Under the pieces are notes generated by a model. That model was not told the origin of the DNA. It was given only the letters and a program-made list of their open reading frames with translations, and made no database searches. Both the position numbers and the translations under genes were made by a program. From Gammaproteobacteria bacterium (GTDB taxonomy: Bacteria; Pseudomonadota; Gammaproteobacteria; VBWC01), in contig VBWC01000010.1 in assembly GCA_006218035.1 (NCBI GenBank), positions 75,572 through 139,571 of the forward strand: DNA of 64,000 bases, in the 5' to 3' direction. Within the stretch, counting starts at the first letter, position 1. Every line of letters starts with the position of its first letter. Shown here piece after piece: positions 1 through 64,000 of this stretch.

Positions 1-457
1 CGCGCGCCGCTCCTGCCGGGTCCGCGACCAGAATATGGACCTGACTCCAGTCCAGATCCGCACCACGCACCGTGATCTGCTGAACCTGGCCCTCGTAACG
101 GCGGGTGGTTCCGGCTTCAAAGGGAATCAATCCAACGGCGGCGATATTTCTTGCCTGAACCTGCGGGGCCGGCGCCGTGGCCAGCCCTGAAAACTGCTGC
201 ATACCGCCACCCATCGCGTCTGGAGCGGTCCCGGTTTGCGGCCATGCGGCCCCGGCAACGGTGGGCTGCTGCGGATAAGGTGCCTGGGGCGCGTCTACCG
301 GACCGGCGTCTTGAACCACGTGCGCCAGCCGATGCCCGACCCCGTTGCGACCGCCCTGATGCTGGCGGTCCCAGAAATTATCCGGCAGCAGGGCTCCGAT
401 GATAAGCCCGATTATAAAAATAAGGCCAAGACTGGTGATCCACTGCTCCGGCTTCAT
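1..457 (-). CDS. mamS: MamS-like magnetosome protein (partial; ORF runs off window start, ~152 codons in window)
   Basis: Hand-translated minus-strand ORF starting ATG at 455-457: MKPEQWITSLGLIFIIGLIIGALLPDNFWDRQ... One N-terminal TM helix then a soluble domain. Sits immediately downstream of mamB as in canonical mamAB operons. Not in the supplied ORF track because there is no stop inside the window. Confidence 0.5.
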   Translation of the reverse strand, partial: MKPEQWITSLGLIFIIGLIIGALLPDNFWDRQHQGGRNGVGHRLAHVVQDAGPVDAPQAPYPQQPTVAGAAWPQTGTAPDAMGGGMQQFSGLATAPAPQVQARNIAAVGLIPFEAGTTRRYEGQVQQITVRGADLDWSQVHILVADPAGAAR

Positions 458-503
458 CTCTCTACAACCGCACGTCGTTATACGCGGACGATACTCGCTG
501 GCG

Positions 504-1436
504 TCATTCGGCCATCGCAGGCACGGACGCCTTGCGACGGAAACTCCGCTGCGGCTTCTTGCCTGCCTCGACCGGTGTCACCGAAACGATAACGTCGCGC
601 ACGTGGGGAACCTCATCGAATATCCGCTGCCGGATCTCCGCCGCTATCCGGTCGCTTTCGCTGACCTTGATGCCGCGGTTAATATAGAGATTGATATCAA
701 GATGGGTGTCCTCACCGACATTCCGCCCCCTGAGATAGCAGACACCGTCAACCTTCGGATGCTCCTTGGCAATGCGATAGACGTCCTTGAGCACGTCGAT
801 ATCGACCGAGGAATCCATCAATCCCTTCACGGCATCCATATTAAGCTCGATGCCGATCTTGGCGACCAGAATGCCGACGCCAATCGCCGCAATCTCATCG
901 GCGATCGGAAATCCCGAGACCGCGAACACGATCCCGATCAACACGGCTACCGAGGAAATCGCATCGGAACGATTATCCCAGGCGTTTGCGATGATCGCCG
1001 GGCTGTTGTTCTCCCTGCCTACGCAACCCTGGTAACGAAACATCAACTCATTCACCAGCACCGATACGCCGGCGCCGAGCATCGCAAAAGCGTTGGGGGA
1101 CGAGAGATTGCCGATAATAATCGCGTGCAGCGATTCGTACATGATGTACAGCGCGCCGAAAAACAGGATCAGCCCGACAATCGACGACGAAATGTACTGG
1201 ATATTTCCATAACCGTAGGGGTGATCCTCGTCCGGGGGTCGCGACGACAGCTTCAGGCTGAATAACGTTACCGAGGTTGCCACGACGTCAGCGCCCGAAT
1301 GAACGGCATCTGCCACCAGGGCCGCGCTGCCGGTAATGATTCCCATGGCGCCCTTGTAAAACACCAGGCCGATGTTGACGAATAACGCCCACCACACGAC
1401 CTCGTCCCGGCATAGCTTGCAACGTTCGTATCTCAT
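504..1436 (-). CDS. mamB: Magnetosome cation diffusion facilitator MamB (CDF family Fe transporter)
   Basis: 310 aa. The N-terminus MRYERCKLCRDEVVWW, the HSGADVV motif and the NSPAIIANAWDNRSDAISS block closely match my recollection of Magnetospirillum MamB (MKFENCRDCREEVVWW...). CDF TM domain plus C-terminal domain. ATG start overlaps the mamR stop. Confidence 0.9.
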   Translation of the reverse strand: MRYERCKLCRDEVVWWALFVNIGLVFYKGAMGIITGSAALVADAVHSGADVVATSVTLFSLKLSSRPPDEDHPYGYGNIQYISSSIVGLILFFGALYIMYESLHAIIIGNLSSPNAFAMLGAGVSVLVNELMFRYQGCVGRENNSPAIIANAWDNRSDAISSVAVLIGIVFAVSGFPIADEIAAIGVGILVAKIGIELNMDAVKGLMDSSVDIDVLKDVYRIAKEHPKVDGVCYLRGRNVGEDTHLDINLYINRGIKVSESDRIAAEIRQRIFDEVPHVRDVIVSVTPVEAGKKPQRSFRRKASVPAMAE

Positions 1437-1684
1437 TTGTGCAAATATTCCAGTATCGCCTGCCCGGGAACCCGATAGTTCCCACCCACCTGCTTGCCAC
1501 GCATTTCTCCTGCGCGCAGCAACCTGATGACACTACGCCGGTCGGTATTCAGGAATCGCGCAACATCGGCCGTGTTATAAATTCTGTGCGGCTTGATCTC
1601 GCGCGTCGACAGGTCATGCAAATCCTTGACCGCGACGATCATCGACAGCACCGCGCCGGCGCGCACCAGGGCTGTCCAGATCAT
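1433..1684 (-). CDS. mamR: MamR-like small magnetosome protein (predicted HTH/DNA-binding-like fold)
   Basis: 83 aa small basic protein between mamQ and mamB, with 4-nt overlaps to both neighbours (ATGA). Position and size match MamR. Confidence 0.6.
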   Translation of the reverse strand: MIWTALVRAGAVLSMIVAVKDLHDLSTREIKPHRIYNTADVARFLNTDRRSVIRLLRAGEMRGKQVGGNYRVPGQAILEYLHK

Positions 1685-2526
1685 TTTGTTATCCCCGGCG
1701 TACCAGGTATCAATTGCCTGTATAGCTCGGGCTCGAGGACCGGATTATCCGAGCCTCCGAACGACATATGAACATAATCCATACGCGAGAAACCCGTGAC
1801 GTCGGCCAGCATCTTCCAGGGGAAACGGCTGATTTCCTGGTTATACATACGGAGTGCTTCGTGATACTGGACCGTTCTCAGCGCAATGCGATCCTCCATC
1901 TCGACCAGAGAATCCATCATGTGTTTGTATGTTTCGGATGACTTGATATTCGGATATTGCTCAACGACCGCCAACAACCGGCCGATCGAAGATTCCATCC
2001 CGCCGCTACCGGCCAGCGCCTTTTCCATGGACTCCGCGAAGCCTTTATCTATCGACGGCAACCCCTGAGCCGCGGCCGCGCCGGCACCGTCCGCTCCAGC
2101 GAACTGTTTCAACAGATCGGTCTTCGCGTCGTCCGGGATCTTCGAGTTCTTGATAATCTCCGCACGCATCTTCGATGTCGTCGAAAACACGTCATGCTCG
2201 AGTTCGGCGTGACTCAACGTAAGCTTGACAAGGTTACCGAAAAGATTCGCGCGGCGTTGATACGCAGCATCCATATTGTATTTCTTCGAAATCGAGTCCT
2301 CTCGCAGCTTGATAAAGTGATTGAACTTGAGCGCCATGATCGCCATGGTCAACACCAGCCCCGCCACGGTGATCCAGAGCATCACCCTGAGATTACGCAC
2401 CCGGGTGACTACCGCCGGCGGGTTCAGCTCGTCGTGATAGAGCTCGCGCAGTAACGCGCCGGGCTGCTGGATGCGCCGGAACTCGGCGTTATCCAGTTCA
2501 TCGTAACTGTCAAATGATTGAGGCAT
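1681..2526 (-). CDS. mamQ: MamQ, LemA-family magnetosome membrane protein
   Basis: 281 aa. N-terminal TM helix then a LemA-like coiled domain. Located between mamA and mamR as in Magnetospirillum. Confidence 0.75.
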   Translation of the reverse strand: MPQSFDSYDELDNAEFRRIQQPGALLRELYHDELNPPAVVTRVRNLRVMLWITVAGLVLTMAIMALKFNHFIKLREDSISKKYNMDAAYQRRANLFGNLVKLTLSHAELEHDVFSTTSKMRAEIIKNSKIPDDAKTDLLKQFAGADGAGAAAAQGLPSIDKGFAESMEKALAGSGGMESSIGRLLAVVEQYPNIKSSETYKHMMDSLVEMEDRIALRTVQYHEALRMYNQEISRFPWKMLADVTGFSRMDYVHMSFGGSDNPVLEPELYRQLIPGTPGITK

Positions 2527-2571
2527 ACACTATCACCGCCAGTAATGTATCAGATGAGCCCAGTTTAGCGA

Positions 2572-3222
2572 CTACTTCGCCGCCGTTTCCTCAAGTTCAT
2601 TCGCGCGCTTGTAATGCTCTACGGCAGTCTCGCGATTACCCTGCAGCTCATAGGCGAAACCGATCGCGCGATGCAACTTGGATTCATTCGGTCGCAGCTC
2701 GAGCGCTGCCTTGAAGCACTCGATCGCCTTGTCATGCTGCTTCAGGTGATCATAGGCGACACCCAGTTTGTATTTCAGATTGAAATTCTCCGGATTCCGC
2801 TCGCTGGCCAGCTCCAGCAGGGAAACCGCCTTGTCGAACTGTTCGAGCTGTGTGTAGGCAATACCCAGCACCGACGCGATGCGGACGGAATCCGGGTGCG
2901 TCACCTGAGCCTCCTCCAGCAGCGCGACCCCGTCTTCGATTTGACCCGTTTTGAGATAGCTCATGCCCAGATACAGCGTGATTTCCGGATCTTCCGGGTC
3001 CTCCTGATGCAGCGTCGCCAGCAATGGCAAGGCCTTCGCATAGGCCTTCTTCTTGGCGTAGGCAAGACCTTTATTGCGGTAAAAATTGGCGCGCGTGTTC
3101 TCGTCTATGGTAAACAGGGAGTGAAACCCCGAGATCATGCCATTAGCCACCCGCTTTGCAACGTTGGCGCTCGCCACTGCGTACAATTCCACCGTGTCAC
3201 CAATGTTCATTCGCTGAGTCAT
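2572..3222 (-). CDS. mamA: MamA, TPR-repeat magnetosome-associated protein
   Basis: 216 aa composed of TPR repeats (LGMSYLKTGQ, LGIAYTQLEQFDKA, YKLGVAYDHLKQHDKAIECF). Size and position (after mamP, before mamQ) match MamA. GGAGG SD upstream of the ATG. Confidence 0.8.
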   Translation of the reverse strand: MTQRMNIGDTVELYAVASANVAKRVANGMISGFHSLFTIDENTRANFYRNKGLAYAKKKAYAKALPLLATLHQEDPEDPEITLYLGMSYLKTGQIEDGVALLEEAQVTHPDSVRIASVLGIAYTQLEQFDKAVSLLELASERNPENFNLKYKLGVAYDHLKQHDKAIECFKAALELRPNESKLHRAIGFAYELQGNRETAVEHYKRANELEETAAK

Positions 3223-3380
3223 TACGTCCTACCTCCAACAGGTAAATTTTTATCAGTTTCGTTCACAACCGCCGACCCGGACTCCGACCGCTGCTTTGCT
3301 ATCGGAGCATCCGAATCCCACCTTATCGATCCTCGACATATCATTCCGTGCGTCCCTCTCGTAAACACCTGTCAATCGTC

Positions 3381-4400
3381 CTATAAACGCAGCTTGATAA
3401 TGTGACACGCGATACACGGCCCGCGGTCCTGATGCGGTTGCTGCTTGTGATCCGCCTGCGCCTGGGTAATCGGCGGCGGATTCATCGTAACCATATCCGG
3501 GTCCGGCGTCAGCTCCCAGCCGGTACCAATCGCATGACAGTTGGTGCAGGGGCCACGATCCGGATGCGGCCGCTGAGCGCCCGGCATAATCATCCCCGCG
3601 CCTTCCAGTTGAGCAAACCCGAGTTCCGCATCGGTACGCAGCGTCAGAGACATACCGCGCATTTGGTAACGCCCCGTGGCGGCATCCATCACATTCGTCT
3701 TGCGCAACACCGTCATTGACGACTCCTGCAGGGTCTTGACGGTTTTGGTTGCCGCCTGGAACTCCTCCAGTGTCGGCACCGCGATGTTGTTGACTTGAGT
3801 AATCACGTCGCCACCCAGTAGACCCGACATCGACGCTTCCATCGTTACCTGGCCGACCAGTATGCCGAGAAGACCGGAGGGAAACCGGAGTTTGGCCCGC
3901 ATTTCACTATCGAGCCGACGCACATCCATGCCCATCCAGTGCGCCTCGTCCACCGCCATGTTTTTCGGAATAAAGTTTGGCGGAACCTCAGGGGCAAATT
4001 CGTTGCCCGGCGGCGGCGACCCGGCCACGGTGGGCTGAACTGGGTCCACCGCAACACCGTTCATTCCCATGTCGGTCGTGTTGGCGATCGCGACAAATTG
4101 CGGGCCGCCCTGTTGCGGCGCCCCAAACATTGCCTGCACTGCAGCCGGGTTGCCGGCGGGATCGAGCTGCGCGGCATTCATCGGGTTCATGTTCTGTAGA
4201 TTGGCAATCGCACCGGCATCGATCGGGACACCTGGCGCCGGAAAGTTCCCGACAGCGGTGCCCGGTATCGGCGTGCCATCCGCCTGCAATGCGGTGTTCG
4301 ACGACGACCGCGTCACGAAATTATCGCCATACAACGCGAACATCACGGTCACCACCAATATGATCAGAACTACGCCAGGAAAGAAGCCGTCGAATTTCAT
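3381..4400 (-). CDS. mamP: MamP, PDZ plus double magnetochrome (CXXCH) c-type cytochrome
   Basis: 339 aa. N-terminal TM helix. Two CXXCH heme motifs near the C-terminus (GPCTNCHAIGTGW and GPCIACHIIKLRL), typical of magnetochrome domains. Long Pro/Ala/Gly-rich linker. Confidence 0.8.
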   Translation of the reverse strand: MKFDGFFPGVVLIILVVTVMFALYGDNFVTRSSSNTALQADGTPIPGTAVGNFPAPGVPIDAGAIANLQNMNPMNAAQLDPAGNPAAVQAMFGAPQQGGPQFVAIANTTDMGMNGVAVDPVQPTVAGSPPPGNEFAPEVPPNFIPKNMAVDEAHWMGMDVRRLDSEMRAKLRFPSGLLGILVGQVTMEASMSGLLGGDVITQVNNIAVPTLEEFQAATKTVKTLQESSMTVLRKTNVMDAATGRYQMRGMSLTLRTDAELGFAQLEGAGMIMPGAQRPHPDRGPCTNCHAIGTGWELTPDPDMVTMNPPPITQAQADHKQQPHQDRGPCIACHIIKLRL

Positions 4401-4423
4401 CTTTACACATCATTTCCAATAGT

Positions 4424-6457
4424 TCATGGACGGAAGAAAAGCATTTTGACCGCGATCGCCAACATGATGGCCATGTAGAGCCACTTCAACGCCACGATCG
4501 GCAACACCTTCATCAATTTAGCGCCGAGGATGCCACCGAAATACGCGCCCGGGATCATGATCAACGCGAGTGTAATAGGTGTCTGCCACTCGATCAGGCC
4601 GGTGCTGATGCCGTGCGAAAATGCCACGATGGCGCCGCCGACCGAGGCCCAGAATACCAGCACGGAGCTGTTCGCGATCGCGTTACGCAGAGGCACTTTC
4701 CCGAGATATCGCTGCAATGGCACCTCGACCACGCCACCGCTGATTCCCAGAATACCGCTGATCAGGCCCATCGGCAGTCCCAGCGCCGCATGCTTCGTTG
4801 CGTTTTCCGGTGTGCCGATGAACGATACCTGCTCATCCTGGTCGCCATTCCCCGTTGCCAGCAGATCGTCCATGATTTCGTCATCGGAGGCGCGCCGCGC
4901 ATCACTCGGGTCCTTGATCAGGATCTGCTCCTGATCGTCGACAAAAATCTCCATGAACGCCTTGATCGCCATCAGCAATGCAAAAATGCCGAGCATGTAG
5001 TAAATCACCACTTCGCCGACCGAATTGCCGATGAAATACCCGACGACGACACCCACCACCGCCCATGGCGCAAGCGCGCGAACGTTATCCCACATCACCA
5101 GGCCGGCATTATGGTTACGATAGGCTGACGCGCCGTATACAAAGATATTGGTCAGATAGGCTACCGGGCGGATCAGGTACATACCGTAACCGAAAAATAC
5201 CATCATGCCGGCGACTTGAATGACCCCGCCACCCATGGTCATCATGCCACCGGTGATACCGGCAACTAACGCCAGCAATGCCAGCCCGAGGATGTTCTCG
5301 AGCGGATGTCCGCCAATGCGCGGCCCGAGCAGATGTTCCGGATCGAGAATCCCCGCGGAAATACCTGGATCCAGCATCATCGCCGCCGCCGCGGGATTGC
5401 CCCCCATGGCGCCGGCCATCGGCGGCACACCGACATTATTGCCCGCGATGTTCATGCCCAGCAGCGGACCGGAACTACCGGAAACCTGCGCCTGCGCCTT
5501 GGCCCACCACGCGGCGGACCCGCCGGTCATGCCGCCGGAACCTGCCGGCGACACCATGCCAGCCACTTGCACCACGGACGGCGCATTACTGGCGCCCGTC
5601 CCGGCCGCCTGCGGACCCGGCGCGCGCGCTGGCGTAACCGTGCCTTTGCCGAGCTTGAATTTAAGCACATCCTGGAAATGCGCCATGATCACATGCGACG
5701 GCACGGCGAATCCTTCAACAGTGCCGTTGGGACGAGTCACGGCAATACTGATACCGACCAGTTCACCACGTCCGTTTACCAGCGGCCCGCCGGATTGCTC
5801 CCAGGTGTAAATGGCGTTGGTGCCGAGCAAGTGCGACACACGGATCGTCTCCGGCTGGATCGTCATATTGATACTGGTCAGCGACCCGGGTCTGACCAGC
5901 GCATTCCCCTGAATGCCCTGACCAAAACCGAATACCGGATCGCCGGTCTGCAACACCTGCGTATCCGCAAGCGTCAGATAGAGGAAGCGATCCTGCGTCA
6001 GCATCTTCAGTAAAACGATGTCATGATCGGGCATCGATTTGACGATCGTTGCGTCATACCGCCTGACCCCCTGGGGCGTTTTTACCATCACATTGATGGC
6101 GGGCAGTTCCACTACCGAGTGCAACGTAGTCAGTACATAACCGCCTGAACCGACGATCGCGCCCGATGCCAGCGTGCCGGAATTGATGCCGGGTCCGCTG
6201 ATGCCGACCACCGCCGGTGGAATCGCATCGTAGAGAAACTGGATGTCGGGATTGGCTGATTCCTGGTAAAAACCGCGAATGGCGAATTCCTCCAGTTCCA
6301 CCTCGCCTTCGTTCATCGCGCCCCGTATCAGGTAGAACCCCCAGATAAATGTCAGTATCAACGCCGCGGTAAGCGCGAAGGCCGGGATACGCCACGGGCG
6401 TTTACAGAACAACACCGTGTTCGGGACGAGTTGAGCGGCTTTGTGTCCAGGTTGCAT
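4424..6457 (-). CDS. mamO: MamO, trypsin-like protease domain fused to TauE/SafE-like transporter domain
   Basis: 677 aa. The N-terminal part has an HtrA/trypsin-like fold (LTTLHSVV, DHDIVLLKM, EQSGGPLVNG). The C-terminal half is polytopic with TauE-like repeats. Position between mamN and mamP. No SD seen at the listed start, so the true start may be internal. Confidence 0.8.
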   Translation of the reverse strand: MQPGHKAAQLVPNTVLFCKRPWRIPAFALTAALILTFIWGFYLIRGAMNEGEVELEEFAIRGFYQESANPDIQFLYDAIPPAVVGISGPGINSGTLASGAIVGSGGYVLTTLHSVVELPAINVMVKTPQGVRRYDATIVKSMPDHDIVLLKMLTQDRFLYLTLADTQVLQTGDPVFGFGQGIQGNALVRPGSLTSINMTIQPETIRVSHLLGTNAIYTWEQSGGPLVNGRGELVGISIAVTRPNGTVEGFAVPSHVIMAHFQDVLKFKLGKGTVTPARAPGPQAAGTGASNAPSVVQVAGMVSPAGSGGMTGGSAAWWAKAQAQVSGSSGPLLGMNIAGNNVGVPPMAGAMGGNPAAAAMMLDPGISAGILDPEHLLGPRIGGHPLENILGLALLALVAGITGGMMTMGGGVIQVAGMMVFFGYGMYLIRPVAYLTNIFVYGASAYRNHNAGLVMWDNVRALAPWAVVGVVVGYFIGNSVGEVVIYYMLGIFALLMAIKAFMEIFVDDQEQILIKDPSDARRASDDEIMDDLLATGNGDQDEQVSFIGTPENATKHAALGLPMGLISGILGISGGVVEVPLQRYLGKVPLRNAIANSSVLVFWASVGGAIVAFSHGISTGLIEWQTPITLALIMIPGAYFGGILGAKLMKVLPIVALKWLYMAIMLAIAVKMLFFRP

Positions 6458-6500
6458 ACTTTTATAATCCTGCTAAAACCTCAAAAAACAGCCGAGTTCA

Positions 6501-7832
6501 TCAGCGCGCTGTGATCATGACGTAGATCGTGGACAGCACCAGAAACAAAAACATGATCGGCAATCCCCAGCGCAAATAACTCTTGAAATCGAGTGTCGCA
6601 TTGCCGGACATCGTATCGCGCATTTCGGGGTGTGCGGCGACAAAACGTTCGAGATGCGAGGCCGCCACCGACCCCGCCGTCGCGCCGGTCAGCGACGCAG
6701 ACGACCCTGCCAGTATCCCCAGCGACAAGGCCCACCAGACGACCGGATCACCGGCCGAGAGATACATGTCACCGGCCACGGGTACCAGAAACGCTGTCGC
6801 CGCACCGGCATTCAAAAATATCGCCGCCACCGCCGCCAGCCACATCAACACAATCAATTGCAGCACTTCATAGCCACCGCTTACACCATAGATAAACCAC
6901 TCGAATCCCCGCAGCACACCGGCCGCCGCCAGGCCACCAACCATGACAAACAGGCCGGTGAAAAATAATATGTCGCCACCACCACAGGCGGAAAACAGTG
7001 AATCTCGATCAAAGCGTCCAAGCGACAGCGCCAGAAATCCGGTCCACAACGCTATCCACGCCGGGCTGAGACCAAAACGCTCCGCCACCAAAAACCCGAC
7101 CAGCGCAGCCGCCAGCAGCACCAACCCGACCTTCAGCAAGTACGGTTCATACGGTTGCTCGCGGACCGCGTCTCGCATCGCCGCCACGAGTTTGCCATTA
7201 CCTGGAGAGCGCCCGCCATCGATATCGATGTCGTTGCGTCGCCACTGAAAATACGCAAACATCGCCGCCAGCAGAATCAGGCACGGCACCATCATGCCGC
7301 TGATGAAATCGATGAAATGCAAATGAGCGGCCGACGCTATGATCATATTGGGAAAATCGCCGATCATTGTGGAAGCGCCACCAAGATTCGACGCGACAAC
7401 CTCTGCAATCAGTATCGGGATCGGATTGATTTCTATCTGGTGACAGATTGCCAGGGTCACCGGCAGGATTACCACCATCGCCGAGAGATTATTAACCAGC
7501 ATCGAAAGCCCGTATGTCCCGAGCGAGAAGATCACCAGCACCCACCAGCCGTTGCCCATCGAATGGACAGCCATACGTTTGGCGACCACGCCAAACACGC
7601 CTGATTTAGCGAGCAACGCCGACACCAGAGACATGCCAAATATCAGCGCCAGCGTTTCGAAATAAATAGCATCAATCGCCTGCGCAAGCGGGTAGATGCC
7701 GGACACAAGACCGAACAGCAACATTACACCGGCGCCGGCCATGACCGCCGTTTTCCGCTCGACCATACCGCGGAATATCAGCGTAAACACGCCGCCAAAT
7801 ATGGCGATGGCGATTAACGCATTGGCGCTCAT
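6501..7832 (-). CDS. mamN: MamN, NhaD/ArsB-type ion transporter family permease
   Basis: 443 aa polytopic permease of the CitMHS/ArsB fold. Start ATG overlaps the mamM stop by 1 nt. Position between mamM and mamO. Confidence 0.75.
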   Translation of the reverse strand: MSANALIAIAIFGGVFTLIFRGMVERKTAVMAGAGVMLLFGLVSGIYPLAQAIDAIYFETLALIFGMSLVSALLAKSGVFGVVAKRMAVHSMGNGWWVLVIFSLGTYGLSMLVNNLSAMVVILPVTLAICHQIEINPIPILIAEVVASNLGGASTMIGDFPNMIIASAAHLHFIDFISGMMVPCLILLAAMFAYFQWRRNDIDIDGGRSPGNGKLVAAMRDAVREQPYEPYLLKVGLVLLAAALVGFLVAERFGLSPAWIALWTGFLALSLGRFDRDSLFSACGGGDILFFTGLFVMVGGLAAAGVLRGFEWFIYGVSGGYEVLQLIVLMWLAAVAAIFLNAGAATAFLVPVAGDMYLSAGDPVVWWALSLGILAGSSASLTGATAGSVAASHLERFVAAHPEMRDTMSGNATLDFKSYLRWGLPIMFLFLVLSTIYVMITAR

Positions 7833-8866
7833 CAGTCCAGTACGCTCTCCAGATCTAGCGACAGATCCTTGCTGGGATTCGTTCCCGCAGCGGTGCTGCA
7901 GCCTTTCGACTTGCTGCAGCCCGCCGCCTGCTCGCAGCCAGCCGCGGCCTCCGAAGGAATCGCCGCCGCTTCCTGCACGACGCTCCGCACGGTTTCTGAC
8001 TGAAACTTGATCTGCACCAGCCCGAGATTGGGGATGCGCCGGCTCATATTGTGATGTACGGCGTCGGTAATACTGTGCGCTTCCTCAACGGTAATGTCAG
8101 GATCGACGCGCAATACGACCTCGGCCATGAGTTCCTGACCAATATATCGCGTGCGCAGGTGGTTGACCTCGTGCACACCTTTCGTCGCCTTCGCGATCTC
8201 GACGATCTTTTCCCGCATCGGCTTCGACACCGAACGGTCCATCAGCCCGCGATATGAATCCCGGAAAACCTCTCCGCCAAGGAACATCAGGTGCATAGTT
8301 TCGAACAATGCGACCAGCGTATCGATCCACGGCATACCCAAATAGTTCGCGCCGAGAATACCGACCGCCACCGCCGCCGACGAAGTCGCATCAGCGTGAT
8401 GGTGATGCGACAGGGTGCGTACCATCGGACTGTTGGCTTCGATGGCGACGCAGCGCGAATAGTAATACATGACCACATTGACGGCGATCGAGATCAACGC
8501 CGCCCATAACGCGATCAGGTGCGGTGTACGATGTGTGCTGCTGTCCAGCAGAAGTTGCAAGGCGTGGACAAAAAGCAGCGCGGTTATAAACAGAAACACG
8601 ACGCTGATCATCAGCGACAGAATGAATTCGATTTTTCCGTGACCATACGGATGATCACGATCCAGCGGCTGCCCGGAAACATTGACGCCGACGATCACCA
8701 GTATCGATGTCACGACATCCTTGGCCGAATACATCGCGTCGGCCAGCAGTGCGCTCGAGCCTGCGATCAGTCCGACGAAGCTCTTCATCAGCATCAGCGC
8801 CGAGTTGGTCACCAGACCGACCCAGCCGACTGATCTAAAACACCACAGACACTCTTTATATCTCAT
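7832..8866 (-). CDS. mamM: Magnetosome cation diffusion facilitator MamM
   Basis: 344 aa. N-terminus MRYKECLWCFRSVGWVGL and the blocks LADAMYSAKDV, DHPYGHGKIEFILS, TPHLIALWAALISI and NSPMVRTLSHHHHADATSS match my recollection of MamM (MRKSGCAVCSRSIGWVGL...). CDF family. Confidence 0.9.
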   Translation of the reverse strand: MRYKECLWCFRSVGWVGLVTNSALMLMKSFVGLIAGSSALLADAMYSAKDVVTSILVIVGVNVSGQPLDRDHPYGHGKIEFILSLMISVVFLFITALLFVHALQLLLDSSTHRTPHLIALWAALISIAVNVVMYYYSRCVAIEANSPMVRTLSHHHHADATSSAAVAVGILGANYLGMPWIDTLVALFETMHLMFLGGEVFRDSYRGLMDRSVSKPMREKIVEIAKATKGVHEVNHLRTRYIGQELMAEVVLRVDPDITVEEAHSITDAVHHNMSRRIPNLGLVQIKFQSETVRSVVQEAAAIPSEAAAGCEQAAGCSKSKGCSTAAGTNPSKDLSLDLESVLD

Positions 8867-9024
8867 CGCGACGTATCGCTCCGACTGCGAACACTCATTC
8901 AGCTACCAACAAACACCGGATCGTTGCATCTACGGTATTTGCAAAACGCAAAACACCGATCCAGCGAGCAACTGATCCCGTCCAACGCCGTCGTTATCCT
9001 GCCAACCGTTCCGCGGACAATGCG

Positions 9025-9309
9025 CTATTCTCGCTTGCGAGCCAATTCTTTTGGCCCCATGGTCGCGCGCATCAATTCCCTGTTGCGACCCGCACTCTTG
9101 CGGCGGCCTCCTTTGGCTGCCCTGAATACCACCGCCAGCAATGCGAACGCATAACCGACGATGAATGCCATCACCACAACAACAATCAATGGCACTTGAA
9201 CCGGCGGCCCGACCAATAAATACACCGGCACCATATCCATATTTTGTGACGCAAAGATGCCGATCGCGACAATGACTAAAAAGTAAAAAATTACCCTTAA
9301 AATGAACAT
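9025..9309 (-). CDS. mamL: MamL-like small two-TM magnetosome protein with basic C-terminal tail
   Basis: Track ORF 9025..9393, but the likely start is the internal Met (MFILRVIFYFLVIVAIG...) at 9307-9309, giving ~94 aa. Two hydrophobic helices then a KGGRRKSAGRNR basic tail. Lies between mamK and mamM. Confidence 0.6.
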   Translation of the reverse strand: MFILRVIFYFLVIVAIGIFASQNMDMVPVYLLVGPPVQVPLIVVVVMAFIVGYAFALLAVVFRAAKGGRRKSAGRNRELMRATMGPKELARKRE

Positions 9310-9761
9310 TACCGTGTTGAGCGCGCGCGTATCTTTTCTGTCACGGGTTAGTCTGTCAGTGCTGCCAGCGTCCGTCAACAACAACAGCAACAAAAAGAAA
9401 TACTTAATAACAACGATTGTTATTTATTTCTGTTCACTCAACACGAAACTGCGCGGACTGCCAGGTGAGAACTACCGGAGAGAAACGACGGGCTACAATG
9501 CATCGGCGTGGCAAACAATGAATTTACATTTTGTGCGCGACACACCACATGCAAACGTAATGAGAATAGTTTCAATAAACGAGAACTCGTTAAGGGTTTG
9601 GTGCTACAAGAATCTGCACGACAATACAAACCAGCGACGGTGATTTCACGGCAGCGGCAATGACCGTGATATGGGCACGCGTATTCGCGCCATTAACGGT
9701 TACAGCGCGTCGTTATCGCCGGTCCGGCGGGATATCTCCGGACAAATCGCAGTACGCACGG

Positions 9762-10811
9762 CTATTCCGGCGCACCGATCATCTCGCCCAGCTGGTTCCA
9801 GTACATCGGCGGGAGATCCATCGCCAGTTTGATGGCGCCTTCGGCGGCCGCAAAATTCGCATCGGCCACTTTTACCACGCGGGTATCGCCATACTCCGCC
9901 AGTTGATCGGCAATCATTTCGTCAAGGCCGTGGATCAAGGAACCACCACCCGCCAAAATAATGTTCTGCAAAACTGTGCCCTGCACCGACGGATCAAACG
10001 TACGGAGTAGCGCCGTCACGTTCTCAATGATATCGGGCACGATCGACTCGCAAACGCTGCGGACCTGATCCTGCACCGAATAGACTACCGGCCGGCCGTC
10101 CGCCCGGAAATTGACGTTAATGGTACCTGCCGGCGAATCACCGACGAAGGAATGTTGTTCCTTGATATGGGAGGCAATCAGGTTGGTCAACTGGATATCG
10201 GGATAGGCCTCCTGCAACTCCGCCTTCAACTTGCCATCCAGATAATCGCCCGCCTTATGCAGCGTGATCTGGTCTTCCGGTCCCGGCATCATGCCTTTCA
10301 GCGCCGCGATGTCGATAGTCCCGGCACCGATATCAATAACGATGGCATTCAGTAGAATATCGAGCCCGTAGGCGACCATAAACGGCTCAGAGACTACCAG
10401 CGCGGTATCCATGACTTCGTGCGCCATGCTCAGCAGCAACGTCTTGTCCGCTGCCGAGGCACGGGCGGGAATACCGATGACACCCGCAATTTCGTCGCCG
10501 TCTTCGGGCTGCGCCAGCTGGAGCACGTAGTCGATCAGGTGTCTGGCGACGTCCAGGTCGCGATCGCTCAATTCCTTTAACACGCCCTCGCCCAGCGGGT
10601 AACGCAGGTCCAGATAGGAATGCTTGTCCAGGGCCTCCTGCCCGACCGCATATGGTTTGCCCAGCAGCTTCACGCCAATCAGATCCTTGGGGTAACCCAC
10701 CACCGATCTCACCATCTCCCTGGTGCCACGACTGGTCATAATCGCGGTACGTGATGTTCCGAGATCAATCCCCAGCAGCAATTGATTATCGTTTTTATGC
10801 GCGGCGTTCAT
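9762..10811 (-). CDS. mamK: MamK, actin-like magnetosome filament protein
   Basis: 349 aa. Actin/MreB-fold phosphate motifs (LLLGIDLGTSRT, ILAGGGSLIHGL). Position after mamE and the mamJ-position gene. Confidence 0.85.
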   Translation of the reverse strand: MNAAHKNDNQLLLGIDLGTSRTAIMTSRGTREMVRSVVGYPKDLIGVKLLGKPYAVGQEALDKHSYLDLRYPLGEGVLKELSDRDLDVARHLIDYVLQLAQPEDGDEIAGVIGIPARASAADKTLLLSMAHEVMDTALVVSEPFMVAYGLDILLNAIVIDIGAGTIDIAALKGMMPGPEDQITLHKAGDYLDGKLKAELQEAYPDIQLTNLIASHIKEQHSFVGDSPAGTINVNFRADGRPVVYSVQDQVRSVCESIVPDIIENVTALLRTFDPSVQGTVLQNIILAGGGSLIHGLDEMIADQLAEYGDTRVVKVADANFAAAEGAIKLAMDLPPMYWNQLGEMIGAPE

Positions 10812-10870
10812 GTGTTATGTCCCCTGCTATCGGTTAACGTAATACCCATTCGCGATCGAGTTGTCGACGC

Positions 10871-12454
10871 CTACTCAGGCGTCGTCGATTTTTTTTCCTT
10901 GAAGAATCCACTGACCAATCTCGCGCCATCTTTCGCGCCCAACGCGATTCCGGATACTGACTGCCTGCCAACGTTCACTATCCGTCCGACTCCGTTGCCC
11001 AGCGCCTTGAAAACGCCTCTCCCCAAGCCCTCGATCGGTATCGTTTTCTCCAGTTTTTTTTTCCGCGGCACCTCACTCGAGGAGGATGTTGATGCCGTTG
11101 CCCGGCTGGCTGCTACGGTTGCCTGCGGCGTTGCACCGGCATCGAATGGCGCGCGCGGCTGACTGCCAACCTCCGCAGTACCGGTAACGACGGGGCGCTT
11201 CGGTATCGGCGCCCGTTGCTTCGGCCGAAATCGCGGTGATGGCTCCTCGGTGGCGCGGGAAACCGCACGTTGCCGCTCCGCCAGCCGCATCTTGAGACGG
11301 TCGGTATCCGAGATTCCGCCGGTATCCGGCTTCTTGACCACGAACTGACTTTCGGCAACCGCGCCGGCGAGCTCGCGTATCGCCTCGCCCAGTTCGTCGC
11401 GCTGAACCTCGCGAGCGGGACGGCTGACGGGCGAGGGCCGCGGCGCGAACGATGGGCGTTCCGGTTTGGGAGCGTCCACCGCTGGACGCGACGGGGCCTG
11501 AGCCTGCACATCCGGCGTCCGGCGCAACGGCGGCGGTGAAACCGACGCGTCCTGCGCCATCATCGGAACCGGGGCGGCGCCGCGCCGCGGTTCTGCCTCG
11601 CGTTTCGTGCTGCTCGCCGGTGCCGCAACCGGCGCGGGCTGTGTCACCGTCGCCTGTGGAACTGTTACGTGTGGCGCTGTCGCCCGCGACGCGATTACCT
11701 GCGGAGCCGCGCGGGACACGCCTGTGCTTTCCGGCATCGAGCGGCGCTTGAACGCCGGCGTCGGCCGGGTCGCCCACGGCGACGCCGCCATCAAATCGGT
11801 AAACTCCCCGGACACAGCCGATTTGTCACCAACGGGACGACGCCCATGATCGCCGCGCGTATCGTGCGCGGCGGCGGACGCCGCGCCCGTTCTCAGTCGG
11901 CTTGCCCACGGTGATGCATTCAGTAACTCGCCCAGACTCTGGCCGGTGGACACACTGGTTTCCGCCGGCATACGCTTGCTGTCAGGCTGCTCTTTCTGCA
12001 CTGCAGACGTCGTAGCAGCCTTTGTTGTAGATGCTGCGGCCGATGTTTTCGCGGTCTTTTTCTTTAGCGTCGCCGGACTGGGCTCGCTACCACCATGATT
12101 TGCAGGTTTTTTTGGCGCAGGCACAGCGGGGGGCGCGCTACGTTTTGGGTTGGCCCATGGCGAAGCGTCGAACACACTTACCCAGGATCCCTCAGGTTCC
12201 GCGACACCGGTCCGTTTTACCGTCGCTCTGCGATGAGCGCTGGATTGGATAGCAGAGCCCGTATTCTTCAGGGTCGCGGACGGCTTTCGGCTGACGGATG
12301 CCTTCGCAACGGCGCCCTTGGCAGCGACTGGCTTCGCCTTTTTCGTCGACGTACGAGCAACCGTCTTTTTGCGAGCGGCCTTCGGAGCTGTCTTTTTCGT
12401 AGCCTTGACTGTTCTTTTCTTCGCGGATGCGGCCCGCGACCTTTTTTTAGTCAC
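10871..12454 (-). CDS. Low-complexity Lys/Ala/Pro-rich protein in the mamJ position (putative MamJ analogue)
   Basis: 527 aa, GTG start. N-terminal ~60 aa extremely basic (MTKKRSRAASAKKRTVKATKKTAPKAARKK...). Then an Ala/Pro/Ser/Arg-rich region with three ASPWA motifs. Globular-looking C-terminus (GRGVFKALGNGVGRIVNVGRQSV). Sits between mamE and mamK exactly where mamJ lies in Magnetospirillum, but is basic rather than acidic. Confidence 0.45.
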   Translation of the reverse strand: MTKKRSRAASAKKRTVKATKKTAPKAARKKTVARTSTKKAKPVAAKGAVAKASVSRKPSATLKNTGSAIQSSAHRRATVKRTGVAEPEGSWVSVFDASPWANPKRSAPPAVPAPKKPANHGGSEPSPATLKKKTAKTSAAASTTKAATTSAVQKEQPDSKRMPAETSVSTGQSLGELLNASPWASRLRTGAASAAAHDTRGDHGRRPVGDKSAVSGEFTDLMAASPWATRPTPAFKRRSMPESTGVSRAAPQVIASRATAPHVTVPQATVTQPAPVAAPASSTKREAEPRRGAAPVPMMAQDASVSPPPLRRTPDVQAQAPSRPAVDAPKPERPSFAPRPSPVSRPAREVQRDELGEAIRELAGAVAESQFVVKKPDTGGISDTDRLKMRLAERQRAVSRATEEPSPRFRPKQRAPIPKRPVVTGTAEVGSQPRAPFDAGATPQATVAASRATASTSSSSEVPRKKKLEKTIPIEGLGRGVFKALGNGVGRIVNVGRQSVSGIALGAKDGARLVSGFFKEKKSTTPE

Positions 12455-12523
12455 CCCTACCTCCCGCGAACCTGGTTCGATTAGCTTATTTTCGGCTATG
12501 GAGATTTAGAACCGATTTATACA

Positions 12524-15223
12524 TCAAAGCGTGACAAAAATCTCGCGATTGTTGCGGTTAATCTTGAACAACACGTTGGGTTCGTTCGCCGCATTGTTTA
12601 TCGCGCGGTCCAACAACTCCGGCGTCCCTACCGGCTGATTGTTGATCAAAATAACCACATCCCGCTTCTGTATGCCGGCCTGCATGGCGCGCGAACCGCG
12701 GCGGACCTCCTTGACCTGTGCCCCCATCAGCGGCCCGACTCCCGGCAGTCCGCCGACCGCACCGGCCACCGGCTGCCGAACAACCTTAAGCTCCATCCCT
12801 AACCAGTTAACTTCGTTTCTAACGCCCCGGCCCGGTAGCGGCGCTGGCACCTGGTCGCCGTTCGCCACAATCATATCCAGCCGAACATTCTGACCCGCTC
12901 CGTTCCGATCGATATTCAGCCGCGGCCGATCGCCGGTCTGCAGCGCGCTCAGTTCACGCGCCAGCTGGTCCGGAGTACGAACCCGTTTTCCGTCGATTTT
13001 CAGGATGATATCACCCGCCACAAGGCCGGACGTTTCGGCCAGCGAACGCGGCACGACCGAACTGACAAACACGCCCTTGCCTACCGGCTGATTTATTTGC
13101 GTCGCGAGAAACGGCGATACCGGCATTACCGTTGCACCGAGTATCACACGCGCCTCCGGTTCCGCGGCGGCCAGAGTATCGACAGGCATTCCCGGCATCT
13201 GCGCCATGCCTGCCTGTCCCATCGGGACCGGCGGCGCCATCATCATGCCCTGCCCGTTGTTAGCTGGCATCATCGCGTTCGGCGCCACGCCACGGTTTTC
13301 GGGGCGCGGGTCCTGATTGACGTTCATGCCCGCCACGCCCTGATTCATCCCCGCCATACCGGGCATCCCGCCATTCCGGTTCTCGAGACGGCGATCCTGG
13401 TTGATGTTCATGCCAATCATGTCCTGGCCGGCCATACCCTGGCCCATGCCCATCATGCCGGGCGCCATGGCGCCATTCTGGTTTTCAAGACGGCGGTCCT
13501 GATTGACGTTCATTGCCAACGTCGCCGGCGGCCGCGCGAACTGATATTGCGGCATCGCGATCGCCATCGCGTTAACGCCGCCCGCATTAATACCCTGCTG
13601 CGCCGGGAGCATCTGGTGACAGATCGTGCAGTTCATCCGTTCACGGCCATCCGTATGTGGCGCTGGTGTACCCGCGATAATCGCCGGGCCAGGATCCGGA
13701 CGGATTTGCTGCGCAATCTGCTGCATTACCGGCTGCGTACCCATCATCATGCCGATCTGGTTCATACCTTGCTGCGCCGGGAGCATCTGGTGACAGATGG
13801 TGCAGTTCATCCGCTCACGGCCATCCGTATGCGGCGCCGGTGTGCCGGCGATGATTGCCGGGCCCGGGTCTGGCTGTATTTGCCGGGCGATCTGTTGCAT
13901 CATCGGCTGCGTCGCAACCACATTGGCGCCGGCTTGCTGGCCGCCAACGATCTGATGACACATCTGGCAATCCATACGCTCGCGGCCATCCGTATGCGGC
14001 GACCTTGTTCCGGCCGCAAGCGTCGGACCGACCTGGTTGCCCGCCGGTTGCATCGCGATCTGCTGCATCGCCACCAGCTGCGCCATCGGCTGCTGATTCG
14101 CCATCGCGTCCGGAAATACCGCTGGCAACGCCACCTCGGTCTGCACAAACTGCCTGACCCGGTTCGATGGAATCGCGAAACCGACACCGGAGAATGCGCC
14201 GGTCGGCGTGTATATCGCAGTGTTGATACCTATCACTTCGCCCTGATCATTCACCAACGGGCCGCCGGAGTTGCCCTGATTCACGGCGGCATCCGTCTGA
14301 ATCAAATCACCGTGGGTGACCCCCTCGATGGTCAGCGATTTACGCAGACCCGAAACAATGCCGCGGCTGACCGTCTGATCGAGACCAAACGGGCTGCCGA
14401 ACGCCAGCACGGATGACGCCACCGGAATCTTCGTGCTGTCGCCCAGCTTCGCGGCGCGCAACGGCAACCGGGAATTTATCTTCAGCAGCGCGAGATCGAT
14501 ACCTTCGTCCAGCCTGACCATCTGCGCGAGATAACGCTGCGTACCCGAGTCATGGAATACGGTCACATAGATTGCCGCGGCACCACGCACCACGTGAAAA
14601 TTCGTAATGACATAACCGTCCGAGTGGACGATGACGCCGGAGCCGATACTTTCGTTGCCGGTGCCGGTTGCCGGGCTGGTAAACTGCACGCCCGCCGATG
14701 CCGCACCAGGTGCAACGGTTTCCTGTGCCGCCACCGACGCCGAGCGCGTGACGTTGATATTCACGACACTGAAACGCATCTGTTCCGCCACAGGCGCAAA
14801 CCGGCTCGCGGCCAGCATCATCGGATCACCGGGCGGAATGCCGACCGGCATACTGGCCGCCGGCGCCAGGGCCTCGGGGGTCCAGCGCGGCTGCATTTGC
14901 TGTTGCGGGAAATTGCCACCGCCATTCGGCATCGGCTGCGCGTTGGCAAACGCGGGCATCGGGTCACCCATGCCCGGCATCGAATTCATCGCGTTGGCGG
15001 GCATCTGGTTTTGCATTGCGAACGCCGGCATCGCCGGCTGAGCACCGGCTACATTGTTAGCCGCCGGTCTGGTTGACAGATCGACATGTATGCCCTTGTC
15101 GAAGAAATTAACGTACCAGTAGCTGCCGAGCACGATGAGAATCGCGGCTGCCCCGAGGACGTAGAGGTAACGGCGCGTTTCCAGGCCGCACCGGTCGGAG
15201 ATACCGAAATTAAGCATTCCCAT
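12524..15223 (-). CDS. mamE: MamE, HtrA-like serine protease with PDZ domains and three magnetochrome CXXCH motifs
   Basis: 899 aa. N-terminal TM helix. Trypsin-like catalytic motifs (VITNFHVV, DLALLKI, GNSGGPLVND). Three CXXCH motifs (MDCQMCHQIVGG and two copies of MNCTICHQMLPAQQ). Two C-terminal PDZ-like regions. Internal tandem repeats. Confidence 0.85.
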   Translation of the reverse strand: MGMLNFGISDRCGLETRRYLYVLGAAAILIVLGSYWYVNFFDKGIHVDLSTRPAANNVAGAQPAMPAFAMQNQMPANAMNSMPGMGDPMPAFANAQPMPNGGGNFPQQQMQPRWTPEALAPAASMPVGIPPGDPMMLAASRFAPVAEQMRFSVVNINVTRSASVAAQETVAPGAASAGVQFTSPATGTGNESIGSGVIVHSDGYVITNFHVVRGAAAIYVTVFHDSGTQRYLAQMVRLDEGIDLALLKINSRLPLRAAKLGDSTKIPVASSVLAFGSPFGLDQTVSRGIVSGLRKSLTIEGVTHGDLIQTDAAVNQGNSGGPLVNDQGEVIGINTAIYTPTGAFSGVGFAIPSNRVRQFVQTEVALPAVFPDAMANQQPMAQLVAMQQIAMQPAGNQVGPTLAAGTRSPHTDGRERMDCQMCHQIVGGQQAGANVVATQPMMQQIARQIQPDPGPAIIAGTPAPHTDGRERMNCTICHQMLPAQQGMNQIGMMMGTQPVMQQIAQQIRPDPGPAIIAGTPAPHTDGRERMNCTICHQMLPAQQGINAGGVNAMAIAMPQYQFARPPATLAMNVNQDRRLENQNGAMAPGMMGMGQGMAGQDMIGMNINQDRRLENRNGGMPGMAGMNQGVAGMNVNQDPRPENRGVAPNAMMPANNGQGMMMAPPVPMGQAGMAQMPGMPVDTLAAAEPEARVILGATVMPVSPFLATQINQPVGKGVFVSSVVPRSLAETSGLVAGDIILKIDGKRVRTPDQLARELSALQTGDRPRLNIDRNGAGQNVRLDMIVANGDQVPAPLPGRGVRNEVNWLGMELKVVRQPVAGAVGGLPGVGPLMGAQVKEVRRGSRAMQAGIQKRDVVILINNQPVGTPELLDRAINNAANEPNVLFKINRNNREIFVTL

Positions 15224-15228
15224 CGGCG

Positions 15229-15432
15229 CTACTCTTTGTCGCTGACAAGATCATCGTCGATCTTTTTGCCGGTACGGAGCTGCGAAACACCCGCACCGAG
15301 CGCGACAACACCGAAGACAATCAGGACGAGTGGCGCCAGTCCACGCAGCAACTCGGCAAACGACCACCACCATACCGTCAGACCCCATAAACCGAACGAT
15401 ACGCCAAGCAATCCGATGATGATGTTATTCAT
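15229..15432 (-). CDS. mamI: MamI, small two-TM magnetosome membrane protein
   Basis: Track ORF 15229..15483, but an internal Met at 15430-15432 (MNNIIIGLLGVSFGLWGLTVWWWSFAELLRGLAP...) has a GGAG SD 9 nt upstream and gives ~67 aa. The WWW/FLRG two-TM signature resembles MamI. First gene of the minus-strand operon in this window. Confidence 0.65.
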   Translation of the reverse strand: MNNIIIGLLGVSFGLWGLTVWWWSFAELLRGLAPLVLIVFGVVALGAGVSQLRTGKKIDDDLVSDKE

Positions 15433-15483
15433 GGTTGTTTCTCCAAATCCTGTGAGGCCCTGGAGAGACTGCGAGACAGCCAA

Positions 15484-16201
15484 GGCGTGGCCATACGGTA
15501 CGGCGATGAATTTTCGGTAGTGGCATGGTTTATCGTGTCTTTACCGTCGCGGTTACTCGACCTGTACGCGGACGGCAGAAACCACTCGATCTGCCCGATC
15601 GCAACGCGGCGAAAACTGCTTCAGCACTCTCCAACCGATTTTTGTATTTTGTATACGTTAAGTCACGAGTTCGTTCCATCATAAGCACATTCCACGGGCC
15701 TGTAAACAACGCAAGCTCGCGCAATTTCTAAAGAAAAGTGCGAACCATTTTCAATCGCAATTAACTTTCGTCACGGCGGGTCGTTTGACGGATGACGGAA
15801 TTCCAATCGATCACCGTTCGCCCGCAATCCGCCTGCCAAGACGGCAGGAAAATTGTGCCGGCGTCGATGCGACACGCGGCGCCAATAACCTTGCGATCGG
15901 TTGGTTTGAAGAAACCCACTGTTTTGGTAACCTATGCCGGCAACTCTTGATAGATGCATGAAACAGGCGTAGCCGCAATCACTGCAATCAGGATCCCGCA
16001 AGCGGTCGGGCCGCACCGCGGAACACGCAAGTATGGGCATCGTGACGTTCTCAATGTCTCTGCCGCACCCCCGCCGGGAAACGACGCGGTACGCGTGTGG
16101 CGATAATCACAGGCGACCCCGTTGATCAAGAACCATGGTTATCCCCGGACAACACGAACGGTGCCGTACGTTGACGGCGCATTCACCAGGAGGTCGGCGA
16201 T
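15484..16201. promoter_or_regulatory. Divergent intergenic region between mamI (minus) and mamA-like (plus); presumed mamAB-operon promoter region
   Basis: 718-bp non-coding gap with AT-richer stretches (15640-15770) in an otherwise GC-rich context. Strong SD (caggagg) before the 16202 ATG. Confidence 0.4.
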
Positions 16202-16891
16202 ATGAGTTCGGATCACCACGAAACACCCATCGGCGAAATGACGCTCTTCGACAGAGTGGAGTTGTATTCGCAATATGGCGCGCGGGTTGCCAAACACGTC
16301 GTGGTTAACGTCGCGTCAGGCGTCCGCTCTGCATTTCGGTTCAACGGCAGCCTGCGCGAAGGATTATTCCTTGAAAAAGGCATCAAATATACGCGCAGCG
16401 GATTTTACAGCAAGGCCATTCCAATTCTGGAAAAAGTGCTCAAGGACATACCGGACGACCCCGAAATACTCGTGCATCTGGGGCTGTGCTACACCAAGGT
16501 CGGCCAGTCGGACCATGGCCTGGACCTGTTAAAAAAGGCGCACGAAACCAGCTCGGGCTCGGTCAAAACGGCGATGATCCTGGGCATCACCTATCTCGAT
16601 GCGGAGGATTACCAGAATGCCGCGGACTACCTCGAACTCGCTGCCGCAAAAAAACCCGAAGACTACAAGATTCGCTACAAACTCGGCGTGTGTCACGACA
16701 ACCTGAAACAGCATGACCGGGCCATCGACTGGTTTGAGCAGGCGCTCGAGCTGCGGCCCGATATTCCCAAATTGCACCGCGCGCTCGGGTTTTCCTACGA
16801 GATCAAAGGCAAGCGCGCCAAGGCAATCGAGCATTTCCAGCGTGCCACCGCGCTCGAGGAACAGGGCACCGGGGTCGACCCCCGGCGCTGA
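16202..16891 (+). CDS. MamA paralog, TPR-repeat protein
   Basis: 229 aa. Full-length similarity to the MamA at 2572..3222 (e.g. YKLGVCHDNLKQHDRAIDWFEQALELRPDIPKLHRALGFSYE versus YKLGVAYDHLKQHDKAIECFKAALELRPNESKLHRAIGFAYE). Transcribed divergently from mamI. Confidence 0.75.
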   Translation: MSSDHHETPIGEMTLFDRVELYSQYGARVAKHVVVNVASGVRSAFRFNGSLREGLFLEKGIKYTRSGFYSKAIPILEKVLKDIPDDPEILVHLGLCYTKVGQSDHGLDLLKKAHETSSGSVKTAMILGITYLDAEDYQNAADYLELAAAKKPEDYKIRYKLGVCHDNLKQHDRAIDWFEQALELRPDIPKLHRALGFSYEIKGKRAKAIEHFQRATALEEQGTGVDPRR

Positions 16892-16955
16892 TCCCCGCTA
16901 TAATCCGCCTGTTCTCGGTCTCTGCACTATTCCGGAGGTAACGAATTTGACTCAC

Positions 16956-17993
16956 ATGGCGCGGCCTACACCTCTTGTCGGACTCACGATGCTGCTTGGC
17001 GTCGCGCTGTGCGTCGGTCCCGGGCAAAACGCGACGGCCGAAGAGGTCAACCTGTATTCGGCGCGCAAGGAAGAATTGATCAAGCCGCTGCTCGATAAAT
17101 TCACTGCCAAAACGGGGATCAAGGTCAATCTCGTCACCGGCTCGGCCGATGCGCTGCTGAAGCGCCTGGAAACCGAGGGCAAGAACACGCCGGCGGATAT
17201 GTTCATTACCACCGATGCCGGGCGCCTGCACCGCGCCAAGGCGGCGGGCGTGCTGCAAGCGATATCGTCGCCAGTGCTCGAGAAGAATATTCCTGCCGAA
17301 TTCCGCGATGCCAAGGGATACTGGTTCGGCCTGTCGCTGCGCGCGCGGCCGATCATGTACGCCAAGGGCCGGCTGGATCCGGCGGAATTATCGACCTATG
17401 AGGCGCTCGCCGACGCGAAGTGGAAAGGTCGCATCTGCGTCCGTTCCTCGGAAAACATCTACAACCAGTCCCTGGTCGCCTCGATGATCGTCGCCAACGG
17501 TGAAGAAGCGACCGAAAAATGGGCGGAAGGCCTGGTACGCAACCTGGCGCGGCCACCGCGCGGTGGTGACGAAGATCAGATCAAGGCGGCCGCTGCAGGC
17601 CAGTGCGACATCGCCATTGCAAACACCTATTACCTGGGCGGCATGTTGCATTCCAGAGACCCGGGCGAGCGCGCAGCGGCAGAAAAGATCGCCATCTTCT
17701 GGCCGAATCAGAAAGACCGCGGCGTTCACGTCAACGTCAGCGGTGCCGGTGTGACCCGCTGGGCGCCGCATCGTGATACCGCGGTCAAACTGCTCGAATT
17801 CCTGATCACCGACGAGGCGCAGGAATGGTATGCGCAGGTGAATAACGAATATCCGGCCAAACCCGGCATTCCCGAAAGCCCGGCGCTGATCAAGGCATGG
17901 GGCCGATTCAAAGCTGATACTATAAGCCTGTCACAGCTGGGGGAGTACAACGCGGCAGCAGTCAAACTCATGGACCGGGCCGGATGGAAGTAG
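16956..17993 (+). CDS. fbpA: Fe(III) ABC transporter periplasmic substrate-binding protein (FbpA/AfuA family)
   Basis: Start moved to the ATG at 16956 (MARPTPLVGLTMLLGVALC... signal peptide). The upstream part of track ORF 16713.. overlaps the mamA-like gene. ~345 aa; typical FbpA motifs (LYSARKEELIKPL, ADMFITTDAG, YYLGGM). Confidence 0.8.
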   Translation: MARPTPLVGLTMLLGVALCVGPGQNATAEEVNLYSARKEELIKPLLDKFTAKTGIKVNLVTGSADALLKRLETEGKNTPADMFITTDAGRLHRAKAAGVLQAISSPVLEKNIPAEFRDAKGYWFGLSLRARPIMYAKGRLDPAELSTYEALADAKWKGRICVRSSENIYNQSLVASMIVANGEEATEKWAEGLVRNLARPPRGGDEDQIKAAAAGQCDIAIANTYYLGGMLHSRDPGERAAAEKIAIFWPNQKDRGVHVNVSGAGVTRWAPHRDTAVKLLEFLITDEAQEWYAQVNNEYPAKPGIPESPALIKAWGRFKADTISLSQLGEYNAAAVKLMDRAGWK

Positions 17994-18034
17994 CGCCTTA
18001 CTGACGCCTCGCCTTTTCCATAAACCCTATTCGC

Positions 18035-19780
18035 ATGGAAAAGGCACCGTTACCAAACCGACCGAAGCATCGCCCTGTCCGGCACCCGCGCTGGCGGCGT
18101 TACCTGCCGAATCCATGGGTGGCCGGAACCGTCGCGATCGCGACCTTGATCGCATTGCCGGTCATTACCGTTACAAGTTTCATCTTCGTTCCCGCCGGCG
18201 AGGTCTGGGATCATCTCGTTGCCACCGTCCTGCAGGACTACATCGTCAACTCCCTGATATTAATGGTGGGTGTCGCGGCCGGCACGCTGATCATCGGCGT
18301 CAGCACCGCCTGGCTGACGACCATGTGCAGCTTTCCCGGCCGCCGCATTTTCGAGTGGGCACTATTGCTGCCGATGGCATTCCCGGCCTACATCATCGCC
18401 TACACCTATACCGGCCTGCTGGATTTTGCCGGACCGGTGCAGACCGCCTTGCGTGAGTGGTTTGCCTGGTCGTACGGCGATTACTGGTTTCCCGAGCTCC
18501 GCTCGATCGGCGGCGCCATCGTCATGTTGTCACTGGTGCTGTATCCGTACGTATACCTGTTGTCGCGCGCGGCGTTTCTCGAGCAGTCGTCGCACGCGAT
18601 GGACGCGAGCCGCATGCTCGGCTGCGGCCCGTGGCGCAGTTTCCTGCTGATATCGTTGCCCTCGGCGCGTCCTGCGATCATCGCCGGTCTGTCACTCGCG
18701 CTGATGGAAACCCTGGCCGATTACGGCACCGTCCAGTATTTCGGTGTCAGTAATTTCACGACAGGGATATTCCGCACCTGGTTCGGCCTCGGCGACGCTG
18801 CCGCCGCCGCGCAGTTGTCCGCACTGTTGATGACGTTCGTGTTCGCGCTGATCGTGATCGAACGCTGGTCACGCAGCCGGGCACGCTATCACATGACCGG
18901 CCAGCGCTCGACACCGTTGCCAACATACCGGTTGCGTATCGGCAAGACCTGTCTGGCGTGGCTCGCGTGCGGCCTGCCTTTGACGCTCGGTTTTTTGTTA
19001 CCCGGCGGCCTGCTGGTCAGTTGGTCCATGGCGACGGCGGCATATGTGGTGGATGACCGGTTCTGGCAACTCGTGTTCAACAGTGTCACGCTCGCTGGTT
19101 CCGCGGCGCTGTTCGCGTTGTTGCTGGCGCTATACATGGCCTACAGCAAACGCCTTACCGGCGGCATGGGAACCAACTCGGCGGTACGACTGGCCGCCAT
19201 GGGTTATGCGATACCGGGGACCGTGATCGCGGTCGGCGTGATGCTGCCGTTCGGCTGGTTTGATAACACGATTGATGCATGGGCACGCGAGACCTTCGGC
19301 GTTTCCACCGGGCTGCTGCTCAGCGGTACATTGTTCGCCGTTATGTTTGCCTACATGGTGCGGTTTCTCGCCGTCTCGCTGCAGACCGTTGAGGCCGGAC
19401 TCGGCAAGATCCGGCCATCGATGGATGAAACAGCACGCTCGCTCGGGCATCGCCCGCTCGAGGTACTGGGCAGGATACATCTGCCGCTGATGCGGGGCAG
19501 CGTGTTGACCGCGATATTACTGGTGTTCGTTGACGTCATGAAAGAGCTGCCGGCGACCTTGATCTTGCGGCCGTTCAACTTCAACACGCTGGCGGTGCGC
19601 GCCTACGAACTGGCGACAGACGAACGGCTGATGGATGCGTCCTCCGCCGCGGTCGCCATCGTGGCAGCGGGCATACTACCGGTGATCCTGCTGAGCCGTT
19701 CGATTACACGTTCCCGATCTGCGCTGCAGGGCAGAACAGCGATCACGGAAACTGCCAGGATGGCGGCCCAGCCGGCATAG
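18035..19780 (+). CDS. fbpB: Fe(III) ABC transporter permease with duplicated permease domains (FbpB family)
   Basis: 581 aa. Two BPD-transporter-like permease halves, each with an EAA-like loop (ALMETLADYGT and VDVMKELPATLILRP). Confidence 0.8.
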   Translation: MEKAPLPNRPKHRPVRHPRWRRYLPNPWVAGTVAIATLIALPVITVTSFIFVPAGEVWDHLVATVLQDYIVNSLILMVGVAAGTLIIGVSTAWLTTMCSFPGRRIFEWALLLPMAFPAYIIAYTYTGLLDFAGPVQTALREWFAWSYGDYWFPELRSIGGAIVMLSLVLYPYVYLLSRAAFLEQSSHAMDASRMLGCGPWRSFLLISLPSARPAIIAGLSLALMETLADYGTVQYFGVSNFTTGIFRTWFGLGDAAAAAQLSALLMTFVFALIVIERWSRSRARYHMTGQRSTPLPTYRLRIGKTCLAWLACGLPLTLGFLLPGGLLVSWSMATAAYVVDDRFWQLVFNSVTLAGSAALFALLLALYMAYSKRLTGGMGTNSAVRLAAMGYAIPGTVIAVGVMLPFGWFDNTIDAWARETFGVSTGLLLSGTLFAVMFAYMVRFLAVSLQTVEAGLGKIRPSMDETARSLGHRPLEVLGRIHLPLMRGSVLTAILLVFVDVMKELPATLILRPFNFNTLAVRAYELATDERLMDASSAAVAIVAAGILPVILLSRSITRSRSALQGRTAITETARMAAQPA

Positions 19781-19792
19781 ACAGGTGTCAAT

Positions 19793-20863
19793 ATGGATGC
19801 TGAATATATTAAAGTGACGCTAATGCCTCTGCTGCAAGTCAACGTCGTCGAGATCCGTTACAAGAATACGGTGGTCACCTCTGACCTCTCGTTTCATGTT
19901 AACGAAGGCGAGATTGTCAGCCTGCTCGGGCCGAGCGGCTGCGGCAAGACCAGCATACTGCGCGCGATCGCGGGGTTTGAGCCTGTCCGCGAGGGCGAAA
20001 TTTTTCTTGCCGATCAATTAATGTCCTATCCGGGCTACGTCGTTCCGCCGGAGCAACGCCGCCTCGGCATGGTGTTCCAGGACTACTCGCTGTTTCCGCA
20101 CATGACGATACAGAAAAACATCTGCTTCGGCTTGCGCGGTCTGAGCAACCGCGCACAAATTCGCGTCACCGACGAAATGTTGACCATGGTCGGATTGCCT
20201 GGCTACAACAAGCGCTATCCGCACGAACTTTCCGGCGGGCAGCAGCAACGTGTCGCGCTCGCGCGCGCTCTCGCCGTGAAACCGCGCCTGCTGCTGATGG
20301 ACGAACCGTTCTCAAGCCTGGATGTCGAACTGCGCGCACGCCTGAGCTTCGAGGTCCGGGAAATACTCAAGGAGCAAAAGATCACCGCGATTCTCGTGAC
20401 GCATAATCAGCTTGAGGCGTTTGCGATGTGTGACATGGTCGGCGTGATGAACCACGGACGTATCTTGCAGTGGGACACGCCGTTCAATCTGTATCACGAG
20501 CCGGCCGACCGCTTTGTCGCCACCTTTATCGGCCAGGGCGTATTCCTGCAGGGCACTGTACTGACGCCGGATTCCGTGGACACCGAAGCAGGAGTTATCC
20601 AGGGCGACGCGCCACTGGAGTGGCCCGCCGGTACATCGGTCGATGTCCTGGTACGACCGGATGACGTGGTACCCGACGAGCACGGACCGCTGCACGGCAA
20701 GATCGTCAACAAGGTCTTCAAGGGCGAGGACGTGATGTATACGCTGCAATTGCCGAACGGCGCCAGCGTAATGTCCGTATTTCCGAGCCACGAACAATAT
20801 GACATCGGCGCCATGATCAATGTGCGCATCGCGGCGGATCACGTCGTCGCATTCGCCCGCTAA
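19793..20863 (+). CDS. fbpC: Fe(III) ABC transporter ATP-binding protein (FbpC family)
   Basis: 356 aa. Walker A GPSGCGKTS, signature LSGGQQQRVALARAL, Walker B LLLMDEPFSSLD, and a C-terminal TOBE-like domain. Confidence 0.8.
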   Translation: MDAEYIKVTLMPLLQVNVVEIRYKNTVVTSDLSFHVNEGEIVSLLGPSGCGKTSILRAIAGFEPVREGEIFLADQLMSYPGYVVPPEQRRLGMVFQDYSLFPHMTIQKNICFGLRGLSNRAQIRVTDEMLTMVGLPGYNKRYPHELSGGQQQRVALARALAVKPRLLLMDEPFSSLDVELRARLSFEVREILKEQKITAILVTHNQLEAFAMCDMVGVMNHGRILQWDTPFNLYHEPADRFVATFIGQGVFLQGTVLTPDSVDTEAGVIQGDAPLEWPAGTSVDVLVRPDDVVPDEHGPLHGKIVNKVFKGEDVMYTLQLPNGASVMSVFPSHEQYDIGAMINVRIAADHVVAFAR

Positions 20864-20865
20864 CA

Positions 20866-20894
20866 CGCCGGGCGGGGTCCGCGCCCGGCGTGCC
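20866..20894. terminator. GC-rich inverted repeat between convergent fbpC and the OMP gene (possible bidirectional terminator)
   Basis: cacgccgggcg-gggtccg-cgcccggcgtg perfect 11-bp stem. No clear U-run. Confidence 0.35.
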
Positions 20895-20905
20895 GCTGGA
20901 TTCAT

Positions 20906-22078
20906 TCAGCGCAGGTAACCGTGCTCCAGATTCAGGATTGAATTGCGCTCGCCGATGTTGTTGTTGAACGTCGTCTCCAGACTGAACGCAATGCCCAGCT
21001 GGATAACGTTATCTTCCCCGCCACCGTATAACGCGCCGTCATAACCGGTATGGATATACTGCGCGATCAGATCGGTGCCCTGCCCGATCCGGCATACGAC
21101 CGCCGGCGCGATACTCCACTGGGCGGCATCGGTGATATCGGAATACTCCTTCCGCGCCACCGTCATGGACGCCTGCCAGCGCGTCAGCAGATTCGGCCGC
21201 AACGTATGCCGCACCGACGCCACCAACGCCGTTGACCGCGCGCGCGCCTGATTGGCCATCGCGTTGACGGTGCTGTTGATATCCGTCGCCGTCATGCCGT
21301 CAATACCGGCGTTGTGAATCGCCTGAAATGCTGCCGACCAGTTGGACGCCGGATTCATATTGAGATTGAACTCGACGCCGGCGATCAACGCGTTCATCCA
21401 CTCGTCACCCGCGGTCGTCGCTACCTTCTGTCGGTCCAGCAGGACGCCGGCTTTCGTCAGACGCATCACCAGACGACGGTGTTCCGCCTGCTCATGGACA
21501 AAACCCAATCCAACACTGTCAAATCCATCCGGCGCCGCAAGCCCTGCGCTATTGCCGCGTGTTCCCGCCCAGACAGACGCGCTCTGAATACCGCCGCCGG
21601 GAAACCATTTCGCTGTAAACATCGGCGCGTGCAGCTGATCGAACTCCGCGTTCGACGAGGCATTGCCAACGTGGGTCACCGCCAGCAGGTCTTCGTCACG
21701 TATGGTCGGAAATGTGATCAGGGAATTGCGCAGATCCATGCGGCCGATACTGATCTCATAGCCCTCATCCCAGAGGAACGCATAGACGCGGTGAAACTCC
21801 ACGGTGTGCTCGTTGTCCTCGAACCCGAGCACCGCTCCCGCCACGCCGGACGTATACAGCCGCTTGTCAAAGCGTAATAAAAGCGAAGAATCGTCGATAT
21901 CGATCTCGTCCGCGCGGGCGGGCTTCGAATCGAGATCGACGTTGTCGAGCGTGCTGATCACGCGGCCCGCGACCGTGATACGCGGCATCACTTCGCGGTC
22001 CACTTCCAGCGCCTGCGCCTGCTGAAAAAACAACGCAGCGAGCAGCCCGGCCAACGTGATCGTGGTAACAATATTCAT
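20906..22078 (-). CDS. Putative outer-membrane beta-barrel protein (CopB-like position downstream of the multicopper oxidase)
   Basis: The internal Met at 22076-22078 gives a signal peptide (MNIVTTITLAGLLAALFFQQAQA). The alternative upstream start at 22141 would overlap the MCO. Alternating amphipathic strands; ~390 aa. Confidence 0.4.
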   Translation of the reverse strand: MNIVTTITLAGLLAALFFQQAQALEVDREVMPRITVAGRVISTLDNVDLDSKPARADEIDIDDSSLLLRFDKRLYTSGVAGAVLGFEDNEHTVEFHRVYAFLWDEGYEISIGRMDLRNSLITFPTIRDEDLLAVTHVGNASSNAEFDQLHAPMFTAKWFPGGGIQSASVWAGTRGNSAGLAAPDGFDSVGLGFVHEQAEHRRLVMRLTKAGVLLDRQKVATTAGDEWMNALIAGVEFNLNMNPASNWSAAFQAIHNAGIDGMTATDINSTVNAMANQARARSTALVASVRHTLRPNLLTRWQASMTVARKEYSDITDAAQWSIAPAVVCRIGQGTDLIAQYIHTGYDGALYGGGEDNVIQLGIAFSLETTFNNNIGERNSILNLEHGYLR

Positions 22079-22091
22079 GGCTGCGCTCCTG

Positions 22092-23459
22092 TCACTGATC
22101 GACCGATACGGCCGGACGGTAGGTCGGTTCAAAGTCCTCATAGGCCAGCATCGTCACCATACCCCCCGGATAGATCCCGTTGTTTCTGGCGTGCGACCCC
22201 TGGTGGTCGTGAAACGCCCAGTACCCGGGATTGTCACCATGAATCATGATGTCGTAGGTACCACCCGGCTCGACATGCACCGTGTTGAGTTTCAGCGGCA
22301 TCGGCAGATCATGCCCGTCCTGCGCGACCCAGAAAAAATCGTGGCCGTGCAGATGCAGGTGATAACTTTCACCGCTGGCATTGATCAGGCGCACGCGTAT
22401 CCATTCGTCTTTCTTGATGCGGAGCGCACTGGTCGCCGGATGCGCCTTGCCGTTAATACCGAAGAAATTGGGCCTGATCGGAATGCCGGATGAGCGGCTC
22501 TCCAGGTACGGCGGTACGTACTTGCCGCTTTTGTAGGCAGCGACAAATTCCTCGTAGCTGCGAAAGAAACCGTGCGTCATCGGGTCCAGGCGCCCCTGCG
22601 CCATCAGCGTGTTGACCTGCTTCATACCCTCGAGCAGACCGTTCATCTCCTCGCGCGCGAAGTGGGTGTCCCATGCCTCGAGCATCAGCGTGTATTCGCG
22701 CGTGTAGGGATACTGCTCCTTCAGGCGCTCATGTTTACGCTGGATGATGAATGCGCCGTGCATGCCGTGACCCATGTGCAACGGCGTACCCCAGTGACAG
22801 TGGTACCAGTGCGTACCGGCCGGTTTCGCCTGGAAACGATAGACAAAGGTATGGCCGGGATGGACCGGATCCTGATTGAGCATCGGCACACCGTCCATCG
22901 TGTACGGGACGTTGACGCCATGCCAATGTATCGTGTGCATCTCTTCGGTGTTGTTCAGGAAATTCACCTTGATCCAGTCACCCTCGGTGACGTTGAATAC
23001 CGGGCCCGGCACGCTACCGTTGAAGGCAAACATATGCACTTTCACACCCGGCAGGATTTCGTGCTCGATGATGCGCACATCGATATCGAACACCTGATAG
23101 TCGACTTCATGATCGGCCGGCGACCCGGGCGGCTCGATGACCATGCCGGTCGGCATGTGATGTCCCTCCATGAATATCATCGAGCCATACTCCGACGCAC
23201 CGTTCCCCATGGAGGCATGGTCCATCATCGGGGGCCCGTCCGGCAGCGACGGCGCCGCCGGCATCGCGCCCTGACCGGCAGCAGGATTCATCTCGTGACC
23301 GCCGTGAGTCATCTCGCCCGCCACCGCCCGGCCGGCCACCACACCGCCGGCAAGTAACGCCGTGGTGCGCAAAAACTGCCGTCGTGATATCGACCCGGCT
23401 GGCTCGTCGGTCACCTCGGTAACCGTCGCCCTGCCCATCCTCGCAGACCCGTTATTCAT
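22092..23459 (-). CDS. Tat-secreted two-domain multicopper oxidase (cupredoxin family; CopA/ferroxidase/NirK-like)
   Basis: 455 aa. Twin-arginine signal (SRRQFLRTTALLAGG). Met/His-rich N-terminal segment. Cu-site motifs HWHG, YHCHWGTPLHMGHGMHGAFII (T1 Cys), HLHLHGHDF and HDHQGSH. Confidence 0.7.
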   Translation of the reverse strand: MNNGSARMGRATVTEVTDEPAGSISRRQFLRTTALLAGGVVAGRAVAGEMTHGGHEMNPAAGQGAMPAAPSLPDGPPMMDHASMGNGASEYGSMIFMEGHHMPTGMVIEPPGSPADHEVDYQVFDIDVRIIEHEILPGVKVHMFAFNGSVPGPVFNVTEGDWIKVNFLNNTEEMHTIHWHGVNVPYTMDGVPMLNQDPVHPGHTFVYRFQAKPAGTHWYHCHWGTPLHMGHGMHGAFIIQRKHERLKEQYPYTREYTLMLEAWDTHFAREEMNGLLEGMKQVNTLMAQGRLDPMTHGFFRSYEEFVAAYKSGKYVPPYLESRSSGIPIRPNFFGINGKAHPATSALRIKKDEWIRVRLINASGESYHLHLHGHDFFWVAQDGHDLPMPLKLNTVHVEPGGTYDIMIHGDNPGYWAFHDHQGSHARNNGIYPGGMVTMLAYEDFEPTYRPAVSVDQ

Positions 23460-23476
23460 TCACACAGCCCTCCAGG

Positions 23477-24190
23477 TTAAATCCAATCCAGCCGATCGGG
23501 CGCTTGCTTGCGCCAGGTAAAATGCTCATAAACACCGGACCAGTACATGCCAAATGCCGTCGCAAAAAGCAGTTCCTCCACCGGCATGAACCCCGCTTTC
23601 CACCCGGACAGCGCGGCAAGATTCCAGACGCGATCGATATAGCCCGGCGCACTCCACTCCAGGCCGGCGAGAAACACCGCGTAACCAACGAGAAACAATA
23701 TGCCGCCGATCCATGTCTTCCGCGCGAGATCCGGACGACACAGGACGTTGGCAACCAAGCCAATGATCATCGCAACAATTCCCGGGTAAATCGGGTTCCA
23801 CGGAAAGAAATATAAAAGCGGAAACGCAATGAACGGCGCCGACAGCGCCTTGTAATGATGGCGATGCAACGGTATACGGCGCTCCGCCGCCTCAACCGGT
23901 CTCGGCACCCTGCCGGTAATCAGATTATAGAAAACCCCCGCAATGCCGCCGATACCAAAACAGAAGATCAGGCTTTCGATATCAAAGCCCGTATTCACGG
24001 CGAGATCAAACAAACTCGGCGGCGACCAGTACTCCGGAACAAACAACGGTTCGGTCAAGCCGAACGGCATGGTAAACAGACTGGCCCACAACATCGCCCG
24101 GCGATGCGCCGGGAAAAATGCGTATACCGCCGCCCACGGTACGAGAAACGCACTCGACCAGATCAGCCACACGTATTGATCAGACGCCAC
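23477..24190 (-). CDS. Polytopic membrane protein of unknown function
   Basis: 237 aa. About 6 hydrophobic helices, Trp/Phe-rich. Confidence 0.4.
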   Translation of the reverse strand: MASDQYVWLIWSSAFLVPWAAVYAFFPAHRRAMLWASLFTMPFGLTEPLFVPEYWSPPSLFDLAVNTGFDIESLIFCFGIGGIAGVFYNLITGRVPRPVEAAERRIPLHRHHYKALSAPFIAFPLLYFFPWNPIYPGIVAMIIGLVANVLCRPDLARKTWIGGILFLVGYAVFLAGLEWSAPGYIDRVWNLAALSGWKAGFMPVEELLFATAFGMYWSGVYEHFTWRKQAPDRLDWI

Positions 24191-24263
24191 CAGGCTTTTC
24201 CATCATGACCGCTATTGGGAAGTTGCGCGGGCTGTTGTGGTGGACCAGATTTTCCGGCGATGT

Positions 24264-25961
24264 CTAGCGCACATAGGTCTCCGACGCATAACGACGCATC
24301 ATGCGATGACTGTTGAAGAACGAGGCGCTCTTGGCGATCGTGCCTTTCATGACGGCGATCCATCCGGCGCGGTCCTGGTAGTAGAGCGGTACCACCACCT
24401 GCTCGAGTTTCTGATACAGCGCGGCAGCGTCGCCGTCGGCCGCATCGATGTCATCGCCGATCGCCCAGCCGGTAACGCCCTCGATACAGCCCTCGACCCA
24501 CCAGCCATCCAGCACACTGAGCTGCGGCACGCCGTTGAACGCGGCCTTCATGCCGCTGGTGCCGCTCGCCTCATGGGGACGCAACGGTGTATTCAGCCAG
24601 ACATCGACACCGGCCACCATCGTCAGCGCGGTATCCATGTCATAGCCGGGTAGATAGGCCATCGTGACCACGCCGGCGAGTTCCTTGACATGCGCGTGCA
24701 ACGTTTCGATCAGACGCTTGCCCGGCTCATCGCGCGGATGCGCCTTGCCGGCTACCACCAGCTGAATCGGATGACGCGCGGCGAGATTCTTCAGGCGCCC
24801 AAGATCCGAGAACAACAGATCGGGCCGCTTGTACGCCGTCATGCGCCGGCCGAAACCGATCGTCAAATGGTCTGGCTGTAACATGATGCCGGTACGTTCT
24901 TTTACGGCGTCGACAAGCGCGCGCTTGGCTTCAACATGCGCCTCCCAGATGGCGGTATCCGCCATGCAGCAGTCGGCGCGCACCAACAGCTCGGGCTCAT
25001 GACACCAACCGGGAAACTTGGCGTCGTAGAGCCGGCGAAAACTCGCACTGGTCCAGGTAAACGGGTGCACGCCGTTGGTCACCGCGTGGACACGGTAACC
25101 CGGAAACATGTGCCGCGAGACCTCGGCATGGCGCTTGGCAACACCGTTGATGTATTCGCTCAGATTGAGCGCCAGCCTGGTCATGTTGAGATGATCGTCG
25201 CCCGCCAGGCGTTTGAGCGTTGTGAGATCGATAACATCGCCAAGCGTGCGCTGCACCAGGTCGTAGGAAAAACGGTCGTGCCCGGCCTCCACCGGGGTAT
25301 GAGTCGTGAAACAACACAGCTCGCGCACGCGCGGAATGTCGTACGGCGATTCACCCGGCCGGAGATCCTCGGCCGGGCGGGCATACCGGCGCAGCAACTC
25401 GACGCCAAGCAACGCCGAGTGCCCCTCATTCATGTGATACTCGCGCACCTCAAAGCCAAGCGCCTGGAGCATGCGCACACCACCGATGCCCAGCACGATC
25501 TCCTGCCGCAGCCGGTAGGCATTGTCACCGCCGTAAAGCGTTTGCGTGATGCGCCGGTCTTCGTCGCTGTTCTGCTCGATATCGGTATCCAGCAGAATCA
25601 CCGGCTGCGCGCCGCCCATGTGACCCTTCACGACATAGCACCAGCCGCCAACCCACACGCCGCGGCCTTCGATCGTCACCGCCACCATGGCTTCCAGACG
25701 CTCGGCCCAGAGTGCGGGCTCCCAGGCTGACGGTTGTTCGGTCTGCCGGCCCTGGTCATCGAGCGTCTGGCGGAAATAGCCGGCGGTACTCACCAGCGTC
25801 ACCGCCACCAGCGGCACCTCCAGATCGGCCGCGGAACGCAGGGTGTCCCCGGCGAGAACACCCAGCCCCCCGGCATAGGTCGGGATATCGTTGCGCAGCG
25901 CTATCTCCATCGAGAAATAGGCGATGCGCGGCTCATGCCGGAAGGCATCGATCGCGGACAT
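24264..25961 (-). CDS. Alpha-glucan family phosphorylase (GT35, glycogen/maltodextrin phosphorylase-like, short form)
   Basis: 565 aa. N-terminal [24 protein letters not shown], the block [14 protein letters not shown] (pyridoxal-phosphate Lys region) and [17 protein letters not shown], typical of GT35 phosphorylases. Confidence 0.75.
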
Positions 25962-25970
25962 GCCGGTGTG

Positions 25971-26225
25971 CTACGGCGAGCCGAACAGGCGCATGTCGAT
26001 TTCCGCCTCCGCCTGCAGCCAGTCGTCCAGCGCCGCCTCCCCCTGGAAACCGCGCTGCTCCGCGATCAGATACGCCGCTTCGGCAATCAAACCGTGCCGC
26101 TCCTCCGGGGTGGTCGCCCGCGCCGCCTTGCGTCCCGCTGCCCGGCGCCCGGTGCCGGCCGTCTTGCTGCCGGGCGCTTCTTTCGCCACCGTTCTCGTTA
26201 CCGTTGATTTCTCGCTGTGTGCCAT
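25971..26225 (-). CDS. DUF2934 family small protein
   Basis: 84 aa. C-terminal EERHGLIAEAAYLIAEQRGFQGEAALDDWLQAEAEI matches the DUF2934 signature (ERIRERAYEIW...HWLEAE). Confidence 0.55.
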   Translation of the reverse strand: MAHSEKSTVTRTVAKEAPGSKTAGTGRRAAGRKAARATTPEERHGLIAEAAYLIAEQRGFQGEAALDDWLQAEAEIDMRLFGSP

Positions 26226-26275
26226 TGACGCTTGTGTTTCACTCCCTTTTTCCTACACCCCGCGTTCAGCCTGCC
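26164..26275. repeat. Direct repeat copy 1 (~112 bp), covering the 5' end and upstream region of the DUF2934 gene
   Basis: Identical apart from a 5-bp indel to 28933..29049 (cttgctgccgggcgcttctttcgccaccgttctcgttaccgttgatttctcgctgtgtg...cactccctttttcctacaccccgcgttcagcctgc). Confidence 0.9.
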
Positions 26276-26505
26276 AAATCCCGTTTTTTCTCCTCGTACT
26301 CCTCACGATCCAGGTCACCACGGGCGTAGCGTTCCTGGAGTATCTGCAAAGGCGTTTTGTCCGTCGCGGGCCGACCGACCGCACTATCGCCAAAAACCCA
26401 TTTCCACAACGCAAAACTCCCGAGTATTGCAAGTATCGAGAAAATCAGCAGGTGCAATATCCCGACTGCCATCAACCAGCCGTGTTGCCCGTCATCAAAC
26501 CACAT
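26266..26505 (-). CDS. SHOCT-domain small membrane protein
   Basis: 79 aa. One TM helix, then C-terminal LQILQERYARGDLDREEYEEKKRDL (SHOCT motif). Confidence 0.55.
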   Translation of the reverse strand: MWFDDGQHGWLMAVGILHLLIFSILAILGSFALWKWVFGDSAVGRPATDKTPLQILQERYARGDLDREEYEEKKRDLAG

Positions 26506-26581
26506 AATTCCCTCCGTTGATCATCGTCGACAACGGCATCCACATGCTACATCAGCGTATGGCTGCCGGTTGCCGCCACGG

Positions 26582-27250
26582 TTATTCCCTTGCCGCCCCA
26601 AAGACCGGGATAAAGGCGGGAGTATGCGCCGCATAGCGCGCATACTCTGCGGCGAATGCCTGACGTACCTCTGCCTCCTCGCGTCGGGCAAGCCGCAAGT
26701 ACATGTAAACCAGCAGCGGAAACATCGCGAGTGTCAGGATCGTCGGCCATTGCAGCAGAAAGCCGAACATGATCATCACAAATGCGACGTATTGCGGATG
26801 GCGTATCCGCGCATAAGGGCCTGTCGTTGCCAGCGTGCCTGTAGTCTGCGCGGCGTAAAGCACACGCCACGCCAAAGAGAGCAACCAGAACCCGCCGCCG
26901 ATGAACACCATGCTGGCCACATGAAACGGCCCCCAGTGCGGATTGGCGCGCCAGCCGAACAGCATTTCCAGCAAATGCCCCGCATCATGGGAAAGCCAGT
27001 CCACTTGCGGATAGTTGGTCTGCAGCCAGCCGGAAAGAAAGTAGATGGTCAGCGGGAAACCATACATCTCAGTGAACAGCGCAACGAGAAACGCCGAGAA
27101 GGCGCTGAATGAACGCCAGTCACGTTTCGTCTGCGGCTTGGAAAAGCTGAAGGCAAAGAAGATGAAAATCGCCGAATTGAGGATCACCAGTGACCACAGG
27201 CCGTAGGCAGGCGCGGTTTCAGTCATGTTTGTGCCCTCCACCATGGTCAC
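26582..27250 (-). CDS. Isoprenylcysteine carboxyl methyltransferase (ICMT)/phospholipid methyltransferase family membrane protein
   Basis: 222 aa polytopic. C-terminal TTGPYARIRHPQYVAF...EE motif typical of the ICMT family. Confidence 0.65.
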   Translation of the reverse strand: MTMVEGTNMTETAPAYGLWSLVILNSAIFIFFAFSFSKPQTKRDWRSFSAFSAFLVALFTEMYGFPLTIYFLSGWLQTNYPQVDWLSHDAGHLLEMLFGWRANPHWGPFHVASMVFIGGGFWLLSLAWRVLYAAQTTGTLATTGPYARIRHPQYVAFVMIMFGFLLQWPTILTLAMFPLLVYMYLRLARREEAEVRQAFAAEYARYAAHTPAFIPVFGAARE

Positions 27251-27434
27251 GATGCATAAAGAGATGCATCAACGGACAAGCGAGCAGCAACAGATAAGGC
27301 AACACACCGAACGCATGGGCGCGATGCTCGCTGAAAAGGAAAAACGCGGCGATGGCGAAAAAGCCGATCAATATCCAGTTGACCCTGGTCTTGCCGCCGT
27401 GCGCCGGAGGATGTTCATGGGTATCAGGCATCAT
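27219..27434 (-). CDS. DUF2933-like small membrane protein
   Basis: Start at the internal Met-Met (27434). WILIGFFAIAAFFLFSEHRAHAFGVLPYLLLLACPLMHLFMHRDHGGGH resembles DUF2933 proteins. Confidence 0.45.
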   Translation of the reverse strand: MMPDTHEHPPAHGGKTRVNWILIGFFAIAAFFLFSEHRAHAFGVLPYLLLLACPLMHLFMHRDHGGGHKHD

Positions 27435-27603
27435 GCCACCTCGACAATTAAATACGTTGAACTGGCTGCCATCAATGCAGGGCGGGTGAGTTGCATGCTG
27501 TTCGCAATGTAACCCGCCAACGGTGCCGCCAGGCACTCATTAAAAAACAATTTGTGTGCTTCGCACGCTGAGGTTCGTCATTATTCATAGCAGTATCAGT
27601 CCT

Positions 27604-27792
27604 TCAGTTTGCGGGCGTTTCATCGCCCTTTTTCACTTTTTCCTGTTGGGGGCACTGCCGACAGTTTTCTTCACCGACAGTGGGGGGTACCGATCCCTGT
27701 GTTTGCCCCGCCATACCATGCCCGCCCATCATGGGCAGATGGCCAGCGCCTAAAACTATTAACAGAATCATAATGCCTATCATGACTGCCAT
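27604..27792 (-). CDS. Hypothetical small membrane protein
   Basis: 62 aa. N-terminal TM helix, Gly/Met-rich, C-terminal CRQCPQQ. Weak evidence. Confidence 0.25.
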   Translation of the reverse strand: MAVMIGIMILLIVLGAGHLPMMGGHGMAGQTQGSVPPTVGEENCRQCPQQEKVKKGDETPAN

Positions 27793-27851
27793 TTTTTAAG
27801 ACCTCATTTTTAGCAAACCCGCATCGCGGGCTTCATTCAGAACACATGTGC

Positions 27852-28850
27852 TCATGCCGTAGCATCCGGCTTTGATGCGACCCAAAAAGACAACAATTTT
27901 ATCCATCGCCCGCGCACGGTGACAGGGCGGAAGCCGGCGGCCTCCAGATAGCCTGGAATCTCGCCACGCAGATTGACCGCGGTCATCGGCATGAACAGCA
28001 GAGGCCAGACGATCAACCACACCCACCAGGTCGCGGGGCGGTCGACATCGACGATCACGAAGCGGCCGCCGGGTTTGAGTACGCGGTATACCTCGGCGAG
28101 TCCTGCGCGCTTCACGTCCGGCGGCAGATGGTGCAGCATGCAGCTGGAGAACACGACATCGAATCGCCCTGCCTTGAAGGGCAAGGCCTCGATGGCGGCC
28201 ACCTTGAACATCGCGCAGCTCGCCTCGGCTCTGGCTTCCTGCTTCGCTCTAACTCCTCCATCCCTGGAGTCGTCGGCGCTTGCATTGCGCCGCGCGACTT
28301 GCAGCATGGCGGGCGACGGATCGATGCCGACCGCTTCACCTGTATCCCCCACCATCCGCGCTGCAAGGCGTGTCAGCACACCGGTGCCGCAACCGACATC
28401 CAGCACTTGCTGTCCCGGCTGCAGGCCTGCATGGCGCAGCGTTTCCTGGCGGAATTCCGCGCCGAGCCCCAGCAGCGGACAGTAAAAGTCGTACACCGGC
28501 GCTGCATAGTTCATGGTCATGCCGTGAGTGTGCGTTGCCGGTTCATCGAGCACAGCCAGTGCCCGGCGCGACAGCCACCAGCCGTAGAGCATCGCGGCGG
28601 GATAGATCAGGGCGATGATGACGAGCAACAGCGTGAACGGCGTGACGCCCCACACGCGCAAGACAATAACCGCGAAGATAACGGCGGCAGCCGCACATAA
28701 CTTGCCTGCAATGTGGCTGTGCGGCGGTCGCCCCCGGCGTCCTCGACAATTGCTCCTGCATTGTTCTACCTTCGCCCATCCTTGGGCTCGTGTCTCGCGC
28801 GACACGGGCAGAACCCTTCGCTTCCGCTCTTCCCTGCGCGGCGCGCTCAT
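27852..28850 (-). CDS. Class I SAM-dependent methyltransferase with N-terminal TM segments
   Basis: SAM-binding motif VLDVGCGTGVLT. N-terminal hydrophobic helices. Start uncertain (several in-frame Met). Confidence 0.6.
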   Translation of the reverse strand: MSAPRREERKRRVLPVSRETRAQGWAKVEQCRSNCRGRRGRPPHSHIAGKLCAAAAVIFAVIVLRVWGVTPFTLLLVIIALIYPAAMLYGWWLSRRALAVLDEPATHTHGMTMNYAAPVYDFYCPLLGLGAEFRQETLRHAGLQPGQQVLDVGCGTGVLTRLAARMVGDTGEAVGIDPSPAMLQVARRNASADDSRDGGVRAKQEARAEASCAMFKVAAIEALPFKAGRFDVVFSSCMLHHLPPDVKRAGLAEVYRVLKPGGRFVIVDVDRPATWWVWLIVWPLLFMPMTAVNLRGEIPGYLEAAGFRPVTVRGRWIKLLSFWVASKPDATA

Positions 28851-28932
28851 GGCGTTAGCCTCGCGCGTTTGAGCATGGCCGAGTTGATGATCACCGACAG
28901 CGAACTCAGCGCCATCGCCGCGGCGGCGATGA

Positions 28933-29049
28933 CTTGCTGCCGGGCGCTTCTTTCGCCACCGTTCTCGTTACCGTTGATTTCTCGCTGTGTGGCTTTCCAT
29001 TGACGCTTGTGTTTCACTCCCTTTTTCCTACACCCCGCGTTCAGCCTGC
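28933..29049. repeat. Direct repeat copy 2 (~117 bp)
   Basis: See copy 1. Carries a 5-bp indel that destroys the DUF2934-like start frame. The last bases include the stop codon of the cytochrome c gene. Confidence 0.9.
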
Positions 29050-29406
29050 ATGCCGCTGCAGATACGCGATTATTTCCTGAAGCTGCTCAGTATCCGGCAC
29101 CGCCGCAGCCTGAGTGACCATGTGCTGTTTCATGCGGGCAACCACGGCAAGCCACTCCTGCGCGGAGTGAGCTGTCGGCGTCGGCGGTGCATGGCACCGG
29201 CCGCAGTATTGCTGAAACAGTTTCGCGCCCGGCGAATGCGCCTCCGGCAACGGCGCGTCGTTATCACCGGCAGGGATTCGTCCCATCATGCCGCCGCCCA
29301 TCATTTGACCCATGTGACCACCGGAACTCCCCTGGTCACAGCCCGCCAAAGCGCCGCCCAGGACAACCGCCATCGACAGGACAGCGATCAATTGCTTCCA
29401 GACCAT
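29041..29406 (-). CDS. Mono-heme c-type cytochrome lipoprotein
   Basis: 121 aa. Signal peptide with lipobox LAGC. Met/Gly-rich linker. One CXXCH (CGRCH). Confidence 0.6.
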   Translation of the reverse strand: MVWKQLIAVLSMAVVLGGALAGCDQGSSGGHMGQMMGGGMMGRIPAGDNDAPLPEAHSPGAKLFQQYCGRCHAPPTPTAHSAQEWLAVVARMKQHMVTQAAAVPDTEQLQEIIAYLQRHAG

Positions 29407-29442
29407 CGCTCTGTTCGCTTTGCTGAACCGGTCATTACGCTC

Positions 29443-31854
29443 TCACAGCGGCGCCCGTCGCAGGCGCAGCGCATTCATTACCACCGATACCGAGCTGAAG
29501 CTCATCGCCGCGGCCGCAATCATCGGCGACAACAGCCACCCGAAATACGGATACAGTACGCCGGCCGCCACCGGCACACCGAGCGTGTTATAGATAAATG
29601 CGAAAAAGAGATTCTGGCGGATGTTGCGCATCGTCATCCGGCTCAGGCGGCGGGCCCGCACGATGCCGCGCAGATCGCCCTTGACCAGTGTGACGCCGGC
29701 GCTTTCCATCGCGACATCGGTGCCGGTGCCCATGGCGATGCCGACGTGCGCCTGCGCCAGTGCCGGCGCATCGTTGATACCGTCGCCGGCCATCGCGACC
29801 ACCCGGCCTTCGGCCTGCAGTTGCTTGACCACCGCTACCTTCTGGTCCGGCAGCACTTCAGCCTGTATCTCGTCGATACCCAGTTTCGCGGCGACCGCTT
29901 CCGCGGTCTTGCGACTGTCGCCGGTCAGCATGACGATCTTGATCCCTTCCTCGTGAAGATTGCGGATCGCCTCCGGCGTCGACTCCTTGATCGGGTCCGC
30001 CACACCGATGAGGCCGGCCGCCTTGCCATCTATGGCCAGAAACATCACGGTCTGCCCTTCGGCGCGCATCGCGTCCGCGCGCTGCGGCAGGTCGCCGGCA
30101 TCAATACCGAGACCTTCGAACAACTTGATATTACCGAGCGCCACCGCGCGATTGTCCACCTTGCCGGTCACACCCTGACCGGTGACCGACTGGAAATCCG
30201 CCGCCTTCGCCAGCTCGACCTTCTTGTCCCTGGCACCGCGCACGATCGCCTCGGCCAGCGGATGTTCGCTGCCCTGTTCCAGGCTTGCGGCCAACCACAG
30301 TGCATCCTGCTCGTTAAAGTCGTTAACCGGGATCACGGCGACGAGTTTCGGTTTTCCCTCGGTGAGCGTGCCGGTCTTGTCGATGACCAGCGTATCGACC
30401 TTGCGCATGATCTCGAGCGCCTCGGCGTTCTTGATCAACACGCCGGCCATTGCGCCCTTGCCGGTGCCGACCATGATGGACATCGGCGTCGCGAGACCCA
30501 GCGCGCACGGACAGGCAATGATCAGCACCGCGACGGCGTTGATAACGGCATGGGCCAGGCGCGGCTCGGGGCCCCACAGGCCCCAGACGATCATCGTAAT
30601 GACCGCGACGAGCACCACCGCCGGCACGAAATAACCCGACACGATGTCCACCAGTTTCTGTATCGGTGCACGCGAGCGCTGGGCCTCGGCGACCATCTTG
30701 ACGATCTGCGCCAGCAGTGTATCCGCACCAACCTTCTCCGCCTTCATCAGCAGGCTGCCCGTACCATTGACAGTGGCGCCGATGAGCCGCTCGCCGGCGG
30801 ATTTCGACACCGGCACCGGTTCACCGGTCACCATCGACTCATCGACGTGACTGGCACCCTCGGTCACGGTTCCGTCCACCGGAATCTTTTCGCCGGGGCG
30901 TACGCGCAGCGTATCGCCGGGCTGTACGTGCTCAAGCGGGATATCCTCTTCCGCACCGTTATCTCGAACGATGCGCGCCGTCTTCGGCGCGAGCCCTAGC
31001 AGCAACTTGATCGCGGCGTTGGTCTGACTGCGCGCGCGCAACTCAAGCACCTGCCCGAGCAATACCAGCGCGGTAATCACCGCGGCGGCCTCGAAGTAAA
31101 CCGGCACCACACCCATCTCGTTAAATACAGACCGCGGAAAGACGCCGGGAAATACCGCCGCGACCACGCTGTAGGTCCACGCTACGCCTACGCCCAGAGC
31201 TATCAGCGTGAACATATTGAGATTGCGCGTGCGCAACGACTGCCAGCCGCGTGTGAAGAATATCCAGCCGCCCCACCATACCACCGGCGTGGCGAGCGCC
31301 ATTTCGAGCCATTGCCGGTAATGCGGATCCATCAATGCGGCAATAGTCTCCGGCCGGAATTCGGCCATCGTTGCGCTAAAAAAAATCGGGATGGCTAGTG
31401 CGGTGCTTGCCCAGAATCGCCGCGTCATCGCGTCCAGCTCGCGAGTATCCTCCGCCGCCGTGACGGTACGCGGTTCGAGTGTCATGCCGCACTTCGGGCA
31501 ATTCCCCGGATGATCCTGCACCACCTCCGGGTGCATCGGGCAGACGTATTCGGTTTTTCCTGCCGCCGCGACCGGTGCGGACGCCGGCTCCAGCGCCATG
31601 CCGCATTTCGGACAGCTGCCCGGACCTTGCTGACGAACCTCCGGATGCATCGGACAGGTGTAGACGGCCGCTGCTGCCGGTGCACCGGACGTTTTCTTTG
31701 ACGGTGCCCCGGACAAATATTTATCCGGGGCCTGCCGGAATTTCTGCAGACAGCGCTCGCTGCAAAAGCGATAGACGTTACCGGCGTGCTCATGCCGGTG
31801 CGCGGCGTCCGCCGCCACCTCCATGCCGCACACCGGATCGGTCACTGTGGCCAT
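29443..31854 (-). CDS. copA: Copper(I)/silver-translocating P1B-type ATPase
   Basis: 803 aa. N-terminal YHS/TRASH-like CGMEV plus two CPMHPEV...CPKCGM metal-binding modules. TM CPC motif ([13 protein letters not shown]). DKTGTLT phosphorylation site. [10 protein letters not shown] hinge. Confidence 0.85.
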
Positions 31855-31912
31855 CTCATTCTCCTGTCACCCCGATGTGGCACGCTGCCGAAACCGCCTT
31901 CATCGGGATCGA

Positions 31913-32431
31913 TCACTTTTTGTCCTTGTGATCGCGCTCCTTCGCTGCCTTGCCGTCCTGCTTGCCTGGCTTCGCACCTCCCTGCTGCGCCATCATCTGT
32001 TCCATCATCTGCTCCATCATGCCCTGCATCATGTCCATGCGTTTTTCCATCATCTGCTGACGATCCGGCATGGGCATGTCCTTGTTCTTGCCGGCGTCAC
32101 CCATCATTCCGGAGCCCATCATCCCCTCTGACCCGCCCTGCATCATGCCCGACCCCATCATCTCGTGCATCTGCTGCATATGCTCCTGCATCAGCTGCTG
32201 GCGTTTTACCGGATCATCCGTCTTCTGGATCTGCGCCATGGTCTGTTGCATCTCTTTCATCCGTTGCTGCATGCCGTCCATGTCCATCATACCCATACCG
32301 GTACTCTTCCCGGATACCGCAGGGGCCTCGCCGCTCGCCTTTTCCTTTTCAGGATGATGACTATCGTCGGCAACCGCTGCCGACAGTCCAACAAATGACA
32401 CGATCAATACCGGAACCAGATAGCGTTTCAT
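31913..32431 (-). CDS. Methionine-rich periplasmic protein (putative Cu(I)-binding)
   Basis: Start at the internal Met 32429-32431 (MKRYLVPVLIVSFVGLSAAVA signal peptide). About 20% Met in MxxM/MMxxM arrays. Lys-rich C-terminus. Confidence 0.55.
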   Translation of the reverse strand: MKRYLVPVLIVSFVGLSAAVADDSHHPEKEKASGEAPAVSGKSTGMGMMDMDGMQQRMKEMQQTMAQIQKTDDPVKRQQLMQEHMQQMHEMMGSGMMQGGSEGMMGSGMMGDAGKNKDMPMPDRQQMMEKRMDMMQGMMEQMMEQMMAQQGGAKPGKQDGKAAKERDHKDKK

Positions 32432-32573
32432 AAGTGTTCCCTCGTTGTTGAATGTTTCGGTCCATACGTTACAACCTGTGTGTAGCGCACCGGTCAATGT
32501 TCCTCCATCTCTGACTCAATCAAATGACACACCGCATCGCTGTCCGGCATGCCATCGGGCAGGCGGCGCCGGA

Positions 32574-33272
32574 TCAATGGGCATGATCGTCGTCGTGATC
32601 CGTTACGGCCGGCTCATCCATAGTCTCCATATCACCGGGGTCCATCGCGTCATGATCATGATCGTCGTCATGAGTTGCGGTCGCGTCGTCACCTGTCATT
32701 TTCATATCCATGGACCCCGTTTGACCCGCGTCATGATGCGGGCTGTCGGCAGGCGATCCCGATTCTGCGGCACCGGCTGCCTGGCCATGACTGTGACCGT
32801 GTCCGTCCGCGCCGGTCTCCGGTTTGGGCAACGACATCACGCCAAGACCATGACGGTAGACCAGCTCGGCACCGTGCCATGCCGTCGACAGCAACAATCC
32901 GGCGATCAGCAACATCGCGCCGAGAAACATCGCGCCGACACGCTGCTGTCGAGTGTAATTCCGTACCGACCAGATGACGACCGGCAACAGCACCGCAAAC
33001 GTTACCAGCGCCAGGTTGCGGTGCTCGGTCATCGCTTCATGCGATGGCGTGTCATGGGTCACCGTATTGAACGCGTACCAACCGGCCGCGACGGTCAATA
33101 TCGATGCCGCGCCGCCCGCCCACAGATTCCAGTACGCCACGTTCAGCCACTGCTCACGCCAGCGATGACCGGTGAAAATCGTCGCCAGCAGGAAAAACCC
33201 GACCGCCGACGACAACAGCGCAACGGTAAAATGGACGAATATCGGATGCCAGTTCGGAATAATCTCTATCAC
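32574..33272 (-). CDS. DUF2231-like membrane protein with His/Asp-rich C-terminal tail
   Basis: 232 aa. N-terminal WHPIFVHFTVAL motif and 4 TM helices. C-terminal tail rich in HG/HD (GHGHSHG, HDDDHDHD, HDDDHAH). Confidence 0.45.
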   Translation of the reverse strand: MIEIIPNWHPIFVHFTVALLSSAVGFFLLATIFTGHRWREQWLNVAYWNLWAGGAASILTVAAGWYAFNTVTHDTPSHEAMTEHRNLALVTFAVLLPVVIWSVRNYTRQQRVGAMFLGAMLLIAGLLLSTAWHGAELVYRHGLGVMSLPKPETGADGHGHSHGQAAGAAESGSPADSPHHDAGQTGSMDMKMTGDDATATHDDDHDHDAMDPGDMETMDEPAVTDHDDDHAH

Positions 33273-33386
33273 TATCGATCTCCTTCAATTATCACGCTGA
33301 AAAATCATGACCGCTATTCCACCTGCTCGAATATCCGGTTACGCACAATGGCGGTGACCTGGCTGAATTGCATCGCCTCCCTCCGA

Positions 33387-33893
33387 TCAACGGCCCGTCG
33401 GTGGCCGGTTGCAACAGGTGGACGGCGTAACCTCCATGCTTTCCAGCTGGGTCTCTTCAGCATAGTGAACCCAGCCGCGCCGCAGTCGCTCGCTCCACCC
33501 GCTGCCAAGCCGCGCGCCGGCGTCAACGAGCGCCGTCTCGATCTGCGCCTCGGTGACCTGCAACAGATCATAGAAAATAGCGATACAGTCGCGCTCAAAA
33601 ACCACGTCCTTGATACCCATCAATCGGGACAAGGCATCCCGCAAGCCTGTTTCTTCCGCGGCATCCGGCGATCTGGCGAGATGGATCCGCCGGCGCTTGA
33701 TCGCCTCCTCGCCTTCCTGCCGCGGCGCCTTCTGTCCATGCATACCGATATAGAGATGCGGGTGCGCGGTAAAATTGTCCCGGCACTGGGCTGAACAGAA
33801 GACAAAATTCATCTGCTGGTACACGGTCGTGTAGTGTTCATGCGTGACCTCCATGTCACAAACCGGACAGCGTGGCTGGTTGTGTGGCTTCAT
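33387..33893 (-). CDS. YHS/TRASH-domain metal-binding protein
   Basis: 168 aa. N-terminal CPVCDMEV...FCSAQCRD (YHS domain). Confidence 0.5.
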   Translation of the reverse strand: MKPHNQPRCPVCDMEVTHEHYTTVYQQMNFVFCSAQCRDNFTAHPHLYIGMHGQKAPRQEGEEAIKRRRIHLARSPDAAEETGLRDALSRLMGIKDVVFERDCIAIFYDLLQVTEAQIETALVDAGARLGSGWSERLRRGWVHYAEETQLESMEVTPSTCCNRPPTGR

Positions 33894-34480
33894 CGTTGTT
33901 CTTCCGATCCGGAACGCAGCGCGGTATCCGGTAACGGCGCCACCGCGCAGAATCCTTGCGGTTTCACGCCCAGCGCTGCATTAAATTTACTGGAAAGGTT
34001 CTGAAACGCAATGATCGCGGTCAATTCGATGATCGCGTCATCGTCAAAATACTGCCGCAAGCGCTCGAAGTGGGCATCGGTCGGTTGCCTGTCGGTAAAC
34101 GTCACGGCCTCGGCATAGGCCAGTGCCGCTTTTTCACGGCCACTAAACATTTCGCTATCGCGAAAATCGGCCAGCCCCAGCAGTTTTTCTTCGCTGATAC
34201 CGCGCTTCAGCGCGGTAGCGGAATTGATGTCGACGCAAAACGGACACCCGTTGATCTGCGATACGCGCACCGTCACCAGCGTGCGCAGTGCCGGTTCAAT
34301 CGGCGACGAGCGCCGGTCGAGCGCACCGTAAAGCAGCGCCAGCGTGATGAATACCCTGGGCGTTCTGCCCCACAAACGCGCCGGTTCGAGCACGGCGCCA
34401 TAGCGGCGCTTCTGGTTCCAGAAGAACAGCCGGACGTACCACGGGAACCGGTGGCCGGTGGGTGTTGTGATCGTCGTCAT
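33890..34480 (-). CDS. Carboxymuconolactone decarboxylase (CMD/AhpD-like) family protein
   Basis: 196 aa. CPFCVDI motif and overall CMD-family pattern. Confidence 0.6.
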   Translation of the reverse strand: MTTITTPTGHRFPWYVRLFFWNQKRRYGAVLEPARLWGRTPRVFITLALLYGALDRRSSPIEPALRTLVTVRVSQINGCPFCVDINSATALKRGISEEKLLGLADFRDSEMFSGREKAALAYAEAVTFTDRQPTDAHFERLRQYFDDDAIIELTAIIAFQNLSSKFNAALGVKPQGFCAVAPLPDTALRSGSEEQR

Positions 34481-34525
34481 GTCGGCTCTCCTTGTTGTTC
34501 AGGCGATGCGGTACACACGCCCGCG

Positions 34526-34969
34526 TCAGTCGGCCGGATATAAAACTCCGCCCTTGTGCCTGCCGCCGTCTGCTGTCTTGAACAAAATCATCACCTGATG
34601 CTGACCGGCATGGCCGAGATCGTATCCAGCCATATGCCAGTCGCCCATGTTCATCATCATTTTGGTTTCCGAGCTGTCGTCCGGATGCACCACCTTTGAA
34701 TTGATCTGGACATTGCCGACAACATTGCCGTCCTGCTCAACCTTGATCATGACGTCATGGCTGCCACCCATCGCCTTGCCCGGCTCTGCGGGCATGACGT
34801 GAAACGTGACCAGGTAACCGTCAATGTTCTGTTGCTGTTCAAGCATGGCGGATTGTATCGGCGCTACCAATTCTTGCGTCACGCGACTTTCTTCCGCGGC
34901 ACCGCCAGTCGGCGTCCACCCGGATACAACAGCAGCGACGAGAATCGGGAAGACGGACATGATTTTCAT
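34526..34969 (-). CDS. Secreted Met/His-containing protein of unknown function (possible metal chaperone)
   Basis: Start at MKIMSVFPILVAAVVSG (34967-34969). MMMNMGDWHMAGYDLGHAG segment. Sits between the CMD gene and cusA. Confidence 0.35.
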   Translation of the reverse strand: MKIMSVFPILVAAVVSGWTPTGGAAEESRVTQELVAPIQSAMLEQQQNIDGYLVTFHVMPAEPGKAMGGSHDVMIKVEQDGNVVGNVQINSKVVHPDDSSETKMMMNMGDWHMAGYDLGHAGQHQVMILFKTADGGRHKGGVLYPAD

Positions 34970-35030
34970 TCTGGGCTCCTTATGTGTTGTTGACAACAAA
35001 GACCGGTAAGCGTTTCGCAGGTTCAAGACA

Positions 35031-38000
35031 TTACTCCGGCGTAGTGGTCGTTACCGGGCCGCCGCGCTCAAAACGTGCTGTCGCATGCAGCACCAGGCCG
35101 TACACCACCGGCAGCACAACCAGACAAAGCAGTGTCGTGCTGATCATGCCGCCGATCATCGGCGCGGCGATGCGGCGCATGACCTCTGAACCGGTGCCGC
35201 TGCCCCACAGGATCGGCAACAGACCGGCGATGATCGCGGTCGCCGTCATCGCGATGGGGCGCACGCGTTCCGCGGTGCCGGCCCGCGCGGCGGCCATGAA
35301 CATCGCGAGATCCGGCACCGTGTCGCTTGCGGCGCGGCGGCGCGCGACTTCGTGATCGATGAAGGTCAGTACCAGTACGCCTATCTCGGCGGCTACACCG
35401 GCAAGCGCGACGAAACCAACCGCGACGGCAATCGACAGGTTGTAGCCGAGCAGATAGACCAGCCAGATACCGCCGATCAACGCAAACGGGATCGACAGCA
35501 TCACGACCAGCGGTGCAACGATATTGCGAAAGTTCCAGTACAACAGCACAAAAATAATAAACAACGTGGCCGGCACCACGATCCGGAGCCGCTGCGCGGC
35601 ACGCTCCATGTATTCGTATTGTCCTGACCAGACGAGCGTGTAACCCGGGGGTATCCTGACCTCGCGCGCCACGACCGCCTGCGCCTGTGCGACGTAACCC
35701 CCGATATCGGAGGTGCGGATGTCGACATAGATCCACGCATTGGGCCGCGCGTTCTCGCTCTTGATGTCCGGCGGACCGCGGCGCAGCTTGAGATCGGCGA
35801 CCAGCGATAACGGAATTTGCGCGCCGGTCGGCGTCGGGATCAGCACGCGTTGCAGCTGTTCGGGGTTGTCGCGCAGCTCACGCGGATAGCGCAGGTTCAC
35901 CGGATAACGCTCCAGGCCTTCAACGGTCTGGGTCACGTTCATGCCGCCGATGGCGGTCTGGATCACGTCCTGAATGTCACCGACCGTCAGCCCGTAGCGC
36001 GCCGCCTGTTCGCGCCGGATATCGAAGTCCAGGTAATAACCACCCACCGCGCGGTCGCCAAAGGCGGAGCGGGTTTCCGGCAATGCCTTCAACGCAAGCT
36101 CGATCCGCGTTACCAGGTCCTGCAACACAGTGAGATCAGGTCCGCTCACTTTTATGCCCACCGGGGTCTTTATACCGGTGGCCAGCATATCGATGCGATT
36201 CTTGATCGGCAGAGTCCACGCGTTGGCCACACCGGGAAAGCGGATCGCCGCATCCATCTCCTGCATCAGTTGCGCGGTCGTCTTGGCGGGGTCCGGCCAC
36301 TGTTCGCGCCGCTTCAACTGCACCGTGGTCTCCAGCATCGACAGCGGCGCCATGTCGGTCGCCGTTTCGGCGCGCCCGACCTTGCCGAACACAGAATGCA
36401 CCTCGGGGAAGGTCTTCAGAATCTTGTCGGTCTGCTGGACGATCTCCCGCGCCTTGGTGATGGACACACCGGGAAACATCGTCGGCATATAGAGCAGGTC
36501 GCCCTCGTCGAGCGGCGGCATGAATTCGCTGCCAAGCTTTGCCGCCGGATAGGCGGTGACCGCCAGCAAGACCACCGCCAGCGCGATGGTAATGCTGCGC
36601 CACCGCAGCGCGAGATCCAGCACTGGAGCGTGCAGCAGATGCAACGCGCGACTGATCGGATTGTTCGCCTCGGGCAATATCCGGCCACGGATAAAGTAAC
36701 CCATCAGCACCGGCACCAGCGTGATCGCCAGCACCGCCGCCGCCGCCATCGCATAGCTCTTGGTGTAGGCCAGCGGCGCAAACAACCGGCCTTCCTGCGC
36801 CTGCAACGTGAACACCGGCAGAAACGACACGGTGATGATCAGCAGCGAGAAGAACAGCGCCGGCCCGACCTCGCGCGCCGCGGCGCTGCACGCCTGCCAG
36901 CGCTCGCTGTTGCTCAATGCGTCGCCTTTGTCGCGTGCCGCACGTTCAAGATGTTTGTGGGCGTTCTCGATCATCACGATCGCACCGTCGACCATCGCGC
37001 CGATCGCGATGGCGATGCCGCCGAGCGACATGATGTTGGCATTGATACCCTGCCAGCGCATGATCAGCAGCGCCGCCAGGATACCCAGCGGCAGCGACAC
37101 TATCGCGACCAGCGCGGAACGCACGTGCAACAGAAACAGCATGCACACCAGCGCCACCACGATGGACTCCTCGATCAGCGCGCGCCTTAACGTGCCGACG
37201 GCGCGTTCGATCAGCGCACCACGGTCATAGACCGGCACGATCTCGACACCAGCCGGCAGACTCGTCGCCAGCTGCGCGAGTTTCGCACGCACCTGACGGA
37301 TCACCGCCAGCGCATTCTCGCCGTAACGCATGATTACCACGCCGCCCGCCACCTCGCCCTCGCCGTTGAGTTCGGCGATACCGCGACGCAGCTCGGGGCC
37401 GAGATGGATCGCGGCGATATCGCGCAGCCGTACCGGCACGCCGCGCGCGTTGACGTCAACCGGAATGCCTTCCAGATCGGCGACTCCGTTGAGATAGCCG
37501 CGCCCGCGCACCATGTACTCGGTCTCGGCCAGCTCGATAACGCGGCCGCCGACGTCGCTGTTCGAGCGCGCGATGGCCGCACGCACCTTATCCAGCGGAA
37601 TGTTGTATGACGCCAGCAGCCGCGGGTCGACCTCGACCTGGTATTGCTTGACGTAGCCGCCGATGGACGCGACCTCGGCGATGCCTGGCACGGTCTGCAA
37701 CTGGTAACGCAGGAACCAGTCCTGCAACGAGCGCAGTTGCGCCAGGTCGTGCTGCCCGCTCGTGTCCACCAGCGCGTACTCATACACCCAGCCGACGCCG
37801 GTCGCATCGGGACCCAGCGTCGGGTTCACGCCCTGCGGCAGCCGGTCACGCACGTAGTTCAGGTACTCCAGCACGCGCGTGCGCGCCCAGTACAGATCGG
37901 TGCCATCGGAGAAAATAATATAGACGAACGACATGCCGAACAGCGAGTAGCCGCGCACCACCTTGGCATGCGGCACCGCAAGCAATGCCGTCGTGAGCGG

Positions 38001-38201
38001 ATAGGTCACCTGATCCTCGACGACCTGCGGCGCCTGGCCGGGGTAGTCGGTAAACACGATCACCTGGACATCGGAAAGATCGGGTATCGCGTCCAGCGGC
38101 AGCGTGCGCAATGCCCAGACGCCGGCGGCAACCAGCAACAGCACGGCGAGCCACACCTGGAAGCGGTTACGCAGGGCCGCGTCGATAATCGCATTGATCA
38201 T
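35031..38201 (-). CDS. cusA: CusA/CzcA-family heavy-metal efflux RND transporter
   Basis: 1056 aa, 12-TM RND. HME-type motifs. Adjacent to cusB and cusC. Confidence 0.85.
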   Translation of the reverse strand: MINAIIDAALRNRFQVWLAVLLLVAAGVWALRTLPLDAIPDLSDVQVIVFTDYPGQAPQVVEDQVTYPLTTALLAVPHAKVVRGYSLFGMSFVYIIFSDGTDLYWARTRVLEYLNYVRDRLPQGVNPTLGPDATGVGWVYEYALVDTSGQHDLAQLRSLQDWFLRYQLQTVPGIAEVASIGGYVKQYQVEVDPRLLASYNIPLDKVRAAIARSNSDVGGRVIELAETEYMVRGRGYLNGVADLEGIPVDVNARGVPVRLRDIAAIHLGPELRRGIAELNGEGEVAGGVVIMRYGENALAVIRQVRAKLAQLATSLPAGVEIVPVYDRGALIERAVGTLRRALIEESIVVALVCMLFLLHVRSALVAIVSLPLGILAALLIMRWQGINANIMSLGGIAIAIGAMVDGAIVMIENAHKHLERAARDKGDALSNSERWQACSAAAREVGPALFFSLLIITVSFLPVFTLQAQEGRLFAPLAYTKSYAMAAAAVLAITLVPVLMGYFIRGRILPEANNPISRALHLLHAPVLDLALRWRSITIALAVVLLAVTAYPAAKLGSEFMPPLDEGDLLYMPTMFPGVSITKAREIVQQTDKILKTFPEVHSVFGKVGRAETATDMAPLSMLETTVQLKRREQWPDPAKTTAQLMQEMDAAIRFPGVANAWTLPIKNRIDMLATGIKTPVGIKVSGPDLTVLQDLVTRIELALKALPETRSAFGDRAVGGYYLDFDIRREQAARYGLTVGDIQDVIQTAIGGMNVTQTVEGLERYPVNLRYPRELRDNPEQLQRVLIPTPTGAQIPLSLVADLKLRRGPPDIKSENARPNAWIYVDIRTSDIGGYVAQAQAVVAREVRIPPGYTLVWSGQYEYMERAAQRLRIVVPATLFIIFVLLYWNFRNIVAPLVVMLSIPFALIGGIWLVYLLGYNLSIAVAVGFVALAGVAAEIGVLVLTFIDHEVARRRAASDTVPDLAMFMAAARAGTAERVRPIAMTATAIIAGLLPILWGSGTGSEVMRRIAAPMIGGMISTTLLCLVVLPVVYGLVLHATARFERGGPVTTTTPE

Positions 38202-39541
38202 GGCGATGGCTGCCCCCCGGCGACGCCGGCGTTGTCCATATCCATGTCCGACATATCGAGCGCGGCCGCCGGCGCCGCCACCGGCGCGGGTTCACGCATC
38301 TTGCCGACCGCCTCGCGCAGCTTCGATTCGGAATCGATCAGGAACTGCGCCGACGTCACCACGATGTCATCAACACTCACGCCGGCGCGAATCTCGGTCC
38401 ACCCTTCGGCGCTGACGCCGATCTGCACCTCGCGCGGCTCGAACTTGCCCGGCGCACGCATGATGAATACCTGTTCACGCGCACCGGAGCGCACCACCGC
38501 CTCACTCGGGACGGCGATTGCGTTCAGCGTGCGTCCGCCGCGCAGCGTCACCTCGGCGAACATGTCAGGCTTTAACAGACCGTCACGATTGGCAAACTCG
38601 AGACGCAAGCGTACGGTCCGCGTCTTGGCATCGACGGTCGGGTAGATGTAGGTGACCTTGCCTTCGACCGCGCGTCCCGGCGCGGCATTGACGCGCATCT
38701 GCGCGTTGTCACCGACATGGACCCACGGCAGCTCGTTTTCATAGATATCCACGTATACCCACAGGCGCTCGAGATCGGCAATCTGGTACAACTCGGTTGC
38801 CGGCGTGACGTATTGACCGGGCCGTGCGCCGATACTGACCACGACACCGTCGAACGGCGAATGGATGTGCAGGTTCTTTATCACCTTGTTACTGCGTTCG
38901 AGTTCGAGGATTTGATGCTCGGGCATGTCGAGCAGTTCAAGACGGCCGCGCGCTGCGTCCACCAGTTGGCTCGCATTGCGTTGCAGCTCCGGGTAGGTGC
39001 TGTCCTTCAGCGCCGTGCGATTCTGCAGCGCGAGCAGATACTCCTGTTGCGCGGTCACCAGTTGCGGGGAATACAGGCTGAGCAGCACCGTGCCACGGCG
39101 CACGCGCTCCCCGGTGGTGGAGACCATCAGCTTGTCCACCCAACCCTCGGTCTTGGGATTGAGCCGCGCCAGACCTTCCTCGTTGTAGTCGACCCGGCCG
39201 GCCGCGCGGATGGTGTGACCCATCGTCCGCCGTTCTGCGCGCGCGGTACGCACGCCGATGTTCTGCACGGTGACCGGATCGATTTTCACGGTCCCGGCAG
39301 GACCAGGCGTGTCGTCGGCGTAGACGGGGATATAGTCCATGTTCATGTTGTCCTTCACCGGCACCGGCGACGTAATCTGCGGATTCATCGGGTGGCGGTA
39401 AAACAGCGGCCGCGCGGCAGCCGGTTGCACTTGCGGGGACGCCGCCATGTCGTGCGGCGTCCCCGTCCGCGCGAACCAGTAACCGCCAGCGGCGCCGAGC
39501 GCGAGCGTCACCAGCGCGACAACGATAATCTGCCTATTCAT
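38198..39541 (-). CDS. cusB: RND efflux membrane fusion protein (CusB family)
   Basis: 447 aa. Signal/TM N-terminus, Met-containing N-terminal extension, MFP barrel/lipoyl domains. 4-nt overlap with cusA. Confidence 0.8.
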   Translation of the reverse strand: MNRQIIVVALVTLALGAAGGYWFARTGTPHDMAASPQVQPAAARPLFYRHPMNPQITSPVPVKDNMNMDYIPVYADDTPGPAGTVKIDPVTVQNIGVRTARAERRTMGHTIRAAGRVDYNEEGLARLNPKTEGWVDKLMVSTTGERVRRGTVLLSLYSPQLVTAQQEYLLALQNRTALKDSTYPELQRNASQLVDAARGRLELLDMPEHQILELERSNKVIKNLHIHSPFDGVVVSIGARPGQYVTPATELYQIADLERLWVYVDIYENELPWVHVGDNAQMRVNAAPGRAVEGKVTYIYPTVDAKTRTVRLRLEFANRDGLLKPDMFAEVTLRGGRTLNAIAVPSEAVVRSGAREQVFIMRAPGKFEPREVQIGVSAEGWTEIRAGVSVDDIVVTSAQFLIDSESKLREAVGKMREPAPVAAPAAALDMSDMDMDNAGVAGGQPSP

Positions 39542-40796
39542 ACACCTGCTCCTCGCCCACCGTTGCTATCAGCTGCGCCAGCGCGGTCCATGCGTCGCCT
39601 AACGCCCGCCAGTAACGGATCTCGTATTCGAATACGGTGATCTGGGCCCCGGCAAGATTAAGAAAATCCACCTTGCCCACCTGGTAACCGGCGAGCATCG
39701 ATGCGACCGTCAGCGACGCCTGCGGCAACACACCGCTTTTGAGCAGACTCACCTGCTCGCGGGCGCGCTCGTAATCGGCACGCGCGGCCGCCACATCCGC
39801 GGCGAGTCGCGCCTCCAGATCCTGTAGTCCGTAGCGCTGCATCAACAGTTCCGCGTTACGTTGACCCACAACACGATCCTGCCGGCTGCCCGATCGCAAC
39901 GGCAGACTCATCGCAAACATCGCGCTTTTCATGTCCGTACTGCCGTCGCGCCACTCGTAATTGGCGCCCACCATGAAATCAGGACGGTAGTCCTTGCGCG
40001 CGAGGTCGGCCTGCGTGGCAGCGGCATCGACCTGCCGCTGCTGTGCAGCCAGCAGCGGACGAGCAGCGAGCGCCTGATCGATTAGCGTTTGCTCCTGCGC
40101 TACCAACGGCAGATTCTCGTTGGCCTGCACAGGCAGAGTGACCGGCGTCGCTGGGGAGCGGTAAAGCAATGCGTTAAGTTTCGCGAGAGCAGCACGACGT
40201 TCGCCGTTAAGGCCGATCTCTTCCTCAAAAAGTTTCGACAGCTCCAGTTGTGCCAGAAGCACATCCTGCTGCAACCCCTGACCGACGCGATAGCGTGTTT
40301 CCGCGACGCTGATCAGCTGGCGCATTACGTCAAGATTGCGATGATGTATCTCCAGCGCGCGATCAATCGAAAACAGTCGCCACCATACCTGTTTCACCTG
40401 AGCGGTCAGTACCAGCGCGCCTTCGGTCGCTTCGAAACCGGCTGCCTCGGCCCGATATTCGGCCGCCTGCCGGGCGAGATTCCGTTTGCCGGGATACGGC
40501 AGTGCCTGGGTGATGCCGAGTTTTAACTGACTCATGTCCGCGCGGCCCGGCTCGGCCGTCAACCACGGATCGGGCAGCGCGCCGGCCTGCTCCGGCATTT
40601 CCGCCGCCGCCCGGGCCTGGGCCCGCGTCGCGGCCCACCCGGGATTATTGGCAAGCGCCGTCTGCACCGCCTGATCGAGATCCAGCACGGCATTTGACGC
40701 CTCGGCGGCACTCGCGCCTGGCGGGCCGGTGAGAAAAAGACCGGCAAGCGCTGCGGCAACCAGACCGACAGCTGTTCCGTTAACGATAAATTTCAT
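39534..40796 (-). CDS. cusC: Outer-membrane efflux protein (CusC/TolC family)
   Basis: 420 aa. Signal peptide. Two OEP repeats. Confidence 0.75.
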   Translation of the reverse strand: MKFIVNGTAVGLVAAALAGLFLTGPPGASAAEASNAVLDLDQAVQTALANNPGWAATRAQARAAAEMPEQAGALPDPWLTAEPGRADMSQLKLGITQALPYPGKRNLARQAAEYRAEAAGFEATEGALVLTAQVKQVWWRLFSIDRALEIHHRNLDVMRQLISVAETRYRVGQGLQQDVLLAQLELSKLFEEEIGLNGERRAALAKLNALLYRSPATPVTLPVQANENLPLVAQEQTLIDQALAARPLLAAQQRQVDAAATQADLARKDYRPDFMVGANYEWRDGSTDMKSAMFAMSLPLRSGSRQDRVVGQRNAELLMQRYGLQDLEARLAADVAAARADYERAREQVSLLKSGVLPQASLTVASMLAGYQVGKVDFLNLAGAQITVFEYEIRYWRALGDAWTALAQLIATVGEEQVYE

Positions 40797-41001
40797 CGAC
40801 CAACTCCTTGAGACCGCAGTTGCTGTGTTCGTGGCGCTGCTGCCCGCTTACCGACGGGTGACACGCCCCGTTCGACCGGGGTGCGAAAACCGCGGATCGG
40901 CGCTCGACAACAACGCATATAACAACCTGTAACGAACAGGCAAAGACCGGCATTGAAACAGTACCGACGCGCCGGGTTAAATCAGCACGGCGCCGAAGTG
41001 A

Positions 41002-41370
41002 TCAGACGGAACGCGGGGGTTTGAAGTGAATTAGCGTGATGGATGTGACAGAAGGATTCGTACGATCGGAATGCGGCAGCGCCTGCTTGTCGGCAACCAT
41101 GCCGAACACCAACAAAACCGCAACGCAGTGACCACAGGACGGGCAACTATTGGACGTTTGCTTATCGCAGCCAGTGTCGGACATCGCGACGTCCTGCGCG
41201 CTACCGGCATCCATATCAGGATGATCATGCGCCATCATCGACACCGGATGATCCACAGCACCGGACACATGGCTGTCCATCATGGGCATTGCCCATGCGT
41301 TGCCCGCCTGTGCAGCAACCAGCGCGACAATCAATAAGACGCCAAGGGTTCTTTTGTGTGAGGGGTTCAT
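41002..41370 (-). CDS. Secreted His/Met-rich protein with C-terminal CxxC...C motif
   Basis: Start at MNPSHKRTLGVLLIVALVAAQAGNAWA (41368-41370). HPVSMMAHDHPDMD and CPSCGHC motifs. Confidence 0.35.
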   Translation of the reverse strand: MNPSHKRTLGVLLIVALVAAQAGNAWAMPMMDSHVSGAVDHPVSMMAHDHPDMDAGSAQDVAMSDTGCDKQTSNSCPSCGHCVAVLLVFGMVADKQALPHSDRTNPSVTSITLIHFKPPRSV

Positions 41371-41474
41371 GCCCTGACAGGATAGGCCAGATACGTTCTT
41401 TGTCAACCGGTGTAACGACTGATCACCGGCCTGTCGTCACCGGCCACACGATATCGTAATACAAAATTAACGGG

Positions 41475-42389
41475 TTAACCCTGCCCCGGAACCGAAATTA
41501 ACCCCGCTCCCTCGGTGAGGACGAACTCCTTGAACGCCTGCGCCACGGGCGACAACCGCTTGCCGCGCCAGTGAACGATATACCAGTGGCGCATGATCGG
41601 GAACGACTGAACATCCAGCACCACCAGCCGTTTTGTCTCCAGTTCAAGGCCCAAGGTGTGCATCGACACAATACCCAGACCGAGCCCCGCCTGGACGGCC
41701 TGTTTGATCGCTTCGTTACTGCTCATTTCCATGCCGGTTGCCAGGCGCACACCCTGCGCGGAAAAAAAACGCTCCATCGCGATACGTGTACCGGACCCTT
41801 GTTCGCGCACCACAAACGTTTCGTGCTGCAAATCCGCCAGCGGAATATTCTGCCGTCCGACCAGCGCGTGTCCCGGTGACGCAATAATCACCAGCGGATT
41901 ATCCATGAACGGCTCGGCGACCAGGTCCATCTGGGCCGGCGGGCGTCCCATGATCACCAGGTCTTTTTCATTGGATTCGAGCTGCTTGAGCAGGCCTTCG
42001 CGATTGGTCACGTCGAGACTGATGGTGACCGCCGCGTGGCTTCCGCTGAAGGTCGCCAGCAGACGTGGCGCGAAATAGTTCGCGGTGCTCGCGACCGCGA
42101 TGGCGAGCCGGCCGCGCTGCACCCCTTTCAGGGAATCGATGACGGTATCGGCTTCCTCGAGCTGCTGGGCGATCACGCGACTGTAGTGATACATCTCCCG
42201 TCCCGCCTCGGTCAGGTAGATCTGCTTGCCGATCTGCTCGAATAAGGGCAGGCCGACGTTATTCTCCAGCTGTTTGATCTGCATCGAGACCGCCGGCTGG
42301 GTCAGATGCATCTCTTCGGCCGCCCGCGTGAAATTCAGGTGCCGCGCGACGGCAGCAAAAACCTTTAGTTGCCTGAGAGTTAGGTGCAT
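41475..42389 (-). CDS. cbbR: LysR-family transcriptional regulator of the cbb operon
   Basis: 304 aa. N-terminal wHTH (LKVFAAVARHLNFTRAAEEMHLTQPAVS). Divergent from cbbL. Confidence 0.8.
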   Translation of the reverse strand: MHLTLRQLKVFAAVARHLNFTRAAEEMHLTQPAVSMQIKQLENNVGLPLFEQIGKQIYLTEAGREMYHYSRVIAQQLEEADTVIDSLKGVQRGRLAIAVASTANYFAPRLLATFSGSHAAVTISLDVTNREGLLKQLESNEKDLVIMGRPPAQMDLVAEPFMDNPLVIIASPGHALVGRQNIPLADLQHETFVVREQGSGTRIAMERFFSAQGVRLATGMEMSSNEAIKQAVQAGLGLGIVSMHTLGLELETKRLVVLDVQSFPIMRHWYIVHWRGKRLSPVAQAFKEFVLTEGAGLISVPGQG

Positions 42390-42596
42390 GGATACCGCTT
42401 GATAAGATATAACTTATGGTTCATATCATAATTATTGAATTTACTTTATGTCAATCGGCCCCGATAATCCGCTGGCGATAGACAACCGGGCCGGTTCATC
42501 GAGAAACACAGCGCTGAGCAGACCCTTTAGTTATCAACCACTAACAACCAGTACACCGATCAGGCGTATATACCTATATATAGGAGGAAGCTGGTA
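42390..42596. promoter_or_regulatory. cbbR-cbbL divergent control region with LysR-type T-N11-A dyad
   Basis: AT-rich. TTATGGTTCATATCATAA (42414-42431) inverted dyad. AGGAGG SD before the cbbL ATG. Confidence 0.45.
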
Positions 42597-44015
42597 ATGG
42601 CCAAGACTTATAACGCGGGCGTCAAAGACTACCGTGAAACATACTGGATGCCCGACTACACCCCGAACGCGACGGACATCCTCGCCGTTTTCAAGATCAC
42701 CCCACAGGCCGGCGTCCCGCGCGAAGAAGCGGCTGCCGCCGTTGCCGCCGAATCATCGACCGGTACCTGGACGACCGTCTGGACCGATCTGCTGACCGAT
42801 CTGGACTACTACAAGGGCCGCGCCTACGCCATTGAAGACGTACCGGGCGACGACACCTGTTTCTATGCCTTTATCGCCTATCCGATCGACCTGTTCGAGG
42901 AAGGCTCCGTTGTTAACGTATTCACGTCGCTGGTCGGTAACGTATTCGGCTTCAAGGCGATCCGTGCACTGCGCCTGGAAGATGTGCGTTTCCCGATCGC
43001 TTATGTCAAGACCTGCGGTGGTCCGCCGCACGGCATTCAGGTCGAGCGCGACATGCTCAACAAGTACGGCCGCGCATTGCTCGGCTGCACCATCAAGCCC
43101 AAGCTCGGTCTGTCCGCCAAGAACTACGGCCGCGCCGTGTATGAATGTCTGCGTGGCGGCCTGGACCTGACCAAGGACGACGAAAACGTCAACAGCCAGC
43201 CGTTCATGCGCTGGCGCCAGCGCTTCGACTTCGTGATGGAAGCCATCCACAAGGCCGAACGCGAAACCGGCGAGCGCAAGGGCCATTACCTGAACGTGAC
43301 CGCGCCGACCCCGGAAGAGATGTACAAGCGTGCCGAGTACGCCAAGGAAATCGGCGCACCGATCATCATGCACGACTACATCACCGGCGGCTTCTGCGCC
43401 AACACGGGCCTGGCCAACTGGTGCCGCAACAATGGCATCCTGCTGCACATCCACCGCGCGATGCACGCCGTTATTGACCGGGATAAGCACCACGGTATCC
43501 ACTTCCGCGTGCTGGCCAAGATCCTGCGCCTGTCCGGTGGTGACCACCTGCACTCCGGCACGGTCGTTGGCAAGCTGGAAGGCGACCGCGCCGCGACCTT
43601 GGGCTGGATCGACCTGATGCGCGAACGGTTCATCAAGGAAGACCGCTCGCGCGGTATCTTCTTCGATCAGGACTGGGGCTCTATGCCCGGCGTGTTCCCG
43701 GTGGCATCCGGCGGGATCCACGTCTGGCACATGCCGGCACTGGTCGCGATCTTCGGCGACGACGCCTGTCTGCAGTTCGGCGGCGGCACGCTGGGCCACC
43801 CGTGGGGTAATGCGGCGGGTGCGGCGGCCAACCGCGTCGCGCTCGAGGCCTGTGTTGAAGCGCGTAACCAGGGGCGCGCCATCGAGAAAGAAGGCAAGGA
43901 AATCCTGATCAACGCGGCGAAGAGCAGCCCCGAGCTGAAGATGGCGATGGAGACCTGGAAGGAAATCAAGTTCGAGTTCGACACCGTCGACAAGCTTGAC
44001 GTTGCCCACAAGTGA
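42597..44015 (+). CDS. cbbL: RuBisCO large subunit, form I
   Basis: 472 aa. Canonical motifs [20 protein letters not shown] and [23 protein letters not shown]. Followed by the small subunit gene. Confidence 0.95.
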
Positions 44016-44086
44016 CGCAGTCATCCCGGACGCGCCGCAGGCGCGATCCGGGATCCAGCCAACGTTATTAAATTGAGGTCGAAACA

Positions 44087-44446
44087 ATGAGTGAGATGCA
44101 AGATTACAAGTCGAGCTTGACCGACACGGCGAGCCGCAAGTTTGAAACGTTTTCGTACCTGCCGCCGATGGACAAGGCCGGTATCCGCAAGCAGGTGGAA
44201 TACATTGTCAGCAAGGGCTGGAACCCGGCGCTCGAACACACCGAACCGGCCAATGCCTTTGATCACTACTGGTACATGTGGAAGCTGCCGATGTTCGGTG
44301 AAACCAATGTCGACAGGATATTGGCCGAGGCCGACGCCTGTCACAAGGCGCACCCGAACAACCACGTGCGGCTGGTTGGCTACGACAACTCCGCACAATC
44401 GCAGGGTGCGGCGATGGTCGTTTACCGCGGCCCGATCAAGGCCTGA
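44087..44446 (+). CDS. cbbS: RuBisCO small subunit
   Basis: 119 aa. FETFSYLPP...[16 protein letters not shown] motifs. Confidence 0.9.
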
Positions 44447-44465
44447 TCTCGCGGTAACCCCCGAA

Positions 44466-44502
44466 AGCCCCTGCCCGATTGTTCCGGACAGGGGCTTTTT
44501 TT
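44466..44502 (+). terminator. Rho-independent terminator/attenuator after cbbS
   Basis: agcccctg-cccgattgttccgga-caggggct stem followed by a T7 run. Confidence 0.6.
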
Positions 44503-44578
44503 ATGGCCGCACCCGCCAGCCGTCGTGACGGTTGCCGGGGGGAAATTCCAGCATTCGGCTTTTTGTTATTAACCATCC

Positions 44579-45403
44579 ATGACGGGTAACAAAATGAGCG
44601 CCAACGACTCCGACCAGTACAACATCAAGAAAGAACCGTATTACCGCACCGTCGGTGACGAGGTGCGACTCTACGAAGCGGCCTACGCGGCACGCATGCC
44701 GATCATGCTGAAAGGACCGACCGGCTGCGGTAAGACGCGCTTCGTCGAATACATGGCGTGGAAACTGAAACGCCCGCTGGTGACGGTCGCCTGCAACGAG
44801 GACATGACGGCCTCGGACCTGGTCGGACGCTTCCTGCTCGACGCGACCGGTACGCGCTGGCAGGACGGCCCGCTGACGGTTGCGGCGCGCCTCGGCGCGA
44901 TCTGCTATCTCGATGAAGTCGTCGAGGCGCGCCAGGACACCACCGTGGTGATCCATCCGCTGACCGACCACCGCCGCATGCTGCCGCTCGACAAAAAAGG
45001 CGAGCTGGTCAACGCGCATGCCGATTTTCAACTGGTGATCTCCTATAACCCGGGCTACCAGAATCTGATGAAGGATCTGAAGCAGTCGACCAAGCAGCGT
45101 TTTGGCGCGCTCGACTTCGCCTATCCGGAAACGACGATCGAGGCGGAGGTGGTGGCGCATGAGGCCGGCATCGACAGCGACACGGCACACAAGCTGGTGC
45201 AGATCGCGCATCGCGCGCGCAACCTGAAGGGCCACGGGCTTGACGAAGGCATCTCGACGCGGCTGCTCGTCTACGCCGGCAACCTGATCAACAAGGGCAT
45301 CGAACCGAAAGCGGCGTGCATGATGGCGCTGGTGCGCCCGATAACCGATGATCCGGACATACGCGAAACGCTCGATGCTGCCGTCGGCGCCTTTTTCCAG
45401 TAA
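44579..45403 (+). CDS. cbbQ: CbbQ, AAA+ (MoxR-type) RuBisCO activase subunit
   Basis: 274 aa. Walker A GPTGCGKT. Alternative start at 44594. Confidence 0.85.
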
Positions 45404-45437
45404 CCGGCACCGCCACTGAACCGGAACGGCCAGCACC

Positions 45438-47774
45438 GTGAGCGTCAAACTCGAAGACTACCGGGAATTGCTCGAGGACATCGATCCTCACGTTCACGAT
45501 ACACTCGAATCCAGCTTTGTCGAGGCCGCGCGCGTCATGTCGCCGCGCGGCCTTGCCAACTACCTCGAAGGCGCGCGGGCCTTGAGCCGGCTCGGCCGTG
45601 GCTCGGACCTCGTGATCGAATATCTGCAGGAAATGCCCGCTGTAGCGAAAGAGGTCGGTGACGACATCGTCGCTGATTGCGTCGCGCACGCAATGAAGCT
45701 GTCGTCGATGACCAGTGGCGAGATCATTACCTTGATGTTCTCCAGCCTGCCGACCGCCGCCCGGCGGCTCGGCGATGCGGACCTGCTGAAATCCTATCTC
45801 GGTCTGCTGCATCAACTGTCGGCCAGGGCGCCGCGTGGCCTGCGGCCGATGCTGTCGCGCATCGATGAACTGTTCTCGAAACTGACGCTGGGCGGCATGC
45901 GCCGCTGGGCCCTCTGGGGCGCGCAGGTGCACGGGCGGGATTTCAAGGCGCTGACCGAATATTTCAGCCTCCAGTCGGCGGACAGTATCGCCGTGCTGAA
46001 GAAGGAACGCCGCGGCACGCTTTTTATCGATCAACAGCGCAAACTGAATTTCTACCTGCGTGCCTTCTGGGGCCGCGATTTCTTCCTCAGACCCACCTCG
46101 GGCGATCACGAAAAACGCGAGGGGCTGCGGCCGTTCATCGAGCAGCGCGTGATTCACCTCGCCGACGCCTATGACGATTTCGGCGGGCTGCCCGGCAAGG
46201 AACTGTACCGCGCCGCGGCGGCGCATGCCGCGGCCCATCTGGTTTACACGCGTGAGCCGATCTCGGCCGAAGCACTGTCGCCGGCGCAGATGGTGTTCAT
46301 CGGCCTGTTCGAGGACGCACGCGTGCAACAGCTCGCCATACGCGAAATTCCCGGCCTTAAGCAGCTATGGGTATCGTTTCATCGGGCACTTCTGGACATG
46401 GAACCGGCGGCTGACGATGTCGTCGCCATGCTTGAGCGCGCCGCCCATGCATTGCTGGATGACGATTACCAGGACGAGGACGCGCTGATCGTTGAAACCG
46501 CGGCAGCGTTTCGCGCAGAGTTCGCGCGGCGGCCGCAAGACAACCAGTTGAGTTGGGATCTCGGCGTCACGCTGTTTAACCAGCTCGGTGCGCGTATGGC
46601 TTTACCCAGCCTGCGTGTACTCGAATCGATACGGATTCCCTACCAGGACGACAACCGCTACATCTGGGCGTTCGACGAGGCTGGCTGGGATGAGGCGGAG
46701 TACGTTTCCGCCAGCCAGCGTCAGGTGCGCAAGACCGTGAATGTCATGGAAATGGCCAACGAGGTCGACTGCGAGCTCGCCGGCGACGATGCGCAGGAGA
46801 TCTGGCGGCTGGAAACGCCGTTTTATCTCGATCAGGAAGGCTGCACGATCAACCAACTCGAAGGCAAGGAACCGGTCGCCGAACCGGCGCACTACCATGA
46901 GTGGGATTATCAGGTGCAACTGCATCGCCCCGACTGGGTTACGGTGCTGGAGAAACGCCAGCCGAAGGGCGACCCTGCACTGATCGATACTGCGCTCGCT
47001 GAATACAAACCCATCGCGAGCCGCCTGAAACATATCATCGACGCCGTGCAACCGCAGGGCGTGATTCGCCAGCGACGCCAGGAAGACGGCGACGATATCG
47101 ACATCAACGCCGCCATCCGCGCGATGGTCGACCTGCGCATGGGCATCACGCCGGACCCGCGCATCAATATTCGTTATATCCGCAAGACACGCGACCTGGC
47201 GGTACTGGTGTTGCTTGATCTGTCCGAATCCACCAACGAATCCCTGACGGGTTCCGACCGTCCGGTGCTGCAACTGGCGCGCGAGGCAACGGCGTTATTG
47301 GGCTGGGCGATCGATGCCATCGGCGATCCGTTCGCGATCCACGGCTTTGCGTCCGACGGCCGGCATGACGTCCAGTATTACCGCCTCAAGGATTTTGACC
47401 AGCCGTACGATGCTACCGTCAAGGCGCGGCTGGCCGGCATGCAGGGCAAACTGTCGACCCGCATGGGCGGGGCATTACGCCACGCCGGGCAATTTCTGCA
47501 GCGCCAGCCACAACGTAAAAAACTGATCCTGCTGGTGTCGGACGGCGAACCGGCCGACATCGACGAACGTGATCCGCAATATCTGCGGCACGATACCAAA
47601 AATGCCGTTGACGAGCTGTCGCGTAACGGTATCGTGACTTACTGTCTGACGCTTGACCCCGAGGCCGATGACTATGTTTCACGCATTTTCGGCGTCAAGG
47701 GGTATACCGTCGTTGATCATGTACAACGCCTTCCGGAAAAACTGCCTGGCCTGTTCATGTCGCTGACTACCTGA
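45438..47774 (+). CDS. cbbO: CbbO, von Willebrand factor A domain RuBisCO activase adaptor
   Basis: 778 aa, GTG start. C-terminal VWA domain with MIDAS (LLDLSESTNE). Follows cbbQ. Confidence 0.8.
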   Translation: MSVKLEDYRELLEDIDPHVHDTLESSFVEAARVMSPRGLANYLEGARALSRLGRGSDLVIEYLQEMPAVAKEVGDDIVADCVAHAMKLSSMTSGEIITLMFSSLPTAARRLGDADLLKSYLGLLHQLSARAPRGLRPMLSRIDELFSKLTLGGMRRWALWGAQVHGRDFKALTEYFSLQSADSIAVLKKERRGTLFIDQQRKLNFYLRAFWGRDFFLRPTSGDHEKREGLRPFIEQRVIHLADAYDDFGGLPGKELYRAAAAHAAAHLVYTREPISAEALSPAQMVFIGLFEDARVQQLAIREIPGLKQLWVSFHRALLDMEPAADDVVAMLERAAHALLDDDYQDEDALIVETAAAFRAEFARRPQDNQLSWDLGVTLFNQLGARMALPSLRVLESIRIPYQDDNRYIWAFDEAGWDEAEYVSASQRQVRKTVNVMEMANEVDCELAGDDAQEIWRLETPFYLDQEGCTINQLEGKEPVAEPAHYHEWDYQVQLHRPDWVTVLEKRQPKGDPALIDTALAEYKPIASRLKHIIDAVQPQGVIRQRRQEDGDDIDINAAIRAMVDLRMGITPDPRINIRYIRKTRDLAVLVLLDLSESTNESLTGSDRPVLQLAREATALLGWAIDAIGDPFAIHGFASDGRHDVQYYRLKDFDQPYDATVKARLAGMQGKLSTRMGGALRHAGQFLQRQPQRKKLILLVSDGEPADIDERDPQYLRHDTKNAVDELSRNGIVTYCLTLDPEADDYVSRIFGVKGYTVVDHVQRLPEKLPGLFMSLTT

Positions 47775-47788
47775 CCGGGTGCGTAACA

Positions 47789-48211
47789 GTGAAATCCAGA
47801 ATCGAAAACCTGCCGGCCTATGAAATCAGAAAATCCTCGGTCAGCGCGCGATATTTCAACCGCGTGCGCGTCGCGTTGTCGCGTCTGGGCGGCCCGCTGC
47901 GCCTGCCGCTGACCAACCTGCGCGACCTGGGCATCTATCTGGATGAAGAGTTGTGGGTGTGCTTCGACGGCAGCCTGAACGATATCCCGGTGATCGCGTG
48001 GACCGATTTCGATACGGCGAGTCGCGCTGGCGTGCACGACGAGGCGTCATGCACGCTGCGTCTGTATCACAACCATGCCGAGGTGATCATCGACAAAGTC
48101 CTCGCTACCGTCTACGATCTGCTCGACAAGAAATTGGATGAAACCGGATTGCCGCGCGACGGCGGCGTGACCAGCCTGACAGGGCGACTAAAGCACGTCG
48201 ACAAGGATTGA
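47789..48211 (+). CDS. Hypothetical protein downstream of cbbO
   Basis: 140 aa, GTG start. No recognisable motifs. Tightly spaced after cbbO. Confidence 0.35.
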   Translation: MKSRIENLPAYEIRKSSVSARYFNRVRVALSRLGGPLRLPLTNLRDLGIYLDEELWVCFDGSLNDIPVIAWTDFDTASRAGVHDEASCTLRLYHNHAEVIIDKVLATVYDLLDKKLDETGLPRDGGVTSLTGRLKHVDKD

Positions 48212-48299
48212 GCGCGCAAGCCAATACCCGTCTATCGATACGATAACGGCCATGACCATGATCCCCTACCCCTGACCTTTTTGGAACTGTGGTAATCCT

Positions 48300-49514
48300 G
48301 TGACCCAAACCGCCAAAGAAGAGCCCATCGTCACGATCGAACTCGACGGCAAGCGCGCAACGCTGCTTGGCACCGCGCACGTGTCGCGCGCCAGCGCGGA
48401 CAAGGTTCGGCAGATGCTGGCCACCGGCGAGTATGATGCTGTCGCGGTCGAGCTTTGCCCGAGCCGCCACAGGGGCATCGTGCAACCGGACAACCTGGCG
48501 AAGATGGACTTGCTCGATATGCTGCGCAAGGGCAAAACCTCCATGGTCGCCGCAAATCTCGCACTTGGCGCCTATCAGCAGCGTCTCGCGGAACAGTTCG
48601 GTATTGAACCGGGTGCCGAAATGCGTGCCGCGATTGAGTCGGCGAGCGAGCGGCATTTGCCGGTACTGCTGCTCGACCGCGATATCGGCGTCACGTTGAA
48701 GCGCATTTATCGCGGTATTCCGTGGTGGCATCGCATCCGGCTCGTGGCCGGCCTGTTCGCAAGCGTCATTTCCAGCGACAAAATCAGCGAGGAGGAAATC
48801 GAACGGCTGAAAGAAGGCGATATTCTTGAAACGGCGTTCTCCGAATTCGCCGCGCGGGAACGCGACCTGTACCGGCCGCTGATTGACGAGCGCGACCGTT
48901 ACATGGCGGCGCGCCTGCTCGATGCGTTGAAGAACGGCGAGCAGAAAAATCTGCTGGCGGTTGTGGGCGCCGGGCATCTCAACGGGATGAAGCGTCATCT
49001 GGAAGAACAGCGGTCACTGCCGGTCGAGTCCTTGAACTCCAATATCCGCCAGCTGGAAACAGTCCCTCCGGCCGGAAAATTCCTCAAGATACTGCCGTGG
49101 GCCATCGCCGCGCTGATTGTGACGGGATTTGTCGCCGGATTTTCGCAGAGCCCCAGTCTTGGCTGGCACATGGTCGGCGACTGGGTGCTGATCACCGGCG
49201 GCCTCGCGGCACTCGGCGGACTGATTGCGCTGGCGCATCCGTTAACCATAGTCTCGGCATTCCTCGCCGCACCGATTACAACGCTCCACCCGATGATCGG
49301 TGTCGGGATGGTCACAGCCCCGGTCGAGCTGTTTATCAGAAAACCCACCGTCGGCGATTTCAGCGCCTTGCGCCACGATACTGCCCATCTGAAGGGTTGG
49401 TGGAAAAACCGTGTCGCGCGCGTTCTGCTGGTCTTCACATTGACCACGTTCGGAGCGGCTGCCGGTACCTATCTGGCGGGTTTCCGCATTTTCGGCCGGT
49501 TGACGGGTAACTGA
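48300..49514 (+). CDS. TraB/GumN-family protein
   Basis: 404 aa. IVTIELDGKRATLLGTAHVSRASADKV and GAGHL motifs. C-terminal TM helices. Confidence 0.65.
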   Translation: MTQTAKEEPIVTIELDGKRATLLGTAHVSRASADKVRQMLATGEYDAVAVELCPSRHRGIVQPDNLAKMDLLDMLRKGKTSMVAANLALGAYQQRLAEQFGIEPGAEMRAAIESASERHLPVLLLDRDIGVTLKRIYRGIPWWHRIRLVAGLFASVISSDKISEEEIERLKEGDILETAFSEFAARERDLYRPLIDERDRYMAARLLDALKNGEQKNLLAVVGAGHLNGMKRHLEEQRSLPVESLNSNIRQLETVPPAGKFLKILPWAIAALIVTGFVAGFSQSPSLGWHMVGDWVLITGGLAALGGLIALAHPLTIVSAFLAAPITTLHPMIGVGMVTAPVELFIRKPTVGDFSALRHDTAHLKGWWKNRVARVLLVFTLTTFGAAAGTYLAGFRIFGRLTGN

Positions 49515-49770
49515 GTTTGCCGGTTTTCCCGCGGCCTGTCGTCTCAAACCCGGCAGGTTCCGCGGTTTACGCCGTGCCGGGTGCGGCCAATGCGGCGGGT
49601 TACCGAACTTTTCAGATTCCGCGCGATCACACAGTGGTGTGATGTACGTAATACGGCCCTCCCCGATAGTGCCAGAAGTGTGATAAAAAGCGTCTTCCGC
49701 GCGCCACGGATCAGGCGGACGCGCTAACGGGGACAAGCCCGGACAACGGCGGACGAATTGAGCGGATACG

Positions 49771-51567
49771 TTGCCGTGGAACAGAAAGAATCATCGTTGG
49801 TCAGTAGAATCGTTCATGAGTAATCCCGGTCCTCCCCCATCGCGGGTCACGACAAGCGTCGCCACCTTCATCGCGCGGTTGCGCGCCGTGCTTGCCGGCG
49901 CGTTGCTGAATCGCTACGCCGGCTTTCTTGCCTGCCTCTACCTCTATTCCGTGACGATCCCGAAAATCGGCGGACTGGGCGAGGATTCAGTACCCTTGTC
50001 TTACGTCGAGACCGCAGTGGTCCTTTATCTGTACTACTACTTCAATACGATTCTGCGGCCTTCCCGCGTACAGGCCCTGCTCGCCGCTATCCCCATTTTC
50101 CTGGCCTACCTTGGCCAGGACATTTATTACATGATGTACGGCAGGGTGTTCCGCATTATCGAGCTCGCGGAAATCCCCGAACTGCTGGATATCCTCACAC
50201 CGGGGCTTATCGCGCTCGTCATCGTCGTTTTTTTGGTGCCGCTGCTGATCTTTGTATTTTCCGTCAATTACCGCCGGGTCTTTGCTATTGCCGGCGGCAG
50301 TTTGCCTCTGCTGTTGATGGTAGCGGCAGTGGAGTTCTTCCCGAATAGCTATGCAACCGCTTTCGAAAAAGTCGGCAACGAAATCGTCACGTGGTCGGAC
50401 CAGAGAAGCGTCGAGAACAACGGCCGATTTGCGATGCTGTTTTATCGAGAGGCACAGCGCATGACGGCCAAACAAATGACCATACCGTTCCGCGCACGGA
50501 CCGCTTACGATCACACGGCTCGCGAGTTTGCCGACCGGATCGGCAGCCAGCGCGTCAACAACAATGTCCATCTGATTGTCATGGAAAGTCTGCTCGACCC
50601 GACGCTGTTTCGTGGCGCGAGTTTCACGACTAACCCGACGCATCCGGACTTTGCCCGCCTGTTCGGCAACGCTACGGGCTTCTCGGTTTCCCCGGTTTTC
50701 GGCGGCGCGACATCGCAGGCCGAGTTCGAGGTGTTGTGCGGAGTACCGGCATTCCGGGAGCTCGGGAGCGTCGAATTCAATGCGTTTACCGGTGCCCAGG
50801 CATGGTGCCTGCCGGGGCTGCTGAAACTTGCCGGGTACCGGACCATTGCATCGAATGCGTTCAAACCGAACTTCTTCAATGCCGTTCCCGCTTATCGGGG
50901 TATCGGTTTTGGCGAGGCACACTTTCCACAGGAATATACCGGCACTACCGACACCTACCTGAGTATTGGCGACGTTAGTAACGAGTATTACATGTTCGAC
51001 GGGACGTTGTTCTCGCAAAACCTGGCCTTTGTCGAAAATATCGTCAAGGACAAGCAATCTCCGCCAATACTCAATTACGTACTGAGTATCTACGGCCACC
51101 TGCCTCATACACTGGATAACGAGAAAAGGCCTCAGGTACTCACGCTCATCGCCGATCACCCGGACGATCAGCTCGAGCGAGCCGCGAACCAGTATTACTA
51201 TCGTACCCAGGCCATCGCGGAATACGTCAACACACTTGTCGACATTGACCCGCACAGTCTGATTATTCTGATCAGCGATCACTTGCCGCCGCTGCAATAC
51301 GGCCCCAACACCTACCGCGATCTGCGTTATCTCGATAACCAGGAGAACAGCCGCTATTTGAATCGCGTCCTGATCATTGAAAACGGTACTGCAAAGCACT
51401 ACCCCACCATCCACCACTACGATGTGCCGGCATTGGTGTTCAACTATCTGACCGCAGGAACCTACTGCCGCGAAAATACCTGCGACTTCACGCAAGACAG
51501 GTTTATCGACAACCGCGCGGAGTACCACACACGGTACATGTCCCTGATGGCCCACGCGGCGGAGTAA
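49771..51567 (+). CDS. LTA synthase/sulfatase-family membrane protein (phosphoglycerol/phosphoethanolamine transferase-like)
   Basis: 598 aa. 5 N-terminal TM helices, then an alkaline-phosphatase-superfamily domain (HLIVMESL, SIYGHLPH, ILISDHLPP). Confidence 0.6.
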   Translation: MPWNRKNHRWSVESFMSNPGPPPSRVTTSVATFIARLRAVLAGALLNRYAGFLACLYLYSVTIPKIGGLGEDSVPLSYVETAVVLYLYYYFNTILRPSRVQALLAAIPIFLAYLGQDIYYMMYGRVFRIIELAEIPELLDILTPGLIALVIVVFLVPLLIFVFSVNYRRVFAIAGGSLPLLLMVAAVEFFPNSYATAFEKVGNEIVTWSDQRSVENNGRFAMLFYREAQRMTAKQMTIPFRARTAYDHTAREFADRIGSQRVNNNVHLIVMESLLDPTLFRGASFTTNPTHPDFARLFGNATGFSVSPVFGGATSQAEFEVLCGVPAFRELGSVEFNAFTGAQAWCLPGLLKLAGYRTIASNAFKPNFFNAVPAYRGIGFGEAHFPQEYTGTTDTYLSIGDVSNEYYMFDGTLFSQNLAFVENIVKDKQSPPILNYVLSIYGHLPHTLDNEKRPQVLTLIADHPDDQLERAANQYYYRTQAIAEYVNTLVDIDPHSLIILISDHLPPLQYGPNTYRDLRYLDNQENSRYLNRVLIIENGTAKHYPTIHHYDVPALVFNYLTAGTYCRENTCDFTQDRFIDNRAEYHTRYMSLMAHAAE

Positions 51568-51696
51568 CCCTGCGACGCAGAAAAAAAGCGAGCGCCACAT
51601 TCTGTTATCGGGTTCGCGCTTCTGCCTGGGGGCTAACCTGTCAACGGCGATACCAGAACGGGAAAGGTCACTCGTGCAACGGTACAGTATCAAGCA

Positions 51697-51745
51697 GCGA
51701 CCCCGAACGTGTGCGACCCCGAACGTGTGACGGCCCCGAATGTTA
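51697..51745 (+). repeat. Three tandem ~15-16-bp direct repeats upstream of the P-type ATPase gene
   Basis: gcgaccccgaacgtgtg / cgaccccgaacgtgtg / acggccccgaatgtta, ending ~50 bp before the ATG at 51798. Confidence 0.6.
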
Positions 51746-51797
51746 AGCTGTCCGTCCAACAAATCGGACCTCGCTCACATCACACGGAAACCGCGCC

Positions 51798-54506
51798 ATG
51801 AACGGGCCACAAGAAGTCACCGCCAACCACTCCGCGCACGCCGCGCCCATAACGCGCGTGCTGGAACAGTTCGTCAGCAATCCCAATGGCCTTGCCGACG
51901 CCGAGGCACGGCAGCGGCTCGAACGTTTTGGACCCAACCGGCTGTCGGAACGGCGCGGACGCGGGCCATTGCTGCGCTTCGCGCTCCAGTTTCACAACCT
52001 GCTTATCTACGTGATGCTGACGGCGGCGCTGGTCACGGCAGCGCTCGGTCAATGGGTGGACACCGGCGTCATCGTCGGTGTGGTGGTGATTAACGCGCTG
52101 GTCGGTTTCCTGCAGGAAGGCAAAGCGGAACAGGCGCTGGCGGCGATCCGGCGCATGTTATCGCTCAAGGCGACGGTGCTGCGCGACGGGCGTCCGCGTG
52201 TGCTCCCGGCCGAGGAGTTGGTGCCCGGCGACGTGGTGCTGGTGCAGTCCGGCGATCGTATTCCGGCGGATCTGCGGCTCATACAGGTGAAGAATTTTCG
52301 CGTGGAGGAGGCGGCGCTCACCGGCGAATCGGTACCCGTGGACAAACATACCGAGCCGGTCGCGGGCGACGCGGTGCTCGGCGACCGGCGCAACATGGCT
52401 TACTCCGGCACGTTGGTGTCGTATGGTCAGGCTCGCGGCGTGGTGGTCGCCACCGGTGATGCCACCGAACTGGGTCGCATCTCGCAGATGCTGTCGGCGG
52501 TGGAGCACATCGAGACACCGCTGCTGCGCAAAATCGCCGCGTTCAGTCAATGGCTCACGCTGGCCATCGCGACGGTGGCCGCCGCCACGTTTGCGCTTGG
52601 CGTGGGCGTGCATGATCAACCGGCGGCGGACATGTTCATGGCCGCCGTCGGACTGGCCGTGGCCGCCATTCCCGAGGGCTTGCCCGCTATCATCACCATC
52701 ACACTCGCCATCGGCGTGCAACGCATGGCGCGGCGCAACGCCATCATCCGCGTGCTGCCGGCGGTCGAGGCACTGGGCAGTGTCACTGTCATCTGTTCCG
52801 ACAAGACCGGTACCCTCACGCGCAACGAGATGACGGTGCAGTCGGTCGCAACCGCTGAGCATCGGTACGGCGTGAGCGGCGTAGGCTACGCGCCCGACGG
52901 CGCCTTTGTGCTCAACGAGCAGCCGGTCGACGTCGATGCCCACCCCGACCTCGCCGAACTGCTGCGCGCCGGCCTGCTGTGCAACGACGCGCAGTTGCGT
53001 AAAGAACGCGACCAATGGACGATCGACGGCGATCCCACCGAAGGCGCACTCGTCGTCGCGGCGCTCAAGGGCGGGTTCGATGCGCGGCTGGAAGCGGAAA
53101 GGCTGCCGCGCATCGATGTGATTCCGTTCGAGTCCGAACACCGTTTCATGGCCACATTGCACCACGATCACGCGGGCCACGGCTTCGTTTATCTCAAGGG
53201 TGCGCCCGAGCGCGTGCTGGACATGTGCGCGCTCGAACGTTTCACCGGCACCGACAGGCCACTGCGTCGCGACCACTGGCACGCGCGTATCCAGCACATC
53301 GCGGCGCAGGGACAACGCGTGCTGGCCTTGGCATTTCGCGCCGCCGCCGGGCAACGCGAATTGAGCTTCGGCGACGTGGAGGATGGCCTCACGCTGCTCG
53401 GTGTGGTCGGCATGATCGACCCGCCGCGCGAGGAGGCGATCCGCGCCATTGCCGCCTGCCATGCCGCCGGCATAGCCGTGAAGATGATTACCGGCGATCA
53501 CGCCGCGACGGCGACCGCGATCGCGGTCCAACTCGGCATCGGCGACGGCAGTACGGCGATCACCGGCCAAGCGCTGGCGGAAATGGACGCGGAGGGTTGG
53601 CGCGACATTGCATCAAAGGCCAGCGTATATGCGCGCGTCAGCCCCGAGCACAAACTCAAACTGGTCGAGGCGTTACAGGCGCAAGGTGCTGTGGTGGCCA
53701 TGACCGGCGACGGTGTGAACGACGCGCCCGCGCTCAAGCGCGCCGACGTCGGCGTGGCGATGGGCATCACCGGCACCGAGGTCGCCAAGGAAGCCGCCGA
53801 GATCGTGCTGGCCGACGATAACTTCGCCACCATCATCAACGCCGTGGAAGAGGGGCGCACGGTGTATGACAACCTGCGCAAGACCATTCTGTTCATCATG
53901 CCGACCAACGGCGCCGAGGCAGGCACCCTCGTCACTGCCATCGCATTGGGCATGGTATTACCGATACTGCCGGTACAGATCCTGTGGGTGAACATGGTGA
54001 CCGCGGTGACGTTGTCGCTGGCACTTGTTTTCGAGCCCACCGAAGCCGACACCATGCGGCGTCCGCCGCGCGCGCCGGACGCCGCGCTGTTTTCCGGCTA
54101 CTTCGTCTGGCGCACGCTGCTCGTAACGCTGCTGGCCGCCGCCGGCGTGCTGGGCATGTTTCTGTGGGAGCAGGCGCAAGGCGCGAGCGTGGCAGCGGCG
54201 CGCACCGCCGCCGTGAACACGCTGGTGGTGATCGAAGTGTTTTATTTGCTCAATACGCGCTATCTGCTGGCGCCCGCGTGGCCGCAGCGCGCGCTGACCG
54301 GCAATCGCTATGTGCCGCTCAGCATCGCGGCGGCGCTCACGGTGCAGTTGTTATTCACCTACGCGCCGTTCATGCAGACGCTGTTTCACACCGCCGCGCT
54401 GGGTGCTGAAGTATGGGGCCGTATCGTGCTGATCGGCGGCGTCGTCTACGCCGTTGTGGAGCTGGAAAAATGGTTGGTGCGCGCCCTGGGATTCAAGGTA
54501 GTCTGA
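51798..54506 (+). CDS. P2-type cation-transporting ATPase (Ca2+/Mg2+-type)
   Basis: 902 aa. N-terminal cation-ATPase domain, TGES, DKTGTLT, TGDHAATA, GDGVNDAPAL. 10 TM helices. Confidence 0.85.
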   Translation: MNGPQEVTANHSAHAAPITRVLEQFVSNPNGLADAEARQRLERFGPNRLSERRGRGPLLRFALQFHNLLIYVMLTAALVTAALGQWVDTGVIVGVVVINALVGFLQEGKAEQALAAIRRMLSLKATVLRDGRPRVLPAEELVPGDVVLVQSGDRIPADLRLIQVKNFRVEEAALTGESVPVDKHTEPVAGDAVLGDRRNMAYSGTLVSYGQARGVVVATGDATELGRISQMLSAVEHIETPLLRKIAAFSQWLTLAIATVAAATFALGVGVHDQPAADMFMAAVGLAVAAIPEGLPAIITITLAIGVQRMARRNAIIRVLPAVEALGSVTVICSDKTGTLTRNEMTVQSVATAEHRYGVSGVGYAPDGAFVLNEQPVDVDAHPDLAELLRAGLLCNDAQLRKERDQWTIDGDPTEGALVVAALKGGFDARLEAERLPRIDVIPFESEHRFMATLHHDHAGHGFVYLKGAPERVLDMCALERFTGTDRPLRRDHWHARIQHIAAQGQRVLALAFRAAAGQRELSFGDVEDGLTLLGVVGMIDPPREEAIRAIAACHAAGIAVKMITGDHAATATAIAVQLGIGDGSTAITGQALAEMDAEGWRDIASKASVYARVSPEHKLKLVEALQAQGAVVAMTGDGVNDAPALKRADVGVAMGITGTEVAKEAAEIVLADDNFATIINAVEEGRTVYDNLRKTILFIMPTNGAEAGTLVTAIALGMVLPILPVQILWVNMVTAVTLSLALVFEPTEADTMRRPPRAPDAALFSGYFVWRTLLVTLLAAAGVLGMFLWEQAQGASVAAARTAAVNTLVVIEVFYLLNTRYLLAPAWPQRALTGNRYVPLSIAAALTVQLLFTYAPFMQTLFHTAALGAEVWGRIVLIGGVVYAVVELEKWLVRALGFKVV

Positions 54507-54968
54507 CGGCGCGATACCGGCACCATTGCTGACGCGTGTTATGTCGACAGCTCTTCAACATCAGGGGCGCGCACGGAAATACATACCGTCTTCATTCTGC
54601 CGGTCATACTGTTGTTCCGCGCGCATGTTCGGCGAGTCGGGCGCGTCCAGGCGCACCGAAAATTCCGGTTGTTCGCTCTCGATCCGCCCGAGGCGCCGCG
54701 CCCGGCTCGTTTACCGGGCATTCGCAATAACATTTCCCGCCCCAACCCCAACCTGCCGATTCTGACGCACAGCCGCGTGGGGTTTCCGCTTTCCAGCCGT
54801 CACAATGACGACTGGAAATTGCGGCTATCGAGTCGACCGAACAACATCGACAAATCCGCAATAGATTTATGGTGTCTCTCCGGTGACCCAACGTTTCGCC
54901 AATGTTCAGCTTACGTTCAGTGCCGCGGGGCTAGCCTGATAGTCGTGTACCACAGAGTGGAGGCGAAG

Positions 54969-55322
54969 ATGATCACTATCACTACACGTCCGGCGATTTA
55001 TGGACTCGGCGTCATGCTGGCAGGCGCCTTGGTATCTACCCCGATCCACGCCCACGAAACGGGGTGGCGATCTTCGGGGTCGGTCGTTATCTCGCATGAA
55101 ATCCGTGATGAACACCGTTATCCACGCCACGAGGACCGTGACCGACCCCGTCATAAGGAGTACAAGCGTCACGGTCATGGACATGGACATGATCGAGAGC
55201 ATGGCGCCCGGTACGTGCCGGCGCGCGAATTCCATGCCGTACCATCCTACTCCCGCGACGACGGTTATTATGACGCGCCCGTGCGCGGCACAACCATCGT
55301 GACCATCCGCTACGTGTATTAG
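54969..55322 (+). CDS. Secreted His/Arg/Asp-rich small protein
   Basis: Start at ATG 54969 (MITITTRPAIYGLGVMLAGALVSTPIHA signal peptide). HEDRDRPRHKEYKRHGHGHGHDREHG low-complexity region. Confidence 0.4.
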   Translation: MITITTRPAIYGLGVMLAGALVSTPIHAHETGWRSSGSVVISHEIRDEHRYPRHEDRDRPRHKEYKRHGHGHGHDREHGARYVPAREFHAVPSYSRDDGYYDAPVRGTTIVTIRYVY

Positions 55323-55406
55323 GTGGTTGGCAGGGCAAACAAAAACGGTGACAATACGGCCTGATCGAACCAACAGAATCGCTATCGCGAGGATCAGGCC
55401 GATATC

Positions 55407-55688
55407 ATGATCAGCAACTATTACGAGCAATTAGTCATGGACCGGATCACTGAGTTCCTTGTCGACAGCGACCTGGCGCACGATCCCGATTACGCCGAGG
55501 ACATTGCCTGCGTGGCACTCAATCAGCTGCCTGCGCGTTATGTCCGGCATGCGGTTGATGTGTCGTTTTACATGACCCGGGAAGAACGGCAGGACATCGA
55601 GAATAATGTCGATGCCGTCATCCGCAAGGCGATTGAATTTATCGAGCGCCGCCGCAACAACCCGCCTGACGACCGTCACCCGAGCTAA
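55407..55688 (+). CDS. ComFB-family protein
   Basis: 93 aa. YYEQLVMDRITEFL...IACVALNQLPARYV pattern typical of the late-competence ComFB domain. Confidence 0.55.
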   Translation: MISNYYEQLVMDRITEFLVDSDLAHDPDYAEDIACVALNQLPARYVRHAVDVSFYMTREERQDIENNVDAVIRKAIEFIERRRNNPPDDRHPS

Positions 55689-56144
55689 GCGGCGCTGCTT
55701 TCCTGCCTGGCAATGAGTTGCCAGCGACCCTCGATAACGCAGGGACTAACCCCTCCCCCGCCAATCGCCGGGACACGCGGTTTGCCAACGTCTGCGCCGC
55801 GACCTGACCTTACGCCCGGCCGGCCGGCGATCCTGCTGATATCCAGACATATTTACATAACTATCCCGGCCAGCGCGGTACGCCGTGCCAAGCTATTCAC
55901 TTCTAAAGTTTTTAGTCCTCCAACCGCAATATATCAATACATCCCCCGGTCGCAGCAGCCACGGCGCGCGCGTCGCCGCCGGGAAAAGGTTGTCGGTGCG
56001 TCTGTGTGCCGTTTTTACATTCCGGACAGGCCGTATGCAGGTAGACACTGTAGTTGCTGAACACTTCCTCCCCCGCGCCTGCCACGGCATAGGCCGGGCT
56101 AATTTTTTATTGACTGTTTTCCGACTCCACTTGCACGGGTAACG

Positions 56145-57929
56145 ATGATGGAGTCGTTCAATATTCTCCTAGTGACCGGCAACAGCGAAACCGTCGGCCT
56201 GATTGAACGGCATCTGCTCGGCGCAATTAACGCACGCTACGAGCTGGCAGGCGCAGCCGATATTGATGCAGCGTGCGCTGGACTGGAAAATTCACCCTGT
56301 GACGTTCTGCTTCTCGATATTGAGGGCGACGACAATCACGGCCTGAAAGCGGTCAAGCGGCTCAACAAGGCCTACCCGAGTCTTCCCGTGATCGTCGTTA
56401 CCTGCCTGGACGACGAGGCAGCGGCAATAGAGGCGTTAAAATCGGGCGCGCAGGATTATTTGATCAAGGGCAACATCGAGCCGCGCGGCCTGGCCCGTTC
56501 CATCTACCACAGCCTGGAGCGCAATCGTCTGCAGCTTCGACTCGAAGCAGCGGAACAACGCGCGCATTTCCTGGCGACCTGTGACGTGCTAACCGGGCTG
56601 GCAAATCGCCAGGCATTCAACGACCGGCTCGACCGGGCTATCAAGTATTCCGAGCGCTATAACCTGAAGCTGGCCGTGCTGCTGCTGGATATCGATCGCT
56701 TCAAGAGTGTCAACGAAACGCTTGGCCATCAGGCCGGCGACAAACTACTCAAGGAAATCGCCACGCGATTGCGCGCGTCTATACGTGAAACCGATGTCGT
56801 CGCACGCGTCGGGGGAGATGAATTTCTCTTCATGCTGCTGAACATACAGGAAGCGTATAACGCCGCCCGCGTCGCCGAGCATATTCTGGGCGCGCTCGAT
56901 AAACCGTTGATCGTCAATGGCCACGAGATCTTCCTGACAGCGACCGTCGGCATTGCGCTATATCCGGATGATGGCAAAACTCTGTGGACGCTGATACGCA
57001 ACGCGGATACCGCGATGAACATCGGCAAGCGCGCCGGTCACCAGCGGTATAAATTTTATGCGGCAGAAATGAACAACCGCGCGATGAAGCGACTGGAAAT
57101 GGAAGCCGATCTGCGTCATGCGCTCAAGCGCAACGAATTCATTCTGCATTATCAGCCGCAGGTCAACGGGCAACCGGATCAGATCATCGCCACCGAGGCA
57201 TTGGTGCGTTGGCAGCACCCGAAACAAGGCATGGTGCCACCAAACGATTTCATCCCGTTGACCGAGGAGACCGGCATGATCATCAGCCTCGGCGAATGGG
57301 TATTGCACGAGGCCTGTCGCCGCAACCGTGAGTGGCAGGACGCGGGTTACGCGCCGATCCGAATCGCGGTCAACGTTTCACCGCGCCAGTTTGAGCAACC
57401 CGCGTTCGTCGAAACGGTAAAACAGGTATTAAGGGACACGCATCTCGACCCGCGCTGGCTCGAGCTGGAACTGACCGAGGGCGCGGTGATGCAGGATGCC
57501 GAAAAAACCATCGATGCGCTCAAGGAACTGAAGCAGCTCGGTACACGCGTGTCAATCGACGATTTCGGTACCGGATATTCGTCACTCAGTTACCTGAAGC
57601 GCTTTCCCATCGACATGCTGAAGGTCGACAAGTCCTTTGTCGACGACGTACCGGGCGACCCCGACGATGTAGCCATCGTCAAGGCCATCCTGGCGATGGC
57701 AAAAAGTCTGTCTCTCGAAGTCATCGCCGAAGGTATCGAAACGGCGGAGCAAAGTGCTTTCATGCAGGGCCTGGGGTGCGATTACATGCAGGGCTTTCTG
57801 TTCTATCGTCCGCTGCCGCACGAACAGATCGCCACTATTCTCCAGGGGCTGGGCTCAGTCAAAGGCAAGCGGCGTATCGGACGCGCCGCGGACGCCACGC
57901 CGGCGCCGACCGACGGCAAACAGAAATAG
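56145..57929 (+). CDS. Response-regulator receiver-GGDEF-EAL protein (c-di-GMP turnover)
   Basis: 594 aa. N-terminal REC-like domain. GGDEF active site (VARVGGDEFLFML). EAL domain motifs (EALVRW, DDFGTGYSSLSYL, EGIET). Confidence 0.8.
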   Translation: MMESFNILLVTGNSETVGLIERHLLGAINARYELAGAADIDAACAGLENSPCDVLLLDIEGDDNHGLKAVKRLNKAYPSLPVIVVTCLDDEAAAIEALKSGAQDYLIKGNIEPRGLARSIYHSLERNRLQLRLEAAEQRAHFLATCDVLTGLANRQAFNDRLDRAIKYSERYNLKLAVLLLDIDRFKSVNETLGHQAGDKLLKEIATRLRASIRETDVVARVGGDEFLFMLLNIQEAYNAARVAEHILGALDKPLIVNGHEIFLTATVGIALYPDDGKTLWTLIRNADTAMNIGKRAGHQRYKFYAAEMNNRAMKRLEMEADLRHALKRNEFILHYQPQVNGQPDQIIATEALVRWQHPKQGMVPPNDFIPLTEETGMIISLGEWVLHEACRRNREWQDAGYAPIRIAVNVSPRQFEQPAFVETVKQVLRDTHLDPRWLELELTEGAVMQDAEKTIDALKELKQLGTRVSIDDFGTGYSSLSYLKRFPIDMLKVDKSFVDDVPGDPDDVAIVKAILAMAKSLSLEVIAEGIETAEQSAFMQGLGCDYMQGFLFYRPLPHEQIATILQGLGSVKGKRRIGRAADATPAPTDGKQK

Positions 57930-57931
57930 AG

Positions 57932-58834
57932 TCAGACCAGGCCCGGATCCCCACCGACCGCGCGGCGCAGACTCTCTGCGAGCTGCTGAGTCGCGGGTCC
58001 GACCTTTTCCCGCCGACCGAAAATCAAATAGAGATAGGCCTTGCGCACACCGCCGGCGCGCATAGGCAGCGCTTTGACAATGCCACGGCTGACGGCCTCA
58101 CGGATTTGATGGCGTGGCAACCAGCCGAATCCCAGACCACTGCAAACCGTCGTCACCGCGGTATCAATGCTGGTGACGGTCCAACGGTATTCGGCGCCCA
58201 ACCAACCGACGTCCTTCTTTCTATACAGCCCGGAATCACGTATTACCACCTGTATTTCCCGCCGCAGATCATTGGCAGTCACCGCCCGTCCGAGATGATG
58301 CAACGGATGCTCGGCATGGGCGACGGCGACGAACTCAATCTCCAGCAGCGCATCGCCGAGGAATCCCGCCGGCACCTCGGCACCGACCGCAAGATCCGCG
58401 CTGCCGTCCTCGAGTGCTTCCTCCGCACCGGACAGCACCACCTCCTGTAACTGGACACGCGTACCACGGCTGATCGGCGCAAACATCTTCAGCGCTGACA
58501 TCAAGCTGTCCACCGGAAAAGCGGCATCGACCACCAGCCGGACCTCGGGCTCCCAGCCGTCCGCCAGATTGCCCGCGAGCTTTTCAAGTTCAAGCGCATC
58601 GTCGACCAGGCGGCGCGACCGGCGCAACAATGCGGTACCGGTTTCGGTCAACTGCGCCTTGCGCCCTTCGATCACCAGCAACGGCACACCCACCTGCTCC
58701 TGTAGACGGGCGATGGTATAGCTCACCGACGACTGGCTACGATGCAGTTTTTCCGCCGCCTGAGCGTATCCGCCGCTGTCGACGACCGCCTGCAACACCC
58801 GCCATTGCTCCAGTGTCGTACGTGGAATAGGCAT
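57932..58834 (-). CDS. LysR-family transcriptional regulator
   Basis: 300 aa. N-terminal wHTH (LEQWRVLQAVVDSGGYAQAAEKLHRSQSSVSYTIARLQ). Divergent from the DoxX gene. Confidence 0.75.
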   Translation of the reverse strand: MPIPRTTLEQWRVLQAVVDSGGYAQAAEKLHRSQSSVSYTIARLQEQVGVPLLVIEGRKAQLTETGTALLRRSRRLVDDALELEKLAGNLADGWEPEVRLVVDAAFPVDSLMSALKMFAPISRGTRVQLQEVVLSGAEEALEDGSADLAVGAEVPAGFLGDALLEIEFVAVAHAEHPLHHLGRAVTANDLRREIQVVIRDSGLYRKKDVGWLGAEYRWTVTSIDTAVTTVCSGLGFGWLPRHQIREAVSRGIVKALPMRAGGVRKAYLYLIFGRREKVGPATQQLAESLRRAVGGDPGLV

Positions 58835-58939
58835 ATATATCTGGTTATTCGATATTAATAACCGGCATTTTGCACTTTTATATCTGATATTGAAATCTAT
58901 AATGGGGGTTGTTCGAACTCGCGAATCAATCAGGAGGGT

Positions 58940-59323
58940 ATGGTCATGGAAAAAATCACACTGCTAACGGGGCGCGTCCTGCTGGCCCATCTGTTTCTGC
59001 TGGCCGGTATCAGCAAGATCGGCGCTTATGCCGGCACACAGGGATACATGGAAAGCATGGGAGCTCCCGGCGCATTGTTGCCGCTGGTTATCCTGACCGA
59101 GGTCGGCGGCGCACTGGCACTGATCGTCGGCTGGCAGACCCGCTGGGCAGCAATCGCACTGGCCGGATTCAGCATACTCTCGGCATTGATGTTCCATACC
59201 AATTTCAGCGATCAGATACAGATGATCATGTTCATGAAAAACGGCGCGATCGCCGGCGGATTGCTGGTGCTTGCCGCGGCGGGGCCCGGCGGCCTGAGCC
59301 TGGATCATCGCCGGGGCCGCTGA
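58940..59323 (+). CDS. DoxX-family membrane protein
   Basis: 127 aa. LLGRVLLAHLFLLAGISKI DoxX signature, 4 TM helices. AGGAGGG SD. Confidence 0.65.
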   Translation: MVMEKITLLTGRVLLAHLFLLAGISKIGAYAGTQGYMESMGAPGALLPLVILTEVGGALALIVGWQTRWAAIALAGFSILSALMFHTNFSDQIQMIMFMKNGAIAGGLLVLAAAGPGGLSLDHRRGR

Positions 59324-59390
59324 TCATGCGCGTAGCGCGGCACGAAGTGTCCGCCCGCCAATCGCGTTTACCGGAACGAGGTGCGGAATA

Positions 59391-60122
59391 ATGTCGATGA
59401 TAAGCTTTCGCCGCGCGACGGCGATGAAAGAAGGCGCCGGCGCCAACGTGAAACGCCTGATGCCGCTCCAGGGGTTCATGAATTTCGACCCGTTTGTTTT
59501 ATGGGACGACTTCAGCGTCGCACCTGGCGCGGGGTTTCCGACGCACCCACACCGTGGCTTCGAGGCAATTACCTATATGTTCGAGGGTACGATGCAGCAC
59601 AAGGACAACCTCGGCAATGAATCCACGGTCGGTGCCGGCGGGGCACAACGCTTTACCGCGGGCAGCGGTATCGAGCATTCGGAAATGCCGGCGCCGGACG
59701 GCGTCAGCCGCGGCATCCAGCTGTGGATCAACCTGCCACGCAGCAAGAAGGCCATCGCGCCGGACTATCAGCAGGTCGACGTCGATCAGTTCCCGGAGAC
59801 GCCCGTGCAAAGCGGCGCCATACGCACGATAGTCGGTGACGGTTCACCGCTGCGGCTGCATACGCCGGTCCGCTATCTTGACGTGCGTCTGCACAGCGGC
59901 GGCCATTACGAGGACACCGTGGAGAGCGGATACCGCGGCCTGATTTACCTCGCGGAGGGCACGATTCGTATCGGCGAAAGAACCCTGAACAGCGGCGAGT
60001 CATGTTTTGTCGAAGGACCGGACCGGATCGACATCACGGCGGTGGCGAGCGCACGGTTCATGGTATGCCTTGGCACACCGCACGGCGAACCAATCCGCCA
60101 GTGGGGTCCGTACGTCGATTGA
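59391..60122 (+). CDS. Pirin-family cupin protein
   Basis: 243 aa. HPHRGFEAITYMFEG and GIQLWINLP motifs. Confidence 0.75.
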   Translation: MSMISFRRATAMKEGAGANVKRLMPLQGFMNFDPFVLWDDFSVAPGAGFPTHPHRGFEAITYMFEGTMQHKDNLGNESTVGAGGAQRFTAGSGIEHSEMPAPDGVSRGIQLWINLPRSKKAIAPDYQQVDVDQFPETPVQSGAIRTIVGDGSPLRLHTPVRYLDVRLHSGGHYEDTVESGYRGLIYLAEGTIRIGERTLNSGESCFVEGPDRIDITAVASARFMVCLGTPHGEPIRQWGPYVD

Positions 60123-60400
60123 CAGATCAAGAAAATCCGGCGCAGACCGCGGCGGGAGACCGCCTCGATTCGGTCGCCTGAACGTGGGCGCGCGGACAGC
60201 GACATGACCGTTTCATAACTCCCCCCTGTCTGCTGGTACCGAAAGCGCATGTTTTTATGTGCCCGGAGAATAAAGCAGTTTTCGCGGCCTCAGGCCGGCA
60301 ATCTAACCTCATACGCCTTCAGGAACCTCACAATCGACCGATATCCCTGCGGTGGGGCTGCAATTGTTTCGTCCGTAAACTCAGACAGATATCGGATTTC

Positions 60401-62137
60401 ATGGACACAGCACGGATCACCTCCGGCAAAAGCGTCAATAGCATCAAGCCAGCCGATCTGCCGGCGCCGCCGCAGGCCGCGATCCAGATCGTGCACGCCT
60501 GCTCGGACGATAGCACCGACAGCAAGAAACTCGCGCGGCTCGCGGCCAGCGACATGGTGATCACCGCCGAGGTTCTGCGCGTCGCGAACTCACCATTCTT
60601 TGGCTACGGCTACGGCAAGAAAATCCAGTCGATTCCCCGCGCGGTGACCGTCATGGGACAACGCACGCTGCGCAATCTGGTGCTCTGCATCGCCGTGCGC
60701 GACGCGATCAAACAGGATTCGATTCCGGGTTTCGATATCAACGCCTACTGGGAAGACTCGTTGCGCCGCGCGGTGTGCGCCCGCCTGCTCGGCCGGGACG
60801 TGCGCCTCGACCACGATGAATGTTTTACCGCCGGTCTGTTGCAGGACTTCGGGCTGCTGGTGATGTTTTTCCTGCAACCCGACAAGGCGGCGATGTGGCC
60901 TGAAATGCGCCGCAAGAACCCGATGAGCCGCTACCAGATGGAAAAGCGGGTCTTCGGCAATACGCACGACAAGGTTGGACGCATGCTGGCCAAGGAATGG
61001 GGATTGCCGGCAGAACTGGGCGACGCGATCAGTAATCATCACGGCGCCGATGGCGACGCGCCGGACGAGACCCATACCCGGCTGTGCCGCCTTGCCTATT
61101 GTGTCGACTGGATGGCGGCCGTGTTCACGGCGGATGACAAGAGTGAAACACTGACACGTTGCCGCGACGCCATCACCAGGACCTTCGGCCTGGCCCCCGG
61201 CGTGGTCGAGAAACATTTAGACAATGTGCCGTCGCTGGTCGAGGAGGCCGCTACCGCGCTGGGACTGGGCGTTGGCAACCAGCTTAAATTCGCCGACGTG
61301 ATGCAGGAAGCGAATCTCAAGCTCGCCAGCGAGAACCTGAGTTATCAGGAACTGACACGGCAGCTCGAGGTCACGCTGGAGGAACGCGACCGCCTGGCCG
61401 CCGAACTGAATCGCGAAATCGCGCTGGCCCAGGAAATCCAGAAAAGTCTGCTGCCGCATCCGGACACGCCGGGACAATATATTACCGGCATCAATCTGCC
61501 GGCGCGCGAATTGTCCGGTGACTTCTATGACTTCTTCACGCTGCCCGACGGGCGCATGTATTTCAACCTCGGTGATGTTTCCGGCAAGGGCATTAATGCG
61601 GCGCTGTTGATGGCCAAGACCAGCAGTCTGTTCCGCTGCCTGGGCAAAACCGTCCACAGTCCTGGCAAGCTGTTGCAGCAGATCAATCGTGAGCTGTGCG
61701 AAACGACCACGCGCGGCATGTTTGTCGCGGTGACCGCCGGCCTGTACGACCCGGCGAACGGCACCGTCCGGCTGGTCAATGCCGGCAATCCGCCGGCGCT
61801 GCTGATCGGGCGCAATGGTACGCACAAGGCCTACAAGGCGGAATCGCCGCCGCTCGGCATCGATACCGACACCGCCTTCCCCGAATACGAATTCAATCTG
61901 TCAGACGACGGCCTGTACCTGTTTTCCGACGGAATCACCGAAGGCTTCATCGCCAAGGACGAGACGCTTGGCATCACGGGTCTGCTGACGCTTATTCTCG
62001 AGGTCGGCGCCAGGCCGGCACAGCAACGACTGGCGGCGATTGTCGACCGTATCCGCCGCTCGCCCGAGCCGTTACGCGACGACACGACGATACTGCTGGT
62101 GGAAAAACCGCATGACAACGGCGCTCGCACAGACTGA
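60401..62137 (+). CDS. HDOD-domain plus PP2C/SpoIIE-type serine phosphatase (RsbU-like)
   Basis: Start at ATG 60401 (MDTARITSG...). N-terminal HDOD-like domain. Coiled-coil linker. C-terminal PP2C domain (DFYDFF, GDVSGKG, FSDGITE). Confidence 0.65.
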   Translation: MDTARITSGKSVNSIKPADLPAPPQAAIQIVHACSDDSTDSKKLARLAASDMVITAEVLRVANSPFFGYGYGKKIQSIPRAVTVMGQRTLRNLVLCIAVRDAIKQDSIPGFDINAYWEDSLRRAVCARLLGRDVRLDHDECFTAGLLQDFGLLVMFFLQPDKAAMWPEMRRKNPMSRYQMEKRVFGNTHDKVGRMLAKEWGLPAELGDAISNHHGADGDAPDETHTRLCRLAYCVDWMAAVFTADDKSETLTRCRDAITRTFGLAPGVVEKHLDNVPSLVEEAATALGLGVGNQLKFADVMQEANLKLASENLSYQELTRQLEVTLEERDRLAAELNREIALAQEIQKSLLPHPDTPGQYITGINLPARELSGDFYDFFTLPDGRMYFNLGDVSGKGINAALLMAKTSSLFRCLGKTVHSPGKLLQQINRELCETTTRGMFVAVTAGLYDPANGTVRLVNAGNPPALLIGRNGTHKAYKAESPPLGIDTDTAFPEYEFNLSDDGLYLFSDGITEGFIAKDETLGITGLLTLILEVGARPAQQRLAAIVDRIRRSPEPLRDDTTILLVEKPHDNGARTD

Positions 62138-62531
62138 GATACGGTTTACGTCCCGGTCCGCGCAGCTGCACCGCGTGCGCGGCGAGATACGCTCGGCCTG
62201 CGAACAGTATCGGTGCTCCAGAGAGTGCATAGATCATATCGTGATCGCCGTGAACGAGGCCTGCATGAACGTTATCGAACATGCCTATGGCAAGGAATGC
62301 GATGCCGAAATCGTACTGAAAATATTCAAGGATGGCACGGCGCTGGTGTTTCATCTGATTGACCACGCCCGGCCGTCGGACCGTGACTGCCTCCGCCCGC
62401 AGGCCATAGACCTGTCGCGGCCCGGCGGCCTCGGCGTGCTGCTGATCAATGAGGTGATGGACGACGTACGCTTCCTCGCATGCGCGCACGCCGACGGCAA
62501 CGTGCTTGAGATGAGAAAAACGATCGAATAG
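62112..62531 (+). CDS. Anti-sigma regulatory factor Ser/Thr kinase (RsbW/SpoIIAB-like, HATPase_c)
   Basis: Start at ATG 62112. NEACMNVIEHAY N-box and GGLGVLLINEVMDDV G-box. Overlaps the PP2C gene by 26 nt. Confidence 0.6.
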   Translation: MTTALAQTEIRFTSRSAQLHRVRGEIRSACEQYRCSRECIDHIVIAVNEACMNVIEHAYGKECDAEIVLKIFKDGTALVFHLIDHARPSDRDCLRPQAIDLSRPGGLGVLLINEVMDDVRFLACAHADGNVLEMRKTIE

Positions 62532-62549
62532 GCAACGGGAGGCATATAT

Positions 62550-62885
62550 ATGGACTACAAGATACGTACCGAAGGACAATACACCGTGATCGCGCTGCGC
62601 GGCGACGTGGATCTGCATCACTCGCCGAAAGCGCGCGAGCAGATACTCAAATACCTGGGCGAGCAGTGCCATGTCATGGTCGATCTTGCCGACGTCGCGT
62701 ACATAGACAGCTCCGGGATCGCCAGCCTGATCGAGGGCTTCCAGCTCGCCAAACAGCACAAGCTACAGTTCGGCCTCGTCGGCGTCAGCGAACCGGCGAT
62801 GCAGGTGCTCAAGCTCGCTCGTCTCGACCGGGTTCTGCCTATCCATCAAACGATCAGCGGCATGGCGCCTGTTTCCATCCGGTAG
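62550..62885 (+). CDS. STAS-domain anti-sigma-factor antagonist (RsbV/SpoIIAA-like)
   Basis: 111 aa. YIDSSGIASL with the conserved phosphorylatable Ser. GGGAGG SD. Confidence 0.65.
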   Translation: MDYKIRTEGQYTVIALRGDVDLHHSPKAREQILKYLGEQCHVMVDLADVAYIDSSGIASLIEGFQLAKQHKLQFGLVGVSEPAMQVLKLARLDRVLPIHQTISGMAPVSIR

Positions 62886-62995
62886 CCGAACAGCGACGTA
62901 GCGACCGATCTTCCTGCGCGGCGTTCGACCCGCCGCTTGTGCTACCCCGGCCGGGGCCGGTAACATCGCATGAATTCATCGCGATAGCCGCACCC

Positions 62996-63805
62996 GTGAC
63001 CACCGACAACCCGCACGAACCCGCCATTGAAATACGCGATCTCGTCACCCACTACGGGGAACGCAAGGTCATCGACGGCCTTAACCTGGCGATATATCCG
63101 GGCGAGATCATGGCCATCATGGGCTTCAGCGGCTCCGGCAAAACGACACTGTTCCGGCAGATGCTCGGGCTTAAGAAACCCACCTCGGGATCGATACGCA
63201 TCCTCGGCAAGGACATCAACACACTCAACAGCAAGGATATGTATAACGTGCGGCGCCAGATCGGCGTCGCCTTCCAGGGCGGCGCGCTGTTCAGCTCGTT
63301 GACGGTCGCCGAGAACGTCGAACTGCCATTGCGCGAGCACACGAAACTCAACGACAAAACCATCGGCATCATGAGCCGGCTGAAGCTCGAGGTCGTCAAC
63401 CTGGCCGGTTGCGAAAACCTGAAGCCGTCGGAACTGTCGGGCGGCATGCTGAAACGCGTCGCGCTGGCACGCGCATTGATCATGGACCCGCGCCTGCTGT
63501 TTTTCGACGAACCCTCGGCCGGACTCGATCCGATCGTATCGGCGGAACTCGATGAGCTGATAATTCAGCTACGCAACGCAATGAAGATGACGATTGTGGT
63601 CATCACCCACGAACTGCACAGCGCATTCAAGATCGCCGACCGTATCACCATCATCGACAAGGGCGAGATCCTGATCACCGGCACCGTCGATGAAGTGCGC
63701 CACAGCCCCAATCCGCGCGTGCAGAACATGCTCAACCGAAAACCGCGCGAAGAGCGCGTCGACGCGGATGCCTATATGGATCGCTTAACCGGCGCGGCAC
63801 CGTAA
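62996..63805 (+). CDS. ABC transporter ATP-binding protein, MlaF-like
   Basis: Probable GTG start at 62996 (no in-frame ATG after the STAS stop). Walker A GFSGSGKTT, signature LSGGMLKRVALARAL, Walker B LLFFDEPSAGLD. About 269 aa. Confidence 0.65.
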   Translation: MTTDNPHEPAIEIRDLVTHYGERKVIDGLNLAIYPGEIMAIMGFSGSGKTTLFRQMLGLKKPTSGSIRILGKDINTLNSKDMYNVRRQIGVAFQGGALFSSLTVAENVELPLREHTKLNDKTIGIMSRLKLEVVNLAGCENLKPSELSGGMLKRVALARALIMDPRLLFFDEPSAGLDPIVSAELDELIIQLRNAMKMTIVVITHELHSAFKIADRITIIDKGEILITGTVDEVRHSPNPRVQNMLNRKPREERVDADAYMDRLTGAAP

Positions 63806-64000
63806 AAAAATCGCCGCAACACCCGCCTGCATCAGAATTCCACTACTACCACCGAACACCGATAACGGTTGGCCACCACCCGAAGCAGCCAATCCGATGT
63901 AGGGTGGGTGAACGTCTTTTCGCGTAACCCACCGGGCGTTGCGCAGCAACACAAGCCGGTTATTTAATTCAACAGCCACACTATTGCGCTCTGCAGCCCG

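Follow-up and report, generated by a model that had tools for sequence, protein, structure and literature searches.

A row of minus-strand genes at one end of a contig labelled only as from a gammaproteobacterium raises the question of whether it is a genuine magnetosome operon, and with it the questions of which organism carries it, how it arrived there and whether the cells make magnetosomes. We addressed these questions in the 64-kb window, by which we mean the whole stretch of 64,000 nucleotides that was analysed.

Identity of the gene cluster

Positions 1-15483 hold 13 complete genes and one truncated gene, colinear on the minus strand, in the order mamI-E-[527-aa orphan]-K-L-M-N-O-P-A-Q-R-B-S (Table 1). 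An earlier note on this DNA had claimed a mamAB order like that of Magnetospirillum, a claim that NCBIfam scores, synteny and motifs bear out; together they confirm, at the level of sequence, that this is a magnetosome gene cluster of the mamAB type known from Alpha- and Gammaproteobacteria, and that it is intact. Seven proteins pass the curated cut-offs of NCBIfam Mam models (MamB, MamM, MamK, MamO, MamN, MamA and MamI), six of them equivalog models and the other the MamK subfamily model. MamQ, MamP, MamE and MamR have a Mam model as their best match at scores below its cut-off, and these sub-threshold scores mark all four, along with MamL, as divergent members of their families. The proteins that fall short are syntenic orthologues of genes in Magnetospira sp. 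QH-2. The core set mamI, E, K, L, M, O, P, A, Q and B, which matches the genes described as essential in Magnetospirillum, is present in this one cluster, with MamL recognized by position, LapA_dom and identity. The mamAB-type assignment is thereby supported at the levels of HMM, synteny and residue motif.

Table 1 Features of the window, with the evidence for each assignment (NCBIfam cut-offs in brackets)
Feature	Coordinates	Strand	Evidence or remark
mamS, 5' part (152/219 codons)	1..457	-	Runs off left window edge; Pfam MamS_MamX in identical ENA contig
mamB, CDF iron transporter / vesicle formation	504..1436	-	NCBIfam CDF_MamB 457 bits (350)
mamR, small HTH protein	1433..1684	-	NCBIfam MamR 75.5 bits (100); Pfam HTH_17
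mamQ, LemA-family membrane protein	1681..2526	-	NCBIfam MamQ 242.7 bits (250); Pfam LemA
mamA, TPR scaffold protein	2572..3222	-	NCBIfam MamA 228 bits (200); dN/dS 0.017
mamP, PDZ + 2 magnetochrome domains	3381..4400	-	NCBIfam MamP 284 bits (300); Pfam MCR in two stretches
mamO, trypsin-like domain fused to TauE transporter domain	4424..6457	-	NCBIfam MamO 830 bits (800)
mamN, CitMHS-family transporter	6501..7832	-	NCBIfam MamN 560 bits (500)
mamM, CDF transporter, MamB partner	7832..8866	-	NCBIfam CDF_MamM 444 bits (350)
mamL-like, 94 aa	9025..9309	-	Position; Pfam LapA_dom; NCBIfam MamL 18 bits (100)
mamK-mamL gap, 452 bp	9310..9761		No credible ORF; G+C locally lower; 90-95% identical to nzgw581
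mamK, actin-like filament protein	9762..10811	-	NCBIfam MamK 480 bits (400)
orf527, A/P/S/R/K-rich, low-complexity, between mamE and mamK	10871..12454	-	Position
mamE, HtrA protease	12524..15223	-	NCBIfam MamE 597 bits (800; best match); Pfam Trypsin, MCR, PDZ
mamI, first gene of the operon, 67 aa from ATG	15229..15432	-	NCBIfam MamI 82 bits (80); Pfam MamI
Sigma-70-like promoter match upstream of mamI, TTTACA-17-TATGAT	15678..15706	-	Consensus match; number of sites in the region not above chance
MamA-like TPR paralogue, divergently transcribed	16202..16891	+	NCBIfam MamA 183 bits (200)
ABC importer, ferric-iron/SfuABC type (putative substrate)	16947..20863	+	Binding protein, fused double permease, ATPase with TOBE domain
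cbbR (-), form IA cbbL-cbbS-cbbQ-cbbO (+)	41475..47774		26-32 kb from magnetosome cluster

The N-termini that had been quoted for the two CDF transporters, MRYERCKLCRDEVVWW (504-1436) and MRYKECLWCFRSVGWVGL (7832-8866), are both present, and NCBIfam confirms the proteins as MamB and MamM. Both are distinct from generic FieF, whose model gives them 116-131 bits against a cut-off of 420; the two are 32% identical to each other, and MamB shares 70% identity with its QH-2 counterpart. MamE and MamP had been described as magnetochrome proteins, and Pfam MCR is found in each. MamE has three CXXCH motifs (residues 419, 474 and 532), the same count as QH-2 MamE, in addition to GNSGGP at residue 317 and an internal duplication in its gene at 13590-14014. 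MamP has two (CTNCH at residue 285 and CIACH at 329), both of which align with the haem motifs of the MamP structure PDB 4jj0 (4e-44). The MamO protease domain matches PDB 5hma/5hm9 (~1e-61, with ~55-60% of aligned positions identical), 'MamO protease domain' chains that we take to be those of Magnetospirillum magneticum AMB-1; a threonine of the solved chain (EQTGGPL) is replaced by serine in the window (EQSGGPL).

The actin-like MamK and the mamN that had been reported are likewise upheld by their profile scores, and the nearest relative of this MamK beyond its own 90%-identity cluster is 63% identical. For mamR, a best match to the Mam model below cut-off is joined by 46-48% identity to the syntenic MamR of QH-2 and of an Alphaproteobacteria MAG. 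Identity to QH-2 is 49% for MamQ and 57% for MamI, which has an alternative TTG start at 15483 that gives 84 aa. The MamL-like protein, hydrophobic in its N-terminal two-thirds and basic in its C-terminal tail, is 40-42% identical to the proteins at the same position in QH-2 (41%, E 8e-19) and in the Alphaproteobacteria MAG (42%, E 2e-14); MamS is 34-37% identical to MamS of the same two genomes. In a 100%-identical ENA contig the mamS product is 219 aa long and is followed by a 182-aa MCR magnetochrome protein, mamT. The expectation that the operon runs on past coordinate 1 was thus right for mamT; mamU was not seen. Neither mamJ nor mamU was found within the 64-kb window, which starts inside mamS, and MmsF and MamH (queries from QH-2 and SHHR-1) had no tblastn match there. 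Among the window ORFs scanned, none of mms6, mamGFDC and mamXY turned up; the other small proteins may be too divergent to be recognized in this way. A cluster can belong to the mamAB type without any of these accessory genes.

Comparison with known magnetosome clusters

The closest parallel is Magnetospira sp. QH-2 (Alphaproteobacteria; FO538765.1), in which the order from mamI to mamT is identical, down to an unnamed protein between mamE and mamK, and in which mamN, mamR and a MamE with three CXXCH motifs also occur. The two differ in host class and in sequence (protein identities 34-70%); moreover, QH-2 has mmsF and mamH upstream of mamI, whereas in the window mamI comes first and faces a MamA-like paralogue. 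The gene order from mamK to mamT is matched by the Alphaproteobacteria MAG as well. The mamAB order of Magnetospirillum gryphiswaldense and M. magneticum is mamH-I-E-J-K-L-M-N-O-P-A-Q-R-B-S-T-U, and the shared genes stand in the same order in the window, which differs in having no mamH and no recognizable mamJ, and in that mamU was not seen. Genes mamJ, U, V and W have been reported only in Magnetospirillum, while mamR is common to Alpha- and Gammaproteobacteria (PMC9840458).

Alpha-like mam genes like those of the window are carried by the known magnetotactic Gammaproteobacteria BW-2, SS-5, FZSR-1/2 and SHHR-1, which come from saline habitats; freshwater members are GRS-1/CCP3 (order CAIRSR01) and CCP4 (Chromatiaceae). 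The window host differs from all of these in order (Ga0077554, see below) and habitat (aquifers). The mamK locus of SHHR-1 reads mmsF-H-I-E-x-K-x-K2 before non-mam genes take over, with two mamK copies, whereas the window has one mamK, within a single, long operon laid out as in Magnetospira; its MamK is 57% identical to that of SHHR-1.

A basic protein in the MamJ position

The gene between mamE and mamK had been labelled mamX. Its 527-residue product (orf527), very basic (pI 11.4) and disordered, matches no Pfam or NCBIfam family, MamX included, and is better described as a lineage-restricted protein in the MamJ position. Its only relatives are in nzgw581, a New Zealand groundwater MAG (83% identity), and in one JGI contig, where identity is 62% by BLASTP (76% of the query covered) and 59% by full-length tblastn. 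Against nzgw581 its dN/dS is 0.31 and the gapped positions sum to a multiple of three. We considered the acidic linker MamJ, which the position fits, but the protein at this position has a pI of 4.05 in QH-2 and 4.75 in SHHR-1, against 11.4 here, and a family match is lacking. Three ASPWA motifs and a Gly-rich conserved C-terminus characterize orf527; the acidic proteins that occupy the MamJ position in QH-2 and SHHR-1 weakly share (S/N)PWA and the Gly-rich C-terminus with it (E values 4e-4 and 1.5e-6). In this lineage the acidic MamJ linker is probably replaced by a strongly basic, disordered protein of its own.

Flanking genes and the RuBisCO locus

The MamA-like paralogue that faces mamI is 45% identical to the MamA of the operon and is kept in nzgw581 (dN/dS 0.21), where the ABC importer beyond it also occupies the same position. 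The cbbLSQO locus that had been placed next to the mam operon is real and of form IA, although it lies 27 kb away. At 42597-47774, cbbL and cbbS are followed directly by cbbQ and cbbO, with cbbR divergent, an arrangement named 'IAq' when the RuBisCO is of form IA. The RuBisCO large subunit scores 802 bits and CbbR 299 bits. CbbL gives 972 bits against PDB 1svd, which we take to be the form IA chain of Halothiobacillus, and 614 bits against 1bxn, presumably form IC; the small subunit CbbS is confirmed, CbbQ matches PDB 5c3c (6e-144), and CbbO has a NorD-like VWA domain. The cbb arrangement had been tied to sulfur oxidizers; the host lineage has been proposed as an iron oxidizer, not a sulfur oxidizer (see below). 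The gene cyc2 was not found within the 64-kb window.

The host

The DNA had been deposited in GenBank before, in a MAG that has generic annotation and bears the name 'Gammaproteobacteria bacterium' (locus tag FD165_). The host had been held not to be Magnetospirillum-like, and three observations agree. The label 'Gammaproteobacteria' was given to the genomes at NCBI by two independent submitters; the named relatives of the flanking glucan phosphorylase are only gammaproteobacterial (Ca. Tenderia 75%, Methylococcus 74%, Sulfuricaulis 70%); and nzgw581, which carries the same cluster and flank on a 442-kb contig at ~94% nucleotide identity over 20.8 kb, is classified as o_Ga0077554 (97.5% complete, 1.06% contamination; PMC9562985 supplement). 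We infer a host among the uncultured gammaproteobacteria of groundwater, in the order Ga0077554; the window holds no marker genes, and the order placement comes through nzgw581.

This order is 'Candidatus Siderophiliales', a name given in 2024 with reference to a putative oxidation of iron that depends on nitrate; its members are putative autotrophic nitrate-reducing Fe(II) oxidizers (PMC10993476). 'Candidatus Siderophilus nitratireducens' resembles the host in order (via nzgw581), groundwater habitat and RuBisCO-based autotrophy, and nzgw581 resembles it further in its listed nap-type nitrate reduction; the paper describing it reports no magnetosome genes (PMC10993476). BW-2, SS-5 and gammaproteobacteria from Lake Pavin are likewise predicted to be autotrophs that use the Calvin cycle (PMC9160268, PMC11773610). 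Magnetosome genes in Ga0077554 are mentioned neither in PMC10993476 nor in the searchable magnetotaxis literature. Of the two options left by the earlier note, a novel magnetotactic lineage or a horizontally acquired island, the first is therefore partly right, as we found no paper that links the order to magnetosome genes.

Selection, composition and origin

The cluster recurs together with its flanking ABC transporter, at 100% identity in ENA contigs and at ~94% in nzgw581. Compared with nzgw581, all mam genes can be aligned in frame and are under purifying selection (dN/dS 0.00-0.31; MamB 0.045, MamL-like 0.077), and MamR is 100% identical in amino acids. The dS values of the mam genes (0.10-0.29) equal those of the flank (0.16-0.23), which argues for co-divergence. 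Tetranucleotide usage of the cluster correlates with that of the remaining window at r = 0.961 (controls 0.963-0.985), so that the compositional check proposed earlier returns a near-native signature; GC3 is nevertheless slightly lower in the cluster than in the flank (0.693 and 0.751; p = 0.001), a small deviation, and GC is also slightly lower. The phylogenetic check, run on MamK, gave a tree whose topology does not decide between grouping with alphaproteobacterial and with other gammaproteobacterial clusters.

A recently mobile magnetosome island was considered, and we saw no sign of one: the 64-kb window, which begins inside mamS, has no tRNA genes or Rfam matches, its scanned ORFs include no match to an integrase or transposase, and the cluster is close to native in tetranucleotide usage and has the same dS as its flank. 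The second option of the earlier note, an acquired island, thus stands in the form of an old transfer, which fits the gene order and GC3, and not as a recent insertion, signs of which were not found. An old foreign origin fits because the gene order is alphaproteobacterial and GC3 slightly lower, and the small size of the deviation suits an old rather than a recent acquisition. Its source probably lies in an ancient acquisition from alphaproteobacterial clusters, or in ancestry shared with them, after which the cluster has probably been inherited vertically within the lineage and retained under selection.

Alternative explanations

The strongest rival is a dormant, horizontally acquired cluster, in which the genes would be intact and unexpressed and the host not magnetotactic. 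It has a precedent in Rhodovastum atsumiense G2-11, whose clusters are silent but functional (PMC9938234). Like the cluster of the window, that of G2-11 is compact, of alpha type and carried by a host for which magnetotaxis is not known; its transcriptionally silent island had a deviating, conspicuous tetranucleotide signature, read as recent transfer (PMC9938234), whereas the composition in the window is near-native. Dormancy would also suit GC and GC3 slightly below the flank, the failure to detect mamH and mmsF by tblastn or any other accessory mam or mms gene among the ORFs scanned, and the lack of a known phenotype, magnetosomes going unmentioned in the paper on the order (PMC10993476). 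Against this, all 13 complete genes (13/13) are under purifying selection between two populations at a dS of ~0.15, the accessory mamR, mamN and MamA paralogue among them, and orf527-mamK is retained in a third population, at greater divergence, its MamK sharing 97% identity across the 163 N-terminal residues that the contig covers. The window differs from G2-11 in that selection has kept the cluster in two populations at the least, and probably in three, and we regard dormancy as unlikely.

Far less probable still is an assembly or binning artefact, in which the cluster of a co-occurring alphaproteobacterial magnetotactic bacterium would have been misjoined to a gammaproteobacterial contig. 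The closest named relatives of the Mam proteins are indeed mostly Alphaproteobacteria, and the MamK of a Rhodospirillaceae MAG, which may come from the same study, bears the same generic name, 'Actin-like ATPase'. The junction of mamI, MamA-like gene and ABC transporter, however, recurs in assemblies with different naming schemes (ENA k119 contigs, a 276-kb NCBI contig and a 442-kb NODE contig from New Zealand), dS and tetranucleotide usage are uniform across it, and no Mam protein exceeds 70% identity to the alphaproteobacterial orthologues compared. That ordinary CDF, HtrA, MreB, TPR and LemA paralogues unrelated to magnetosomes were clustered by chance, as the generic families that Pfam alone yields for most proteins might suggest and as the earlier note had named as the outcome that would overturn it, is effectively refuted by Mam models that pass their cut-offs while generic FieF, DegP and MreB models score far below theirs, by magnetochrome domains and the MamO-specific trypsin-TauE fusion, and by a row colinear over 15 genes with that of a cultured magnetotactic bacterium.

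Proposed function and significance

An intact cluster, probably inherited vertically and kept under selection, makes a magnetite-producing magnetotactic bacterium the most likely identity of the organism, magnetosome production being predicted from the genes. The roles of the Mam proteins are carried over from established Magnetospirillum genetics. By that analogy, MamI, L, Q and B would form vesicles by invagination of the inner membrane; MamB and MamM, the CDF pair, would handle iron and protons together with MamN; MamO and the protease MamE would control maturation; and the magnetochrome haems of MamP, MamE and MamT would adjust the proportion of Fe(II) to Fe(III) to that of magnetite. MamA would coat the organelle, MamK filaments would align it, and MamR and MamS would tune crystal size. 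We hold the account as a whole (an intact mamAB-type cluster in a Ga0077554 host, acquired long ago, kept under selection and serving a magnetite-producing magnetotactic organism) with fairly high confidence. The broader proposal, that 'Candidatus Siderophiliales', aquifer bacteria for which autotrophic growth on Fe(II) oxidation coupled to nitrate reduction has been proposed, include true magnetotactic members that produce magnetite, we offer tentatively, at slightly below an even chance.

This type of cluster is well understood and many have been found by database mining, so that one more adds no new biology in itself. Its host is the part that deserves reporting, a groundwater order for which we found no earlier reports of magnetosome genes. 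A cluster with the Magnetospira order and at most 70% identity to the compared alphaproteobacterial proteins also adds a data point on the history of transfer between Alpha- and Gammaproteobacteria, and orf527 offers a natural variant for probing what the linker protein truly needs to function. If the cells do make magnetosomes, there would be magnetotactic iron oxidizers in aquifers and drinking-water iron filters, an unrecognized magnetotactic lineage and habitat, and the magnetite observed in the iron filters of groundwater plants might be of biological origin. One organism would then respire iron extracellularly and mineralize it intracellularly, with chains organized through a charge-reversed, basic protein in the MamJ position, and the finding would bear on the reason for magnetic navigation in porous, dark and often anoxic media.

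A mamAB-type magnetosome operon

The minus strand of window positions 1-15483 carries a row of genes without interruption (mamI-E-orf527-K-L-M-N-O-P-A-Q-R-B-S, where orf527 encodes a 527-residue protein), whose products were scored against the curated family models of NCBI. Seven products score above the curated threshold of their magnetosome model, six on equivalog models and MamK on a subfamily model. For MamQ (243 bits, cut-off 250), MamP (284, cut-off 300), MamE (597, cut-off 800) and MamR (75, cut-off 100), a Mam model scores highest and stays below its cut-off. The FieF, DegP/DegQ and MreB models fall far under their own cut-offs on the same proteins. The identification as magnetosome genes in the earlier note is thus upheld, as the Mam models win where the generic CDF, HtrA and MreB models fail, and magnetochrome domains are recognized.

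Features of the magnetosome cluster and its flank (window coordinates; scores in bits against the curated cut-off)
Feature	Position	Strand	Score or description
MamB	504-1436	-	457 bits / cut-off 350
MamA	2572-3222	-	228 bits / cut-off 200
MamO	4424-6457	-	830 bits / cut-off 800
MamN	6501-7832	-	560 bits / cut-off 500
MamM	7832-8866	-	444 bits / cut-off 350
MamL-position protein	9025-9309	-	94 aa
mamK-mamL gap	9310-9761		452 bp, non-coding
MamK	9762-10811	-	480 bits / cut-off 400
orf527	10871-12454	-	527 aa
MamE tandem duplication	13590-14014	-	~79% nucleotide identity
MamI	15229-15432	-	82 bits / cut-off 80
MamA-like TPR protein	16202-16891	+	MamA model 183 bits / cut-off 200
ABC importer	16947-20863	+	ferric-iron (SfuABC/FbpABC-like) type
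411-aa protein	20906-22141	-	no family match
411-aa protein and multicopper oxidase	20906-23459	-	overlapping genes
Copper-handling block	29044-40796	-	
Arginine-rich frame	32445-33794	+	N-terminal CXXCH; no family match
RuBisCO locus	41.5-47.8 kb		cbbR, cbbL, cbbS, cbbQ, cbbO
P-type ATPase	51798-54506	+	902 aa; bacterial Ca-ATPase model 631 bits, below cut-off

MamP contains two Pfam magnetochrome stretches, and in its alignment with the solved MamP structure (PDB code 4jj0; 4e-44) the two CXXCH motifs coincide. The HtrA motif GNSGGP is present in MamE, whose internal tandem duplication doubles one magnetochrome unit, giving two near-identical segments with HTDGRERMNCTICHQMLPAQQG and a total of three CXXCH motifs. 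The linkers of MamE are long and rich in M, G, Q, P and N. The protease domain of MamO matches the solved MamO domain (PDB codes 5hma/5hm9) at about 1e-61; near residue 220 it presents a serine (EQSGGPL) where the solved chain has a threonine (EQTGGPL), at what we take to be the canonical HtrA nucleophile position.

The product in the MamL position, a membrane protein of the LapA_dom family whose tail is basic, is 40-42% identical to the MamL-position proteins of the alphaproteobacterium Magnetospira sp. QH-2 and of an Alphaproteobacteria MAG. The gap between mamK and mamL has a locally lower G+C content and is 90-95% conserved in nzgw581, a related MAG from New Zealand groundwater; it could hold an internal promoter or a regulatory element. 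At the left window end mamS is truncated. The whole gene (219 residues) is present on an ENA contig with 100% identity to window positions 1-20811, and 20 bp past it lies the gene for a 182-residue magnetochrome protein, mamT; the operon extends beyond coordinate 1, as had been expected.

A basic protein in the MamJ position

The gene between mamE and mamK lies where Magnetospirillum has mamJ. The earlier note had called it mamX, a name that does not hold: orf527 matches no Pfam or NCBIfam family. The protein has a high content of A, P, S, R and K; its N-terminus abounds in lysine, its C-terminus is rich in glycine and highly conserved, and the motif ASPWA occurs three times. It is the product of a real gene, as its dN/dS is 0.31 and the gapped positions sum to a multiple of three. 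A word-index search of 5.8 billion clustered proteins returned only the nzgw581 orthologue (83% identical) and one JGI metagenome protein (62%). When the C-terminal 130 residues were run by HMMER against the full set of 1.84 billion representatives, one weak match was added, the others being from its own lineage. With no more than these matches, assignment as MamJ or MamX was rejected.

The JGI contig (Ga0418799_439025, metagenome 3300039157) carries orf527 followed by mamK and represents a third, more divergent population. Its MamK is 97% identical over the 163 N-terminal residues present on the contig, while orf527 is 59% identical in a full-length comparison, indicating far faster evolution. 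The MamJ-position proteins of QH-2 and of the magnetotactic gammaproteobacterium SHHR-1 have in common with orf527 a short (S/N)PWA motif and a Gly-rich C-terminal segment. They are acidic (pI 4.05 and 4.75, respectively), whereas orf527 is strongly basic (pI 11.4). Given the absence of a family match, the opposite charge, the few relatives and the rapid divergence, we treat orf527 as a protein that occupies the MamJ position with reversed charge and evolves fast, and not as a member of the MamJ family.

Relationship to other clusters and origin

The gene order from mamI to mamT is exactly that of QH-2, whose MamE likewise has three CXXCH motifs. Gene-by-gene protein identities are 34-70% to QH-2 and 37-62% to the Alphaproteobacteria MAG GCA_039908285.1. 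SHHR-1 is 57% identical in MamK and 40% in MamE, and its layout is different (mmsF-H-I-E-x-K-x-K2, then unrelated genes). In both QH-2 and SHHR-1, mmsF and mamH precede mamI, whereas here mamI is first, and tblastn across the 64 kb gave no match to MmsF or MamH. Beyond its own 90%-identity cluster, the nearest database MamK is 63% identical, and a scan of JGI metagenomes with MamB found relatives of only 61-68% identity. In a neighbour-joining tree of MamK the lineage branches close to the base of the alphaproteobacterial clade; with bootstrap values of 46% for grouping with other gammaproteobacterial sequences, 20% for a position sister to all alphaproteobacteria and 23% for one nested within them, the tree leaves the grouping undecided. 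A 60%-identical MamK that at times pairs with the lineage was rejected as a close relative, since its source is a sponge metagenome and mamN is missing from the cluster around it. With their 49% GC, the gammaproteobacterial MAGs described by Uzun et al. are a different organism.

The earlier note had raised the possibility of a horizontally acquired island. Four observations speak against a recent insertion: the scanned parts of the window yielded neither a tRNA gene nor an RNA-family match, and no protein of a mobile element; the tetranucleotide usage of the cluster correlates with that of the remaining window at 0.961, just below equal-sized control segments (0.963-0.985); dS relative to nzgw581 is the same for the mam genes (0.10-0.29) and the adjacent ABC transporter genes (0.16-0.23); and the orf527-mamK arrangement is kept in the third population. 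An earlier foreign origin is supported by the alphaproteobacterial gene order, by a G+C content that is modestly but significantly lower (57.2% versus 61.1% in 24 flanking genes) and by the lower GC3 (0.693 versus 0.751 in the same genes, p = 0.001). Most simply read, the cluster was acquired long ago, or has a common ancestry with the alphaproteobacterial clusters, and was then inherited vertically.

Genes beside the cluster

A second MamA-like TPR protein, encoded divergently from the operon, is 45% identical to the operon MamA and is kept in nzgw581 (dN/dS 0.21). The ABC importer, composed of a binding protein, a fused double permease and a TOBE-domain ATPase, directly adjoins the magnetosome cluster and has the same arrangement in nzgw581; it could supply iron, a putative substrate. 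The gene for the 411-residue protein overlaps the end of that for a three-domain multicopper oxidase. This protein looks porin-like in its sequence, and no haem motif was found in it. The candidate porin and the oxidase together could be relevant to how an organism presumed to oxidise iron oxidises metals. A cyc2-like cytochrome-porin was also sought and rejected, as the sole candidate with an N-terminal CXXCH reads as a spurious arginine-rich frame.

Encoded in the copper-handling block are CopA (a P-type ATPase), a small cytochrome of the c type, proteins with a YHS domain or of the CMD family, and the CusA-CusB efflux system together with a TolC-like protein. A further P-type ATPase is SERCA/PMR1-like; no P-type Ca pump is reported for carbonate-forming magnetotactic Gammaproteobacteria (Mangin et al. 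2025). The RuBisCO locus described in the earlier note is real, but is not next to the mam cluster: the ferric-type importer, the multicopper oxidase, a glucan phosphorylase and copper efflux genes (CopA, CusCBA) lie between them. The best PDB chains for the cbbL product, 1svd and others (972 bits), are what we take to be the form IA RuBisCO of Halothiobacillus; 1bxn, presumably form IC, scores far lower (614 bits).

The host

The exact proteins are already in GenBank under 'MAG: Gammaproteobacteria bacterium' (locus tag FD165_, contig up to 276,777 bp), with generic product names, among them 'Actin-like ATPase' and 'Co/Zn/Cd cation transporter'. The same cluster and flank are found in nzgw581 (JAHFRU010000001.1, a 442-kb contig); over 20.8 kb, about 94% of the nucleotides are identical. 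The 'nzgw' genomes are from New Zealand aquifers, and nzgw581 (97.5% complete, 1.06% contamination, 59% GC, 3.15 Mb, with napB and nirK listed) is classified as c_Gammaproteobacteria; o_Ga0077554; f_Ga007554 (Mosley et al. 2022 supplement, PMC9562985). Ga0077554 has been named 'Candidatus Siderophiliales' (Corbera-Rubio et al. 2024, PMC10993476) for a groundwater-derived organism with RuBisCO and cyc2, a nap-dependent putative nitrate-reducing iron oxidiser; magnetosome genes are unmentioned there. Neither taxonomic markers nor tRNA genes turned up in the window, nor did any RNA family match. For lack of a marker, we infer the placement of the present genome in this order from its near relative. 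As an independent line of evidence, the named relatives of the flanking glucan phosphorylase are gammaproteobacterial only (MAGs 77-79%, Ca. Tenderia electrophaga 75%, Methylococcus 74%, Sulfuricaulis 70%).

Function and significance

Every mam gene is in frame with its nzgw581 orthologue, at dN/dS values (0.00-0.31) in the range of the flanking genes, and the catalytic and haem-binding motifs are conserved. By analogy with a 2011 work cited in PMC9938234, the genes should suffice for magnetosome formation of at least a basic kind, and the Mam proteins would act as in the established magnetosome model. The main alternative is a silent cluster, like that of Rhodovastum atsumiense (PMC9938234); that selection has stayed purifying in separate populations makes this less probable. 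A chimeric assembly is improbable, since two studies with differently named assemblies show the same junction.

This kind of system is well known, and the DNA itself is public. Gammaproteobacteria that combine alphaproteobacterial-like mam genes with Calvin-cycle autotrophy include BW-2 and SS-5 (PMC9160268) as well as the Lake Pavin CAIRSR01 and Chromatiaceae bacteria (PMC11773610), and many magnetosome clusters have already come from database mining (PMC7449369, PMC7602337). What seems new is the host, from an aquifer order proposed as nitrate-reducing iron oxidisers. We found no report of magnetosome genes in Ga0077554 in the literature searched, where the order name occurs in a single work (a journal paper and its preprint). 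Neither the present MAG nor the order is mentioned in Uzun 2020, Lin 2020, the GdbMTB paper, Liu 2022, Mangin 2025, the Goswami 2022 review or Dziuba 2022, and the words groundwater and aquifer are absent from a 99,000-character review of magnetotactic bacterial ecology. If the dominant 'Ca.' genome of the reactor in PMC10993476 likewise bears mam genes, a biogenic contribution there becomes worth considering.

Follow-up and report, generated by a model that had tools for sequence, protein, structure and literature searches.

What kind of protein occupies the place of mamJ, between mamE and mamK, in the magnetosome gene cluster carried by the 64,000-nucleotide stretch of contig VBWC01000010.1 analysed here (the window)? 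MamJ is the adaptor tying magnetosomes to the MamK filament, with an N-terminal interaction domain spanning residues 23-81 in M. gryphiswaldense (PMC10653835), and papers up to 2023 present it as acidic and say that it "seems to be missing" beyond the magnetospirilla, with two weakly similar substitutes only, found case by case. The gene order in the window is mamI-mamE-X-mamK-mamL-M-N-O-P-A-Q-R-B, in which X (ORF X; 10871..12454, minus strand, TGA stop included) is a GTG-initiated gene for a basic MamJ-like protein of 527 aa, annotated at NCBI as hypothetical protein FD165_1784. It lies 69 nt 3' of mamE (12524..15223, minus strand), its upstream neighbour in the same operon, which encodes 899 aa with a trypsin domain, three magnetochrome domains, and two PDZ domains. 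The downstream neighbour, 59 nt away, is mamK (9762..10811, minus strand; NCBIfam MamK, 480 bits), the product of which has a pI of 4.6 and a net charge of -22 and is the presumed binding partner. No terminator-like site was found on the minus strand between mamE, ORF X, and mamK. The mamE and mamK matches confirm the mamJ position assigned to this gene in a preliminary description of the DNA, which offered two readings of its product, a non-homologous functional replacement and a very divergent MamJ.

The reality of the gene has to be settled first, since the stretch has a GC content of about 62% and two alternative-frame ORFs, 11073..11777 (234 aa) and 11113..11511 (132 aa), overlap it. Both features would suit a reading in which ORF X is a by-product of base composition or in which the real gene lies in another frame, a possibility that we consider practically negligible. 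The dN/dS ratio of ORF X is 0.30 against an 83%-identical orthologue and 0.27 against a 62%-identical one, with differences concentrated on the third base of codons (95 of 173 and 248 of 491 in the two comparisons), and the frame (527-534 aa) stays open in all three lineages, the most distant being 62% identical, with every indel in-frame. A Shine-Dalgarno sequence, GGGAGG (12460..12465, minus strand), is located 5 nt 5' of the GTG start, and this start context, GCGGGAGGT(T)AGGGGTG, is kept in both orthologues (L001 and L003). Moreover, the exact 527-aa product has been called as a gene in several independent assemblies. ORF X is a real gene under purifying selection; the frame filling the whole gap at 10871-12454, which had been taken as the true one, is the constrained one, and the two alternative-frame ORFs are high-GC by-products.

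The family to which this gene belongs is very small. A search of 5.8 billion proteins retrieved three lineages only, in all of which (3/3) the gene lies between mamE and mamK, both other members thus sharing the slot seen in the window. No significant relative outside this three-member family was detected in the word-indexed search of the same 5.8 billion proteins, and a profile search (HMMER) of 1.84 billion representatives recovered the ORF X family alone. A protein search with a chimeric query joining both termini of UT-4 MamJ yielded no match. The prospect, raised in the preliminary description, of homologues occurring exclusively outside magnetosome clusters did not materialize, all three being inside. 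A comparable order, mamI-mamE-(mamJ-like)-mamK, is also found in seven other species. The MAG from which the window derives is absent from the listing of Uzun et al. 2020 (PMC7449369).

The composition of the protein agrees with its initial portrayal as highly basic and rich in Lys, Ala, and Pro: it has a computed pI of 11.4, 95 Lys and Arg against 40 Asp and Glu residues, a net charge of +55, and 16.7% Ala, 10.6% Pro, 10.4% Ser, 9.3% Arg, and 8.7% Lys. It is predicted to be mostly intrinsically disordered, as 412 of its 527 residues have a pLDDT below 50 in the AlphaFold2 model (mean 43.5). Residues 1-81 (12212..12454, minus strand) form a polybasic disordered tail rich in Lys, Arg, Ala, and Thr, the first 60 residues of which carry a net charge of +22. 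The tail of the 62%-identical orthologue has drifted in sequence and kept its basic character, and comparable tails begin the proteins encoded upstream of mamK in two other MAGs, L035 (nTSbin2) and L038 (co234_bin55). The first ~60 residues had been called histone-H1/AlgP-like, a likeness that holds for composition but does not extend to any recognizable domain: a Pfam search with residues 1-90 came back empty even at E<=10, the whole protein matches nothing relevant in NCBIfam at E<=1, and regular KPAA/AKKA repeats are absent. The Lys/Ala-rich tail and the overall pI of 11.4 might nevertheless suggest that ORF X is mainly a nucleoid or polyanion binder of the H1/AlgP kind that sits in a magnetosome operon by chance. 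This appears very improbable considering that searches returned zero matches to H1, AlgP, or other DNA-binding families, that 3/3 homologues are found within magnetosome clusters, and that conservation is strongest not in the tail but in the Gly-rich C-terminus, the helices, and the MamJ-type motifs described below.

The preliminary description had also pointed out triple ASPWA motifs. Three are indeed present, with SPWA beginning at residues 98, 181, and 225, and all of them are kept in both orthologues. They correspond to three copies of the MamJ N-terminal motif "W..LL.(S/A)SPW(S/A)", as can be seen by setting DVWVSLLDSSPWSS of Magnetospirillum sp. UT-4 and GVWGDLLQASPWSN of LM-1 beside GSWVSVFDASPWAN and LGELLNASPWAS of ORF X. 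The first copy detected by the MamJ motif profile covers residues 90-103 (SWVSVFDASPWANP; 12146..12187, minus strand), the second residues 173-186 (SLGELLNASPWASR; 11897..11938, minus strand), within a stretch modelled as helical by AlphaFold2 (174-180 and 182-196), and the third residues 217-231 (EFTDLMAASPWATRP; 11762..11806, minus strand), of which 217-223 fall in a predicted helix (216-223). This profile, for which the sequences of UT-4, Telmatospirillum, LM-1, and nKLKbin1 alone were used, matched ORF X three times with a total E of 4.1e-9, the next best of 897 window fragments having an E of 1.8, and a profile made from just two NCBIfam-validated MamJ proteins still retrieved it at E=7.8e-5. 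The regular expression [LFMVI]{2}.[SA]SPW[SA], run over 2.15 million six-frame residues from 88 loci and the window, occurred solely in genes directly upstream of mamK. Judged by sequence, all three ASPWA motifs repeat the motif found near the N-terminus of MamJ.

A second shared element lies at the other end of the protein. Residues 465-520 (KKKLEKTIPIEGLGRGVFKALGNGVGRIVNVGRQSVSGIALGAKDGARLVSGFFKE; 10895..11062, minus strand) constitute a Gly-rich amphipathic domain with the pattern "(V/I)P(V/I)E.L..G(V/I)…G.G", which is homologous to the C-terminal membrane-targeting domain known from the MamJ/MamJ-like family. A C-terminal profile from 15 other species retrieved ORF X at E=3.6e-8 (27.8 bits), hhalign of the ORF X C-terminus against MamJ and MamJ-like sequences gave a probability of 96.1% (E=2.9e-9), and four of four independent subset profiles ranked ORF X first. 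With strict MamJ proteins only, the match was marginal (E=0.088), ORF X still being the top one. The reverse search, starting from the ORF X C-terminus, matched the genes of L032, L038, L014, and L027. Pfam, NCBIfam, and PDB sequence searches with ORF X yielded nothing useful save a match of the Gly-rich stretch to L-lactate oxidase (E about 0.04-0.09), which we attribute to chance. The C-terminus had been described as small and ordered; it is near-invariant in the three orthologues, but AlphaFold2 assigns it no confident order (pLDDT <50). The only region reaching a pLDDT of 70-79 is a pair of conserved helices (REVQRDELGEAIRELAGAVAESQ and DRLKMRLAERQRAVSR; residues 347-401, 11252..11416, minus strand). 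They appear to be lineage-specific, and dN/dS falls to 0.07 in alignment columns 361-420, which comprise most of them.

As the profiles detect them, the N-terminal motif and the C-terminal domain are common to ORF X and the MamJ and MamJ-like genes upstream of mamK, and they are co-linear. ORF X is probably a divergent member of this family of intrinsically disordered magnetosome-to-cytoskeleton adaptors. The homology rests on two short elements and synteny because no significant relative was found database-wide. An unrelated basic disordered protein might instead have been recruited to the mamJ slot, its motifs being convergent short linear motifs for the same partners. Short linear motifs can arise convergently, and such an origin would fit the similarity to MamJ that does not reach significance database-wide, the opposite charge, the missing CAR repeats, and the weak match to the strict-MamJ C-terminal profile (E=0.088). 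However, two distinct elements occur in the order seen in MamJ and at the same operon position, intermediates (LM-1, nKLKbin1, and the Thalassospiraceae, gamma-type, and zeta-type sequences) span the sequence gap, and the hhalign probability is 96%, so that we regard recruitment of an unrelated protein as unlikely. Between the two readings initially proposed, a very divergent MamJ is therefore favoured (motif E=4.1e-9, C-terminal domain E=3.6e-8, hhalign 96.1%) over a non-homologous replacement.

The divergence is nonetheless considerable. The MamJ proteins that we used as references, from Magnetospirillum sp. UT-4 (L011, 5640-6923), a Telmatospirillum MAG (L008, 5463-6944), and a Rhodospirillaceae MAG fragment (L007), pass the NCBIfam equivalog model NF040987 (cutoff 100 bits) with 116, 144, and 132 bits, respectively, whereas ORF X has no match to it at E<=1 (at least 100 bits being needed). 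Like ORF X, the MamJ of Magnetospirillum occupies the mamE-mamK slot, is mostly disordered (it was predicted to be unstructured, PMC3905215), and carries the N-terminal W..LL.(S/A)SPW(S/A) motif and, after an Ala-rich stretch, the Gly-rich C-terminal domain with the pattern "(V/I)P(V/I)E.L..G". It differs by its pI (4.1 against 11.4) and by having one motif copy instead of three. The central acidic repeat (CAR) domain is absent from the ORF X protein and no DNA tandem repeat was detected in the gene; in addition, ORF X possesses an 80-residue polybasic N-terminal tail and the two conserved helices at residues 347-401. Since ORF X falls short of the strict NCBIfam MamJ model and is devoid of the acidic repeats, it is best labelled a charge-inverted MamJ-like variant.

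Two described proteins, compared here by description only, provide close parallels. One is MamJ-like[G2-11], from Rhodovastum atsumiense (Dziuba et al. 2022, PMC9938234), and the other Mg-1g50 (BEN30_00020), from Magnetovibrio blakemorei MV-1 (Awal et al. 2023, PMC10653835). Both are likewise weakly similar to MamJ, encoded directly upstream of mamK, and recognizable solely by short conserved N- and C-terminal stretches. These syntenic proteins substitute for MamJ or assist its function in experiments (PMC9938234, PMC10653835). In contrast with the strongly basic ORF X, MamJ-like[G2-11] is acidic, with pI values of 3.3 and 3.2 given for the acidic regions of "the two proteins" (PMC9938234), whereas Mg-1g50 has no CAR domain and only 289 aa (PMC10653835), against 527 in ORF X. 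Further relatives are encoded upstream of mamK by undescribed genes of MAGs, gammaproteobacterial and other: L035 (357 aa, pI 11.0), L038 (501 aa), L027, L018, L025, L014 (Nitrospinota, pI 10.2), and L032 (Zetaproteobacteria). All seven have the Gly-rich C-terminal domain in common with ORF X but, unlike it, no clear SPW motif. L035 and L038 share its K/A/V-rich polybasic start (+15 to +21 in 60 residues), and L035, L014, and L025 are also basic overall, whereas the centres of L038, L027, and L018 are acidic. L035 and L025, in contrast to ORF X, lie beside extra mamK copies and not after mamE.

Genes in the mamJ slot thus cover a pI range from 4.1 to 11.4, and the acidic repeat domain of MamJ is reportedly dispensable for chain assembly (PMC10653835 and PMC3905215, citing Scheffel & Schuler 2007), the CAR domain being described as non-essential in M. 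gryphiswaldense (PMC10653835). For these two reasons, charge is no argument for non-homology. This suggests that acidity is not a family-defining feature of MamJ, and a spread from pI 4 to pI 11 across the family speaks against models in which MamJ acidity matters in tethering. Charge complementarity between adaptor and MamK was also considered and dropped, as no consistent trend emerged across 13 pairs: net charges of adaptor and MamK are +39 and -8 in L035 and -39 and -24 in L038, and the MamK of the window is rather acidic (-22).

How might such a protein work? Both end regions of MamJ, N- and C-terminal, were reported to take part in the MamK interaction (PMC3905215), and residues 334-426 of M. 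gryphiswaldense MamJ, including a Gly-rich helix (359-379), mediate magnetosome-membrane targeting via MmsF/MmxF (PMC11628618). If ORF X is indeed a divergent MamJ, its C-terminal domain (~465-520) would attach it to the magnetosome membrane, a step that needs MamF-like proteins in M. gryphiswaldense. Membrane targeting is what we infer for this domain from the shared pattern, although its best 19-aa segment has a GRAVY of 0.86 and three charged residues, less hydrophobic than in alphaproteobacterial MamJ (1.2-1.95), so that an integral helix is doubtful and peripheral amphipathic binding as likely. The three N-proximal "hydrophobic-hydrophobic-x-A-S-P-W-A" motifs, a triplication of the single MamJ motif, would most likely make multivalent contact with MamK filament subunits. 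Between both ends, the long Ala/Pro/Ser-rich disordered middle may act as a flexible spacer whose charge would be free to drift, being strongly basic here rather than acidic. The Lys-rich N-terminus of ~80 residues would be an add-on common to some gammaproteobacterial-type MamJ-like genes, and probably bind an anionic surface, be it acidic MamK, anionic lipids, or nucleic acid. The likely link between ORF X and MamK put forward in the preliminary description is upheld, MamK binding itself being what we infer from the family relationship.

Short peptide motifs are among the ligands of TPR and PDZ domains, and ORF X could be a MamJ relative in which the SPW motifs dock elsewhere, onto a TPR protein (MamA or its paralogue encoded at 16202-16891), the PDZ domains of MamE or MamP, or a MamY-like scaffold, to organize the magnetosome surface instead of tethering it to the filament. 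The window does encode two MamA-type TPR proteins (45% identical), MamJ also connects magnetosomes with MamY in M. gryphiswaldense (PMC10653835, PMC13170167), and the MamJ papers cited here give no residue-level mapping of the MamK-binding site. This is set against published two-hybrid and FRET data in which MamJ interacts with MamK through its N- and C-terminal regions (PMC3905215, PMC10653835), and against the invariable location of the gene immediately upstream of mamK, even by second mamK copies without mamE (L035 and L025). We consider a different docking partner improbable.

The tail deserves separate mention. PhaF/PhaM-type granule-to-nucleoid tethers and AlgP/H1-like tails join a Lys/Ala-rich disordered tail to an organelle-binding module. 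ORF X resembles them in precisely this combination; it differs in that its tail is N-terminal and in that any sequence relationship is undetectable. By analogy with PhaF/PhaM, which attach PHA granules to DNA, the H1-like tail might be a second anchor tying the chain to the nucleoid or to another polyanion, such as polyphosphate, a speculative possibility to which we give little weight. If true, chain positioning and segregation would need chromosome attachment besides, or partly replacing, MamK, and the presence of this tail in L035 and L038, two unrelated gammaproteobacterial MAGs, would be the sign of a recurrent and as yet undescribed way of positioning an organelle.

For the preferred reading of ORF X as a divergent MamJ, the combination of N-terminal SPW motif and C-terminal Gly-rich domain provides a portable signature by which the family can be followed, in the gene preceding mamK, across MAGs bearing the labels Alpha-, Gamma-, and Zetaproteobacteria and Nitrospinota. 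The triplicated motif also supplies well-defined peptides, with tryptophans at known positions (W100, W183, and W227), from which the interface between the adaptor and this bacterial actin could be mapped. These points are incremental and directly testable, and they concern magnetosome cell biology as well as the moving of magnetosome clusters into new hosts.

Other magnetosome proteins combine an Ala-rich N-terminus with a Gly-rich helix, namely MamD, Mms5, and Mms6, which differ from ORF X by their transmembrane Leu-Gly (LG) repeat, absent from the ORF X protein. The sister genome (L088) carries, downstream of mamB, a 107-aa gene of the MamF_MmsF family and another that is Mms6-like, in a region whose counterpart here is beyond the window; the Mms6-like protein is typical, with GLGLGLG. 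Within the window, the MamA paralogue at 16202-16891 and MamA make up a pair of MamA-type TPR proteins that are 45% identical to each other.

Gene X, an uninterrupted ORF on the minus strand (10871-12454, 527 aa, GTG start) encoding a basic MamJ-like protein, starts 69 nt past mamE and ends 59 nt before mamK on the same strand, which agrees with the slot assigned to it in the preliminary description. Its start is preceded, at a distance of 5 nt, by a GGGAGG ribosome-binding site whose context is identical in both orthologues, and no terminator-like sites were found on the minus strand between mamE, gene X, and mamK. The operon runs mamI-E-X-K-L-M-N-O-P-A-Q-R-B, with MamE (899 aa) carrying trypsin, three magnetochrome, and two PDZ domains and MamK scoring 480 bits against the NCBIfam MamK model. 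The gene X frame shows a dN/dS of 0.30 against the 83%-identical orthologue and 0.27 against the 62%-identical one, third codon positions hold about half of all differences between orthologues, and the frame is open across 527-534 codons in all three lineages, upholding its initial choice as the coding one. The overlapping alternative-frame ORFs pointed out at the same time do exist, but we rejected them as the real gene: they are GC artefacts, and it is the gene X frame that evolves under a dN/dS of 0.27-0.30. Both neighbors have peculiarities of their own. MamE (12524-15223, especially 13590-13912, minus strand) is unusually long, two of its magnetochrome domains derive from a 174-bp tandem duplication (85% identical), and its low-complexity stretches are rich in Gln, Met, Asn, and Gly, with repeated N(I/V)NQDRRLENxNG units. 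MamK (9762-10811, minus strand) stands apart in sequence (~63% identity to the closest relative outside the family) and is comparatively acidic (pI 4.6, net charge -22 versus about -9 to -11 in Magnetospirillum-type MamK).

The gene X family comprises only three cluster representatives among 5.8 billion clustered proteins: the window's own protein, which NCBI annotates as hypothetical protein FD165_1784 in a MAG with the label Gammaproteobacteria; a protein of GCA_023266115.1 with 83% identity to it; and a third, 62% identical, from a 2.3-kb JGI contig, where the gene call is truncated (the full ORF has 534 aa, basic tail included). Each of the three occupies the mamE-mamK interval, contrary to the possibility, raised initially, that homologues occur solely outside magnetosome clusters. 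A HMMER search of the family profile against 1.84 billion representatives retrieved no further relatives, and searches of Pfam, NCBIfam, and PDB with the window protein gave no meaningful match. A link to MamJ escapes searches on this scale, since the scores involved amount to only 28 bits.

Relatives were sought in mamK loci from GTDB species genomes, fetched via MamK alignment, in each of which the ORF directly upstream of mamK was examined. The NCBIfam MamJ cutoff (100 bits) was passed by the ORFs of Magnetospirillum sp. UT-4 (locus L011, 116 bits) and of loci L008 (144) and L007 (132); those of LM-1 and nKLKbin1 scored 22-26 bits, below the cutoff, and the remaining upstream ORFs in this set had no score. 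Despite this, two elements recur among the genes upstream of mamK. The first, near the N-terminus, is an SPW motif, W..LL.(S/A)SPW(S/A), found as DVWVSLLDSSPWSS in UT-4, EMWVTLLESSPWST in Telmatospirillum, GVWGDLLQASPWSN in LM-1 and nKLKbin1, and in three copies in the window protein (GSWVSVFDASPWAN, LGELLNASPWAS, and TDLMAASPWAT). A profile of four foreign motifs matched the window ORF three times (summed E=4.1e-9 among 897 six-frame window fragments), the second-best fragment reaching only 1.8, and a profile from just two validated MamJ proteins still retrieved it (E=7.8e-5). Across 2.15 million six-frame residues (88 loci plus the window), the expression [LFMVI]{2}.[SA]SPW[SA] had no matches outside the genes immediately preceding mamK. 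In UT-4 MamJ the motif occupies residues 34-47, which would fall inside the region corresponding to the N-terminal region of M. gryphiswaldense MamJ. A second example of motif multiplication is the MamJ-like protein of a Thalassospiraceae MAG (L019, 6010-6864), with several (S/T)PW-type motifs (ADTPWLS, VASPWTD, YAPWVG, and QNPWED). The gene upstream of mamK in Azospirillaceae CCP2-SC5 (L028, 5693-6928) has a degenerate motif without Pro, EQWTELFQVASWRQ; the protein in the same slot of the related strain CCP-1 was described as dissimilar to MamJ (Dziuba et al.), and the L028 protein may nonetheless be a remote family member.

The second element is a C-terminal Gly-rich block with the pattern (V/I)P(V/I)E(D/N/G)L..G(V/I)......G..G. 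A profile of this region from 15 foreign proteins detected the window ORF with E=3.6e-8 (27.8 bits; next fragment 0.1), and profile-profile comparison of the window family with 12 foreign C-termini gave 96.1% probability (E=2.9e-9). Profiles from four disjoint subsets all ranked the window ORF first (E=0.088 for strict MamJ, 6e-5 for other alpha-type, 5e-3 for gamma-type, and 9e-4 for zeta/Nitrospinota sequences), and the reverse search with the window family profile recovered the domain in four reference loci (L032, L038, L014, and L027).

The SPW motif and the Gly-rich block thus have the same order and operon slot in the window protein as in MamJ, and the order mamI-mamE-(J-like)-mamK recurs in seven reference loci. 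Convergence could in principle produce MamJ-like elements, but it would have to produce two of them, in the same order and in the same operon slot; common ancestry with MamJ is therefore favored and, judging from these sequences, much more likely. Of the two alternatives first put forward, a very divergent MamJ thus gains support and a non-homologous replacement loses it. The window protein falls short of MamJ in the strict sense both by the curated model and by lacking the acidic CAR (central acidic repetitive) domain, and we file it as a putative MamJ-like adaptor of inverted charge, with three copies of the motif and a polybasic tail. MamJ was said in 2023 to "seem to be missing" outside magnetospirilla, possibly overlooked (PMC10653835). 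Two earlier reports concern MamJ-like proteins outside Magnetospirillum: a syntenic acidic 563-aa protein of Rhodovastum atsumiense G2-11, which partially complements ΔmamJ (PMC9938234), and Mg-1g50 of Magnetovibrio blakemorei, encoded upstream of mamK-II, whose presence makes complementation by its cognate MamK more effective (PMC10653835). Both were recognized via weak similarity confined to their termini (PMC9938234, PMC10653835), and the window protein fits this emerging class. The literature searched, whose coverage was incomplete, yielded no account of MamJ-like proteins that are basic, nor any of the SPW motif serving as a signature; the finding is a useful refinement that the field can test, and does not amount to a new kind of system.

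The basic, Ala/Pro/Ser-rich composition and three ASPWA motifs noted at the outset are confirmed: the window protein has a pI of 11.4, 95 K+R versus 40 D+E, a net charge of +22 in residues 1-60, 17% Ala, 11% Pro, and 10% Ser, and SPWA at residues 98, 181, and 225, each directly preceded by Ala. Net charge is not conserved among mamJ-slot genes, whose pI rises from 4.1 (UT-4, Telmatospirillum, and a zetaproteobacterial (EA)n protein) through 9.0 (L019), 10.0 (L025), 10.2 (L014, Nitrospinota), and 11.0 (L035) to that of the window protein, a basic variant that is extreme without being unique. The L035 and L038 proteins have K/A/V-rich N-terminal tails closely resembling its own; the window protein unites an alpha-type SPW motif with a polybasic tail as found in some gamma-type genes. 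The tail of the 62%-identical orthologue is still basic though its sequence has drifted, which suggests selection on composition. No consistent trend of charge complementarity between adaptor and cognate MamK was observed, and we consider it improbable that magnetosomes are anchored through the H1-like tail to the nucleoid or some other polyanion. Basic or polybasic-tailed MamJ-like genes occur in MAGs labelled Gammaproteobacteria (L035 5899-6972, nTSbin2; L038 5381-6886, co234_bin55; L025 4088-4933, nS315bin38) and Nitrospinota (L014 5935-6744, nWMHbin6). Those of L035 and L025 adjoin additional mamK copies without mamE, a placement recalling Mg-1g50 and mamK-II of MV-1.

AlphaFold2, run on a three-sequence alignment, predicted that most of the chain is disordered (mean pLDDT 43.5, with values under 50 for 412 of 527 residues), with short helices overlying motifs 2 and 3 and two better-defined helices at residues 347-369 and 383-401, an architecture like that of MamJ, a disordered adaptor with functional ends. 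In M. gryphiswaldense MamJ, residues 23-81 make up an N-terminal interaction domain (PMC10653835), and residues 334-426, with a Gly-rich putative helix (359-379), mediate magnetosome-membrane targeting that depends on MmsF/MmxF (MamF-like; PMC11628618); passages in two later papers describe the central acidic repeats as dispensable (PMC10653835; PMC3905215, both citing Scheffel & Schuler 2007). By extension from this published mapping, the C-terminal domain of the window protein would bind the magnetosome membrane, the three SPW motifs would contact MamK, possibly in a multivalent manner along the filament, and the Ala/Pro/Ser-rich middle would serve as a spacer. Hydrophobicity of the Gly-rich segment falls below that of alpha-type MamJ (best 19-aa GRAVY 0.86, with three charges, versus 1.2-1.95), and its helical hydrophobic moment is high, so peripheral amphipathic binding is as plausible as an integral helix. 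A putative insertion partner exists in the lineage, since the magnetosome cluster of the sister genome encodes, downstream of mamB-S-T, an MmsF-like protein (Pfam MamF_MmsF) together with a typical Mms6-like one. That the window protein is a MamJ-family adaptor working broadly in this way seems to us probable.

The sister genome region past mamB (L088 11228-17323), whose equivalent lies beyond the window start, encodes MamS, MamT, a third CDF transporter, Mms6-like (GLGLGLG plus an acidic tail) and MmsF-like proteins, an MFS (MamH-like) protein, and a second MamI. In the window, a second MamA-like TPR protein (16202-16891, plus strand, 229 aa), divergent from mamI and 45% identical over 208 residues to the operon MamA (2572-3222), has a conserved counterpart at the equivalent position of the sister genome (L001 5603-6292). 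A ferric-type ABC importer (16713-20863, plus strand; periplasmic binding protein, permease, and ATPase), possibly a dedicated iron supply, directly adjoins the cluster and is also kept there. The wider context (41475-47774 and 22092-40796) is chemolithoautotroph-like, with genes for a LysR regulator, the large subunit of form I RuBisCO, and a VWA (CbbO-like) protein; it also contains copper-handling genes encoding a multicopper oxidase, an RND efflux pump, and a Cu-type P-type ATPase with HMBD/YHS domains.

Follow-up and report, generated by a model that had tools for sequence, protein, structure and literature searches.

A diverged MamA paralogue beside a predicted futABC iron importer at the edge of a gammaproteobacterial magnetosome gene cluster

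A second member of the MamA family is encoded at the edge of a magnetosome gene cluster in the window, by which we mean the whole 64,000-nt stretch of DNA analyzed here, which comes from an uncultured bacterium assigned to Gammaproteobacteria. Sequence, profile, and predicted fold all place this protein, which we call MamA2, within the MamA family, and on balance it is probably functional and diverging rapidly from MamA, the magnetosome coat protein of which it is a paralogue. The mamA2 gene is divergent from mamI and lies outside the mamAB-type operon, in which the mamP-mamQ slot is occupied by the in-operon orthologue. The genes concerned are the following.

2572..3222, minus strand: in-operon mamA (orthologue), between mamP and mamQ; NF040959 228.3 bits against a cutoff of 200
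15229..15483, minus strand: mamI, first gene of the mamAB-type operon, starting at ATG 15432 or TTG 15483; NF040963 82 bits against a cutoff of 80
16202..16891, plus strand: mamA2, a diverged MamA paralogue of 229 aa with five TPRs, an N-terminal helix, and a 12-residue N-terminal extension
16956..17993, plus strand: futA, predicted periplasmic FutA/IdiA-type iron-binding protein with a signal peptide
18035..19780, plus strand: futB, predicted fused double-domain ABC permease, 581 aa (BPD_transp_1)
19793..20863, plus strand: futC, predicted ABC ATPase with a TOBE domain (ABC_tran and TOBE_2)

The preliminary description had proposed that a 229-aa TPR protein is encoded upstream of mamI on the opposite strand, that it can be aligned along its whole length with in-operon MamA, and that it is a MamA paralogue; each of these points was borne out, and the protein is not a generic TPR protein. 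The open reading frame at 16202..16891 on the plus strand begins with ATG on inspection of the window, and mamI is on the minus strand. By BLASTP, MamA2 residues 13-220 align without gaps to residues 5-212 of in-operon MamA; of these 208 residues, 45% are identical and 66% are positives (E 1e-63), and the shared block quoted earlier, YKLGV..D.LKQHD.AI..F..ALELRP...KLHRA.GF.YE, is common to both proteins. The NCBIfam MamA model (NF040959) matches MamA2 over its full length (profile positions 1-204 of 204, E 4e-54) with 183.1 bits, which is below the curated equivalog cutoff of 200 bits. The runner-up family reaches 67.7 bits, placing the MamA model 115 bits ahead of other TPR families, and the best natural PDB matches are MamA (3as4, E 2e-37).

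The predicted structure points the same way. MamA was taken as a cytoplasmic protein of about 215 aa with five TPR motifs and a putative N-terminal repeat. The AF2 model of MamA2 (pLDDT 85.6) has 11 helices, H15-47 and 10 TPR helices, giving five TPR motifs and an N-terminal helix in the hook-shaped MamA fold. With this model as the Foldseek query, the top 14 PDB matches were all MamA chains (TM (target) 0.82-0.94, rmsd 1.4-3.6 Å), and the predicted fold superposes on Magnetospirillum MamA chains at 1.4-2.2 Å. Identity is 30-45% to proteobacterial MamAs and 21% to non-MamA TPR proteins. In a neighbor-joining tree, MamA2 nests among proteobacterial MamAs with the co-resident MamA as its closest sequence, the sister grouping of the two having a bootstrap of 26%. 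P0002, a true in-operon MamA from a different phylum, lies farther from MamA2 (27% identity) than the proteobacterial MamAs do.

The region between mamI and mamA2 was compared with two related lineages, L001 (75% identity) and L002 (95% identity). The elements of this region, together with a site at the far end of mamA2, are listed below.

15433..16201, no strand assigned: mamI-mamA2 intergenic region, 769 bp from ATG 15432, or 718 bp (15484..16201) from TTG 15483
15678..15706, minus strand: sigma-70-like promoter facing mamI, -35 TTTACA, 17-nt spacer, -10 TATGAT
15739..15759, no strand assigned: palindrome TGCGAACCATTTTCAATCGCA (TGCGA-N11-TCGCA), with 20 of 21 bases identical in L001
15906..15933, plus strand: tentative weak mamA2 promoter, TTGAAG, 16-nt spacer, TAACCT
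16186..16191, plus strand: Shine-Dalgarno AGGAGG, ending 10 nt upstream of the mamA2 ATG
16875..16904, plus strand: promoter-like TCGACC-N18-TATAAT, spanning the mamA2 stop codon, with TATAAT conserved in L001 and L002

This had been described as a 718-bp divergent promoter region. The length holds if mamI starts at TTG 15483, but other gene callers and the MamI profile favor ATG 15432. A conserved sigma-70-like promoter is found toward mamI only, with both hexamers lying within blocks conserved in L002 and L001, whereas the promoter of mamA2 at 15906..15933 is tentative. The latter falls within 15883-15934 (aligned with L001 2101-2152), the sole plus-strand island that aligns with L001 between the palindrome and the ribosome-binding site. 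The palindrome is a candidate regulator site upstream of the mamI promoter, and the ribosome-binding-site block of mamA2, ACCAGGAG..CGGCG, is conserved in both L001 and L002. No Rfam family matched in 15300-17100, and ORFs of the intergenic region showed no in-frame conservation. A small intergenic gene, called in L001 as a 106-aa ORF, was rejected as non-coding, as the gaps in the alignment of window and L001 are not multiples of three and the ORF is interrupted in the window. Fur control of mamA2 is also unsupported, no convincing Fur box being conserved: L002 has a 12-13/19 match ~60 nt upstream, but this site is degenerate in the window and L001 lacks it.

The canonical Magnetospirillum operon has the order mamH-I-E-..., and the preliminary description had found no mamH here. 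Within the window and next to mamI, this is correct. The window ORFs submitted include no mamH directly upstream of mamI in the same orientation, and no MFS/MamH family match was obtained among those submitted to Pfam or NCBIfam, which covered most ORFs of 380-480 aa, the size expected of MamH. Cluster-wide, the statement fails. The sister genome, MAG nzgw581 (locus L021), whose MamA is 99.5% identical and whose MamR is identical to those of the window, encodes MamH (L021:15742-17052; 659 bits, cutoff 300), and there mamH and then a second mamI (L021:17114-17323) lie about 4.6 kb past mamB, which is left of window position 1. As seen in this genome, mamH has been relocated together with the second mamI to the distal end of the cluster and has not been lost. 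This genome was found through a look-up with MamR; look-ups with MamB, MamQ, MamA, and MamP gave short contigs or nothing. The cluster in nzgw581 also holds a third CDF gene. Duplication of the mamI promoter along with the gene was considered and rejected: the DNA upstream of mamH in L021 has no similarity to the DNA upstream of mamI in the window, and only the mamI coding parts align (73%).

Downstream of mamA2, the futA product matches Synechocystis FutA1 (PDB 2pt1, E 2e-110) and Trichodesmium IdiA/FutA (PDB 6g7n, E 7.5e-108), and the Tyr-Tyr iron-ligand motif of FutA appears as ANTYY in the alignment with 2pt1. With binding protein, permease, and ATPase all recognizable, futABC (16956..20863) is assigned from its sequence as a FutA/IdiA-type iron ABC importer. 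No feoAB was seen in the window or in L021. mamA2 and futA share a strand, are 64 nt apart, and have no predicted terminator between them. The site at 16875..16904 is a possible promoter of futA's own; futABC may therefore be transcribed alone, which weakens the argument from co-expression of mamA2 and futABC. The order mamI <- -> mamA2-futA-futB-futC recurs in every lineage found (window, L001, and L002). The statement that the MamA paralogue heads the mam cluster thus needs recasting, as mamA2 is indeed divergent from mamI but is the first gene of mamA2-futA-futB-futC. In L001, mamA2-futABC is retained although the genes past futC differ, which makes the block itself the conserved unit. No compositional boundary was visible around it.

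The mamA2 gene is under purifying selection, much weaker than that on in-operon MamA, with dN/dS values of 0.11-0.26 and 0.017, respectively. At equal dS (about 0.12), the MamA2 value of 0.26 is about 15 times that of in-operon MamA and the highest among the mam genes compared; across the divergence with dS of about 1.3-1.5, it is 0.11-0.15. MamA2 is known from three lineages, and each of them keeps its reading frame uninterrupted. Sixteen paralogue-specific substitutions, including F41V, D48N, and R57L, sit at otherwise conserved MamA positions, six of them in the N-terminal part (residues 32-65). Val41 replaces an invariant MamA Phe. The Arg of the Arg50-Asp79 salt bridge has become Leu57 in all three MamA2 sequences, with the Asp kept (D86). 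This bridge stabilizes the N-terminal domain and is reported to be needed by Magnetospirillum MamA for oligomerization/self-assembly and localization, though it is absent in Mbav and BW-1 MamA (PMC4482739). MamA2 D166 aligns with MamA Asp159, and the fifth TPR, the most conserved part of MamA, is kept along with the C-terminus (ALELRP...KLHRA.GF.YE). The 12-residue N-terminal extension, MSxDHExPIGE, is itself conserved.

MamA2 could alternatively be a redundant, drifting leftover of a partial cluster duplication, with no specific role and adjacent to futABC only by accident of cluster insertion or rearrangement. We consider this unlikely. It would fit the other duplicates in the cluster (the second MamI and the third CDF), the highest dN/dS among the mam genes compared, the conserved promoter-like site that futA seems to own, and the precedent of mamAB-2 remnants (PMC9840458). 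Against it stand a frame kept intact in three lineages with dN/dS of 0.11-0.15 at such large dS, the conservation of both a strong ribosome-binding site and a novel N-terminal extension, and the preservation of the mamA2-futABC block where its downstream neighbors change.

If MamA2 is a functional paralogue, as we favor, the resident proteobacterial-type mamA may have been duplicated during cluster rearrangement to give mamA2; as the bootstrap of the sister grouping is so low, mamA2 may instead stem from an older duplication or have been acquired laterally. MamA2 would then be a TPR scaffold in the cytoplasm, one that enters the MamA coat or modifies it under different rules of self-assembly, and its fixed position beside futABC would reflect a coupling of iron import to magnetosome formation, either by co-expression or with MamA2 as an adaptor at the inner membrane where magnetosomes invaginate. 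We draw a parallel here with the MamA-like gene beside feoAB in magnetotactic cocci. In its most specific form, this proposal makes MamA2 a dedicated adaptor that links the FutABC-type importer physically or regulatorily to nascent magnetosomes, as part of a recurrent paralogue-importer module that evolved at least twice. We offer this as a speculation and think it improbable.

It is slightly more doubtful still that MamA2 has been recruited solely to assist FutABC, perhaps by partnering FutB or FutC as a TPR protein in the cytoplasm, with no link to the magnetosome coat left. The shared strand, 64-nt gap, and lack of a predicted terminator between mamA2 and futA would suit such a role, as would the strict synteny with futABC and the loss of the self-assembly Arg of MamA. 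However, MamA2 still has the N-terminal helix, the Asp159 equivalent, and the fifth TPR, and mamA2 is seen only beside magnetosome clusters. FutABC systems are also not known to have a TPR partner.

An identical MamA2 protein occurs on seven contigs, and all four that could be inspected, from four samples, show the same context. The junction of mamE-mamI with mamA2 thus recurs, in two related lineages as well as in four or more contigs that were assembled separately from four samples; it is therefore not the misassembly that the preliminary description had allowed for. A genome scan with MamA2 yielded a single close relative, L002, along with 12 loci that are generic TPR genes, and no further mamA2 copy was found in JGI metagenomes, where a MamA2-specific alignment scan gave only an unrelated secreted TPR protein. 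Word-indexed protein searches with MamA2, MamA, and a 12-sequence profile returned few MamA relatives, and an exhaustive profile search was swamped by giant multi-TPR proteins, with only 8 MamA-sized matches usable. That the locus is an artefact, in which the TPR protein is generic or mamI was chimerically joined to unrelated DNA with loss of mamH, is very improbable: TPR scores are inflated (288,903 representative-library proteins match the profile with E no higher than 0.001) and the source is a metagenome-assembled genome, but the lead of the MamA model over other TPR families, the best structural matches to MamA, the repeated junction, and the mamH located elsewhere in the sister cluster all argue against it.

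The locus offers a natural experiment on the iron route to the magnetosome lumen and on the role of MamA. A MamA copy that has kept its fold, lost the salt-bridge Arg, and evolved so much faster shows which MamA surfaces can change, and its position by an importer, echoing MamA-like/feoAB in cocci, makes a link between a TPR coat and iron supply testable. If the adaptor reading were true, a diverged MamA and an iron importer would form a recurrent module channeling iron to the organelle. The relocation of mamH with a second mamI bears on which mam genes count as core in Pseudomonadota, and it cautions against reading gene absence from one window.

Compared with MamA (Mms24/Mam22; PDB 3AS4, 3AS8, 3VTX, 4XI0), MamA2 is alike in length and in its architecture of five TPRs and an N-terminal helix, shares 38% identity with MamA of AMB-1, and retains residues equivalent to Asp79 and Asp159 as well as the strongly conserved fifth TPR. 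It differs in being encoded on the opposite strand outside the operon, in scoring below the equivalog cutoff, in the changes of Arg50 to Leu and Phe to Val41 with 14 others, in its conserved extra 12-residue N-terminus, and in a dN/dS about 15 times that of the orthologue. A second MamA had been called unusual; MamA2 is a genuine paralogue, but there are precedents. In Magnetofaba australis (IT-1) and Magnetococcus marinus (MC-1), genes for FeoB, FeoA, and a MamA-like protein are adjacent (PMC3934378), so that there too a second, diverged MamA-type TPR gene lies in the cluster beside iron-uptake genes, in addition to in-operon mamA. The Magnetococcales MamA-like protein adjoins feoAB and has about 30% identity to MamA over about 57% coverage (PMC3934378), whereas MamA2 adjoins a FutABC-type importer, has 45% identity over its full length, and groups with the MamA of its own genome, a contrast that rests on published figures for the cocci proteins. 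BW-1 and HK-1 carry two mamA copies (PMC4482739), and mamAB-2 remnants are described (PMC9840458), both cases of more than one mamA-family gene per genome through cluster duplication. In BW-1 and HK-1, each mamA lies within its own mamAB-type cluster (magnetite or greigite), whereas mamA2 is solitary and outside the operon. Finally, feoAB1/feoABm of Magnetospirillum and other magnetotactic bacteria likewise place an importer in linkage with the magnetosome cluster; there it serves ferrous iron uptake, whereas the linked importer here is predicted to be a FutA/IdiA-type periplasmic-binding-protein ABC system.

ORF and family scans placed a Magnetospirillum-type mamAB operon at 504-15483 of the window, on the minus strand, with the following genes:

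15229..15432 or 15483, minus strand: mamI (NF040963, 82 bits)
12524..15223, minus strand: mamE
10871..12454, minus strand: 527-aa protein at the mamJ position, no family match
9762..10811, minus strand: mamK (480 bits)
between mamK and mamM, minus strand: LapA-domain ORF, 94 aa
7832..8866, minus strand: mamM
6501..7832, minus strand: mamN (560 bits)
4424..6457, minus strand: mamO
3381..4400, minus strand: mamP
2572..3222, minus strand: in-operon mamA (NF040959, 228 bits against a cutoff of 200)
1681..2526, minus strand: mamQ
1433..1684, minus strand: mamR
504..1436, minus strand: mamB

MamE is unusually long (899 aa), with three near-identical magnetochrome-containing repeats, …AGTPAPHTDGRERMNCTICHQMLPAQQG…, and recurring 'NxNQDRRLENxNG' segments. 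The protein at the mamJ position, which had zero matches in Pfam and NCBIfam, is basic and Ala/Pro/Ser-rich, whereas MamJ is acidic, and carries an 'ASPWA' motif three times.

On the right, 718-769 bp from mamI, lies mamA2 (16202..16891, plus strand), encoding 229 aa; its start codon is supported by an AGGAGG that ends 10 nt upstream and is kept in relatives. The preliminary description held that this protein aligns with the in-operon MamA and is a true paralog, and both points were confirmed. Pairwise BLASTP gave 45% identity and 66% positives (E 1e-63) over 208 residues with no gaps, spanning MamA2 residues 13-220 and MamA residues 5-212. As TPR proteins are mutually alike, the family scan was the relevant control: MamA2 covered the whole MamA equivalog model (1-204 of 204) and scored 183.1 bits, against 67.7 bits for the second-best family, PrsT. 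Among solved structures, the best natural matches were MamA of AMB-1 and MSR-1 (E 2e-37), and only an engineered consensus-TPR protein ranked above them in the PDB. The AlphaFold2 model (pLDDT 85.6) has one long N-terminal helix followed by ten TPR helices, and when it was searched against the PDB with Foldseek, MamA chains took the first 14 places, with target TM-scores of 0.82-0.94 and rmsd of 1.4-3.6 Å.

Misassembly of the mamI-mamA2 junction is excluded. The identical 229-aa protein occurs on seven contigs, and all four that were viewed (one each from samples SRR8863435, SRR8863439, ERZ27284375, and SRR8438314) have mamI and mamA2 diverging, then the binding-protein gene, with mamE and the remaining transporter genes also present on each viewed contig long enough. 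The same layout, with the divergent orientation first described, recurs in the GenBank MAG 'Gammaproteobacteria bacterium nzgw581' (locus L002; MamA2 95% identical) and, at a greater distance, in the Logan contig L001 (MamA2 protein P0001, 75% identity).

The canonical Magnetospirillum gene order begins mamH-mamI-mamE. Absence of mamH had been claimed here, which is correct beside mamI and among the window ORFs scanned with Pfam or NCBIfam (including most of the MamH-expected size, 380-480 aa), none of which matched an MFS or MamH family, but not for the cluster as seen in nzgw581. Looking up the window's MamR located the nzgw581 region past mamB (L021, contig JAHFRU010000001.1), where mamS, mamT, a third CDF gene, and Mms6-like and MmsF-like genes precede a 436-aa MFS protein that is a MamH equivalog (659 bits, cutoff 300). 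Next come a second MamI (85 bits, cutoff 80), which shares 71% identity with MamI1, and a c-type cytochrome. nzgw581 is very close to the window strain (MamR identical, MamA 99.5% identical), and window positions 1-503 share 88% nucleotide identity with L021. Because this sister genome carries both genes at the distal end, we strongly infer that in the window's own strain, too, mamH and a mamI copy have moved to the cluster's far end, ~4-5 kb left of window position 1. Such a location fits the report of mamH in 29 of 29 Pseudomonadota magnetotactic strains examined (PMC9840458); the promoter PmamH is itself the subject of PMC8547445. MamH, the second MamI, and the cytochrome form one distal unit (L021:15742-17901), which suggests that the operon head was once duplicated in tandem or rearranged. 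The third CDF protein there (382 aa) scores under the MamB, MamM, and MamV cutoffs.

Comparison with L001 revealed islands of conservation in the gap between mamI and mamA2, with these features:

-35 TTTACA 15706-15701, 17-nt spacer, -10 TATGAT 15683-15678, minus strand: sigma-70-like promoter facing mamI, both hexamers conserved in L001
15739-15759: 21-bp palindrome TGCGAACCATTTTCAATCGCA just upstream of the mamI promoter, 20 of 21 bases identical in L001
15906-15933, plus strand: weak promoter candidate for mamA2 (TTGAAG, 16-nt spacer, TAACCT), the only conserved candidate in that direction

The divergent promoter region proposed earlier keeps its length of 718 bp (769 bp if mamI starts at ATG 15432) and a conserved mamI promoter, but has only a weak candidate on the mamA2 side. 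The palindrome, kept although L001 proteins are only ~75-87% identical, is a candidate binding site for a magnetosome-operon regulator. The ~110 nt adjoining the mamI ATG are also conserved and may represent a leader or else 17 codons that extend the N-terminus from TTG 15483, the latter possible because two synonymous differences are visible. The alternative start would add MAVSQSLQGLTGFGETT (15433-15483, minus strand), a peptide conserved in L001; gene callers and the MamI profile favor ATG 15432. No Rfam family was found in the intergenic region, and among the window, L001, and L002, a Fur-box-like sequence was present in L002 only.

Three genes follow mamA2 on the same strand, encoding a binding protein, a permease, and an ATPase:

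16956..17993, plus strand: futA, periplasmic binding protein with signal peptide, best solved relatives FutA/IdiA
18035..19780, plus strand: futB, fused double permease, 581 aa
19793..20863, plus strand: futC, ABC ATPase with TOBE domain

The closest solved relative of the futA product was Synechocystis FutA1 (2pt1, E 2e-110), with Trichodesmium IdiA/FutA (6g7n), FutA2, and FbpA proteins as further relatives, and the Tyr-Tyr ligand motif aligned. Together, the three genes make up an iron importer of the FutABC/IdiA type. All three lineages keep mamA2-futABC together as a four-gene block; beyond futC the genes of L001 differ, and therefore the block, not the wider neighborhood, is kept next to mamI. 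Directly after futC, the window encodes a multicopper oxidase (455 aa) and an uncharacterized protein of 390/411 aa (20906-23459, minus strand). A ferroxidase would be a logical neighbor of a ferric importer, but L001 lacks the pair at that position. With a 64-nt gap and no terminator predicted between mamA2 and futA, co-transcription of the block is plausible. Across the mamA2 stop codon runs a promoter-like TCGACC-N18-TATAAT (16875-16904, plus strand), which both L001 and L002 preserve, and futABC may therefore be transcribed independently from its own promoter.

We then considered the origin of MamA2. A neighbor-joining tree united all three MamA2 sequences in a 100% clade with a long branch and placed this clade beside the window's own MamA, with only 26% bootstrap. 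The co-resident MamA is the best match of MamA2 anywhere (44-45%), and is itself nearer to alphaproteobacterial MAG orthologs (47-52%) than to MamA2. The simplest reading, favored because rate acceleration is directly observed, is that the gene was duplicated within the lineage and then diverged fast; an older duplication could also be the source. By sequence, MamA2 clearly falls inside the MamA family, since a genuine MamA of a different phylum (P0002, from GCA_964425145.1) is more distant, at 27-28%, from both copies. P0002 was rejected as a generic TPR outgroup by its in-operon context, mamI-mamA-mamQ-mamB. Its locus (L022:7736-10315) is a deep-branching type of magnetosome cluster, and the protein carries a 40-residue N-terminal extension.

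mamA2 is under purifying selection, with Nei-Gojobori dN/dS of 0.11-0.15 against L001 (dS ~1.3-1.5) and 0.26 against nzgw581. In-operon mamA gave 0.017 for the latter genome pair at the same dS of 0.12 (1 amino-acid change versus 13 in MamA2), and MamA2 had the highest value among the mam genes compared. Both MamA2 sequences differ from a set of 14 proteobacterial MamAs at sixteen positions where conservation within the set is 75% or more, and six of these positions lie within N-terminal residues 32-65. Changes include R32H, F41V (Phe being invariant elsewhere among the MamAs compared), D48N, R57L, A64T, and K65R. Position 57 is equivalent to Arg50 of AMB-1, whose salt bridge with Asp79 stabilizes the N-terminal domain; its disruption in Magnetospirillum abolishes homo-oligomerization and causes mislocalization, although MamA of Mbav and BW-1 is without this bridge (PMC4482739). 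MamA2 shares with MamA the equivalents of Asp79 (D86) and Asp159 (D166) and a highly conserved fifth TPR, but differs by an added 12-residue N-terminus, MSxDHExPIGE, kept in all three lineages. In the mechanism we favor, MamA2 would be an accessory protein of the coat, or an adaptor, whose self-assembly is altered and which is linked to iron import.

The host chromosome around the cluster includes, at window 29443-47774, a copper P-type ATPase, a CusABC-like RND efflux system, a LysR regulator, form I RuBisCO, and a VWA (CbbO-like) protein, which points to an autotrophic, metal-exposed host; no compositional break separates the magnetosome cluster from this flank. The genome is public, with the window's MamK and RuBisCO sequences in GenBank under a MAG labeled Gammaproteobacteria (KAF0191449/TND04356). 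mamA2 beside futABC appears undescribed, and our literature search found no report of a MamA paralog beside a FutABC-type importer. This importer is the salient context of mamA2. The duplication had been called unusual: the paralog is real and groups with MamA, but MamA paralogs as such have precedents, with a MamA-like gene beside feoAB in Magnetococcales (PMC3934378) and two mamA copies in two clusters in BW-1 and HK-1 (PMC4482739).
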